Source: Candidatus Omnitrophota bacterium
Lineage (GTDB): Bacteria; Omnitrophota; Gorgyraeia; Zapsychrales; JANLHA01
Reading direction: 5' to 3'
Assembly (NCBI GenBank): GCA_963662715.1
Contig: OY759724.1
Coordinates: 1-32,000 of the forward strand
DNA: 32,000 nt
Shown: in pieces, positions 1-32,000 of the stretch
Layout: every line of letters begins with the position of its first letter
Numbering within the stretch: position 1 is the first letter of the stretch
Notes under the pieces: generated by a model
Database searches by the model: none
What the model was told of the DNA's origin: nothing
Seen by the model: only the letters and a program-made list of their open reading frames with translations
Translations under genes and position numbers: made by a program

Positions 1-3000
1 CATTCATACTCACCCAATTAATCCCCATATCACTCATCACATTTATGTCCTGCCAGTTGATTCCTGTATCTGATAGAACATCCAAATCCTGCCAGTTGAT
101 CCCCGCATCACTCAGGATATCCAGATCCTGCCAGTTAATTCCCGCGTTCGTCATATCACTCATACTCACCCAGTTCATCCCCATATCACTCATCACATCT
201 ATATCCAGCCAGTTGATCCCCGCATCACTCAAATCATTCACACTCACCCAATTGATTCCCATATCACTCATCACATTCAAATCCTGCCAGTTGATCCCTG
301 TATCACTCAATACATCCAAATCCTGCCAGTTGATCCCTGCGTCACTCATCACATCTATGTCCAGCCAATTGATCCCCGCATCACTTAAATCATTCACACT
401 CACCCAATTAATCCCCATATCACTCATCACATTTATGTCCTGCCAATTAACCCCCGCATCACTCAACACATCAATATCCGACCAGTTGATTCCCGCATCT
501 GATAGGACATCCAAATCCGACCAATTGATCCCTGTATCACTTAACACATCCAAATCCTGCCAGTTGATCCCCGCGTCCGAAAGAACATCGATATCCACCC
601 AGTTGATCCCCGCATTCGTCATATCACTCATACTCACCCAGTTCATCCCCATATCACTCATCACATCGATATCCACCCAGTTGATCCCCGCGTCACTTAA
701 ATCATTCACACTCACCCAATTAATCCCCGCGTCACTCATCACATTTATGTCCTGCCAGTTGATTCCCGTATCTGAGAGTACATCCAAGTCCACCCAGTTG
801 ATCCCCGCATCACTCATCACATCGATGTCCAGCCAGTTTATCCCCGCGTCACTTAAATCATTCACACTCACCCAATTGATACCCATATCACTCATCACAT
901 CGATATCCAGCCAGTTGATCCCTGTATCACTTAACACATTCAAATCCTGCCAGTTGATCCCCGCATCGCTCAGCACATCCAGGTCCAGCCAGTTGATTCC
1001 TGCGTCCGAAAGAACATCGATGTCCTGCCAGTTGATCCCCGCATCACTCAGCACATCTATATCCAGCCAGTTTATCCCCGCGTCACTCATATCATTCACA
1101 CTCACCCAATTAATTCCCATATCACTCATCACATTTATGTCCTGCCAGTTGATTCCTGTATCTGAGAGTACATCCAAATCCCGCCAATTAATCCCCGCAT
1201 CACTTAACACATCCAAATCCGACCAGTTGATCCCTGTATCACTTAACACATCCAAATCCTGCCAGTTGATCCCCGCGTCCGAAAGAACATCGATGTCCAG
1301 CCAGTTGATCCCCGCATTCGTCATATCACTCATACTCACCCAGTTCATCCCCATATCACTCATCACATCAATGTCCTGCCAGTTTATCCCCGCATCACTT
1401 AAATCATTCACACTCAACCAATTAATCCCCATATCACTCATCACATTCAAATCCTGCCAGTTGATCCCTGTATCACTCAATACATCAATGTCCAACCAGT
1501 TGATCCCCGTATCACTCATCACATCGATATCCAGCCAGTTGATTCCCGCATCACTTAAATCATTCACACTCACCCAATTGATACCCATATCACTCATCAC
1601 ATTTATATCCTGCCAATTGATTCCCGTATCTGAGAGCACATCCAAGTCCAGCCAGTTGATCCCTGTATCACTTAATACATCAATGTCCAGCCAGTTTATC
1701 CCCGTATCTGAAAGAACATCCAAATCCACCCAGTTGATCCCCGCATCACTCATCACATCAATGTCCAGCCAGTTTATCCCCGCGTCACTCATATCATTCA
1801 CACTCACCCAATTAATCCCCATATCACTCATCACATTTATGTCCTGCCAGTTGATCCCCGTATCGCTTAATACATCAATATCCGACCAGTTGATCCCTAT
1901 ATCACTCATCACATTTATGTCCTGCCAGTTGATTCCTGTATCTGATAGAACATCCAAATCCTGCCAGTTGATCCCCGCATCACTCATCACATCTATATCC
2001 AGCCAGTTTATCCCCGCGTCACTTAAATCATTCACACTCACCCAATTAATCCCCATATCACTCATCACATTTATGTCCTGCCAGTTGATCCCTGTGTCAC
2101 TTAATACATCCAGGTCCAGCCAGTTGATCCCCGCGTCACTTAATACATCCAGGTCCAGCCAGTTTATTCCCGCATTCGTCATATCACTCATACTCACCCA
2201 GTTCATCCCCGTATCACTCATCACATCAATATCCAGCCAGTTGATCCCCGCATCACTTAAATCATTCACACTCACCCAATTGATACCCATATCACTCATC
2301 ACATTCAAATCCTGCCAGTTGATCCCTATATCACTCAATACATCAATGTCCAGCCAATTAATTCCCGCATCACTCATCACATTTATATCCTGCCAGTTGA
2401 TCCCCGTATCTGAAAGGACATCCAGGTCCAGCCAATTAATTCCCGTATCACTCATCACATCTATATCCAGCCAGTTGATCCCCGCATCACTTAAATCATT
2501 CACACTCACCCAATTGATCCCCATATCACTCATCACATTTATATCCTGCCAGTTGATCCCTGTATCACTCAATACATCCAAATCCTGCCAGTTGATCCCC
2601 GCATCACTTAATACATCAATATCTGACCAGTTGATCCTCGCATCACTTAATACATCAATATCTGCCCAGTTGATCCCCGCATCACTCATCACATTGATAT
2701 CCAGCCAGTTGATCCCCGCGTCACTCATATCATTCACACTCACCCAGTTAATCCCCATATCGCTCATCACATTCAAATCCTGCCAGTTGATCCCTGTATC
2801 GCTCAATACATCCAAATCCTGCCAGTTGATCCCCGCGTCACTTAACACATCCAGATCCTGCCAGTTAATTCCCGCGTTCGTCATATCACTCATACTCACC
2901 CAGTTTATCCCCATATCACTCATCACATCTATATCCAGCCAGTTGATCCCCGCGTCACTCATATCATTCACACTCACCCAATTGATTCCCATATCACTCA

Positions 3001-3432
3001 TCACATTTATGTCCTGCCAGTTGATCCCCGTATCCGAGAGCACATCCATATCCTGCCAGTTAATTCCCGTATCACTCATCACATCTATATCCAACCAGTT
3101 GATCCCCGCATTCGTCATATCACTCATACTCACCCAGTTCATCCCCGCATCACTCATCACATCGATGTCCAGCCAGTTTATCCCCGCGTCACTTAAATCA
3201 TTCACACTCACCCAATTAATCCCCATATCACTCATCACATTCAAATCCTGCCAGTTGATCCCCGTATCACTTAATACATCAATATCTGCCCAGTTGATCC
3301 CCGTATCACTCATCACATCTATATCCAGCCAGTTGATCCCCGCGTTCGTCATATCACTCATACTCACCCAGTTCATCCCCGTATCACTCATCACATCTAT
3401 GTCCAGCCAGTTGATCCCCGCGTCACTTAAAT
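1..3432 (-). repeat. HOR copy H1 (A-type, 88 units). The phase of the copy boundary is arbitrary.
   Basis: Fully parsed into 88 x 39 nt units. Variants include a at 20, cct at 2636-2638, gct at 2762-2764, and t at 2906. Confidence 0.9.
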
Positions 3433-6400
3433 CATTCATACTCACCCAATTGATCCCCATATCACTCATCACATTTATGTCCTGCCAGTTGATTCCTGTA
3501 TCTGATAGAACATCCAAATCCTGCCAGTTGATCCCCGCATCACTCAGGATATCCAGATCCTGCCAGTTAATTCCCGCGTTCGTCATATCACTCATACTCA
3601 CCCAGTTCATCCCCATATCACTCATCACATCTATATCCAGCCAGTTGATCCCCGCATCACTCAAATCATTCACACTCACCCAATTGATTCCCATATCACT
3701 CATCACATTCAAATCCTGCCAGTTGATCCCTGTATCACTCAATACATCCAAATCCTGCCAGTTGATCCCTGCGTCACTCATCACATCTATGTCCAGCCAA
3801 TTGATCCCCGCATCACTTAAATCATTCACACTCACCCAATTAATCCCCATATCACTCATCACATTTATGTCCTGCCAATTAACCCCCGCATCACTCAACA
3901 CATCAATATCCGACCAGTTGATTCCCGCATCTGATAGGACATCCAAATCCGACCAATTGATCCCTGTATCACTTAACACATCCAAATCCTGCCAGTTGAT
4001 CCCCGCGTCCGAAAGAACATCGATATCCACCCAGTTGATCCCCGCATTCGTCATATCACTCATACTCACCCAGTTCATCCCCATATCACTCATCACATCG
4101 ATATCCAGCCAGTTGATCCCCGCGTCACTTAAATCATTCACACTCACCCAATTAATCCCCGCGTCACTCATCACATTTATGTCCTGCCAGTTGATTCCCG
4201 TATCTGAGAGTACATCCAAGTCCACCCAGTTGATCCCCGCATCACTCATCACATCGATGTCCAGCCAGTTTATCCCCGCGTCACTTAAATCATTCACACT
4301 CACCCAATTGATACCCATATCACTCATCACATCGATATCCAGCCAGTTGATCCCTGTATCACTTAACACATTCAAATCCTGCCAGTTGATCCCCGCATCG
4401 CTCAGCACATCCAGGTCCAGCCAGTTGATTCCTGCGTCCGAAAGAACATCGATGTCCTGCCAGTTGATCCCCGCATCACTCAGCACATCTATATCCAGCC
4501 AGTTTATCCCCGCGTCACTCATATCATTCACACTCACCCAATTAATTCCCATATCACTCATCACATTTATGTCCTGCCAGTTGATTCCTGTATCTGAGAG
4601 TACATCCAAATCCCGCCAATTAATCCCCGCATCACTTAACACATCCAAATCCGACCAGTTGATCCCTGTATCACTTAACACATCCAAATCCTGCCAGTTG
4701 ATCCCCGCGTCCGAAAGAACATCGATGTCCAGCCAGTTGATCCCCGCATTCGTCATATCACTCATACTCACCCAGTTCATCCCCATATCACTCATCACAT
4801 CAATGTCCTGCCAGTTTATCCCCGCATCACTTAAATCATTCACACTCAACCAATTAATCCCCATATCACTCATCACATTCAAATCCTGCCAGTTGATCCC
4901 TGTATCACTCAATACATCAATGTCCAACCAGTTGATCCCCGTATCACTCATCACATCGATATCCAGCCAGTTGATTCCCGCATCACTTAAATCATTCACA
5001 CTCACCCAATTGATACCCATATCACTCATCACATTTATATCCTGCCAATTGATTCCCGTATCTGAGAGCACATCCAAGTCCAGCCAGTTGATCCCTGTAT
5101 CACTTAATACATCAATGTCCAGCCAGTTTATCCCCGTATCTGAAAGAACATCCAAATCCACCCAGTTGATCCCCGCATCACTCATCACATCAATGTCCAG
5201 CCAGTTTATCCCCGCGTCACTCATATCATTCACACTCACCCAATTAATCCCCATATCACTCATCACATTTATGTCCTGCCAGTTGATCCCCGTATCGCTT
5301 AATACATCAATATCCGACCAGTTGATCCCTATATCACTCATCACATTTATGTCCTGCCAGTTGATTCCTGTATCTGATAGAACATCCAAATCCTGCCAGT
5401 TGATCCCCGCATCACTCATCACATCTATATCCAGCCAGTTTATCCCCGCGTCACTTAAATCATTCACACTCACCCAATTAATCCCCATATCACTCATCAC
5501 ATTTATGTCCTGCCAGTTGATCCCTGTGTCACTTAATACATCCAGGTCCAGCCAGTTGATCCCCGCGTCACTTAATACATCCAGGTCCAGCCAGTTTATT
5601 CCCGCATTCGTCATATCACTCATACTCACCCAGTTCATCCCCGTATCACTCATCACATCAATATCCAGCCAGTTGATCCCCGCATCACTTAAATCATTCA
5701 CACTCACCCAATTGATACCCATATCACTCATCACATTCAAATCCTGCCAGTTGATCCCTATATCACTCAATACATCAATGTCCAGCCAATTAATTCCCGC
5801 ATCACTCATCACATTTATATCCTGCCAGTTGATCCCCGTATCTGAAAGGACATCCAGGTCCAGCCAATTAATTCCCGTATCACTCATCACATCTATATCC
5901 AGCCAGTTGATCCCCGCATCACTTAAATCATTCACACTCACCCAATTGATCCCCATATCACTCATCACATTTATATCCTGCCAGTTGATCCCTGTATCAC
6001 TCAATACATCCAAATCCTGCCAGTTGATCCCCGCATCACTTAATACATCAATATCTGACCAGTTGATCCCCGCATCACTTAATACATCAATATCTGCCCA
6101 GTTGATCCCCGCATCACTCATCACATTGATATCCAGCCAGTTGATCCCCGCGTCACTCATATCATTCACACTCACCCAGTTAATCCCCATATCACTCATC
6201 ACATTCAAATCCTGCCAGTTGATCCCTGTATCGCTCAATACATCCAAATCCTGCCAGTTGATCCCCGCGTCACTTAACACATCCAGATCCTGCCAGTTAA
6301 TTCCCGCGTTCGTCATATCACTCATACTCACCCAGTTCATCCCCATATCACTCATCACATCTATATCCAGCCAGTTGATCCCAGCGTCACTCATATCATT

Positions 6401-9400
6401 CACACTCACCCAATTGATTCCCATATCACTCATCACATTTATGTCCTGCCAGTTGATCCCCGTATCCGAGAGCACATCTATATCCAGCCAGTTAATTCCC
6501 GTATCACTCATCACATCTATATCCAACCAGTTGATCCCCGCATTCGTCATATCACTCATACTCACCCAGTTCATCCCCGCATCACTCATCACATCGATGT
6601 CCAGCCAGTTTATCCCCGCGTCACTTAAATCATTCACACTCACCCAATTAATCCCCATATCACTCATCACATTCAAATCCTGCCAGTTGATCCCCGTATC
6701 ACTTAATACATCAATATCTGCCCAGTTGATCCCCGTATCACTCATCACATCTATATCCAGCCAGTTGATCCCCGCGTTCGTCATATCACTCATACTCACC
6801 CAGTTCATCCCCGTATCACTCATCACATCTATGTCCAGCCAGTTGATCCCCGCGTCACTTAAATCATTCATACTTACCCAATTGATCCCCATATCACTCA
6901 TCACATTTATGTCCTGCCAGTTGATTCCTGTATCTGATAGAACATCCAAATCCTGCCAGTTGATCCCCGCATCACTCAGGATATCCAGATCCTGCCAGTT
7001 AATTCCCGCGTTCGTCATATCACTCATACTCACCCAGTTCATCCCCATATCACTCATCACATCTATATCCAGCCAGTTGATCCCCGCATCACTCAAATCA
7101 TTCACACTCACCCAATTGATTCCCATATCACTCATCACATTCAAATCCTGCCAGTTGATCCCTGTATCACTCAATACATCCAAATCCTGCCAGTTGATCC
7201 CTGCGTCACTCATCACATCTATGTCCAGCCAATTGATCCCCGCATCACTTAAATCATTCACACTCACCCAATTAATCCCCATATCACTCATCACATTTAT
7301 GTCCTGCCAATTAACCCCCGCATCACTCAACACATCAATATCCGACCAGTTGATTCCCGCATCTGATAGGACATCCAAATCCGACCAATTGATCCCTGTA
7401 TCACTTAACACATCCAAATCCTGCCAGTTGATCCCCGCGTCCGAAAGAACATCGATATCCACCCAGTTGATCCCCGCATTCGTCATATCACTCATACTCA
7501 CCCAGTTCATCCCCATATCACTCATCACATCGATATCCACCCAGTTGATCCCCGCGTCACTTAAATCATTCACACTCACCCAATTAATCCCCGCGTCACT
7601 CATCACATTTATGTCCTGCCAGTTGATTCCCGTATCTGAGAGTACATCCAAGTCCACCCAGTTGATCCCCGCATCACTCATCACATCGATGTCCAGCCAG
7701 TTTATCCCCGCGTCACTTAAATCATTCACACTCACCCAATTGATACCCATATCACTCATCACATCGATATCCAGCCAGTTGATCCCTGTATCACTTAACA
7801 CATTCAAATCCTGCCAGTTGATCCCCGCATCGCTCAGCACATCCAGGTCCAGCCAGTTGATTCCTGCGTCCGAAAGAACATCGATGTCCTGCCAGTTGAT
7901 CCCCGCATCACTCAGCACATCTATATCCAGCCAGTTTATCCCCGCGTCACTCATATCATTCACACTCACCCAATTAATTCCCATATCACTCATCACATTT
8001 ATGTCCTGCCAGTTGATTCCTGTATCTGAGAGTACATCCAAATCCCGCCAATTAATCCCCGCATCACTTAACACATCCAAATCCGACCAGTTGATCCCTG
8101 TATCACTTAACACATCCAAATCCTGCCAGTTGATCCCCGCGTCCGAAAGAACATCGATGTCCAGCCAGTTGATCCCCGCATTCGTCATATCACTCATACT
8201 CACCCAGTTCATCCCCATATCACTCATCACATCAATGTCCTGCCAGTTTATCCCCGCATCACTTAAATCATTCACACTCAACCAATTAATCCCCATATCA
8301 CTCATCACATTCAAATCCTGCCAGTTGATCCCTGTATCACTCAATACATCAATGTCCAACCAGTTGATCCCCGTATCACTCATCACATCGATATCCAGCC
8401 AGTTGATTCCCGCATCACTTAAATCATTCACACTCACCCAATTGATACCCATATCACTCATCACATTTATATCCTGCCAATTGATTCCCGTATCTGAGAG
8501 CACATCCAAGTCCAGCCAGTTGATCCCTGTATCACTTAATACATCAATGTCCAGCCAGTTTATCCCCGTATCTGAAAGAACATCCAAATCCACCCAGTTG
8601 ATCCCCGCATCACTCATCACATCAATGTCCAGCCAGTTTATCCCCGCGTCACTCATATCATTCACACTCACCCAATTAATCCCCATATCACTCATCACAT
8701 TTATGTCCTGCCAGTTGATCCCCGTATCGCTTAATACATCAATATCCGACCAGTTGATCCCTATATCACTCATCACATTTATGTCCTGCCAGTTGATTCC
8801 TGTATCTGATAGAACATCCAAATCCTGCCAGTTGATCCCCGCATCACTCATCACATCTATATCCAGCCAGTTTATCCCCGCGTCACTTAAATCATTCACA
8901 CTCACCCAATTAATCCCCATATCACTCATCACATTTATGTCCTGCCAGTTGATCCCTGTGTCACTTAATACATCCAGGTCCAGCCAGTTGATCCCCGCGT
9001 CACTTAATACATCCAGGTCCAGCCAGTTTATTCCCGCATTCGTCATATCACTCATACTCACCCAGTTCATCCCCGTATCACTCATCACATCAATATCCAG
9101 CCAGTTGATCCCCGCATCACTTAAATCATTCACACTCACCCAATTGATACCCATATCACTCATCACATTCAAATCCTGCCAGTTGATCCCTATATCACTC
9201 AATACATCAATGTCCAGCCAATTAATTCCCGCATCACTCATCACATTTATATCCTGCCAGTTGATCCCCGTATCTGAAAGGACATCCAGGTCCAGCCAAT
9301 TAATTCCCGTATCACTCATCACATCTATATCCAGCCAGTTGATCCCCGCATCACTTAAATCATTCACACTCACCCAATTGATCCCCATATCACTCATCAC

Positions 9401-12400
9401 ATTTATATCCTGCCAGTTGATCCCTGTATCACTCAATACATCCAAATCCTGCCAGTTGATCCCCGCATCACTTAATACATCAATATCTGACCAGTTGATC
9501 CTCGCATCACTTAATACATCAATATCTGCCCAGTTGATCCCCGCATCACTCATCACATTGATATCCAGCCAGTTGATCCCCGCGTCACTCATATCATTCA
9601 CACTCACCCAGTTAATCCCCATATCGCTCATCACATTCAAATCCTGCCAGTTGATCCCTGTATCGCTCAATACATCCAAATCCTGCCAGTTGATCCCCGC
9701 GTCACTTAACACATCCAGATCCTGCCAGTTAATTCCCGCGTTCGTCATATCACTCATACTCACCCAGTTTATCCCCATATCACTCATCACATCTATATCC
9801 AGCCAGTTGATCCCCGCGTCACTCATATCATTCACACTCACCCAATTGATTCCCATATCACTCATCACATTTATGTCCTGCCAGTTGATCCCCGTATCCG
9901 AGAGCACATCCATATCCTGCCAGTTAATTCCCGTATCACTCATCACATCTATATCCAACCAGTTGATCCCCGCATTCGTCATATCACTCATACTCACCCA
10001 GTTCATCCCCGCATCACTCATCACATCGATGTCCAGCCAGTTTATCCCCGCGTCACTTAAATCATTCACACTCACCCAATTAATCCCCATATCACTCATC
10101 ACATTCAAATCCTGCCAGTTGATCCCCGTATCACTTAATACATCAATATCTGCCCAGTTGATCCCCGTATCACTCATCACATCTATATCCAGCCAGTTGA
10201 TCCCCGCGTTCGTCATATCACTCATACTCACCCAGTTCATCCCCGTATCACTCATCACATCTATGTCCAGCCAGTTGATCCCCGCGTCACTTAAATCATT
10301 CATACTCACCCAATTGATCCCCATATCACTCATCACATTTATGTCCTGCCAGTTGATTCCTGTATCTGATAGAACATCCAAATCCTGCCAGTTGATCCCC
10401 GCATCACTCAGGATATCCAGATCCTGCCAGTTAATTCCCGCGTTCGTCATATCACTCATACTCACCCAGTTCATCCCCATATCACTCATCACATCTATAT
10501 CCAGCCAGTTGATCCCCGCATCACTCAAATCATTCACACTCACCCAATTGATTCCCATATCACTCATCACATTCAAATCCTGCCAGTTGATCCCTGTATC
10601 ACTCAATACATCCAAATCCTGCCAGTTGATCCCTGCGTCACTCATCACATCTATGTCCAGCCAATTGATCCCCGCATCACTTAAATCATTCACACTCACC
10701 CAATTAATCCCCATATCACTCATCACATTTATGTCCTGCCAATTAACCCCCGCATCACTCAACACATCAATATCCGACCAGTTGATTCCCGCATCTGATA
10801 GGACATCCAAATCCGACCAATTGATCCCTGTATCACTTAACACATCCAAATCCTGCCAGTTGATCCCCGCGTCCGAAAGAACATCGATATCCACCCAGTT
10901 GATCCCCGCATTCGTCATATCACTCATACTCACCCAGTTCATCCCCATATCACTCATCACATCGATATCCACCCAGTTGATCCCCGCGTCACTTAAATCA
11001 TTCACACTCACCCAATTAATCCCCGCGTCACTCATCACATTTATGTCCTGCCAGTTGATTCCCGTATCTGAGAGTACATCCAAGTCCACCCAGTTGATCC
11101 CCGCATCACTCATCACATCGATGTCCAGCCAGTTTATCCCCGCGTCACTTAAATCATTCACACTCACCCAATTGATACCCATATCACTCATCACATCGAT
11201 ATCCAGCCAGTTGATCCCTGTATCACTTAACACATTCAAATCCTGCCAGTTGATCCCCGCATCGCTCAGCACATCCAGGTCCAGCCAGTTGATTCCTGCG
11301 TCCGAAAGAACATCGATGTCCTGCCAGTTGATCCCCGCATCACTCAGCACATCTATATCCAGCCAGTTTATCCCCGCGTCACTCATATCATTCACACTCA
11401 CCCAATTAATTCCCATATCACTCATCACATTTATGTCCTGCCAGTTGATTCCTGTATCTGAGAGTACATCCAAATCCCGCCAATTAATCCCCGCATCACT
11501 TAACACATCCAAATCCGACCAGTTGATCCCTGTATCACTTAACACATCCAAATCCTGCCAGTTGATCCCCGCGTCCGAAAGAACATCGATGTCCAGCCAG
11601 TTGATCCCCGCATTCGTCATATCACTCATACTCACCCAGTTCATCCCCATATCACTCATCACATCAATGTCCTGCCAGTTTATCCCCGCATCACTTAAAT
11701 CATTCACACTCAACCAATTAATCCCCATATCACTCATCACATTCAAATCCTGCCAGTTGATCCCTGTATCACTCAATACATCAATGTCCAACCAGTTGAT
11801 CCCCGTATCACTCATCACATCGATATCCAGCCAGTTGATTCCCGCATCACTTAAATCATTCACACTCACCCAATTGATACCCATATCACTCATCACATTT
11901 ATATCCTGCCAATTGATTCCCGTATCTGAGAGCACATCCAAGTCCAGCCAGTTGATCCCTGTATCACTTAATACATCAATGTCCAGCCAGTTTATCCCCG
12001 TATCTGAAAGAACATCCAAATCCACCCAGTTGATCCCCGCATCACTCATCACATCAATGTCCAGCCAGTTTATCCCCGCGTCACTCATATCATTCACACT
12101 CACCCAATTAATCCCCATATCACTCATCACATTTATGTCCTGCCAGTTGATCCCCGTATCGCTTAATACATCAATATCCGACCAGTTGATCCCTATATCA
12201 CTCATCACATTTATGTCCTGCCAGTTGATTCCTGTATCTGATAGAACATCCAAATCCTGCCAGTTGATCCCCGCATCACTCATCACATCTATATCCAGCC
12301 AGTTTATCCCCGCGTCACTTAAATCATTCACACTCACCCAATTAATCCCCATATCACTCATCACATTTATGTCCTGCCAGTTGATCCCTGTGTCACTTAA

Positions 12401-15400
12401 TACATCCAGGTCCAGCCAGTTGATCCCCGCGTCACTTAATACATCCAGGTCCAGCCAGTTTATTCCCGCATTCGTCATATCACTCATACTCACCCAGTTC
12501 ATCCCCGTATCACTCATCACATCAATATCCAGCCAGTTGATCCCCGCATCACTTAAATCATTCACACTCACCCAATTGATACCCATATCACTCATCACAT
12601 TCAAATCCTGCCAGTTGATCCCTATATCACTCAATACATCAATGTCCAGCCAATTAATTCCCGCATCACTCATCACATTTATATCCTGCCAGTTGATCCC
12701 CGTATCTGAAAGGACATCCAGGTCCAGCCAATTAATTCCCGTATCACTCATCACATCTATATCCAGCCAGTTGATCCCCGCATCACTTAAATCATTCACA
12801 CTCACCCAATTGATCCCCATATCACTCATCACATTTATATCCTGCCAGTTGATCCCTGTATCACTCAATACATCCAAATCCTGCCAGTTGATCCCCGCAT
12901 CACTTAATACATCAATATCTGACCAGTTGATCCTCGCATCACTTAATACATCAATATCTGCCCAGTTGATCCCCGCATCACTCATCACATTGATATCCAG
13001 CCAGTTGATCCCCGCGTCACTCATATCATTCACACTCACCCAGTTAATCCCCATATCGCTCATCACATTCAAATCCTGCCAGTTGATCCCTGTATCGCTC
13101 AATACATCCAAATCCTGCCAGTTGATCCCCGCGTCACTTAACACATCCAGATCCTGCCAGTTAATTCCCGCGTTCGTCATATCACTCATACTCACCCAGT
13201 TCATCCCCATATCACTCATCACATCTATATCCAGCCAGTTGATCCCAGCGTCACTCATATCATTCACACTCACCCAATTGATTCCCATATCACTCATCAC
13301 ATTTATGTCCTGCCAGTTGATCCCCGTATCCGAGAGCACATCCATATCCTGCCAGTTAATTCCCGTATCACTCATCACATCTATATCCAACCAGTTGATC
13401 CCCGCATTCGTCATATCACTCATACTCACCCAGTTCATCCCCGCATCACTCATCACATCGATGTCCAGCCAGTTTATCCCCGCGTCACTTAAATCATTCA
13501 CACTCACCCAATTAATCCCCATATCACTCATCACATTCAAATCCTGCCAGTTGATCCCCGTATCACTTAATACATCAATATCTGCCCAGTTGATCCCCGT
13601 ATCACTCATCACATCTATATCCAGCCAGTTGATCCCCGCGTTCGTCATATCACTCATACTCACCCAGTTCATCCCCGTATCACTCATCACATCTATGTCC
13701 AGCCAGTTGATCCCCGCGTCACTTAAATCATTCATACTCACCCAATTGATCCCCATATCACTCATCACATTTATGTCCTGCCAGTTGATTCCTGTATCTG
13801 ATAGAACATCCAAATCCTGCCAGTTGATCCCCGCATCACTCAGGATATCCAGATCCTGCCAGTTAATTCCCGCGTTCGTCATATCACTCATACTCACCCA
13901 GTTCATCCCCATATCACTCATCACATCTATATCCAGCCAGTTGATCCCCGCATCACTCAAATCATTCACACTCACCCAATTGATTCCCATATCACTCATC
14001 ACATTCAAATCCTGCCAGTTGATCCCTGTATCACTCAATACATCCAAATCCTGCCAGTTGATCCCTGCGTCACTCATCACATCTATGTCCAGCCAATTGA
14101 TCCCCGCATCACTTAAATCATTCACACTCACCCAATTAATCCCCATATCACTCATCACATTTATGTCCTGCCAATTAACCCCCGCATCACTCAACACATC
14201 AATATCCGACCAGTTGATTCCCGCATCTGATAGGACATCCAAATCCGACCAATTGATCCCTGTATCACTTAACACATCCAAATCCTGCCAGTTGATCCCC
14301 GCGTCCGAAAGAACATCGATATCCACCCAGTTGATCCCCGCATTCGTCATATCACTCATACTCACCCAGTTCATCCCCATATCACTCATCACATCGATAT
14401 CCACCCAGTTGATCCCCGCGTCACTTAAATCATTCACACTCACCCAATTAATCCCCGCGTCACTCATCACATTTATGTCCTGCCAGTTGATTCCCGTATC
14501 TGAGAGTACATCCAAGTCCACCCAGTTGATCCCCGCATCACTCATCACATCGATGTCCAGCCAGTTTATCCCCGCGTCACTTAAATCATTCACACTCACC
14601 CAATTGATACCCATATCACTCATCACATCGATATCCAGCCAGTTGATCCCTGTATCACTTAACACATTCAAATCCTGCCAGTTGATCCCCGCATCGCTCA
14701 GCACATCCAGGTCCAGCCAGTTGATTCCTGCGTCCGAAAGAACATCGATGTCCTGCCAGTTGATCCCCGCATCACTCAGCACATCTATATCCAGCCAGTT
14801 TATCCCCGCGTCACTCATATCATTCACACTCACCCAATTAATTCCCATATCACTCATCACATTTATGTCCTGCCAGTTGATTCCTGTATCTGAGAGTACA
14901 TCCAAATCCCGCCAATTAATCCCCGCATCACTTAACACATCCAAATCCGACCAGTTGATCCCTGTATCACTTAACACATCCAAATCCTGCCAGTTGATCC
15001 CCGCGTCCGAAAGAACATCGATGTCCAGCCAGTTGATCCCCGCATTCGTCATATCACTCATACTCACCCAGTTCATCCCCATATCACTCATCACATCAAT
15101 GTCCTGCCAGTTTATCCCCGCATCACTTAAATCATTCACACTCAACCAATTAATCCCCATATCACTCATCACATTCAAATCCTGCCAGTTGATCCCTGTA
15201 TCACTCAATACATCAATGTCCAACCAGTTGATCCCCGTATCACTCATCACATCGATATCCAGCCAGTTGATTCCCGCATCACTTAAATCATTCACACTCA
15301 CCCAATTGATACCCATATCACTCATCACATTTATATCCTGCCAATTGATTCCCGTATCTGAGAGCACATCCAAGTCCAGCCAGTTGATCCCTGTATCACT

Positions 15401-18400
15401 TAATACATCAATGTCCAGCCAGTTTATCCCCGTATCTGAAAGAACATCCAAATCCACCCAGTTGATCCCCGCATCACTCATCACATCAATGTCCAGCCAG
15501 TTTATCCCCGCGTCACTCATATCATTCACACTCACCCAATTAATCCCCATATCACTCATCACATTTATGTCCTGCCAGTTGATCCCCGTATCGCTTAATA
15601 CATCAATATCCGACCAGTTGATCCCTATATCACTCATCACATTTATGTCCTGCCAGTTGATTCCTGTATCTGATAGAACATCCAAATCCTGCCAGTTGAT
15701 CCCCGCATCACTCATCACATCTATATCCAGCCAGTTTATCCCCGCGTCACTTAAATCATTCACACTCACCCAATTAATCCCCATATCACTCATCACATTT
15801 ATGTCCTGCCAGTTGATCCCTGTGTCACTTAATACATCCAGGTCCAGCCAGTTGATCCCCGCGTCACTTAATACATCCAGGTCCAGCCAGTTTATTCCCG
15901 CATTCGTCATATCACTCATACTCACCCAGTTCATCCCCGTATCACTCATCACATCAATATCCAGCCAGTTGATCCCCGCATCACTTAAATCATTCACACT
16001 CACCCAATTGATACCCATATCACTCATCACATTCAAATCCTGCCAGTTGATCCCTATATCACTCAATACATCAATGTCCAGCCAATTAATTCCCGCATCA
16101 CTCATCACATTTATATCCTGCCAGTTGATCCCCGTATCTGAAAGGACATCCAGGTCCAGCCAATTAATTCCCGTATCACTCATCACATCTATATCCAGCC
16201 AGTTGATCCCCGCATCACTTAAATCATTCACACTCACCCAATTGATCCCCATATCACTCATCACATTTATATCCTGCCAGTTGATCCCTGTATCACTCAA
16301 TACATCCAAATCCTGCCAGTTGATCCCCGCATCACTTAATACATCAATATCTGACCAGTTGATCCCCGCATCACTTAATACATCAATATCTGCCCAGTTG
16401 ATCCCCGCATCACTCATCACATTGATATCCAGCCAGTTGATCCCCGCGTCACTCATATCATTCACACTCACCCAGTTAATCCCCATATCACTCATCACAT
16501 TCAAATCCTGCCAGTTGATCCCTGTATCGCTCAATACATCCAAATCCTGCCAGTTGATCCCCGCGTCACTTAACACATCCAGATCCTGCCAGTTAATTCC
16601 CGCGTTCGTCATATCACTCATACTCACCCAGTTCATCCCCATATCACTCATCACATCTATATCCAGCCAGTTGATCCCAGCGTCACTCATATCATTCACA
16701 CTCACCCAATTGATTCCCATATCACTCATCACATTTATGTCCTGCCAGTTGATCCCCGTATCCGAGAGCACATCCATATCCTGCCAGTTAATTCCCGTAT
16801 CACTCATCACATCTATATCCAGCCAGTTGATCCCCGCATTCGTCATATCACTCATACTCACCCAGTTCATCCCCGCATCACTCATCACATCGATGTCCAG
16901 CCAGTTTATCCCCGCGTCACTTAAATCATTCACACTCACCCAATTAATCCCCATATCACTCATCACATTCAAATCCTGCCAGTTGATCCCCGTATCACTT
17001 AATACATCAATATCTGCCCAGTTGATCCCCGTATCACTCATCACATCTATATCCAGCCAGTTGATCCCCGCGTTCGTCATATCACTCATACTCACCCAGT
17101 TCATCCCCGTATCACTCATCACATCTATGTCCAGCCAGTTGATCCCCGCGTCACTTAAATCATTCATACTTACCCAATTGATCCCCATATCACTCATCAC
17201 ATTTATGTCCTGCCAGTTGATTCCTGTATCTGATAGAACATCCAAATCCTGCCAGTTGATCCCCGCATCACTCAGGATATCCAGATCCTGCCAGTTAATT
17301 CCCGCGTTCGTCATATCACTCATACTCACCCAGTTCATCCCCATATCACTCATCACATCTATATCCAGCCAGTTGATCCCCGCATCACTCAAATCATTCA
17401 CACTCACCCAATTGATTCCCATATCACTCATCACATTCAAATCCTGCCAGTTGATCCCTGTATCACTCAATACATCCAAATCCTGCCAGTTGATCCCTGC
17501 GTCACTCATCACATCTATGTCCAGCCAATTGATCCCCGCATCACTTAAATCATTCACACTCACCCAATTAATCCCCATATCACTCATCACATTTATGTCC
17601 TGCCAATTAACCCCCGCATCACTCAACACATCAATATCCGACCAGTTGATTCCCGCATCTGATAGGACATCCAAATCCGACCAATTGATCCCTGTATCAC
17701 TTAACACATCCAAATCCTGCCAGTTGATCCCCGCGTCCGAAAGAACATCGATATCCACCCAGTTGATCCCCGCATTCGTCATATCACTCATACTCACCCA
17801 GTTCATCCCCATATCACTCATCACATCGATATCCAGCCAGTTGATCCCCGCGTCACTTAAATCATTCACACTCACCCAATTAATCCCCGCGTCACTCATC
17901 ACATTTATGTCCTGCCAGTTGATTCCCGTATCTGAGAGTACATCCAAGTCCACCCAGTTGATCCCCGCATCACTCATCACATCGATATCCAGCCAGTTTA
18001 TCCCCGCGTCACTTAAATCATTCACACTCACCCAATTGATACCCATATCACTCATCACATCGATATCCAGCCAGTTGATCCCTGTATCACTTAACACATT
18101 CAAATCCTGCCAGTTGATCCCCGCATCGCTCAGCACATCCAGGTCCAGCCAGTTGATTCCCGTATCTGATAGAACATCCAAATCCTGCCAGTTGATCCCC
18201 GCATCACTCAGCACATCTATATCCAGCCAGTTTATCCCCGCGTCACTCATATCATTCACACTCACCCAATTAATTCCCATATCACTCATCACATTTATGT
18301 CCTGCCAGTTGATTCCTGTATCTGAGAGTACATCCAAATCCCGCCAATTAATCCCCGCATCACTTAACACATCCAAATCCGACCAGTTGATCCCTGTATC

Positions 18401-21400
18401 ACTTAACACATCCAAATCCTGCCAGTTGATCCCCGCGTCCGAAAGAACATCGATGTCCAGCCAGTTGATCCCCGCATTCGTCATATCACTCATACTCACC
18501 CAGTTCATCCCCATATCACTCATCACATCAATGTCCTGCCAGTTTATCCCCGCATCACTTAAATCATTCACACTCAACCAATTAATCCCCATATCACTCA
18601 TCACATTCAAATCCTGCCAGTTGATCCCTGTATCACTCAATACATCAATGTCCAACCAGTTGATCCCCGTATCACTCATCACATCGATATCCAGCCAGTT
18701 GATTCCCGCATCACTTAAATCATTCACACTCACCCAATTGATACCCATATCACTCATCACATTTATATCCTGCCAATTGATTCCCGTATCTGAGAGCACA
18801 TCCAAGTCCAGCCAGTTGATCCCTGTATCACTTAATACATCAATGTCCAGCCAGTTTATCCCCGTATCTGAAAGAACATCCAAATCCACCCAGTTGATCC
18901 CCGCGTCACTCATCACATCAATGTCCAGCCAGTTGATCCCCGCATCGCTCAAATCATTCACGCTCACCCAATTAATCCCCGCGTCACTCATCACATTCAA
19001 ATCCTGCCAGTTGATCCCCGTATCACTTAACACATCCATATCCGACCAGTTTATCCCCGCATCACTCAGGATATTCAAGTCCAACCAGTTAATTCCCGTA
19101 TCTGATAGCACATCCAAATCCTGCCAGTTGATCCCCGCATCACTCATCACATCTATGTCCAACCAGTTGATCCCCGCGTCACTCATATCATTCACACTCA
19201 CCCAATTGATCCCCATATCACTCATCACATTTATGTCCTGCCAGTTGATCCCCGTATCACTTAACACATCCATATCCGACCAGTTTATCCCCGCATCACT
19301 CAGGATATCCAAGTCCAGCCAGTTGATTCCCGCGTTCGTCATATCACTCATACTCACCCAGTTCATCCCCGTATCACTCATCACATCAATATCCAGCCAG
19401 TTGATCCCCGCGTCACTTAAATCATTCACACTCACCCAATTGATACCCATATCACTCATCACATTCAAATCCTGCCAGTTTATCCCTATATCACTCAATA
19501 CATCAATGTCCAGCCAATTAATTCCCGCATCACTCATCACATTTATATCCTGCCAGTTGATCCCCGTATCACTCATCACATCCAGATCGAGCCAATTAAT
19601 TCCCGTATCACTCATCACATCTATATCCAGCCAGTTGATCCCCGCATCACTTAAATCATTCACACTCACCCAATTGATCCCCATATCACTCATCACATTT
19701 ATATCCTGCCAGTTGATCCCTGTATCACTCAATACATCCAAATCCTGCCAGTTGATCCCCGTATCCGATAGCACATCTAAATCCTGCCAGTTGATCCCCG
19801 CATCACTTAATACATCTATGTCCAGCCAGTTGATCCCCGCATCACTCATCACATCGATGTCCAGCCAGTTTATCCCCGCGTCACTCATATCATTCACACT
19901 CACCCAGTTAATCCCCATATCGCTCATCACATTCAAATCCTGCCAGTTGATCCCTGTATCGCTCAATACATCCAAATCCTGCCAGTTAATCCCCGTATCC
20001 GAGAGCACATCCAGATCCAGCCAGTTGATTCCCGCATTCGTCATATCACTCATACTCACCCAGTTCATCCCCATATCACTCATCACATCTATGTCCAGCC
20101 AGTTGATCCCCGCGTCACTCATATCATTCACACTCACCCAGTTAATCCCCATGTCACTCATCACATTTATATCCTGCCAGTTGATCCCCGTATCCGAGAG
20201 CACATCCATATCCTGCCAGTTGATCCCCGCATCGCTCAGGATATCCAAGTCCAGCCAGTTGATCCCCGCGTTCGTCATATCACTCATACTCACCCAGTTC
20301 ATCCCGATATCACTCATCACATCGATATCCAGCCAGTTGATCCCCGCGTCACTCATATCATTCACACTCACCCAGTTAATCCCCATGTCACTCATCACAT
20401 TTATATCCTGCCAGTTGATCCCCGTATCCGAGAGCACATCTAAATCCTGCCAGTTGATCCCCGCATCGCTCAGGATATCCAAATCCAGCCAATTGATCCC
20501 CGCATTCGTCATATCACTCATACTCACCCAGTTCATCCCCGCATCACTCATCACATCGATATCCTGCCAGTTAATCCCCGCATCACTTAAATCATTCACG
20601 CTCACCCAGTTAATACCCATGTCACTCATAACATTTATGTCCTGCCAGTTGATCCCCGTATCCGATAGCACATCTAAATCCTGCCAGTTGATCCCCGCAT
20701 CACTCAGGATATCCAAGTCCAGCCAGTTAATTCCCGCGTTCGTCATATCACTCATACTTACCCAGTTCATCCCCGTATCACTCATCACATCGATATCCAG
20801 CCAGTTAATCCCCGCGTCACTTAAATCATTCACACTCACCCAATTGATCCCCATATCACTCATCACATTCAAATCCTGCCAGTTGATCCCCGTATCCGAG
20901 AGCACATCCAGATCCTGCCAGTTGATCCCCGCATCGCTCATCACATCGATGTCCAGCCAGTTGATCCCCGCGTCACTTAAATCATTCACACTCACCCAAT
21001 TGATCCCTATATCACTCATCACATTTATGTCCTGCCAATTAACCCCCGCATCACTTAACACATCAATATCCGACCAGTTGATCCCCGCATCTGATAGGAC
21101 ATCCAAATCCGACCAATTGATCCCTGTATCTGAAATAACATCAATGTCCGACCAGTTGATCCCCGCGTCCGAAAGAACATCGATATCCAGCCAGTTGATC
21201 CCCGCGTTCGTCATATCACTCATACTCACCCAGTTCATCCCCATATCACTCATCACATCGATATCCACCCAGTTGATCCCCGCATCACTTAAATCATTCA
21301 CACTCACCCAATTGATCCCCGCGTCACTCATCACATTTATGTCCTGCCAGTTGATCCCTGTATCACTCAATACATCCATATCCTGCCAGTTAATCCCCGC

Positions 21401-24400
21401 ATCACTCATCACATCGATATCCAGCCAGTTGATCCCCGCATCACTTAAATCATTCACACTCACCCAGTTAATCCCCATGTCACTCATAACATTTATGTCC
21501 TGCCAGTTGATCCCTGTATCACTTAACACATCCAGGTCCACCCAATTGATCCCCGCATCGCTCAGCACATCCAAATCCAGCCAGTTGATTCCCGTATCTG
21601 ATAGAACATCCAAATCCTGCCAGTTGATCCCCGCATCACTCATCACATCGATGTCCAACCAATTGATCCCCGCGTCACTCATATCATTCACACTCACCCA
21701 ATTGATCCCCATGTCACTCATCACATTTATGTCCTGCCAGTTGATTCCTGTATCTGAAAGCACATCCAAATCCCGCCAATTAATCCCCGCATCACTTAAC
21801 ACATTCAAATCCGACCAGTTGATTCCTGTATCACTTAACACATCCAAATCCTGCCAGTTGATCCCCGCGTCCGAAAGAACATCGATGTCCAGCCAGTTGA
21901 TCCCCGCATTCGTCATATCACTCATACTCACCCAGTTCATCCCCATATCACTCATCACATCAATGTCCTGCCAGTTGATCCCCGCATCACTTAAATCATT
22001 CACACTCACCCAATTAATCCCCATATCACTCATCACATTCAAATCCTGCCAATTTATCCCCGTATCTGAGAGTACATCCAAGTCCACCCAGTTAATTCCC
22101 GCATCTGAAAGGACATCAATGTCCAGCCAGTTGATTCCCGCATCACTTAAATCATTCACACTCACCCAATTGATCCCCATATCACTCATCACATTCAAAT
22201 CCTGCCAATTTATCCCCGTATCTGAGAGTACATCCAAGTCCAGCCAGTTGATCCCTGTATCACTTAATACATCAATGTCCAGCCAGTTGATCCCCGTATC
22301 ACTTAACACATCGATGTCCAGCCAGTTTATCCCCGCGTCACTCATCACATCAATGTCCAGCCAGTTGATCCCCGCATCGCTCAAATCATTCACGCTCACC
22401 CAATTAATTCCCATATCACTCATCACATTTATGTCCTGCCAGTTAATTCCTGTATCTGATAGAACATCCAAATCCTGCCAGTTAATCCCCGCATCACTCA
22501 GGATATTCAAGTCCAGCCAGTTAATTCCCGTATCTGAGAGCACATCCAAATCCTGCCAGTTGATCCCCGCGTCACTCATCACATCTATGTCCAACCAGTT
22601 GATCCCCGCGTCACTCATATCATTCACATTCACCCAATTGATCCCCATATCACTCATCACATTCAAATCCTGCCAGTTGATCCCCGTATCACTTAACACA
22701 TCCATATCCGACCAGTTTATCCCCGCATCACTCAGGATATCCAAGTCCAGCCAGTTGATTCCCGCGTTCGTCATATCACTCATACTCACCCAGTTCATCC
22801 CCGTATCACTCATCACATCAATATCCAGCCAGTTGATCCCCGCGTCACTTAAATCATTCACACTCACCCAATTGATCCCCATATCACTCATCACATTCAA
22901 ATCCTGCCAATTGATCCCCGTATCGCTTAATACATCCACATCCTGCCAATTTATCCCCGCATCACTCAGGATATCCAAGTCCAGCCAGTTGATCCCCGTA
23001 TCACTCAACACATCCAGATCCAGCCAGTTGATCCCCGCGTCACTCATCACATCTATATCCAGCCAATTGATCCCCGCGTCACTTAAATCATTCACACTCA
23101 CCCAATTGATCCCCATGTCACTCATCACATTTATGTCCTGCCAATTAACCCCCGTATCACTTAACACATTCAAATCCTGCCAGTTGATCCCTGCATCACT
23201 TAATACATCAATATCTGCCCAGTTGATCCCCGCATCACTTAATACATCTATGTCCAGCCAGTTGATCCCCGCATCACTCATCACATCGATGTCCAGCCAG
23301 TTTATCCCCGCGTCACTCATATCATTCACACTCACCCAGTTAATCCCCATGTCACTCATCACATTCAAATCCTGCCAGTTAATCCCCGTATCCGATAGCA
23401 CATCCAAATCTAACCAATTAATCCCCGTATCACTTAAGACATCAATATCCAGCCAGTTGATTCCCGCATTCGTCATATCACTCATACTCACCCAGTTCAT
23501 CCCCATATCACTCATCACATCTATGTCCAGCCAGTTGATCCCCGCGTCACTCATATCATTCACACTCACCCAGTTAATCCCCATGTCACTCATCACATTT
23601 ATATCCTGCCAGTTGATCCCCGTATCCGAGAGCACATCCATATCCTGCCAGTTGATCCCCGCATCGCTCAGGATATCCAAGTCCAGCCAGTTGATCCCCG
23701 CGTTCGTCATATCACTCATACTCACCCAGTTCATCCCGATATCACTCATCACATCGATATCCAGCCAGTTGATCCCCGCGTCACTTAAATCACTCACACT
23801 CACCCAATTAATCCCCATATCACTCATCACATTTATGTCCTGCCAGTTGATCCCCGTATCCGAGAGCACATCCATATCCTGCCAGTTGATCCCCGCATCA
23901 CTCAGGATATCCAAATCCAGCCAATTGATCCCCGCATTCGTCATATCACTCATACTCACCCAGTTCATCCCCGCATCACTCATCACATCTATATCCAGCC
24001 AGTTAATCCCCGCATCACTTAAATCATTCACGCTCACCCAGTTAATACCCATGTCACTCATAACATTTATGTCCTGCCAGTTGATCCCCGTATCCGATAG
24101 CACATCTAAATCCTGCCAGTTGATCCCCGCATCACTCAGGATATCCAAGTCCAGCCAGTTAATTCCCGCGTTCGTCATATCACTCATACTCACCCAGTTC
24201 ATCCCCGTATCACTCATCACATCGATATCCAGCCAGTTGATCCCCGCGTCACTTAAATCATTCACACTCACCCAATTGATCCCCATATCACTCATCACAT
24301 TCAAATCCTGCCAGTTGATCCCCGTATCCGAGAGCACATCCAGATCCTGCCAGTTGATCCCCGCATCGCTCATCACATCGATGTCCAGCCAGTTGATCCC

Positions 24401-27400
24401 CGCGTCACTTAAATCATTCACACTCACCCAATTGATCCCTATATCACTCATCACATTTATGTCCTGCCAATTAACCCCCGCATCACTTAACACATCAATA
24501 TCCGACCAGTTGATCCCCGTATCTGATAGGACATCCAAATCCGACCAATTGATCCCTGTATCTGAAATAACATCAATGTCCGACCAGTTGATCCCCGCGT
24601 CCGAAAGAACATCGATATCCAGCCAGTTGATCCCCGCGTTCGTCATATCACTCATACTCACCCAGTTCATCCCCATATCACTCATCACATCGATATCCAC
24701 CCAGTTGATCCCCGCATCACTTAAATCATTCACACTCACCCAATTGATCCCCATATCACTCATCACATTTATGTCCTGCCAGTTGATCCCTGTATCACTC
24801 AATACATCCATATCCTGCCAGTTAATCCCCGCATCACTCATCACATCGATATCCAGCCAGTTGATCCCCGCATCACTTAAATCATTCACACTCACCCAGT
24901 TAATCCCCATGTCACTCATAACATTTATGTCCTGCCAGTTGATCCCTGTATCACTTAACACATCCAGGTCCACCCAATTGATCCCCGCATCGCTCAGCAC
25001 ATCCAAATCCAGCCAGTTGATTCCCGTATCTGATAGAACATCCAAATCCTGCCAGTTGATCCCCGCATCACTCATCACATCGATGTCCAACCAATTGATC
25101 CCCGCGTCACTCATATCATTCACACTCACCCAATTGATCCCCATATCACTCATCACATTTATGTCCTGCCAGTTGATTCCTGTATCTGAAAGCACATCCA
25201 AATCCCGCCAATTAATCCCCGCATCACTTAACACATTCAAATCCGACCAGTTGATTCCTGTATCACTTAACACATCCAAATCCTGCCAGTTGATCCCCGC
25301 GTCCGAAAGAACATCGATGTCCAGCCAGTTGATCCCCGCATTCGTCATATCACTCATACTCACCCAGTTCATCCCCATATCACTCATCACATCAATGTCC
25401 TGCCAGTTGATCCCCGCATCACTTAAATCATTCACACTCACCCAATTAATCCCCATATCACTCATCACATTCAAATCCTGCCAATTTATCCCCGTATCTG
25501 AGAGTACATCCAAGTCCACCCAGTTAATTCCCGCATCTGAAAGGACATCAATGTCCAGCCAGTTGATTCCCGCATCACTTAAATCATTCACACTCACCCA
25601 ATTGATCCCCATATCACTCATCACATTCAAATCCTGCCAATTTATCCCCGTATCTGAGAGTACATCCAAGTCCACCCAGTTAATTCCCGCATCTGAAAGG
25701 ACATCAATGTCCAGCCAGTTGATCCCCGTATCACTTAACACATCGATGTCCAGCCAGTTTATCCCCGCGTCACTCATCACATCAATGTCCAGCCAGTTGA
25801 TCCCCGCATCGCTCAAATCATTCACGCTCACCCAATTAATTCCCATATCACTCATCACATTTATGTCCTGCCAGTTAATTCCTGTATCTGATAGAACATC
25901 CAAATCCTGCCAGTTAATCCCCGCATCACTCAGGATATTCAAGTCCAGCCAGTTAATTCCCGTATCTGAGAGCACATCCAAATCCTGCCAGTTGATCCCC
26001 GCGTCACTCATCACATCTATGTCCAACCAGTTGATCCCCGCGTCACTCATATCATTCACATTCACCCAATTGATCCCCATATCACTCATCACATTCAAAT
26101 CCTGCCAGTTGATCCCCGTATCACTTAACACATCCATATCCGACCAGTTTATCCCCGCATCACTCAGGATATCCAAGTCCAGCCAGTTGATTCCCGCGTT
26201 CGTCATATCACTCATACTCACCCAGTTCATCCCCGTATCACTCATCACATCAATATCCAGCCAGTTGATCCCCGCGTCACTTAAATCATTCACACTCACC
26301 CAATTGATCCCCATATCACTCATCACATTCAAATCCTGCCAATTGATCCCCGTATCGCTTAATACATCCACATCCTGCCAATTTATCCCCGCATCACTCA
26401 GGATATCCAAGTCCAGCCAGTTGATCCCCGTATCACTCAACACATCCAGATCCAGCCAGTTGATCCCCGCGTCACTCATCACATCTATATCCAGCCAATT
26501 GATCCCCGCGTCACTTAAATCATTCACACTCACCCAATTGATCCCCATGTCACTCATCACATTTATGTCCTGCCAATTAACCCCCGTATCACTTAACACA
26601 TTCAAATCCTGCCAGTTGATCCCTGCATCACTTAATACATCAATATCTGCCCAGTTGATCCCCGCATCACTTAATACATCTATGTCCAGCCAGTTGATCC
26701 CCGCATCACTCATCACATCGATGTCCAGCCAGTTTATCCCCGCGTCACTCATATCATTCACACTCACCCAGTTAATCCCCATGTCACTCATCACATTCAA
26801 ATCCTGCCAGTTAATCCCCGTATCCGATAGCACATCCAAATCTAACCAATTAATCCCCGTATCACTTAAGACATCAATATCCAGCCAGTTGATTCCCGCA
26901 TTCGTCATATCACTCATACTCACCCAGTTCATCCCCATATCACTCATCACATCTATGTCCAGCCAGTTGATCCCCGCGTCACTCATATCATTCACACTCA
27001 CCCAGTTAATCCCCATGTCACTCATCACATTTATATCCTGCCAGTTGATCCCCGTATCCGAGAGCACATCCATATCCTGCCAGTTGATCCCCGCATCGCT
27101 CAGGATATCCAAGTCCAGCCAGTTGATCCCCGCGTTCGTCATATCACTCATACTCACCCAGTTCATCCCGATATCACTCATCACATCGATATCCAGCCAG
27201 TTGATCCCCGCGTCACTCATATCATTCACACTCACCCAGTTAATCCCCATGTCACTCATCACATTTATGTCCTGCCAGTTGATCCCCGTATCCGAGAGCA
27301 CATCTAAATCCTGCCAGTTGATCCCCGCATCACTCAGGATATCCAAATCCAGCCAATTGATCCCCGCATTCGTCATATCACTCATACTCACCCAGTTCAT

Positions 27401-30400
27401 CCCCGCATCACTCATCACATCGATATCCTGCCAGTTAATCCCCGCATCACTTAAATCATTCACGCTCACCCAGTTAATACCCATGTCACTCATAACATTT
27501 ATGTCCTGCCAGTTGATCCCCGTATCCGATAGCACATCTAAATCCTGCCAGTTGATCCCCGCATCACTCAGGATATCCAAGTCCAGCCAGTTAATTCCCG
27601 CGTTCGTCATATCACTCATACTCACCCAGTTCATCCCCGTATCACTCATCACATCGATATCCAGCCAGTTGATCCCCGCGTCACTTAAATCATTCACACT
27701 CACCCAATTGATCCCCATATCACTCATCACATTCAAATCCTGCCAGTTGATCCCCGTATCCGAGAGCACATCCAGATCCTGCCAGTTGATCCCCGCATCG
27801 CTCATCACATCGATGTCCAGCCAGTTGATCCCCGCGTCACTTAAATCATTCACACTCACCCAATTGATCCCTATATCACTCATCACATTTATGTCCTGCC
27901 AATTAACCCCCGCATCACTTAACACATCAATATCCGACCAGTTGATCCCCGCATCTGATAGGACATCCAAATCCGACCAATTGATCCCTGTATCTGAAAT
28001 AACATCAATATCCGACCAGTTGATCCCCGCGTCCGAAAGAACATCGATATCCAGCCAGTTGATCCCCGCGTTCGTCATATCACTCATACTCACCCAGTTC
28101 ATCCCCATATCACTCATCACATCGATATCCACCCAGTTGATCCCCGCATCACTTAAATCATTCACACTCACCCAATTGATCCCCATATCACTCATCACAT
28201 TTATGTCCTGCCAGTTGATCCCTGTATCTGATAGAACATCCATATCCTGCCAGTTGATCCCCGCATCACTCATCACATCGATATCCAGCCAGTTGATCCC
28301 CGCGTCACTTAAATCATTCACACTCAACCAGTTAATCCCCATGTCACTCATAACATTTATGTCCTGCCAGTTGATCCCTGTATCTGATAGAACATCCAAA
28401 TCCTGCCAGTTGATCCCCGCATCGCTCATCACATCCAAATCCAGCCAGTTGATTCCCGTATCTGATAGAACATCCAAATCCTGCCAGTTGATCCCCGCAT
28501 CACTCATCACATCGATGTCCAACCAATTGATCCCCGCGTCACTCATATCATTCACACTCACCCAATTGATCCCCATATCACTCATCACATTTATGTCCTG
28601 CCAGTTGATTCCTGTATCACTCAACACATCCAAATCCCGCCAATTAATCCCCGCATCACTTAACACATTCAAATCCGACCAGTTGATCCCTGTATCACTT
28701 AACACATCAATGTCCTGCCAGTTAATCCCCGCGTCACTTAACACATCAATATCCAGCCAGTTGATCCCTGCATTCGTCATATCACTCATACTCACCCAGT
28801 TCATCCCCATATCACTCATCACATCAATGTCCTGCCAGTTGATCCCCGCATCACTTAAATCATTCACACTCACCCAATTGATCCCCATATCACTCATCAC
28901 ATTCAAATCCTGCCAGTTGATCCCCGCGTCACTTAACACATCGATATCCTGCCAGTTGATCCCCGCGTCACTTAACACATCGATATCCAGCCAGTTGATC
29001 CCCGCATCACTTAAATCATTCACACTCACCCAATTGATACCCATATCACTCATCACATTTATGTCCTGCCAGTTGATCCCCGTATCTGAGAGTACATCCA
29101 AGTCCAGCCAGTTGATTCCCGCATCACTTAAAACATCCAAATCCAGCCAGTTGATTCCCGTATCACTTAACACATCGATGTCCAGCCAGTTTATCCCCGC
29201 GTCACTCATCACATCAATGTCCAGCCAGTTGATCCCCGCATCGCTCAAATCATTCACGCTCACCCAATTAATTCCCATATCACTCATCACATTTATGTCC
29301 TGCCAGTTGATTCCTGTATCTGAAAGAACATCCAAATCCTGCCAGTTGATCCCCGCATCACTCAGGATATTCAAGTCCAGCCAGTTAATTCCCGTATCTG
29401 AGAGCACATCCAAATCCTGCCAGTTGATCCCCGCGTCACTCATCACATCTATGTCCAACCAGTTAATCCCCGCGTCACTCATATCATTCACACTCACCCA
29501 ATTGATCCCCATATCACTCATCACATTCAAATCCTGCCAGTTGATCCCCGTATCACTTAACACATCCATATCCGACCAGTTTATCCCCGCATCACTCAGG
29601 ATATCCAAGTCCAGCCAGTTGATTCCCGCGTTCGTCATATCACTCATACTCACCCAGTTCATCCCCGTATCACTCATCACATCAATATCCAGCCAGTTGA
29701 TCCCCGCGTCACTTAAATCATTCACACTCACCCAATTGATCCCCATATCACTCATCACATTCAAATCCTGCCAATTGATCCCCGTATCGCTTAATACATC
29801 CACATCCTGCCAATTTATCCCCGCATCACTCAGGATATCCAAGTCCAGCCAGTTGATCCCCGTATCACTCAACACATCCAGATCCAGCCAGTTGATCCCC
29901 GCGTCACTCATCACATCTATATCCAGCCAATTGATCCCCGCGTCACTTAAATCATTCACACTCACCCAATTGATCCCCATGTCACTCATCACATTTATGT
30001 CCTGCCAATTAACCCCCGTATCACTTAACACATTCAAATCCTGCCAGTTGATCCCTGCATCACTTAATACATCAATATCTGCCCAGTTGATCCCCGCATC
30101 ACTTAATACATCTATGTCCAGCCAGTTGATCCCCGCATCACTCATCACATCGATGTCCAGCCAGTTTATCCCCGCGTCACTCATATCATTCACACTCACC
30201 CAGTTAATCCCCATGTCACTCATCACATTCAAATCCTGCCAGTTAATCCCCGTATCCGATAGCACATCCAAATCTAACCAATTAATCCCCGTATCACTTA
30301 AGACATCAATATCCAGCCAGTTGATTCCCGCATTCGTCATATCACTCATACTCACCCAGTTCATCCCCATATCACTCATCACATCTATGTCCAGCCAGTT

Positions 30401-32000
30401 GATCCCCGCGTCACTCATATCATTCACACTCACCCAGTTAATCCCCATGTCACTCATCACATTCAAATCCTGCCAGTTGATCCCCGTATCCGAGAGCACA
30501 TCCATATCCTGCCAGTTGATCCCCGCATCGCTCAGGATATCCAAGTCCAGCCAGTTGATCCCCGCGTTCGTCATATCACTCATACTCACCCAGTTCATCC
30601 CGATATCACTCATCACATCGATATCCAGCCAGTTGATCCCCGCGTCACTCATATCATTCACACTCACCCAGTTAATCCCCATGTCACTCATCACATTTAT
30701 ATCCTGCCAGTTGATCCCCGTATCCGAGAGCACATCTAAATCCTGCCAGTTGATCCCCGCATCACTCAGGATATCCAAATCCAGCCAATTGATCCCCGCA
30801 TTCGTCATATCACTCATACTCACCCAGTTCATCCCCGCATCACTCATCACATCGATATCCTGCCAGTTGATCCCCGCATCACTTAAATCATTCATGCTCA
30901 CCCAGTTAATACCCATGTCACTCATAACATTTATGTCCTGCCAGTTGATCCCCGTATCCGATAGCACATCTAAATCCTGCCAGTTGATCCCCGCATCACT
31001 CAGGATATCCAAGTCCAGCCAGTTAATTCCCGCGTTCGTCATATCACTCATACTCACCCAGTTCATCCCCGTATCACTCATCACATCGATATCCAGCCAG
31101 TTGATCCCCGCGTCACTTAAATCATTCACACTCACCCAATTGATCCCCATATCACTCATCACATTCAAATCCTGCCAGTTGATCCCCGTATCCGAGAGCA
31201 CATCCAGATCCTGCCAGTTGATCCCCGCATCGCTCATCACATCGATGTCCAGCCAGTTGATCCCCGCGTCACTTAAATCATTCACACTCACCCAATTGAT
31301 CCCTATATCACTCATCACATTTATGTCCTGCCAATTAACCCCCGCATCACTTAACACATCAATATCCGACCAGTTGATCCCCGCATCTGATAGGACATCC
31401 AAATCCGACCAATTGATCCCTGTATCTGAAATAACATCAATGTCCGACCAGTTGATCCCCGCGTCCGAAAGAACATCGATATCCAGCCAGTTGATCCCCG
31501 CGTTCGTCATATCACTCATACTCACCCAGTTCATCCCCATATCACTCATCACATCGATATCCACCCAGTTGATCCCCGCGTCACTTAAATCATTCACACT
31601 CACCCAATTGATCCCCATATCACTCATCACATTTATGTCCTGCCAGTTGATCCCTGTATCACTCAATACATCCATATCCTGCCAGTTAATCCCCGCATCA
31701 CTCATCACATCGATATCCAGCCAGTTGATCCCCGCATCACTTAAATCATTCACACTCACCCAGTTAATCCCCATGTCACTCATAACATTTATGTCCTGCC
31801 AGTTGATTCCTGTATCTGATAGAACATCCAAATCCTGCCAGTTGATCCCTGCATCGCTCATCACATCCAAATCCAGCCAGTTGATCCCCGTATCTGATAG
31901 AACATCCAAATCCTGCCAGTTTATCCCCGCATCACTCATCACATCGATGTCCAGCCAGTTAATCCCCGCGTCACTTAAATCATTCACACTCACCCAATTG
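1..32000 (-). CDS. Internal fragment of a giant tandem-repeat protein, partial at both ends. At least 10,666 codons of a 13-aa acidic, Trp-containing repeat, consensus x-D-[LI]-[DN]-V-[LM]-S-D-x-G-I-N-W.
   Basis: Reverse-complement translations: 92-130 = QDLDILSDAGINW; 53-91 = QDLDVLSDTGINW; 14-52 = QDINVMSDMGINW; 209-247 = VSVNDLSDAGINW; 131-169 = VSMSDMTNAGINW. I parsed all 88 units of the first HOR copy; each is exactly 39 nt with no in-frame TTA/CTA/TCA on the + strand (these would be minus-strand stops). The same codon phase holds at 2-4 and at 31997-31999, and every landmark checked satisfies pos = 14 mod 39. The Trp codon is invariant. Variation concentrates at minus-strand wobble positions. 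Ser is kept across both codon families (AGT/AGC and TCA/TCG), and the hydrophobic position 6 uses all six Leu codons plus ATG/ATT. No start or stop lies in the window. Confidence 0.8.
3433..6864 (-). repeat. HOR copy H2 (A-type).
   Basis: In register with H1 at +3432. Private variants at 6479 and 6486 (atctatatccag versus atccatatcctg in the other copies). It has ccc at 6068-6070 where H1 has cct. Confidence 0.9.
6865..10296 (-). repeat. HOR copy H3 (A-type).
   Basis: In register at +6864. Shares the H1 alleles at the 2637-, 2762-, 2906- and 2951-equivalent sites. Has t at 6875 (acttaccc), shared only with H6. Confidence 0.9.
10297..13728 (-). repeat. HOR copy H4 (A-type, apparent H1/H3-like to H2/H5-like recombinant).
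   Basis: Carries the H1/H3 alleles at 12933 and 13058 but the H2/H5 alleles at 13202 and 13247. Confidence 0.88.
13729..17160 (-). repeat. HOR copy H5 (A-type).
   Basis: In register at +13728. Shares the H2 alleles at the 2637-, 2762-, 2906- and 2951-equivalent sites. Private g at 16822 (ccag versus ccaa). Confidence 0.9.
17161..20592 (-). repeat. HOR copy H6, a chimera. It is A-type up to 18889 except for one B-type unit at 18149-18187, and B-type from 18890.
   Basis: Units k0-k43 match H1-H5 apart from k25. From k44 (18890) the units match the B-type cognates, e.g. 18929-18967 is identical to 22361-22399. Confidence 0.85.
18149..18187 (-). other. Single-unit B-type patch inside an otherwise A-type HOR copy (putative short gene-conversion tract).
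   Basis: 18149-18187 (ccagttgattcccgtatctgatagaacatccaaatcctg) is identical to the B-type cognate at 21581-21619. It differs at about 10 positions from the A-type cognates (989-1027, 4421-4459, and so on). The flanking units 18110-18148 and 18188-18226 remain A-type. Confidence 0.8.
20593..24024 (-). repeat. HOR copy H7 (B-type).
   Basis: Starts with cattcacgctcaccc at 20593, in register with the A-type copies. Confidence 0.88.
24025..27456 (-). repeat. HOR copy H8 (B-type).
   Basis: cattcacgctcaccc at 24025. The first ~240 nt differ from H7 at only about 2 sites. Unit-sized differences occur elsewhere, e.g. 25675-25713 versus 22243-22281. Confidence 0.88.
27457..30888 (-). repeat. HOR copy H9 (B-type).
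   Basis: cattcacgctcaccc at 27457. Shows patchy unit replacements relative to H8, e.g. around 28220-28450 versus 24790-25020. Confidence 0.86.
30889..32000 (-). repeat. HOR copy H10 (B-type, truncated by the window edge).
   Basis: cattcatgctcaccc at 30889 = 27457 + 3432. Colinear with the start of H9. Confidence 0.85.

Follow-up and report, generated by a model that had tools for sequence, protein, structure and literature searches.

Here we show that the 32,000-nt stretch of DNA analysed in this work (the window) comes entirely from the interior of a single genuine and very large protein-coding gene, which lies on the minus strand in a Candidatus Omnitrophota bacterium. Giant genes are a known hallmark of the Omnitrophota, and many of them have no detectable domains. 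Sequence comparison places the gene in an unnamed and undescribed Candidatus Omnitrophota family, of which it is an extremely expanded member and for which we coin the name INW-repeat family from its G-[IV]-N-W-x-D core. Judged from its sequence and its relatives, its product is probably a secreted, polyanionic and long cell-surface stalk built of short capped helices.

Minus frame 1, read from window position 31999 to 2, contains no stop in 10,666 codons, against 332 to 1,774 stops in four other frames, and positions 2 to 31999 form an internal segment of one coding sequence with neither start nor stop in view. A sequence-only reading of the window had already claimed that a single giant minus-strand repeat gene fills it with both ends outside, and the open frame and the codon statistics agree with this claim. 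Codon positions in the minus frame vary in the order 2 < 1 < 3 (entropies of 0.66, 0.38 and 0.89 for positions 1, 2 and 3), and pN/pS is about half that of the plus frame (0.23-0.44 vs 0.46-0.75). Serine is encoded by both AGY and TCR codons, leucine likewise draws on both of its codon families, and one repeat column shows all six leucine codons. If substitutions fell at random at the observed density, 88 units would be expected to gain 12.5 stops and the set of 179 distinct units 25, and a stop-free outcome was obtained in 0 of 2,000 simulations of random substitution. Among copies of the super-repeat described below, 438 variable sites should have produced about 13.6 stops at random, and none is seen; across its nine complete copies, 241 variable codons show synonymous changes only and 95 change the amino acid, a synonymous share of 72% vs 18% expected.

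A tandem 39-nt array with higher-order periods, marked strand asymmetry (GC skew about -0.53) and two open frames might be suspected of being a non-coding or eukaryotic satellite that is open by chance, but the probability of this is negligible. Zero stops where 12-25 are expected, the unequal variability of the codon positions, the predominance of synonymous change and the run of 820 units without an indel all speak against it, as do protein-level homologues that carry signal peptides and folded domains and lie in bacterial operons; an Rfam search found no family matching the array. The frame constraint, the lack of indels and the unequal phase variability refute a satellite for practical purposes. 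The prokaryotic origin assumed in the sequence-only reading is upheld by the same codon statistics and by homologues in Omnitrophota metagenome-assembled genomes (MAGs) with bacterial neighbours.

The second open frame, plus frame 2 (positions 3 to 32000, plus strand), is likewise stop-free for 10,666 codons; neither it nor the super-repeat had featured in the sequence-only reading. The two frames share their third codon positions. A plus-frame stop needs NNY|TAN or NNT|CAN on the minus strand, and neither can arise in an array that lacks Tyr and His and whose Gln always follows TGG. We therefore regard this frame as an antisense shadow ORF that is not coding, and equivalent shadow ORFs are seen antisense to related arrays. 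That the plus frame (repeat ...SCQLIPASL...) is the true gene could be argued from its equal length and equal freedom from stops, yet there is next to no chance of this: the composition of the minus frame keeps it open automatically, variability is higher at its second than at its first codon positions, its pN/pS is roughly double that of the minus frame, and every homologue found matches the minus translation. Moreover, the wobble base of TGG (Trp) is constant in 820/820 units, and only the minus frame explains constancy at the base opposite. The automatic openness of the antisense frame of such arrays carries a risk that it will be mis-called as a gene.

The array consists of 820 complete 13-residue (39-nt) units (positions 20 to 31999, minus strand) with the consensus NW[QLV][DS][ILVM][DN][VD][LM]SD[ATM]GI. 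All 820 intervals between its 821 Trp residues are exactly 13 residues long, confirming the count of 820 copies given earlier, and the N-W pair is kept in every unit. The units comprise 55 amino-acid and 179 nucleotide types, and TRF returned a single array over positions 1 to 32000 with periods of 234 and 390 nt. The visible protein has a mass of 1.18 MDa and a net charge of about -2012; it uses only 13 amino-acid types, with K, E, F, Y, H, C and P absent, and is 19% Asp, with 12 Arg among 10,666 residues. With an Asp or Asn every few residues, the array has no segment able to form a transmembrane helix. Pfam and NCBIfam searches found no domain in the window, as the earlier statement that no globular domain is recognisable would predict, and the repeat itself matched no family in Pfam, NCBIfam or the PDB.

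Superimposed on the units is a super-repeat of 3,432 nt (88 units, 1,144 residues), present in 9.3 copies. In gene order on the minus strand, copies 1-4 (28568-31999, 25136-28567, 21704-25135 and 18272-21703; 3,432 nt each) are 90-98.7% identical to each other and to later copies, while copies 5-9 and a partial copy 10 (positions 1 to 18271) differ from copy 7 by 0-16 nt and are at least 99.5% identical. The copy number within 1-18271 accordingly depends on the assembly. The earlier conclusion that the gene exceeds 32 kb stands in so far as the frame is open throughout, but over half of the window is made up of these near-identical 3.4-kb copies. It is nevertheless unlikely that the array, in an otherwise real gene, was inflated or deflated by mis-counting of these copies so that its true size is several copies shorter or longer. 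Such an error is suggested by the near identity of copies 5-10 over 3,432 nt, and by the short-read assemblies of relatives, which break or carry runs of N within arrays. However, the distinct copies 1-4, which are 90-97% identical to the others, alone provide about 13.7 kb of unambiguous array, identity between copies declines smoothly with distance as is expected of stepwise tandem duplication, and most of the few variants in copies 5-10 are confined to one copy, while four variant positions each occur in two copies. In addition, the array of an independent MAG spans at least 31.5 kb, and the divergence of its units makes it immune to collapse or expansion. A real, long array remains our preferred reading, and its length may be tuned through duplication of units and of the 88-unit block, the most recent duplications in this genome probably being very recent. 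The number of near-identical blocks calls for long-read validation.

We define the INW-repeat family by tandem 13-residue units with an invariant N-W, Asp at W+2, hydrophobic residues at W+3 and W+6, and G-[IV] before the next N-W, a pattern present in 820/820 units of the window. A first homologue search gave 29 matches, of which all named ones were from Omnitrophota; there are 77 INW-repeat loci in GTDB genomes and 323 INW-repeat proteins in a representative library of 1.84 billion proteins. The homologues lie in Candidatus Omnitrophota MAGs, with a few loci under other MAG labels. Over 1,144 residues the window array is 45-69% identical to the arrays of relatives (E-values to 1e-101 and 0), the closest being L042, L037 and L054 at 62-69% amino-acid identity. 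An alignment of the relatives (A1) reveals a common four-part architecture: in those that are complete or bear an end, a Sec signal peptide is followed by N-terminal beta domains of variable type, the 13-residue array and a C-terminal module. The beta domains include tandem Ig-like, LamG and beta-propeller repeats (matches to LamG, Ig_Rha78A_N and SBBP, with Ig-like folds also seen), and the arrays range from about 20 to more than 700 units. The conserved C-terminal module is a helical coiled coil of about 250 residues ending in VV[IV]K[AST]W[FY]E and was found in P0002, P0007, P0011, P0015, P0016, P0025, P0032, P0034, L054 and L055. In contig JADFZK010000004.1, L019 and L048 share frame and 13-residue register, yielding a second giant of at least 10,514 residues with units only about 57% identical at the DNA level. 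The ends and neighbours of the window gene lie outside the window, and its architecture and context are transferred from these relatives, which are at most 69% identical to it.

In essentially every relative with the relevant flank, the INW-repeat gene occupies one fixed place. Upstream lie a GT2-DUF2304-GT2 set, a small membrane protein, a PilQ/GspD-type secretin and a TPR protein, the last often followed by two FGE-sulfatase-domain proteins; downstream lie a protein with a signal peptide and a C-terminal transmembrane helix, an F-type ATPase operon, PilB/GspE, PilC/GspF and a pilin. The secretin was counted at 57 loci, the TPR protein at 56, a downstream 435-residue protein at 18, the F-type ATPase at 18 and T2SSE at 16, which amounts to essentially all loci that retain the relevant side. 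The ATPase/T4aP locus has been described as symbiosis-linked (Seymour et al., 2023, PMC10066038), and a role in symbiosis or predation has been proposed for the pilus/F-type ATPase locus. Among the called Pfam-family neighbours in L001 and L002 there is no ABC/MFP/TolC gene, with secretin and T4P/T2SS genes found instead, and the called neighbours of these two loci include no TpsB/POTRA gene; this neighbour set recurs across INW-repeat loci. The suggestion that the product is adhesin-, RTX- or haemagglutinin-like thus survives only in its most general form, a large surface protein that is secreted: there is no RTX nonapeptide, and the relatives combine an N-terminal Sec signal peptide with a secretin/type IV pilus neighbourhood, not ABC/MFP/TolC.

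In two AlphaFold runs, DSSP assigned to every unit a helix of 8-10 residues and a loop of about four, at a low confidence (pLDDT 35-50) that leaves both the fold and the rise per unit uncertain, and in the absence of cations or partners the repeat may have no ordered structure. According to our model, each 13-residue unit would form one short helix of about ten residues. From established helix-capping rules we infer that Asn would be the N-cap and Asp the N3 residue of a capping box, with Gly-Ile/Val closing the helix in a Schellman motif, while Trp, Ile/Leu and Leu/Met at positions 1, 4 and 7 would pack on neighbouring helices. A repeat of 13 residues and 13 amino-acid types, with no Lys or Glu and almost no Arg, may appeal to protein designers, provided that the predicted fold is right.

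The protein would be exported by Sec, and the adjacent secretin system may help its passage through, or display at, the outer membrane. The array would then form a long, thin stalk with a strong negative charge, about 0.8 micrometre long for the visible part alone at roughly 1 nm per unit, that holds a binding head, N-terminal and variable, well away from the cell and so might aid contact with a host or prey, while the C-terminal coiled coil would retain the fibre on the producer cell. Alternatively, the array may be a polyanionic coat or cation-binding matrix and not a tether for a head, its Asp chelating Ca2+, Mg2+ or metals to surround a very small cell with a hydrated layer or sheath that resists proteases, the array perhaps folding only with cations as RTX repeats do. 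The extreme composition and net charge, the absence of a confident AlphaFold fold for the array and the recurrence of hyper-acidic variants in the family (L044, L054 and L073, K+R at most 0.7%) are consistent with such a coat. We nonetheless consider it improbable. Many members with the INW unit are not acidic (K+R of 6-8% in P0001-P0003, L025 and L077), and charge is therefore not the conserved feature; the conserved N, W, D3, hydrophobic positions 4 and 7, G and I/V suit a folded unit better than a chelating loop; DxDxDG, EF-hand and RTX patterns do not fit the unit; and the variable lectin or Ig heads favour a binding function.

If the head-bearing stalk is taken as the working model, it can be set against known giant proteins. 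Giant ORFs have been reported in Omnitrophota (Seymour et al., 2023), and the giant proteins described from this phylum comprise archaeovorins and a dockerin type (West-Roberts et al., 2023, bioRxiv 10.1101/2023.11.21.568195). Like these, the INW protein belongs to the same phylum, exceeds the 10,000-residue scale, is probably extracellular and, in relatives, lies near type II secretion/type IV pilus genes, but it is no enzyme mosaic, its visible part being one 13-residue unit repeated 820 times. Neither the many transmembrane regions, SecA-DEAD and HEAT of archaeovorins nor the dockerin/EF-hand and TSP3 repeats of dockerin-type giants were found in the window or its relatives. In a catalogue of long proteins, 137 of the 916 with at least 10 kAA had no database match (Nielsen and Lui, 2026, bioRxiv 10.64898/2026.06.07.730766), a class to which the window gene would belong, and full-text searches of these three studies found no mention of the INW family, its unit or its secretin/F-type ATPase position. 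One dark giant family is now defined by its unit, architecture, phylum-wide distribution and fixed locus position, and an anonymous 32-kb repeat becomes a testable candidate for a cell-contact fibre of ultrasmall Omnitrophota.

Fibrillar adhesins, such as the RTX adhesins MpIBP and LapA and the Ig-repeat stalk adhesins, offer a parallel in the export signal, binding head, long tandem-repeat stalk and anchoring end that we propose for the INW protein. Repeat number in such adhesin stalks varies between strains. Their units, however, are Ig/BIg domains of about 100 residues or 9-residue RTX beta-rolls, whereas the INW unit has 13 residues and is probably a single short helix, and their C-terminal T1SS signal with ABC/MFP/TolC contrasts with the N-terminal Sec signal beside a secretin in INW relatives; the INW protein also has no LPXTG motif. 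An RTX adhesin or toxin (GGxGxDxUx nonapeptide) is rejected, as the unit has no GG, its period is 13 and not 9, and there is no RTX Pfam match. So is filamentous haemagglutinin/TpsA (Haemagg_act, beta-helix repeats of about 19-20 residues), since neither the window nor the N-termini of 12 relatives gave such a Pfam match and the unit is predicted to be helical.

The gliding machinery of Mycoplasma mobile, which pairs an F1-like ATPase with giant leg proteins, recalls the relatives of the window gene, in which a giant surface protein gene adjoins an F-type ATPase operon. The alpha subunits of pilus-adjacent 'symbiotic' ATPases of Omnitrophota have been grouped with Mycoplasma type-2/3 gliding ATPases (Seymour et al., 2023). 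The alpha and beta subunits of L002 match the MMOB1660 and MMOB1670 models below cutoff and lie above the ordinary atpA and atpD cutoffs. In contrast to the gliding system, the INW protein has no sequence relation to Gli349 or Gli521, and the Omnitrophota locus has secretin and type IV pilus genes that are absent in Mycoplasma; a functional link between the two is pure conjecture. It is a still longer shot than either the coat or the mis-counted array that the INW unit is a new protein solenoid, with one capped 10-residue helix per repeat in hundreds to thousands of copies without indel, giving sub-micrometre to micrometre fibres, and that the fibre also serves as a surface tether or 'leg' of an Omnitrophota-specific machine (a secretin, components of a type IV pilus and a non-respiratory F-type ATPase) for catching or moving on host cells.

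Two short motifs were compared with the unit. Its D-x-G-x-N-W recalls the Asp-box (BNR) motif S-x-D-x-G-x-T-W, and Pfam BNR_6 reaches a summed 49.1 bits on the window with no single stretch above threshold. The INW S-D-x-G-x-N-W is, however, one residue shorter, with Ser adjacent to Asp instead of two before it, and the 13-residue period and 1-4-7 hydrophobic pattern suit a helix over a beta-hairpin. The helix-hairpin-helix of RAD51/DMC1 N-termini (G-I-x-x-x-D-[IV]-x-K-L-x-x-A-G) was rejected at an hhalign probability of 3.4% over 24 columns, as was an NCBIfam Dmc1 match of 29 bits against a cutoff of 447. The arrays at the INW-repeat locus account for many Omnitrophota MAG contigs ending there, and some array-carrying contigs are binned under the labels of other phyla.

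The window is a single tandem array from end to end, with periods of 234 and 390 nt identified by TRF, a G+C content of 45-47% throughout and a GC skew of about -0.53 that represents a strong and constant strand bias. Six-frame translation revealed no stops in the 10,666 codons of minus frame 1 (positions 31999 to 2), which bears out the sequence-only reading that one minus-strand frame is open across the whole stretch. Plus frame 2 (positions 3-32000) is likewise free of stops over 10,666 codons, and the remaining four frames contain 332-1,774 stops each. The minus translation has 821 Trp residues and every one of the 820 Trp-Trp intervals is 13 residues, in agreement with the 820 copies of a 13-aa unit that had been counted earlier. 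The units, in which Asn-Trp is invariant, have the consensus NW[QLV][DS][ILVM][DN][VD][LM]SD[ATM]GI and comprise 55 distinct types at the amino-acid level and 179 at the nucleotide level. Only 13 kinds of amino acid occur in the array, with Asp accounting for 19% of residues, Arg present 12 times and Lys, Glu, Phe, Tyr, His, Cys and Pro absent; the encoded part has a mass of 1.18 MDa and a net charge of about -2012.

Since third codon positions coincide in the two open frames, three-base periodicity alone cannot tell them apart. Other features of the codons do. Mean column entropy at minus-frame codon positions 1, 2 and 3 is 0.66, 0.38 and 0.89, the usual coding order of 2 < 1 < 3, whereas reading the plus frame would swap positions 1 and 2. 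Numbering unit columns from 0 at the Asn, Ser at column 8 is encoded by AGY 627 times and TCR 128 times, and Leu at column 7 uses all six of its codons, a pattern produced by selection for the residue that the minus frame encodes. Between shifted copies, pN/pS is 0.23-0.44 for the minus frame versus 0.46-0.75 for the plus frame. Finally, the base that pairs with the last G of TGG is the same in all 820 units, for which the sole explanation is that Trp is encoded in the minus frame. The openness of the plus frame is automatic, because a plus-strand stop requires NNY followed by TAN, or NNT followed by CAN, on the minus strand, and the array lacks both Tyr and His and carries Gln only after TGG. 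Taken together, this automatic openness, the swapped codon-position order, the higher pN/pS and the invariant TGG exclude a plus-strand reading. The antisense shadow ORF of the window translates to a Ser/Leu/Ile/Pro-rich repeat (..SCQLIPASL..), and such ORFs are also present opposite related arrays, reaching 1,489 aa among those listed, so that gene callers could choose the wrong strand here and at related arrays.

A separate feature of the codons is seen at column 5, where the Asp, Asn or Ser codon ends in T in 820 of 820 units (GAT, AAT or AGT), unlike columns 0, 3 and 9 where GAC and AAC are freely used. Coding on neither strand accounts for this invariant synonymous T.

Self-comparison of the window at unit steps identified a super-repeat of 88 units (3,432 nt, 1,144 aa), with self-identity of 98.0%, 96.5%, 94.7%, 92.8% and 91.1% at one to five periods. 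Numbered in gene order, copies 1-4 (positions 18272-31999) share 90-98.7% identity among themselves and with the other copies, and copies 5-10 (positions 1-18271) are each within 0-16 nt of copy 7. Inside a super-repeat the units share only about 70% DNA identity, with synonymous sites close to 0.5 different. From this divergence, the 88-unit block is old and under constraint and its multiplication recent. The main technical rival is that assembly has mis-counted the near-identical copies, whose number, unlike the rest of what was observed, depends on the assembler.

Neutral drift and a satellite origin are both excluded by the pattern of variation. Random substitutions at the observed density would be expected to generate 12.5 stops per 88 units, against the zero observed, and a stop-free outcome was obtained in none of 2,000 simulated trials. 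The nine complete super-repeat copies have 438 variable sites, distributed 119, 42 and 277 over codon positions 1, 2 and 3; 241 of the variable codons have synonymous changes only and 95 are residue-changing, an excess of synonymous change over the 18% (with 3.1% stops) expected under random substitution. An Rfam search of the window gave no match.

The array belongs to a family, here termed INW-repeat, for which we could not find a description, either of the family or of the repeat type, in Pfam, NCBIfam, the PDB or full-text literature searches. A search with a 650-aa piece of the array recovered 29 proteins, most marked partial and all of the named ones from Candidatus Omnitrophota, that commonly have a signal peptide, a conserved beta region and 13-aa G[IV]NWxDxxxL[ST]xx repeats. 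The complete relatives P0002 (868 aa) and P0007 (900 aa) end in a helical module with the terminus VVxAWxE, and matches to this C-terminal module were confined to the family. A full HMMER search of 1.84 billion representative proteins extended the set to 323 relatives, the longest being 2,809, 2,304 and 1,292 aa, of which the first (P0032) is complete and resembles the others at both ends. Among GTDB species, each represented by one genome, a scan located 77 loci, nearly all in Omnitrophota MAGs, with most arrays reaching a contig end or runs of N. The arrays closest to the window are at loci L042 (69% amino-acid and 69% nucleotide identity), L037 and L054. In the MAG containing L042 the gene is spread over two contigs, with a 5' part encoding a signal peptide, LamG (PF13385, E = 1.6e-32), further beta regions and an Ig-like region ahead of the array, and a 3' part (L055) with the terminus ...VVIKTWFETSE. 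The heads of other close relatives include Ig_Rha78A_N and SBBP. No match was obtained for an exact 36-mer found once per super-repeat in genome and metagenome contig collections, a protein-based scan of metagenome contigs found no close relative, and blastn against plasmids gave no match.

Other very long arrays bear on whether such length could be an artefact. On JADFZK010000004.1 (isolate nHGRbin18) the loci L019 and L048, separated by 5,569 codons, share both frame and 13-aa register and form one ORF of at least 10,514 aa, which starts with a signal peptide and Ig-like domains. The sequence read leaves out 3.2 kb between the loci and stops short of the 3' end. The 380 and 305 readable units are perfectly spaced at 13 aa despite only about 57% DNA identity. 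Very long INW arrays are thus not just recent expansions or artefacts, and unit length is strictly constrained. At L054 (JBFWOS010000001.1, a 1.2-Mb contig) the array occupies at least 15 kb (positions 1-15235) and contains three short N runs that are scaffold gaps. These split it into four apparent ORFs, which annotation would give as several medium-sized proteins instead of one giant.

The earlier statement that the visible part contains no recognisable globular domain holds, as no family in Pfam, NCBIfam or the PDB fits the 13-aa unit and a PDB sequence search with the repeat gave no match. BNR_6, MAGI_u1, DUF7409 and Lysostaphin_N of Pfam gave weak matches summed over the periodic sequence, with no single stretch passing. 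The BNR_6 score arises because the D-x-G-x-N-W segment of the unit resembles an Asp-box, from which it differs in the spacing of the Ser. Compared by eye, none of the EF-hand, DxDxDG or RTX Ca2+ motifs fits the unit, and a relationship to helix-hairpin-helix, suggested by a weak match to Dmc1, was not supported (hhalign probability 3.4%). AlphaFold was run once for P0002, using 12 homologues, and once for a 260-aa piece of the window, using an 87-row alignment that added little diversity because MAFFT staggered the overlapping window segments. In every unit both runs placed an 8-10-residue helix from the Trp, then a four-residue loop or thereabouts (x-G-[IV]-N), at a low pLDDT of 35-50. For P0002 they also gave two beta-sandwich domains with good confidence (pLDDT 70-90), whose PDB matches are tandem Ig domains. 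In helix capping, an N-cap Asn with Asp at N3 forms a capping box, and Gly at C' followed by Ile or Val forms a Schellman motif. The conserved positions of the unit would fit this scheme, with Asn as N-cap, Asp at N3, Gly at C', then Ile/Val, and hydrophobic residues at 1, 4 and 7. A two-unit (26-aa) structural period was rejected. In the window, unit types B and C are confined to even positions, but this parity is missing from the diverged arrays at L048, L019, L009, L011, L017 and L038, and that of L025 has a period of 3 units; the parity thus stems from how the array was duplicated, in modules of 4 and 6 units, and is no structural rule.

Synteny was analysed by tblastn of the genes of locus L002 against every locus. 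Upstream of the INW gene the order is GT2, DUF2304, GT2, a 192-aa membrane protein, a secretin (57 loci), a TPR protein (56) and two paralogous FGE-sulfatase-domain proteins (PF03781; L002 6796-9991; 44 loci). Downstream are a 435-aa protein, an F-type ATPase, T2SSE and T2SSF (18, 18, 16 and 10 loci, respectively), a set present in essentially all loci that contain the 3' side. The best-scoring models were PilQ and GspD for the secretin and GspE and PilB for the secretion/pilus ATPase. The F-type alpha and beta subunits exceed the atpA and atpD cutoffs, and Mycoplasma gliding-ATPase models matched below cutoff. The FGE-sulfatase-domain paralogues have no NCBIfam name. PorK/GldK, a ring protein of the T9SS, belongs to the same Pfam family, so these neighbours may be parts of an envelope machine rather than enzymes. 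The conserved protein of about 435 aa, which always directly follows the repeat gene (L002 12610-13917; L054 15235-16548), has a signal peptide, a coiled coil and a C-terminal transmembrane helix, matched no known family and is a candidate membrane anchor or partner of the C-terminal module. Co-located 'symbiotic' F-type ATPase and type-4a pilus loci have been described in every Omnitrophota class, with no mention of a repeat protein among them (Seymour et al., PMC10066038).

These observations on the gene, its strand and family, and the architecture and synteny of its relatives suggest a model in which the protein would be exported through Sec and displayed with the aid of the adjacent secretin system. 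The array would form a long anionic stalk bearing a variable binding head, and the C-terminal coiled coil would be the retained end, for which the 435-aa membrane protein may be a partner. If each helix adds about 1 nm, the 820 visible units would span roughly 0.8 micrometre, several diameters of these ultrasmall cells, and stalk length could be tuned through block duplication. The main functional rival is that the protein is a cation-binding polyanionic coat. Array charge differs widely among species of the family at a constant 13-aa frame, with K+R between 0.4% and 8.5% and D+E between 6% and 19%; the window array, with Asp only and never Glu, lies at the acidic extreme. Giant genes are established in Omnitrophota, where the encoded proteins reach 85,804 and 147,155 aa and secretion or pilus genes are frequent neighbours. 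The window gene is neither an archaeovorin nor a dockerin-type giant, and it is not RTX- or haemagglutinin-like; the comparison first drawn with such proteins holds only as far as any large, secreted protein of the surface is meant.

It should also be noted that the Omnitrophota-type gene occurs on contigs from MAGs that bear the labels Saccharibacteria (L007), Rhodobacteraceae (L059, whose 4.9-kb contig is array throughout) and Planctomycetales (many 'uncultured Planctomycetales' loci). The labels or bins of these contigs look doubtful. At L079, from Gemmatimonadota, the match is limited to the Ig-like region.

Follow-up and report, generated by a model that had tools for sequence, protein, structure and literature searches.

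A giant acidic protein of Omnitrophota built from a 13-residue repeat

Does a long stretch of DNA composed entirely of short tandem repeats encode a protein and, if so, of what kind? The question was raised by a 32,000-nt stretch from a Candidatus Omnitrophota bacterium (hereafter the window), for which an initial annotation, made from the sequence alone, had described in positions 1-3432 a polyanionic 13-residue repeat, with one Trp per 13 residues, a restricted alphabet and about one Asp in five residues. It had further proposed that the repeat belongs to no recognized family and that it may fold as a tight beta-solenoid or beta-roll, with Asp ladders able to bind Ca2+ or other cations. We find that the description is correct in every respect and applies to a larger span than was reported, but that the interpretation is only partly supported: the repeat is indeed unrecognized, whereas the proposed beta structure is not supported.

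The open frame and its hierarchy of repeats

The repeat fills all of the window, the array running off both its ends, and is read on the minus strand, which the initial annotation had not stated. Inspection of the reading frames, of the repeat units and of the longer periods led to the following features:

2..31999, minus strand: one open reading frame, partial at both ends, of 10,666 codons with no start or stop; the N-terminus lies beyond window position 32000 and the C-terminus beyond position 1.
14..31993, minus strand: 820 complete tandem 13-residue (39-nt) units, with the consensus x-D-[LI]-[DN]-V-[LM]-S-D-x-G-I-N-W; class-B variant units, VS[VM][NS]D[LM][ST][DN]AGINW, occur on every even-parity slot only.
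1..17160, minus strand: five copies of a 3432-nt (88-unit, 1144-aa) super-repeat, 99.8-99.9% identical to each other and differing at only 10 sites, all substitutions.
17161..20592, minus strand: sixth super-repeat copy, about 95% identical to the first block and about 92.5% identical to the last block.
20593..30888, minus strand: super-repeat copies 7-9, about 90% identical to copies 1-5 and 96.9-99.2% identical to each other.
30889..32000, minus strand: partial tenth super-repeat copy, cut by the end of the window (a marker 24-mer, present once per super-repeat, is found at 31324).
3..32000, plus strand: an antisense frame that is also free of stops, a by-product of the restricted codon set of the true frame and not a gene.

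Cutting the minus-strand translation after every Trp gave 820 units of exactly 13 residues and no other length, with no indel, representing 55 distinct peptide units and 180 distinct DNA units. The composition is D 2024 (19.0%), N 1194, I 1142, S 1073, V 966, L 917, W 821, G 817, M 714, A 425, T 292, Q 269 and R 12, and K, E, H, Y, F, C and P are absent. In the 820 units, N12 and W13 are invariant and G10 is present in 817, whereas position 11 is I in 744 units, M in 63 and V in 13. The 13-aa unit is organized into a 26-aa di-unit, as all 205 class-B units lie on one parity (205:0), into a block of about 78 aa, seen as a 234-nt period, and into the 1144-aa super-repeat, which is present 9.3 times; positions 1-3432 are exactly one such super-repeat. 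Both the 26-residue dimer and the 78-residue unit of the initial annotation are supported by these periods.

The absence of stops is not due to chance: 3.1% of random single-base changes would create a stop in this frame, and the probability of finding none after the 432 variable columns seen among the super-repeat copies is about 1e-6. Moreover, the comparison of codons at lag 3432 showed 319 synonymous against 127 non-synonymous differences, with S:N sites of 5785:26213, so that pN/pS is about 0.09, and the replacements are conservative. The plus-strand frame (frame 2), which would encode an S/I/L/T/Q/P-rich peptide, also has 0 stops in 10,666 codons. However, its third codon positions coincide with those of the minus frame, it shows weaker constraint, with synonymous to non-synonymous differences of 235:229 and radical replacements (I/K, E/L, N/R and D/L), and Pfam and NCBIfam gave no hit below E 0.26 for a 520-aa stretch of it; the only evidence from homologues is that the minus frame has relatives with E-values down to 1e-119. 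Its openness follows from the absence of Tyr and His in the true frame, and from Gln always following TGG, and we regard the possibility that it is the coding frame as all but excluded.

The near identity of copies 1-5 reflects either a very recent amplification or a copy number that only reads longer than 17 kb can fix. Together with the lack of any exact match to the marker 24-mer in collections of genome, metagenome and viral contigs, this could suggest a non-coding satellite or an assembly artefact, such as a looped or over-extended repeat. This is highly improbable. In addition to the evidence for constraint and against a chance lack of stops, copies 6-9 are 3-10% diverged in a graded pattern, which an assembler loop would not produce, the 10 differences among copies 1-5 are shared between copies in linked patterns, and homologous ORFs with the same repeat and with N- and C-terminal domains occur in about 80 independent loci (see also below). 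A eukaryotic satellite or a biomineralization protein was also considered, but was dropped after the first search for homologous proteins.

Relatives of the repeat and their genomic neighbourhood

A search for homologous proteins returned 23 hits, with E-values down to 4.6e-119, and all of the named ones are from Omnitrophota. We then found 280 stretches in GTDB species genomes, up to 73% identical, and 525 protein cluster representatives at E <= 1e-3, of which 32 at E <= 1e-30; the search was extended to JGI metagenomes, with matches up to 74% identical. Profile and phmmer E-values reach 1e-119 and 0. Three long hits from the search of representatives, P0115, P0173 and P0182, turned out to be unrelated repeat proteins with no NW periodicity, and among phages and plasmids we found no relatives, only compositional matches at 15-20% identity. 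The family defined in this way is nearly all from Omnitrophota metagenome-assembled genomes (MAGs), with the consensus x-D-[IL]-x-V-[LM]-[ST]-x-A-G-[IV]-N-W. A logo made from 5,800 units shows N12 at 99%, W13 at 100%, G10 at 92%, D2 at 78%, [LM]6 at 95% and [IV]11 at 97%; the window carries this signature, with 820 of 820 units of 13 residues, N and W in 820 and G in 817. The two-unit register is also found outside the window, as identity at even lags exceeds that at odd lags in 74 of 97 arrays from other loci.

Where the ends of a homologue are visible, the architecture is a Sec signal peptide or anchor, two Ig-like domains, the array (28 to more than 700 units) and a C-terminal coiled coil of 150-200 aa ending VVKTWFESE. 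The closest relatives are unannotated hypothetical proteins of Candidatus Omnitrophota, such as the MAG proteins HY209_05345 (here P0003, 868 aa) and PKO44_00005 (P0001), a 'LamG domain-containing protein' (P0024, 1292 aa) and, in a public MAG, a near-10-kaa acidic relative on JBFWOS010000001.1, where one gene is split by four 10-N gaps into 4790+980+787+1020+2340 aa. They share the 13-residue repeat, with invariant N-W, G10 and D2, and P0024 and several loci carry near-identical acidic units such as ADIDVLSDAGINW, TSINDMSDAGINW and ADLDVLSDTGINW; most arrays are depleted in K, R, H, Y, F, C and P. The window differs in having at least 820 uninterrupted units, whereas the longest uninterrupted runs seen elsewhere are of 28 to about 413 units, or about 710 units summed over the five gap-separated pieces in JBFWOS010000001.1. 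It also has a narrower alphabet, with no E, K or F at all, and a 3.4-kb super-repeat amplified to near identity, and lacks, within the 32 kb, the conserved hinge 'AYMTGSGVNW-xExINW-DNLAEL'.

In every related locus where a gene end is visible, the gene lies on the same strand between, upstream, a GspC-like protein, a PilQ-like secretin, a PilW-like TPR protein and usually two FGE-sulfatase-domain proteins and, downstream, a 435-aa signal-peptide/TM protein, an F-type ATPase operon and PilB. All 37 loci with a 3' end have the 435-aa gene, atpA, atpD and, where the flank reaches, PilB on the same strand; of 29 loci with a 5' end, 26 have the secretin, 25 the TPR gene and 19 the two FGE genes. This matches the F-type ATPase/type IVa pilus locus linked to host attachment by Seymour et al. 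(2023; PMC10066038), although the ATPase alpha subunit passes the ordinary atpA model cut-off, and the link to a 'symbiotic' ATPase is by locus architecture only. Most short-read contigs break inside the array, so that the gene is fragmented in most public assemblies and its true size, and probably its strain-level length variation, are hidden in public data.

Comparison with known repeats and the predicted fold

No Pfam or NCBIfam model reaches its threshold on a single unit, and sequence and profile searches of the PDB gave nothing significant. Scans of both open frames returned only summed, sub-threshold or spurious hits (Ntox33, BNR_6, MAGI_u1, DUF7409, GlrX_YruB and DMC1), which were rejected as family assignments because no single stretch is significant. 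Lysostaphin_N, a protein which also has 13-residue repeats, gave weak hits to the frame of the window (E 0.18) and to the protein P0002, but the scores of 12-27 bits fall well below the cut-off of 60. The families that the initial annotation had set aside can also be excluded: the period of 13 in 820 of 820 units and the single Gly per unit do not agree with the 9-residue period and GGxGxD turn of the RTX nonapeptide beta-roll (GGxGxDxUx), and no RTX/HemolysinCabind model appeared even at E <= 10; likewise, the periods of 13/26/78/1144 are not those of pentapeptide (5), LRR (20-30) or ice-nucleation (16/48) repeats, none of which passes threshold in Pfam, a single sub-threshold LRR_10 hit (E 0.062) being seen in 1 of 60 segments.

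The nearest Pfam signal is the BNR/Asp-box repeat (PF02012, PF15899; motif S-x-D-x-G-x-T-W), a beta-hairpin motif which shares the sub-motif D-x-G-x-[T/N]-W. The summed score over 40 units is 55.9 bits and 33 of 60 four-unit segments give weak hits, which fall on 'SDAGINW'. However, no stretch is significant on its own, the best four-unit segment scores 20.9 bits against a cut-off of 27, the Ser is one residue closer to the Gly, and the defining Asp, position 8 here, is only 35% conserved in the family; in addition, Asp-boxes occur once per roughly 40-70-residue propeller blade, not every 13 residues. The only solved structural context found in which the G-I-N...D-L...L...G pattern occurs is the helix-hairpin-helix motif of the Rad51/DMC1 N-terminal domain (for example, yeast Dmc1 LQNYGINASDLQKLKSGGI), which has the same spacing of conserved residues, [L]-x-x-x-G-I-N-x-x-D-[LIV]-x-x-L-x-x-x-G-[IF], and is helix-turn-helix. 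The similarity is not significant, with E-values of 0.62-1.7 for DMC1 in the PDB profile searches, an NCBIfam DMC1 score of 34 bits against a cut-off of 447.7, and no Pfam HHH model reported. Rad51/DMC1 has one such element per protein and no Trp, and binding of DNA phosphates, as by HhH motifs, is implausible for a secreted polyanion; we take it as a structural lead only, not as homology.

Two AlphaFold predictions were obtained, and they disagree. For 26 units of the window the model showed a 10-residue strand (INWxDxDV[LM]S) and a 3-residue D-x-G turn per unit, but with a pLDDT of 46.7, and Foldseek placed it nearest to right-handed beta-helix proteins with a best E-value of 0.045, which is not significant. 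For P0003, with natural homologues, the model showed a 9-residue helix plus a 4-residue loop per unit, at a pLDDT of about 40; in this model only the Ig-like N-terminal domains matched anything by Foldseek. As both have a pLDDT below 50 in the repeat, neither is reliable. The sequence statistics, in contrast, point to helices. The hydrophobic moment is 0.34-0.37 at 110-120 degrees, a period near 3, against about 0.2 at 160-180 degrees. The top mutual-information pairs, at separations of 3 and 4 rather than 2, are 4-8, 2-5, 5-8 and 1-4 (without correction for the relatedness of units), and S2/D5 and N2/E5 swaps are 9-fold and 6-fold enriched. The conserved residues read as a helix N-capping box with a hydrophobic staple, plus a Schellman C-cap, and the strict two-unit period favours short capped helices paired as 26-residue hairpins. 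Conservation periodicity alone is ambiguous, with a power of 5.2-5.4 at 100-110 degrees and a secondary peak of 4.4-4.8 at 150-160 degrees. A beta-solenoid, beta-roll or beta-meander, in which each unit or pair of units would form one rung, with D-x-G turns and stacked Asn, Trp and Asp ladders binding Ca2+, is further weakened by the finding that conserved hydrophobic residues fall on both faces of the putative strand, and that two of the three Asp positions (4 and 8) are variable surface positions across the family and not a conserved ladder. We consider this model unlikely, although cation binding remains possible.

The low confidence of both models, the very high charge density (19% Asp and almost no base) and the restricted alphabet could also indicate that the array has no stable fold and acts as a disordered, polyanionic entropic brush or spacer. 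We regard this as very unlikely, since conservation across the family is near-absolute at N12, W13, G10, [IV]11, [LM]6 and [ST]7, purifying selection is strong, 820 units show no indels, the two-unit register is strict, about 43% of the residues are hydrophobic (I, L, V, M and W) and there is no Pro, none of which is typical of disordered polyanions.

An inferred surface fibre

What the analysis shows is that the window is an internal piece of a single minus-strand gene, encoding at least 10,666 residues made only of the hierarchical repeat, and that this gene is a hyper-expanded, strongly acidic member of the family whose architecture and neighbours are described above. The rest of our explanation, which we favour with moderate confidence, is inferred. 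As the window contains no gene end, its assignment as the ortholog at the pilus/ATPase locus, with the signal peptide, Ig-like domains and C-terminal tail, is extrapolated from homologues that are at most 74% identical. Each unit would be a short alpha-helix, from W13 to A9, N-capped by N12 with D2 as the capping-box partner and with [IV]11 and [IL]3 as a hydrophobic staple, and closed by a Schellman-type A9-G10-[IV]11 turn; two units would form a 26-residue helical hairpin, and the hairpins would stack into a thin solenoid or rod. In this view, the variable positions 1, 4 and 8, in this protein mostly Asp or Asn, lie on the exposed helix face, giving a continuous negative stripe (about -0.19 charge per residue) that could bind divalent cations or repel surfaces. 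The protein would be exported, possibly through the neighbouring secretin, and form a long, length-variable, polyanionic fibre or tether on the surface of a nano-sized epibiont, its length being set by unequal recombination within the array; export, surface location and cation binding are all inferred from sequence and locus alone.

A bolder reading, compatible with the evidence but tentative and in our view rather unlikely, is that the unit defines a previously undescribed protein architecture, a continuous chain of about 10-residue alpha-helices, each closed by a capping box and a Schellman turn and paired into 26-residue hairpins, which could polymerize in cis to micrometre length. In Omnitrophota this rod would be the conserved, so far overlooked surface filament of the type IVa pilus/F-type ATPase 'symbiosis' locus, the tether or 'leg' by which these nanobacteria hold or move on host cells, with the polyanionic stripe binding divalent cations or host surfaces.

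Omnitrophota are abundant, uncultured, ultra-small bacteria thought to live attached to other cells, and the role of their giant genes is an open question. Among the roughly 80 related loci examined here, nearly all from Omnitrophota MAGs, this giant gene type is not idiosyncratic, but recurs, where gene ends are visible, at one fixed locus already proposed to mediate host attachment. If the array is a cation-binding polyanionic fibre of about 0.2-0.8 um, a rough estimate from the unit count, it exceeds the diameter of the cell itself, which would change how contact between these epibionts and their hosts is pictured. The sequence logic (capping box, Schellman turn and one Trp per unit) also gives a concrete hypothesis for a minimal helical-repeat fold, which could interest protein designers.

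Giant repetitive surface adhesins, such as the RTX adhesins MpIBP and LapA, Flavobacterium SprB and the gliding legs Gli349/Gli521 of Mycoplasma mobile, are likewise very long, exported, tandem-repeat proteins used as extenders or tethers; some are Ca2+-rigidified and acidic, and the M. mobile machinery also pairs giant surface proteins with an F1-like ATPase. Their repeats, however, are Ig-like (about 100 aa), RTX nonapeptide or other folded domains, not a 13-residue unit, and no sequence similarity was found in the Pfam and PDB searches; the functional parallel is an analogy, not evidence.

In the literature, a search for the motif string 'GINW' returned only surnames and other unrelated text, one for Omnitrophota together with secretin returned nothing relevant, and neither the two papers on giant Omnitrophota genes that we searched (West-Roberts et al., 2023, bioRxiv 10.1101/2023.11.21.568195; Nielsen and Lui, 2026, bioRxiv 10.64898/2026.06.07.730766) nor the survey of Seymour et al. 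describe the repeat. The giant proteins in the former two, the Archaeovorins and dockerin-type giants and the multi-enzyme, tandem-repeat-scaffold and dockerin classes, respectively, come from the same phylum, exceed 10,000 aa, are predicted to be exported and are thought to function in cell-cell contact. They are, however, defined by HEAT or TPR repeats with enzyme domains and many TM helices, or by dockerin/TSP3, WD, NHL or lectin Pfam repeats; HEAT, TPR, dockerin and TSP3 families were not hit in the window or in complete homologues. With no Pfam model reaching threshold, the array would fall into the 137 'Pfam-dark' proteins left uncharacterized by Nielsen and Lui (2026). It is also a largely intact nucleotide tandem, whereas only 5% of the long genes in that preprint are reported to have at least 50% of the CDS in tandems.

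Repeat organisation and coding strand

A listing of ORFs returned no entry, because every long ORF runs off the window, and we counted stop codons in all six frames. Two frames have no stop in 10,666 codons: offset 1 of the minus strand and offset 2 of the plus strand. The product of the minus frame uses only Asp, Asn, Ile, Ser, Val, Leu, Trp, Gly, Met, Ala, Thr and Gln, plus 12 Arg residues, and Asp accounts for 2024 of the 10,666 residues (19.0%). When the sequence is cut after each Trp, 820 units are obtained, all exactly 13 residues long, with 55 distinct peptide variants and 180 distinct DNA variants. Thus, the initial annotation, which had described an Asp-rich, 13-residue repeat at positions 1-3432, was correct in its description, but the description applies to the whole window. 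The composition of the two DNA strands is extremely skewed: the coding (minus) strand is 35.3% G and 10.8% C, with a GC skew of about +0.53 sustained over 32 kb (window 1-32000), and codon choice is dominated by GAT, AGT, TGG, GTG, ATG and GGG.

Tandem Repeats Finder reported periods of 234 and 390 nt; autocorrelation showed a dominant super-repeat of 88 units, that is, 3432 nt, which is exactly the interval delimited by the initial annotation. Identity between super-repeats is 98.0% at lag 1 and falls to 91.1% at lag 5. A copy-by-copy identity matrix gave the following picture:

Window 1-17160, minus strand: copies 1-5, 99.8-99.9% identical.
Copy 6, minus strand: about 95% identical to the block of copies 1-5.
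Copies 7-9, minus strand: about 90% identical to the first block.

Only 10 sites vary among copies 1-5; all are substitutions, and they are shared between copies in linked patterns, with, for example, the variants at positions 2638 and 2762 of the block shared by copies 2 and 5. This argues for real, very recent amplification rather than an assembler loop, although the pattern may also reflect gene conversion, and the exact copy number still depends on very long reads (longer than 17 kb).

Several lines of evidence identify the minus strand as the coding strand. Per-column entropy over the 820 aligned units is 0.66, 0.38 and 0.89 for codon positions 1, 2 and 3 of the minus frame. Between neighbouring super-repeats there are 319 synonymous and 127 non-synonymous codon differences, for a site ratio of 5785 synonymous to 26213 non-synonymous, so that pN/pS is about 0.09; the replacements are I/L, L/M, A/T, L/V, I/V and D/N. 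In addition, 3.1% of random single-base changes would create a stop in the minus frame, and the chance of finding no stop after the 432 variable columns among the super-repeat copies is about 1e-6. The alternative frame is:

Window 3-32000, plus strand, frame 2: free of stops over all 10,666 codons, encoding a peptide rich in Ser, Ile, Leu, Thr, Gln and Pro.

The plus frame shares its third codon positions with the minus frame, so it also looks somewhat constrained, but it shows 235 synonymous against 229 non-synonymous differences and its replacements are radical (I/K, E/L, N/R, D/L); it looks like a by-product of the restricted codon set. The decisive evidence is homology: the minus-frame protein has relatives with E-values down to 4.6e-119, whereas the plus frame, of which a 520-aa stretch was scanned against Pfam and NCBIfam only, gave no hit below an E-value of 0.26.

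Relatives, architecture and genomic locus

All named hits of a first protein search are hypothetical proteins of Candidatus Omnitrophota. A profile search of 1.84 billion cluster representatives found 525 proteins at E <= 1e-3, 163 at 1e-10 and 32 at 1e-30, the longest true members having 2809 and 2304 aa. A scan of one genome per GTDB species found 280 stretches in 71 loci, up to 73% identical; nearly all are Omnitrophota MAGs, or MAGs labelled 'uncultured Planctomycetales', a label carried by many Omnitrophota-like MAGs. Short contigs consisting almost only of this repeat (loci L006, L007, L009, L044, L050 and L063) are binned into MAGs labelled Sphingomonadales, Pacearchaeota, Woesearchaeota, Gallionellaceae, Synechococcales and Rhodobacteraceae, and are probably binning contaminants from Omnitrophota. 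JGI metagenomes added 11 loci, up to 74% identical, and no relatives were found in the phage and plasmid collections searched. Shorter runs, of 6-15 GINW-like units, occur in other multidomain extracellular proteins with different N-terminal regions (proteins P0049, P0082, P0088, P0102 and P0018; in P0018 the NW spacing is irregular rather than 13), and the unit may therefore be a mobile module beyond the Omnitrophota ortholog.

In almost every locus the ORF runs off a contig end, so short-read assemblies break in this array. The visible arrays reach 413, 353, 338, 336 and 301 units, and most are acidic, with D+E at 14-22% and K+R at 0-4%. One 1.2-Mb contig of a public Omnitrophota MAG (JBFWOS010000001.1, about 343,000-380,000; loci L033, L054 and L060) carries the whole gene, an ortholog of about 9,900 aa and about 710 units, split by four 10-N scaffold gaps into five ORFs of 4790+980+787+1020+2340 aa; it is likely to be annotated as several separate hypothetical proteins. 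The 820 or more uninterrupted units of the window form the longest array that we could find, but the phenomenon itself is widespread.

Homologues with visible ends begin with a signal peptide or anchor, followed by two Ig-like beta-sandwich domains, predicted by AlphaFold with pLDDT above 90 and with Foldseek hits to Ig-like domains of BbgIII, Sap and cadherins. A few short 'KTDTINW' repeats precede the 13-mer array, which often carries a conserved hinge, 'AYMTGSGVNW-xExINW-DNLAEL'. This interruption, 'DLAYMTGSGVNW-(x)E(x)INW-DNLAELxxAGVNW', was seen in proteins P0001, P0004, P0005, P0024, P0025 and P0034 and in the L060 gene (about residues 560-600), and in most homologues separates a first block of about 10 units from the rest; it could be a hinge or a processing site, and does not occur within the window. 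The homologues end in a helical C-terminus of 150-200 residues that closes with VVKTWFESE or a close variant; in L025, L037, L076-L083, P0003, P0005, P0024 and P0075 the extreme C-terminus is conserved as [VI]VVK[TA][WY]FE[ST][EGD], and an aromatic-acidic tail after a coiled coil could be a sorting or anchoring signal.

Gene order around the repeat gene in these loci is conserved and co-directional, with overlapping or very short intergenic gaps: GT2, DUF2304, GT2, GspC-like, PilQ/GspD-like secretin, PilW-like TPR, two FGE-sulfatase domain genes (not in all loci), the repeat gene, a 435-aa signal-peptide/TM protein, the F-type ATPase operon, PilB, PilC and pilin. Among the loci fetched, all 37 with the 3' end show the 435-aa gene, atpA and atpD, and 25 reach PilB; of the 29 with the 5' end, 26 show the secretin, 25 the TPR gene and 19 the two FGE genes. 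The latter (PF03781; for example, at 6796-9991 of locus L001, and also in L003, L023, L028, L029 and others) lie in tandem immediately upstream of the repeat gene. Since the repeat has no Cys or Pro, it lacks the usual CxPxR target, and the FGE proteins could be structural, like GldJ/GldK, or modifying enzymes. The ATPase alpha subunit passes the ordinary atpA cut-off, and any link to a 'symbiotic' ATPase clade is by locus architecture only. The gene order is the arrangement described as F-type ATPase/type IVa pilus loci, present in every class of the phylum and proposed to act in attachment and motility on host cells (Seymour et al., 2023; PMC10066038). The passages searched in that paper and in two preprints on giant genes (West-Roberts et al., 2023, bioRxiv 10.1101/2023.11.21.568195; Nielsen and Lui, 2026, bioRxiv 10.64898/2026.06.07.730766), as well as our literature searches, brought up no mention of the repeat gene; the preprints define other classes, and one leaves 137 giant proteins 'Pfam-dark'.

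Known repeat families and the predicted fold

Searches of Pfam, NCBIfam and the PDB gave no significant match per unit. The most consistent weak signal is to the BNR/Asp-box, through the shared D-x-G-x-[T/N]-W, but the best segment scores 20.9 bits against a cut-off of 27, the Ser spacing differs, and the defining Asp is only 35% conserved across the family. A second weak signal is to the helix-hairpin-helix of the DMC1/Rad51 N-terminal domain ('LQNYGINASDLQKLKSGGI'), which has the same spacing of G-I-N, D-[LIV], L and G, but with E-values of 0.6-1.7; we treat it as a structural lead only. Thus, the claim of the initial annotation that the repeat is unrecognised is supported.

Two AlphaFold runs disagree. 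For 26 units of the window, with window copies plus homologue segments as the alignment, a 10-residue strand plus a D-x-G turn was predicted per 13-residue unit, with a mean pLDDT of 46.7; for full-length P0003 (an 868-aa Omnitrophota homologue), with 20 natural homologues, a 9-residue helix plus a 4-residue loop was predicted per unit, with a pLDDT of about 40 in the repeat. Neither model is reliable, and we turned to sequence statistics on 5,800 distinct units from 74 loci.

Residues and their frequency at each position of the 13-residue unit across the family (5,800 distinct units, 74 loci)
Position 1: variable
Position 2: D 78%
Position 3: I/L
Position 4: variable
Position 5: V 46%
Position 6: L/M 95%
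Position 7: S/T 94%
Position 8: variable
Position 9: A 58%
Position 10: G 92%
Position 11: I/V 97%
Position 12: N 99%
Position 13: W 100%

Read as a helix running from W13 to A9, this pattern gives a textbook set of helix-end signals. N12 would be the N-cap, with D2, at the N3 position, as its capping-box partner; [IV]11 (N') and [IL]3 (N4) would form a hydrophobic staple; and [LM]6 (C3), G10 (C') and [IV]11 (C'') would form a Schellman motif. The three variable positions, 1, 4 and 8, then fall on one helical face. Four quantitative results agree with this reading. First, the hydrophobic moment peaks at 110-120 degrees (0.34-0.37), against about 0.2 at 160-180 degrees. Second, the top mutual-information pairs are 4-8, 2-5, 5-8 and 1-4, and mean mutual information, although not corrected for the shared ancestry of units, is highest at separations 3 and 4 and lower at 2. 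Third, the acidic residue swaps between positions 2 and 5, S2/D5 being 9-fold and N2/E5 6-fold enriched. Fourth, a strict two-unit register exists: all 205 class-B units of the window (variants of the form x-S-x-x-D) share one parity, and even-lag identity exceeds odd-lag identity in 74 of 97 arrays, which fits two helices per structural repeat. Conservation periodicity alone, however, is ambiguous. On this evidence, which comes from sequence and prediction alone, we favour the capped-helix hairpin model with moderate confidence; a beta-type fold appears unlikely, and the absence of a stable fold more unlikely still. The beta-solenoid with a possible role in Ca2+ binding, proposed in the initial annotation, is not supported, so that its interpretation held only in part.

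Inferred mechanism

Our analysis establishes that the region is a coding, strongly constrained and hierarchically amplified array, and that it belongs to a family of predicted secreted proteins fixed in the pilus/ATPase locus in the related loci examined; what follows is inferred. The protein would be exported by Sec and reach the surface, possibly through the co-transcribed secretin, and there the array would form a thin rod. Its length would scale with unit number: at roughly 0.25-1 nm per unit, 820 units give on the order of 0.2-0.8 um, which is at least the size of cells that pass 0.45-um filters. The positions exposed in this model are mostly Asp or Asn in this protein, and D4-D8 pairs are enriched 2-fold family-wide; this gives about -0.19 charge per residue, which would favour binding of divalent cations or electrostatic extension. 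The near-identical 3.4-kb blocks would make the array prone to unequal recombination, and hence to rapid change in length.

Giant repetitive bacterial surface proteins are already known; the repeat family to which this gene belongs, as an extreme member, is undescribed. What stands out is the combination of a 13-residue unit with no match in the databases searched, its conservation in one functionally suggestive locus across the related loci examined, and its systematic fragmentation in public assemblies. Very long arrays are not restricted to the polyanionic variant, as one relative (locus L055; CAZSFZ010000001.1, 38,546-60,027) has at least 413 units, in at least 5,803 aa running off the fetched flank, with a balanced charge (D+E 7.8% and K+R 6.8%).

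Follow-up and report, generated by a model that had tools for sequence, protein, structure and literature searches.

How a bacterial DNA sequence comes to repeat itself at several nested scales, and whether those scales record the recombination history of the DNA or the fold of an encoded protein, is the question raised by this locus. The window, by which we mean the whole stretch of 32,000 nucleotides that was analyzed, had been predicted from its sequence to contain four nested periods of 39, 78, about 234, and 3432 bp, with the longer ones possibly reflecting protein structure.

A single in-frame array fills the window

Units of 39 bp tile all 32,000 nt as one tandem array (positions 1 to 32000, minus strand; a single array in TRF), comprising 820 complete units from position 14 and a partial unit at each end. 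In the minus-strand frame, each Trp follows the previous one after 13 codons in 820/820 intervals, as the predicted 39-bp level implied, with 0 indels across 32 kb, and N12 and W13 are invariant in the units of the window array. This frame contains 0 stops and is open past both window ends, giving an open reading frame of at least 10,666 aa. These features, together with the dN/dS values and homologs described below, identify the window as an internal segment of a giant Omnitrophota-type gene on the minus strand. Every unit in the window carries Asp at position 2 or position 5, which makes a transmembrane (TM) segment impossible in the 10,666 aa encoded here.

Unit classes alternate and are nested in longer periods

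Identity between units depends on the distance separating them. Every odd lag gives an identity of 0.693-0.704, and every even lag gives 0.70-0.84. At lag 6 (234 bp), identity reaches 0.82, with z values of +8.9 and +10.7 when units are permuted within a single higher-order repeat (HOR), and lag 12 gives a z of about +10 in the permutation test. At lag 88 (3432 bp), mean identity is 0.98, averaged over unequal copies. The two longer predicted periods, including the identification of 88 units as the HOR, are therefore confirmed. The 78-bp period is confirmed as well: identity does differ between odd and even lags, and all members of two variant unit classes share one parity, but there is no enrichment at lag 2. 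Within one HOR, odd lags are depleted (z of -2.7 to -4.3), and lags 2, 4, and 8 lie at the permuted mean, not above a random ordering of the same units. The 2-unit level is thus an odd/even contrast rather than a lag-2 peak, and of the two levels the 6-unit one is the stronger.

The two variant classes, B (VS[VM]ND[LM]SDAGINW) and C (e.g., VSMSDMTNAGINW at 131-169, minus strand, odd index 3, with a GMNW-ending unit before it in the protein), had been predicted to occupy only odd unit indices in the first HOR copy (H1). Our indices match the predicted ones exactly (3C, 5, 9, 15C, 17, 21, 27, 33C, 35, 39, 45, 51, 55C, 57, 63, 69, 73C, 75, 79C, 81, 85C, and 87), as do the spacings between B units (4, 8, 4, 6, 8, 4, then 6 nine times). 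The restriction to odd indices holds beyond H1 in all 820 units, for B (140/140), for C (65/65), and hence for 205/205 in total; if the 22 B and C units of one HOR are treated as independently placed, the parity bias has a P value of 1.4e-8. Motif-free clustering of the units, which had been proposed as a check on whether B and C occur at both parities, placed them in one cluster with 205/205 at odd indices, and overall parity purity across 180 distinct DNA units was 0.93-0.96.

This alternation of unit types reaches beyond B and C. Even-index units are of the type xD[IL][DN]V[ML]SD[AM]G[IM]NW, with Met6 in 294/410, consistent with the expectation that they are mostly VMSD types. The 205 odd-index units that are neither B nor C are of the type xDLDVLSDTGINW, with Leu6 in 200/205 and Thr9 in 174/205. 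Neighboring units are also coupled. A unit of the form x-D-[IL]-[DN]-VMSD[MA]GINW was said to lie N-terminal to each of the first nine B units; this is true of 9/9, and of 135/139 window-wide, although our recount found QD[IL]NVMSDMGINW before seven of those nine rather than six. A unit ending in GMNW precedes 63/65 C units in the protein, and a unit with Met11 is followed by a C unit in 63/63 cases. The 26-aa dimer is illustrated at 170-247 (minus strand), where the next unit in the protein after the B unit VSVNDLSDAGINW (209-247, odd index 5) is LDIDVMSDMGMNW (170-208), of the even type. As levels of sequence organization, both the 2-unit (26-aa) super-unit and the dominant 6-unit (78-aa) block are real.

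HOR copies form two subfamilies

H1 occupies positions 1 to 3432 of the minus strand (unit register 14-3445) and consists of 15 modules of 6, 4, 8, 4, 6, 8, 4, 6, 6, 6, 6, 6, 6, 6, and 6 units. A 6-unit module (module 7, 234 bp and 78 aa, at 1574-1807, minus strand) reads in protein order as a B unit, then LDIDVMSDAGINW, three filler units, and the closing QDINVMSDMGINW. Pairwise and binned differences divide the HOR copies, all on the minus strand, into two subfamilies. Subfamily 1 (1-17160) comprises five copies with 2-8 base differences per 3432 bp and, judging from this near-identity, appears to have been amplified recently. Copy 6 (17161-20592) is a mosaic with an altered class string; its first ~1.7 kb resembles subfamily 1, and the rest is diverged, with patches near subfamily 2. 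Subfamily 2 (20593-32000) comprises three full copies and one partial copy (copies 7-10), is about 10% diverged from subfamily 1, and has members 27-106 bases apart with the differences clustered in patches. Identity accordingly rises with level, from about 70% between units to 79-91% between 6-unit modules and 90-99.9% between HOR copies.

Relatives share a conserved locus but only part of the hierarchy

The repeat appears to define an undescribed "INW 13-mer" family with the consensus xD[IL]xx[LM][ST]xxG[IV]NW. The window agrees with this consensus in its 13-residue spacing (820/820), and the logo of its relatives, built from 2346 unique units from 16 loci, matches as well. The best protein homolog among Omnitrophota proteins, P0001, has an E value of 2e-179 at 57% identity, and a single-protein query found 16 related genomic loci with up to 76% identity (L003, over 311 aa). 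In the relatives, the gene lies between secretin/TPR genes and ATPase/T2SS genes in a shared neighborhood: secretin, TPR, two FGE-like genes, the INW gene, an uncharacterized gene, an F-type ATPase operon, and T2SS E/F/G. The same neighborhood flanks giant forms as well as two short ones (868 and 1292 aa), and the relatives are orthologs at one conserved secretin/ATP-synthase/T2SS-like locus in Omnitrophota-type genomes. Their arrays contain from about 20 to more than 400 units. The relatives also have a signal peptide, an Ig-like N terminus, and a helical C-terminal region whose last residues are VVVKTWFE(S)GE, whereas the window holds array only.

Searches of PDB sequences, Pfam, and NCBIfam with the repeat returned only sums of weak repeat matches, and Ntox33 (83 bits with one stretch), MAGI_u1, Dmc1, and others were rejected as spurious sums of this kind. 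No match was found in a phage collection by tblastn, no PDB relative for the C-terminal region of the relatives, no NCBIfam match for the gene downstream of the INW gene in relatives, and nothing relevant to the motif in a literature search.

The hierarchy is only partly shared. Both the 2-unit and 6-unit levels occur in the much more diverged arrays L003, L007, L010, and L013, which indicates that these levels are older than the HOR. HOR periods in other arrays are 12, 25, 28, and 32 units, and lag analysis of L016, L017, L005, and L015 revealed no 2-unit or 6-unit signal. Even-to-odd spacings between B-like units are biased to even values in L003 (19:3), L007 (46:10), L010 (46:12), and P0068 (12:3), about 80% even, but not in L004 (20:27), L012 (21:35), or P0002 (1:6). 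These odd spacings, those of 3, 5, and 7 at the edge of the L003 array, and the 25-unit HOR of L008 suggest that parity is a tendency in part of the family and no obligatory rule of the fold; we accordingly rejected a family-wide strict parity rule. In the window, parity is perfect largely because blocks with an even number of units were amplified and passed it on.

The minus-strand frame is under purifying selection

Between HOR subfamilies, dS reaches 0.48, and dN/dS in the minus frame is 0.10-0.15; the peptide is therefore under purifying selection. Codons of both the AGY and TCN families are used for Ser7, and all six leucine codons occur at Leu6. We weighed these values against a reading in which the array is non-coding, satellite-like DNA, or a collapse or expansion artifact of long-read assembly, with an incidental open frame. 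Its architecture does resemble a satellite HOR, two frames are free of stops, and an exact 30-mer present once per HOR had no match in two public contig collections (genome and metagenome). However, the lack of indels in 32 kb, the low dN/dS at appreciable dS, and the retention of Ser through both codon families are at odds with incidental openness. So are the clear protein homologs found in many genomes, which carry signal peptides and have conserved termini, and the relatives' arrays of 300-400 units in independent assemblies. We consider this reading very improbable and rejected non-coding satellite DNA on the basis of the open frame, the dN/dS, and the homologs. Even less credence attaches to the possibility that frame 2 of the plus strand, whose product would be rich in Ser, Ile, Leu, Thr, Gln, and Pro, is the real gene or a second, overlapping one. 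This frame also has 0 stops in 10,666 codons, but the wobble position is common to the two frames, so that the codon content of the minus frame leaves the plus frame open. Moreover, its dN/dS is 0.32-0.42, three times the minus-frame value, and every homolog, whether from databases or from genomes, corresponds to the minus-frame product. The plus-strand frame was rejected as a gene on these grounds.

Register-limited exchange as the probable origin of the nested periods

The nested periods were probably left by stepwise amplification within a translated and selected gene, through unequal exchange and gene conversion that depend on homology. We infer the exchange mechanism from the pattern of the repeats. 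The substrate available to it was measured as the share of the array that consists of perfect matches of 25 bp or longer at each lag. This share is 91% at 88 units, 15-24% at lags divisible by 6 and no longer than 30 units, 2.5-10% at the remaining even lags, and 0.2-1.3% at odd lags, and among lags of 1-400 bp it falls to zero outside the 39-bp series. The mosaic HOR copies also count in favor of stepwise amplification. A 13-codon unit would have arisen first and then split into an alternating pair, one member being "odd" (B, C, or VLSDTG) and the other "even" (VMSD). Two to four pairs, mostly three (78 aa), would next have joined into each module, with a B unit at its start and a QD[IL]NVMSDMGINW unit at its end, and a 15-module block of 88 units would have been amplified at least nine times, with five copies being very recent. 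Because exchange needs stretches of perfect identity, it would be channeled into 88-unit, 6n-unit, and even registers, nearly barred from odd registers, and fully barred from out-of-frame ones. Such channeling would preserve frame and parity and make the hierarchy self-reinforcing, while purifying selection keeps the peptide constant throughout. The encoded product is an extremely acidic repeat protein that, as part of this best explanation, would be secreted and of the surface-protein type. We also infer that each unit is a short, capped helix, so that two of them would make a hairpin, and the array may well serve as a stalk or tether of variable length.

Instead of history, protein structure could be the main source of the periods, and the original prediction had leaned this way in suggesting a 26-aa turn and a 78-aa domain-like module. 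In its full form, this reading holds that an obligatory 26-aa hairpin of non-equivalent A and B helices is the folding unit, that every three hairpins make up one folding or superhelical module of 78 aa with the B unit as its boundary, and that parity stays perfect because odd unit numbers are selected against. In two independent AF2 models of different sequences, DSSP assigned one helix of 8-10 residues to each 13-aa unit, and with loops of 4-5 residues neighboring helices would have to pack antiparallel. Conserved positions also fit helix capping: position 2 holds D/N/S of the N-cap type, position 10 is Gly, and positions 6 and 11 are hydrophobic. A 26-aa pair of helices joined by a loop is plausible in the models. 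Arrays with a unit identity of only about 60% (L007, L010, P0068, and L003) still show the even bias of about 80%, B-like units (TSINDMSDAGINW) are kept in distant orthologs, and the coupling of Met11 to the next C unit is without exception. Nonetheless, relatives such as L004, L012, and P0002 often have odd spacings and B-like units next to each other, the L003 edge and the L008 HOR violate evenness, four arrays have neither the 2-unit nor the 6-unit signal, and block inheritance can account for the couplings between neighbors. Model confidence is too low to judge hairpin packing, the stacking of antiparallel helix pairs into an alpha-solenoid, or a break at B units: pLDDT was 43 for 24 window units (21 aligned repeat runs) and 35-50 for the repeats of the full-length ortholog P0004 (15 orthologs), pTM was 0.19-0.28, and Foldseek matches in the PDB were to the N-terminal Ig-like domains only. 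Thus, a helix per unit and an even bias in some relatives bear out part of the structural suggestion, but a 26-aa turn and a 78-aa domain are not established, given pLDDT of 35-50 and the absence of the bias elsewhere. We regard structure as the main cause of the periods as a possibility, though an unlikely one. Because the modules are related by duplication, selection for an even number of units is not separable from inheritance.

A broader and more doubtful proposal is that the family represents a new fibrous class, a Ca/Mg-stabilized solenoid of 13-residue capped helices with structural periods of 26 and 78 aa, which Omnitrophota would deploy at an envelope machine of the T2SS/T4P-like kind as a stalk or tether of tunable length. 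Under the same proposal, its length would range from tens of nanometers to more than 0.4 micrometer and be rapidly reset by recombination at the HOR level. More speculatively, the 6-unit period might match the helical repeat of a pilus-like partner filament, in the manner of a nebulin-type ruler.

With its alternating monomers, modules, near-identical multi-kilobase HORs, and mosaic copies, the array shows satellite-style HOR evolution inside a bacterial coding gene under strong purifying selection. The gene belongs to a conserved, unannotated repeat family that sits at a secretion-system locus and differs in copy number by about 40-fold or more from one ortholog to another, in a phylum whose members are presumed to be predators or episymbionts. 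Such genes are missing from protein catalogs because their arrays break short-read assemblies. Natural constructs of 1, 2, 6, and 88 units make the choice between fold and recombination history directly testable.

Comparison with known systems

Giant proteins of Omnitrophota have been described, and the relatives resemble them in phylum, in proximity to T2SS-like genes, and in their great length and probable extracellular location (West-Roberts et al. 2023; tandem-repeat scaffold class, Nielsen & Lui 2026). The Archaeovorin and Dockerin types are multidomain proteins with many TM helices, SecA, HEAT, TPR, dockerin, or TSP3 (West-Roberts et al. 2023), whereas the window is a single monotonous Pfam-dark repeat without TM potential. 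The Archaeovorin type was rejected since the 10,666 aa contain no TM segments and no Pfam domains, where SecA DEAD, HEAT, TPR, and enzyme domains would be expected. Dockerin (PF00404), EF-hand, and TSP3 (PF18884) membership was likewise rejected, with no profile match even at E <= 10. By eye, the unit matches the EF-hand loop pattern in part. Strict nucleotide tandems were reported never to exceed 10% of a long CDS, and recent expansion was rejected for the bulk of genes (Nielsen & Lui 2026). In contrast, five 3.4-kb copies here differ by 2-8 bases, a counterexample to the recent generalization that long Omnitrophota genes lack recent tandem expansion.

The RTX beta-roll (GGxGxDxUx nonapeptide, HemolysinCabind) was excluded by a period of 13 rather than 9 and the absence of a profile match. 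RTX adhesins (MpIBP and LapA) and SiiE combine a binding head, a repeat stalk of variable number, and an anchoring end, with near-identical Ig-like extenders of about 100 aa, and nebulin groups single-helix, 35-aa actin-binding modules into super-repeats. The INW array shares this general logic of head, variable stalk, and anchor, and of super-repeat hierarchy, but those systems have larger units and no homology to it. We know of nothing comparable to the 13-aa helix-turn unit.

Ice-nucleation proteins of the InaZ/InaQ type are bacterial surface proteins with a long central tandem array. Their 8-residue consensus is nested in periods of 16 and 48 residues (PMC3445048), the same 1:2:6 nesting as 13/26/78 here. 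These repeats are modeled as a beta-solenoid of about 65 repeats (PMC9418140), whereas the INW array is predicted to be helical, has more than 820 repeats, and adds the 88-unit HOR level. Membership was rejected: there is no sequence similarity, the 13-aa unit and its consensus are unrelated to the AGYGSTLT octapeptide and 16-residue repeats, and no Pfam or NCBIfam match was obtained.

In DNA architecture, the array resembles the alpha-satellite HORs of primate centromeres. In both, diverged monomers (here about 70% identical) of two alternating types lie head to tail, and multimonomer HOR copies are near-identical (here 90-99.9%) and fall into subfamilies with mosaic copies. In alpha-satellite DNA, such subfamilies and mosaics are put down to unequal crossing-over and conversion. 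The INW array thus has the diverged monomers and near-identical head-to-tail blocks of a satellite HOR, but it is bacterial, coding rather than non-coding, and strictly in frame, with a dN/dS of about 0.1 and a monomer of 39 bp rather than 171 bp.

Unit parity and nested periods of the INW array

A single tandem array, as delimited by TRF, spans positions 1 to 32,000 and fills all 32,000 bases of the window; the region from 1 to 3432 is its first repeat copy and no separate feature. Two reading frames are stop-free, minus frame 1 and plus frame 2, and no complete ORF is listed for the window because the reading frame exits at both ends. The minus-frame product is composed of 13-residue units, each ending in G-I-N-W, and its tryptophans are spaced by 13 residues in 820 of 820 cases, indicating zero indels in 32 kb. 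Apart from 12 Arg, every residue is one of D, N, I, S, V, L, W, G, M, A, T, and Q; Asp occurs 2024 times and the net charge is approximately -2000. Strand asymmetry in the window is extreme (plus strand 35% C and 11% G, GC skew -0.53); the coding strand is therefore very G-rich and C-poor.

The original prediction placed two variant unit classes, B and C, at odd unit indices only. Its index list and B spacings were reproduced exactly on recount, and across all 820 units we observed 140 of 140 B units and 65 of 65 C units at odd positions. The probability that 22 independently placed units of one 88-unit higher-order repeat (HOR) share parity is 1.4e-8. Average-linkage clustering of the 180 distinct DNA units, performed without any motif definition, likewise grouped B and C into one cluster (205/205 odd), with a parity purity of 0.93 to 0.96. 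The odd/even alternation survives removal of the B and C units: most even units read V-M-S-D-[AM]-G, and nearly all odd regular units V-L-S-D-T-G. The array can be read as a string of 26-aa dimers, in which an odd-type unit (B, C, or T-type) is followed by an even-type (M-type) unit.

These dimers are organized into modules. In the protein direction, a module starts with a B unit (VSVND[LM]SDAGINW), continues with LDIDVMSDxG[IM]NW, carries an optional C unit and filler units in its middle, and is closed by QD[IL]NVMSDMGINW. A unit of this general type had been noted on the N-terminal side of each of the first nine B units, which stands; the count of exact matches to the closing sequence among them rises from six to seven of nine. 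Each HOR contains 15 modules, of 6, 4, 8, 4, 6, 8, and 4 units and then eight of 6, and the six-unit modules share 79 to 91% identity with one another. Units ending in GMNW (Met11) are followed by a C unit (VSMSDMTNAGINW) in 63 of 63 instances, and such a unit stands before 63 of the 65 C units (e.g., Met11 unit at 170-208, then C unit at 131-169, minus strand). This coupling could reflect either block inheritance or physical contact between neighboring units.

The predicted nesting of periods at 39, 78, 234, and 3432 bp was borne out by identity-by-lag analysis and permutation, with the 78-bp level taking the form of an odd/even contrast. Mean identity is 0.693 to 0.704 at odd unit lags, 0.70 to 0.84 at even lags, 0.823 at 6 units (234 bp), and 0.980 at 88 units (3432 bp); at lags other than multiples of 39 bp it never exceeds 0.35. 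We confined the permutation test to one HOR copy, so that the nine copies cannot inflate significance. Lag 6 was strongly enriched (z = +8.9 and +10.7), as was lag 12 (z of about +10), which identifies six units as the dominant short period. Odd lags were depleted (z = -2.7 to -4.3) and lags 2, 4, and 8 equaled the permuted mean without enrichment; the 78-bp level is therefore a real odd/even contrast.

The identity of 0.98 at 3432 bp is an average across unequal HOR copies. Copies 1 to 5 differ by 2 to 8 bases, copy 6 is a mosaic, and copies 7 to 10 form a subfamily approximately 10% diverged from the first, with patchy mutual differences. In three HOR copies, the unit ADIDVLSDARINW (index 68, approximately 2666-2704 in the first copy) carries Arg instead of Gly at position 10, where Gly makes up 88% of the residues across the family; the substitution may mark the ancestry of these copies or be a defect that is tolerated.

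Coding strand

Because the wobble position is common to both open frames, bias among codon positions does not suffice to tell them apart. Between HOR copies, the minus frame has a Nei-Gojobori dN/dS of 0.10 to 0.15 (dS reaching 0.48) and the plus frame one of 0.32 to 0.42. Both AGY and TCN codons are used at Ser7 and all six leucine codons at Leu6, and all homologs match the minus-frame product. Together, the lower dN/dS, the codon diversity, and the homologs show that the minus frame is coding and that its peptide is under purifying selection. Plus-strand frame 2 is stop-free throughout 1-32000, and its product is rich in Ser, Ile, Leu, Thr, Gln, and Pro. Given the shared wobble position, its dN/dS, and the lack of homologs of its product, this ORF looks like a by-product of codon content.

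INW repeat family and its locus

Sequence searches of Pfam, NCBIfam, and the PDB returned no credible match to the repeat. The Pfam model Ntox33 scored 83 bits (E = 1.5e-23) at 14-3445 on the minus strand and is unfit for annotation, because the score sums weak repeat matches and only one short stretch passes alone. A large protein database yielded 14 matches, mostly labeled Candidatus Omnitrophota (best 57% identical), and a GTDB genome scan yielded 16 loci with identity up to 76%, many at contig ends; the arrays at these loci extend to between 300 and >400 units. Among 1.84 billion representative proteins, a profile search matched 157 at E <= 1e-10, of which 33 pass E <= 1e-30; short fragments are common, and the two longest of the strong matches have 2809 and 2304 aa. 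The INW family is rare. The repeat is absent from the two papers on giant genes of Omnitrophota, and a literature motif search found no match.

A logo built from 2346 unique units reads x1, D2 (81%), [IL]3, x4, x5, [LM]6, [ST]7, x8, [AST]9, G10 (88%), [IV]11, N12 (100%), W13 (100%), and acidity is common to all INW arrays (-1.3 to -2.7 charges per unit). The relatives share an architecture of signal peptide, tandem Ig-like domains, a few KTDTINW transition units, the 13-mer array with a conserved array end, a helical C-terminal region with T[LV]FG motifs, and an invariant VVVKTWFE(S)GE tail; in some members, a LamG domain (Pfam) and further unassigned N-terminal sequence follow the signal peptide. 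Two distant database matches, P0011 and P0013, have a different N terminus and strictly alternate a 13-aa unit (TTIDELVLDGINW) with a 10- to 12-aa unit (ADYENVAINW), an overt two-unit repeat on the same INW motif.

Short (868 and 1292 aa) and giant INW forms occupy the same neighborhood, and hence are orthologs differing mainly in repeat number. The order is secretin, a PilW/Tgl-like TPR protein, two FGE-sulfatase-like genes (directly upstream of the INW gene in L001 and L010), the INW gene, an unknown gene of 435 to 470 aa directly downstream, an F-type ATPase operon, and T2SS E/F/G. Conserved flanks were seen at five loci (L001, L002, L004, L009, and L010). Within this locus, the ATPase operon is wedged in before the T2SS genes.

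Proposed origins of parity: structural hairpin or register-limited exchange

We considered whether the parity reflects a 26-aa structural repeat, as originally proposed. AF2 modeled 24 window units with a pLDDT of 43. In the full-length ortholog P0004, the N-terminal beta-sandwiches are confident (pLDDT 75 to 90) and match Ig-like domains of adhesins, invasins, and S-layer proteins (Foldseek), and the repeat region has a pLDDT of 35 to 50. Both models place one helix of 8 to 10 residues in each unit, from about W13 to residue 8, with a loop at xG[IV]N and a pLDDT of 35 to 50 in the repeats. The conserved positions fit a capped short helix in which D/N/S2 would be the N-cap and Gly10 the C' residue, and the hydrophobic residues at 6 and 11 would correspond to those of a Schellman motif. 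If this reading is right, loops of 4 to 5 residues would make neighboring helices antiparallel and a 26-aa hairpin the translational repeat. One helix per unit is predicted; the hairpin, whose packing is predicted at low confidence, is a possibility that we infer.

A fold rule should also be weighed against the relatives. The two-unit contrast and lag-6 peak recur in far more diverged arrays (L003, L007, L010, and L013), and are therefore older than the HOR; they are absent from L016, L017, L005, and L015. Defining B-like units uniformly as acidic at position 5 and non-acidic at position 2, we counted 203 even and 0 odd spacings in the window. Even spacings also prevail in L003 (19 to 3, the odd ones at the N-terminal array edge), L007 (46 to 10), L010 (46 to 12), P0068 (12 to 3), and L005 (11 to 4), and odd spacings in L004 (20 even, 27 odd), L012 (21, 35), and P0002 (1, 6). 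Parity therefore recurs as a tendency within part of the family and does not amount to a fold rule. HOR periods elsewhere are 25 units (L008), 28/56/84 (L016), 32 (second array of L010), and 12 (L011), the first being an odd number (whole 3.7-kb contig, identity 0.77); HOR formation is thus general in the family and its period lineage-specific. In the 5692-aa relative at L012 (2-17077), modules are bounded by irregular 11-residue units, usually with a B-like unit next, a boundary device different from that of the window. The L010 array changes reading frame at approximately 19,600 (ORF 5255-19627, then a frame open from 19597), because of a real frameshift or a misassembly of the repeats.

Recombination substrate may offer another source of parity. 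For each register, we measured how much of the array is covered by perfect matches of 25 bp or longer. Coverage is 0.2 to 1.3% at odd unit lags, 2.5 to 10% at even lags not divisible by 6, 15 to 24% at multiples of 6 up to 30 units, 91% at 88 units, and 0 at lags other than multiples of 39 bp (1 to 400 bp tested). Identity-dependent exchange would therefore be channeled into exactly the observed hierarchy, with the frame never broken, and such register-specific substrate could be the mechanistic reason for the perfect parity in the window. The best explanation is that unequal exchange, limited by register, hierarchically amplified a coding array that belongs to a new repeat family and is under selection; a hairpin may contribute to the periodicity. 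The original observation is confirmed, and its structural interpretation is supported in part.

Judging from the architecture, the synteny, and the at least 40-fold range of unit number between orthologs, the protein would be secreted or lie at the surface, in association with a T2SS/T4P-like machine, and the INW array would likely be its acidic, metal-dependent stalk or tether of variable length. Hairpins of alpha-solenoids typically rise by approximately 1 nm; at that rise, the window alone would span approximately 0.4 micrometre.

Follow-up and report, generated by a model that had tools for sequence, protein, structure and literature searches.

The 32,000-nucleotide stretch analysed here (the window) is occupied throughout by the interior of one giant reading frame on the minus strand. 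Minus frame 1, whose codons end at plus-strand positions 31999-3k, contained no stop over 10,666 codons and was open at both ends of the window, so that the true length is at least 10,666 aa. The frame encodes 821 consecutive 13-residue repeats with the consensus NWxDxDVxSDxGI, and N and W were found in 821 of 821 units. Only 13 amino-acid types build the encoded part, which is highly acidic, with a net charge near -2,000 for the part seen. The codon-position entropy was 0.66/0.38/0.89, position 2 being the least variable, and the differences between the two subfamilies of repeat copies were distributed over the codon positions as 96/32/227, with dN/dS ~0.10 in the minus frame. The array is the interior of a giant protein-coding ORF under purifying selection. 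The antisense plus frame 2, which is also open, was rejected as the coding frame: its dN/dS was 0.32 as compared with 0.10, its third codon position coincides with that of the minus frame, and the homologues all matched the minus-strand translation.

The features of the window are as follows:

1..32000, minus strand: interior of the giant ORF, open at both window ends, 10,666 codons without a stop
1..3432, minus strand: H1, young-family (A) copy of the 3,432-bp unit; A at position 20 unique to H1; T2638 common to H3 and H4, T2906 to H3
3433..6864, minus strand: H2, young-family copy; private among H1-H5 at 4108, 6479 and 6486; 4108 is offset 676, where H6 has the change too
6865..10296, minus strand: H3, young-family copy; differs from H1 at 2 sites; offset 11 (window 6875) reads T, as in H6
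10297..13728, minus strand: H4, young-family copy; like H1/H3 at 2638 and 2762, like H2/H5 at 2906 and 2951
13729..17160, minus strand: H5, young-family copy; G at window 16822, common to H6-H9
17161..18904, minus strand: H6a, first 1,744 bp of the sixth copy, young type; 11 differences from H5, 143-155 from H7-H9
18161..18182, minus strand: 22-bp B-type tract in H6; 8 differences from H1-H5
18905..20592, minus strand: H6b, junction zone, an A/B patchwork with at least 12 switches
20593..32000, minus strand: H7-H9 and partial H10, older subfamily B, phase unchanged; ~10% diverged from H1-H5

Three repeat levels are nested in the array: the 39-bp unit, the block of 4-8 such units with an NWVSVND-type unit at its start, and an 88-unit higher-order unit of 3,432 bp (88 x 39 bp, 1,144 aa). 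Over the whole 32-kb window the self-identity was 98.0% at lag 3,432, compared with 70% at lag 39 and 82% at lag 234; no other multiple of 39 exceeded 84%. The 3,432-bp periodicity is far beyond chance. It extends past the young block to position 32,000 through the second subfamily, H7-H10, and no indel between higher-order copies was detected window-wide, each copy stacking at exactly 3,432 bp. When TRF was run on the window, only the periods 234 and 390 were returned, which indicates that period-limited repeat finders miss recent large expansions.

The same hierarchy, diverged monomers (70% identity at lag 39) within near-identical higher-order copies (99.8-99.9%), is seen in the non-coding higher-order satellites of eukaryotic centromeres, and the vocabulary of the earlier note implied such a reading. 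That framing overlooked the giant ORF interior and the purifying selection acting on it. The non-coding reading has practically no probability, as it is refuted by 10,666 stop-free codons, a monomer of exactly 13 codons, the invariant N and W, the dN/dS of 0.10, and bacterial protein homologues that carry signal peptides and flanking domains.

The closest relatives (57-73% identity) came from Candidatus Omnitrophota and were secreted, uncharacterised repeat proteins. The homologue P0001 was matched with E = 2.7e-179 and 57% identity, and the nearest loci found, L001 and L017, reached 72-73%; nothing above 73% was obtained at the protein level. The family is rare, with 347 matches at E <= 1e-3 among 1.84 billion representatives. 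Homologues such as P0001, P0004 and loci L001-L027 have the same 13-residue period, NW motif and G-[IV]-N-W-x-[DS] core, and the window protein can be placed on its sequence in this uncharacterised Omnitrophota NW 13-residue repeat family. The relatives have long periods of their own, which are weaker (18, 25 and 28 units). When the 88-unit order was tested, none of the phases of the higher-order unit was conserved or outstanding in them; by this comparison, the higher-order unit is lineage-specific.

The repeat itself was searched for known domains. When one full higher-order unit was scanned with Pfam, no single stretch passed, and Ntox33, MAGI_u1 and Dmc1 (Pfam/NCBIfam, one higher-order unit) were discarded as summed spurious matches without a single passing stretch. 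The PDB sequence search with the repeat gave no match, and neither Pfam nor PDB sequence matches were obtained for Ig-like domains (~100 aa) or RTX nonapeptides. The DxDxDG loop is absent from NWxDxDVxSDxGI, and no EF-hand, dockerin or thrombospondin type 3 Pfam match was detected; metal binding by the five Asp/Asn/Ser positions of the repeat is possible. AlphaFold placed one 8-9-residue helix in each of 26 window units at a pLDDT of 46 and did likewise for each unit of the complete homologue P0004 (repeat region pLDDT 36-58); in both cases the confidence was too low to use. For P0004, the matches from Foldseek were confined to the Ig-like N-terminal domains. No matches came from Rfam or from a tblastn search against phages.

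The relatives have a signal peptide, an Ig-like or LamG N-terminus and a C-terminal tail ending in VVVKTWFE. This tail matches coiled-coil structures, and the homologue search with it retrieved short contig-end fragments only. Downstream of the gene, a signal-peptide protein, an F1-type ATPase set and a GspE/PilZ ATPase were conserved in 12-15 of the 15 relatives with a downstream flank; upstream, secretin and TPR genes were common to four loci with an upstream flank. The conserved locus of the relatives is secretin / type II secretion-like. By extrapolation from homologues at most 73% identical, which covers secretion, oligomerisation and locus context, the window protein is probably a fibre, either secreted or displayed on the cell surface, whose C-terminal coiled coil would mediate oligomerisation; the ends and neighbours of its own gene lie outside the window. 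For such a fibre, amplification would alter the length in 1,144-aa steps.

The near-identical amplified block described in the earlier note was recovered as 5.5 in-register copies of the 3,432-bp unit at 1-18,904 (copy number as assembled). Its end at 18,889 and its size of about 5.5 copies had been given accurately, since H6 tracks H5 up to offset 1744 (window 18,904), apart from offsets 11, 676 and 827 and a 22-bp patch. The five full copies H1-H5 (1-17,160) showed pairwise differences of 2-8 (99.8-99.9% identity), and 59% of the window consists of copies at least 99.8% identical. Exactly ten sites vary among H1-H5, at offsets 11, 20, 676, 2638, 2762, 2906, 2951, 3047, 3054 and 3094, in agreement with the "about ten" counted by eye. 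The partitions and the private sites 6479, 6486 and 16822 had been read correctly; the site placed at 2637 is really 2638, and offset 20 (A/G, where H1 differs from H2-H6) had been missed. Position 16822 is private to H5 among H1-H5, and the G is also present in H6-H9, so that it is probably ancestral. That the amplification is recent is supported by the synonymous divergence, dS among the young copies being 0.0016-0.005 (0.002-0.005 when rounded) versus ~0.47 to the older subfamily. As the near-identity reaches synonymous sites, it is not due to protein-level selection.

A 19-kb run of 3.4-kb repeats at least 99.8% identical is the hardest case for assemblers, and the block could be in part an artefact of assembly or polishing, in which the higher-order repeat is real and the number of near-identical copies wrong, or in which the ten variants were smeared by non-uniquely placed reads or are strain variants threaded into one array. 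The NW array was cut by the contig or locus end in 26 of 27 related loci, mostly by the contig end, showing that such arrays break assemblies. In addition, the public collections searched do not contain the source, which leaves no cross-check: an exact 31-mer occurring once per copy found no match in public genome or metagenome contig collections. Against an artefact, the allele combination is distinct in each of H1-H5, which are not exact loop copies; the 32 kb contain no indel or frame break; and there is an orderly passage from the young block through a mosaic copy to the older subfamily. The variants are also weakly enriched for synonymous changes as compared with random errors (5 of 10, where random changes would give ~20%; P about 0.02-0.07). 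T2638, carried by three copies (H1, H3 and H4), changes a near-invariant Gly to Arg. The variants of H1-H5 look real, and an artefact is considered unlikely.

The ten sites were also examined for exchange. The earlier note took the partitions {H1,H3,H4|H2,H5} and {H1,H3|H2,H4,H5} to be in conflict; they are nested, and one tree fits both. The four-gamete test that it had proposed revealed no violation among H1-H5 (4 informative sites, Rm = 0), the variants fitting the tree ((H1,H3),H4,(H2,H5)). Since the variants are tree-compatible, exchange among the youngest copies is not demonstrated by these sites. Partition conflict appears only with H6 or the older subfamily as root, between 2638/2762 and 2951 and between 11 and 676. 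Under the older-subfamily root, the proposal that H4 is a recombinant with a switch between 13058 and 13202 is parsimonious, but it involves single sites only, and one recurrent mutation suffices. The tree departs from the physical order of the copies, which indicates that simple one-copy-at-a-time amplification is insufficient; either a two-copy block duplication or added conversion must have contributed to the order of H1-H5.

Clear signs of exchange were found outside H1-H5. Copies of types A and B differ at 335-357 positions (~10% divergence). Pairwise differences were 27-106 among the full copies H7-H9 and 21-27 over 1,112 bp between these and the partial H10. The differences among H7-H9 fall in clusters, and for one cluster in H8 an exact 50-nt donor was located four units out of register. 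In the 1.7 kb of H6b, young-type (A) and old-type (B) tracts alternate at least 12 times, with runs of up to ~560 bp that contain 3-57 diagnostic sites each and with isolated single-site switches as well. The 22-bp tract at 18161-18182 has young-family flanks and lies within at least 50 bp identical to the same-offset sequence of H7-H9; by this match, it is a short in-register conversion tract. Across H1-H9 the Hudson-Kaplan Rm was 10, and the PHI-like permutation test gave 0 of 500. Unequal exchange or gene conversion operates in the array. This was the process invoked in the earlier note, and it is seen in H6 and across H1-H9, not through the partition conflict from which it had been argued.

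Based on these data, the young block probably arose by recent in-frame segmental amplification through unequal homologous recombination, together with gene conversion, inside a giant NW-repeat gene. Misaligned higher-order copies on sister chromosomes would recombine homologously (unequal crossing-over). Both 3 and 39 divide 3,432, so that a single event would gain or lose exactly 1,144 aa with frame and register intact. Short-tract gene conversion, both in register and out of register, acts alongside and probably produced the patchwork of the junction copy H6 as well as the clusters of differences in H7-H9. Intragenic repeat amplification via unequal recombination is a textbook mechanism; the amplification mechanism itself is not new, and copying of in-frame repeat blocks is the expected mode of growth for such genes.

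Alternatively, the number of copies may have stayed constant, at least five old diverged copies having been overwritten by in-register conversion from one copy. Conversion tracts are demonstrably present in the array and the junction copy H6 resembles a partly converted copy. However, H1-H5 contained only single-nucleotide variants and no residual old-type patch over 17 kb, and the tracts observed measure tens to hundreds of bp, so that a patch-free 17 kb needs either very long tracts or a large number of events. Complete homogenisation of existing copies is formally inseparable from amplification; it is regarded as distinctly improbable, and recent segmental amplification is the preferred reading.

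Giant proteins of Candidatus Omnitrophota have been described as Archaeovorin and Dockerin types (West-Roberts et al. 2023, bioRxiv 10.1101/2023.11.21.568195) and as a "tandem-repeat scaffold" class (Nielsen & Lui 2026, bioRxiv 10.64898/2026.06.07.730766). The window protein resembles them in its phylum (judged from homologues), in a very long frame (at least 10,666 aa here) and in the secretin / GspE / PilZ neighbours of its relatives, a context already noted for the giants of this phylum. The giant class of West-Roberts et al. 2023 starts at 30,000 aa; the window shows at least 10,666 aa with both ends open. Archaeovorin has HEAT/TPR/SecA-DEAD domains and many transmembrane helices and the Dockerin type has dockerin and TSP3 repeats, whereas neither these domains nor any others were found by Pfam in the 10,666 aa seen. 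The 13-residue NW motif is described in neither West-Roberts et al. 2023 nor Nielsen & Lui 2026. According to the latter, the share of a long CDS made up of strict nucleotide tandems is always below 10% and the tandems "have dissolved"; here, 59% of the window lies in copies at least 99.8% identical. This counters the recent general statement on decayed Omnitrophota tandems, as recent large expansions occur.

The locus exposes a rare, uncharacterised 13-residue repeat family without a Pfam or PDB relative; in relatives, the gene has a constant place in a conserved secretion-type locus. The NW family is systematically truncated in short-read genomes, so that the lengths seen there may not reflect its true size range. 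It may tentatively be proposed that the protein represents an undescribed class of Omnitrophota giant proteins, a polyanionic filament with an uninterrupted run of more than 800 NW units, exported through the adjacent secretin / type II secretion-like machinery and tuned in length in 1,144-aa steps by recombination between higher-order repeats; this proposal is doubtful as it stands. If true, length polymorphism would be expected in populations, which would be relevant to host attachment by episymbiotic nanobacteria.

Near-identical intragenic tandems are also known from giant bacterial adhesins, such as Marinomonas primoryensis MpIBP, Salmonella SiiE, Pseudomonas LapA and Staphylococcus Ebh/SasG. 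In these proteins recombination keeps the in-frame repeats near-identical, and the copy number sets the length of the surface fibre. In-frame repeats in a very large secreted protein are common to both systems (secretion being extrapolated here from homologues). The adhesins have a single level of repetition, each repeat being a folded Ig-like domain of ~100 aa, in contrast to the 13-aa unit, the three nested levels and the 1,144-aa amplified segment found here. Ice-nucleation proteins of the InaZ family, with their nested 8/16/48-residue periodicity, are likewise bacterial surface proteins made almost wholly of very short repeats with nested longer periods. Their motif is unrelated, no sequence match was found, and the array described here is far longer and strongly acidic; InaZ is a beta structure, whereas helix-loop is predicted here with low confidence.

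In its organisation the array is similar to alpha-satellite DNA, in which monomers are ~70% identical, higher-order copies are more than 99% identical, and hybrid junction copies occur between adjacent subfamily blocks; unequal crossing-over and conversion are the accepted mechanism of its homogenisation. Diverged monomers, near-identical higher-order copies and a hybrid junction copy between subfamily blocks are all present in the window. Unlike alpha-satellite, with its monomer of ~171 bp, the array is bacterial and protein-coding, has a 39-bp monomer and keeps frame and register under purifying selection. The window brings together young copies, old copies and a patchwork junction copy. It provides a clean case of a three-level higher-order repeat in bacterial coding sequence, in which concerted evolution under reading-frame constraint can usefully be studied.

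The whole window was found to be one array. Tandem Repeats Finder returned periods of 234 and 390, while a scan of all lags identified 3,432 bp as the dominant long period, with a window-wide self-identity of 98.0% at this lag. Lags of 39 and 234 gave 70% and 82%, respectively, and no other lag exceeded 84%. Stacking in rows of 3,432 bp gave ten rows (nine full copies, H1 to H9, and 1,112 bp of H10) with zero indels. This periodic higher-order repeat is far beyond chance. Its copies encode the NW repeat, a 13-residue unit with an invariant Asn-Trp pair, and are arranged as follows:

1-17160, minus strand: H1 to H5, young subfamily A
17161-20592, minus strand: H6, the junction copy, mosaic in its second half
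20593-32000, minus strand: H7 to H10, older subfamily B, running to the window end

Copies H1 to H5 differ pairwise at 2-8 positions. About ten differing sites had been counted by eye in the earlier note, and stacking gave exactly ten, at offsets (positions within the copy) 11, 20, 676, 2638, 2762, 2906, 2951, 3047, 3054 and 3094. The estimate of about 5.5 copies ending near 18,889 was accurate, as H6 tracks H5 to offset 1744 (window 18,904) and is divergent beyond. The allele partitions and private sites listed were all correct, but position 2637 should read 2638 and offset 20 had been missed; the change at 16822, described as private to H5, is a variable site, but its G is also the state of H6 to H9. 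The 3,432-bp period itself continues past the young block to the end of the window. Subfamily B differs from subfamily A at 335-357 of 3,432 positions, the full copies H7 to H9 differ from one another at 27-106 positions, and the partial H10 differs from these at 21-27 of 1,112 positions.

The entire window is coding. Minus frame 1 contains 0 stops in 10,666 codons and its translation is a succession of 821 units of 13 residues with the consensus NWxDxDVxSDxGI. All 821 units have the Asn and the Trp, and 817 have the repeat Gly (817/820 in its column). Codon variability across units is highest at position 3 and lowest at position 2; the differences between A and B at codon positions 1, 2 and 3 amount to 96, 32 and 227, with a dN/dS of 0.10 and a dS of about 0.47 in the minus frame. 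Plus frame 2, in antisense, is also free of stops over all 10,666 codons. It was rejected as the coding frame, given its dN/dS of 0.32 (versus 0.10), the third codon position that it has in common with the minus frame, and its lack of homologues, since all of those retrieved match the minus-strand translation. That it is open most likely follows from the restricted codon set and not from a second gene. Only 13 amino-acid types occur in the 10,666-aa segment, which has 2,024 Asp (19%), 12 Arg and zero Lys, Glu, His, Pro, Phe, Tyr and Cys, which puts the net charge near -2,000. The relatives of this protein are acidic too, yet contain Lys, Arg and Glu.

Three levels of repetition can be distinguished:

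Level 1: the 39-bp (13-aa) unit, of which 56 different sequences occur
Level 2: a block of 4-8 units, with an NWVSVND[LM]SDAGI unit first and usually an xDxNV unit last
Level 3: the higher-order unit of 88 units, 1,144 aa

The 234-bp signal arises from the level-2 blocks, in which the six-unit size is the commonest. Since 3,432 equals both 88 x 39 and 1,144 x 3, an in-register exchange keeps the reading frame as well as the repeat register. Among the short periods, that of six units (78 aa, lag 234) is the strongest in the window, as it is in several related loci recovered from genome and metagenome contigs (L001, L003, L008, L015 and L023); it may be the real structural repeat.

The proposed recent amplification of the 3.4-kb unit was supported, dS among the A copies being 0.0016-0.005 as compared with about 0.47 between A and B. 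Near-identity extends to silent sites, and thus reflects recent common ancestry rather than protein-level selection. In the relatives, the 88-unit order could not be recognised in any phase; they display weaker long periods of their own (18, 25 and 28 units, 62-77% identity). These periods are lineage-specific, so that segmental amplification looks like the general growth mode of the NW family.

The array evolves via unequal recombination and gene conversion. This had been claimed on the basis of conflicting allele partitions within H1 to H5, which did not hold up: only four sites are informative among these copies, the two splits read as conflicting are nested, all four sites fit the tree ((H1,H3),H4,(H2,H5)), and there are zero four-gamete violations (Rm = 0). 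Conflict arises only on rooting with subfamily B or H6, in the pairs 2638/2762 versus 2951, 2951 versus 3094, 20 versus several, and 11 versus 676 (via H6). The suggestion that H4 (10297-13728) is a recombinant, with a switch between 13058 and 13202, is parsimonious under such rooting, but every inference of this kind depends on individual sites, which a single recurrent mutation could explain equally well. The A of H1 at position 20, for instance, is flanked by otherwise pure A-type sequence. Moreover, H1 and H3 are the closest copies with H2 lying between them, and a one-copy-at-a-time history is therefore insufficient.

The decisive evidence for exchange is found outside H1 to H5. The second half of H6 (18,905-20,592) presents at least 12 alternations between A-type and B-type sequence, in runs of 3-57 diagnostic sites, and a 22-bp B-type tract lies within A-type sequence of this copy. 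The differences among H7 to H9 are tightly clustered. In H8, offsets 1639-1688 (window ~25663-25712) carry 9 private differences in one cluster, which matches offset 1483 exactly over 50 nt, 156 bp (four units) away, in two copies; with this exact donor, the cluster is an out-of-register micro-conversion. Across H1 to H9, Rm was 10 and a PHI-like permutation test gave 0/500.

Several observations are in favour of the variants being real. Each of the copies H1 to H5 has its own allele combination, the 32 kb contain no indels or frame breaks, and 5 of the 10 variants are synonymous versus about 20% expected for random changes, a weak excess (P about 0.02-0.07). Furthermore, a C-to-T change at offset 2638 (window 2638, 9502 and 12934) converts the near-invariant repeat Gly into Arg in exactly H1, H3 and H4, which account for all three Arg in that column. 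Its presence in three young copies points to a probably slightly harmful change spread by copying. The caution about mis-assembly of the young block stands, and the copy number is given as assembled.

Pfam and NCBIfam yielded only summed spurious matches for one higher-order unit of the window protein, and a PDB sequence search gave no match. Homologue searches retrieved Candidatus Omnitrophota proteins with the same NW repeat, and scans of genome and metagenome contigs revealed 27 loci, the best being 72-73% identical. Those with a name all come from metagenome-assembled genomes of Omnitrophota, some of which bear the label Planctomycetales. Members of the family are rare: 1.84 billion representative proteins yielded 347 matches at E <= 1e-3. 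The relatives are built as follows:

N-terminus: signal peptide
Next: Ig-like beta domains, or LamG plus further N-terminal sequence without a Pfam match
Middle: NW array
C-terminal tail: 250-420 aa, ending in VVVKTWFE, its profile matching coiled-coil structures

In the homologue P0004 the Ig-like domains were modelled confidently and match filamin-, titin- and complement-type Ig domains. AlphaFold predicted one 8-9-residue helix and a 4-5-residue loop per unit for both the window segment and P0004, with a pLDDT of only 36-58. The coiled-coil tail suggests that the fold of the NW repeat may depend on oligomerisation; dependence on oligomers or on metal would account for the low confidence of the monomer models. 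Open arrays of 300-427 units occur in several relatives. The array runs off the contig or locus end, mostly the contig end, in 26 of the 27 loci (all but L007), so such arrays routinely break short-read assemblies. The database proteins of 600-2,800 aa in this family are mostly fragments.

The short members P0001 (residues ~650-665), P0004, P0005, P0007 and P0008 share a mid-array stutter, an additional NW 6-7 residues past the preceding NW (for example GVNWTEQVNWDNLAE); no such break was found in the 821 units of the window. The distant relatives P0012 and P0014 have a repeat variant of 25-26 residues (GINWTxIDELVLDGINWxxYxx...) and unrelated N- and C-terminal flanks. This type of repeat had no match in a phage genome collection.

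In relatives, the NW-repeat gene lies in conserved synteny at L004:7997-15976, L012:9309-11468, L017:2627-5555 and 12-15 other loci, in this order:

Upstream: secretin and TPR protein
Directly downstream: ~450-aa signal-peptide protein, no family match
Next: F1-type ATPase set (alpha/beta, epsilon, b/delta fusion, gamma, alpha/beta)
Then: GspE-type ATPase with MshEN and PilZ domains

That giant genes of Omnitrophota have pilZ genes and type II secretion-like loci next to them was noted before (West-Roberts et al., bioRxiv 10.1101/2023.11.21.568195). The NW repeat is undescribed in that work and in Nielsen & Lui 2026 (bioRxiv 10.64898/2026.06.07.730766). The block is real: a higher-order repeat, amplified recently and in frame, within a giant gene of Omnitrophota type that encodes a 13-residue repeat protein not described before. 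Its mechanism is ordinary; new to description are the gene family and a coding repeat of three levels.
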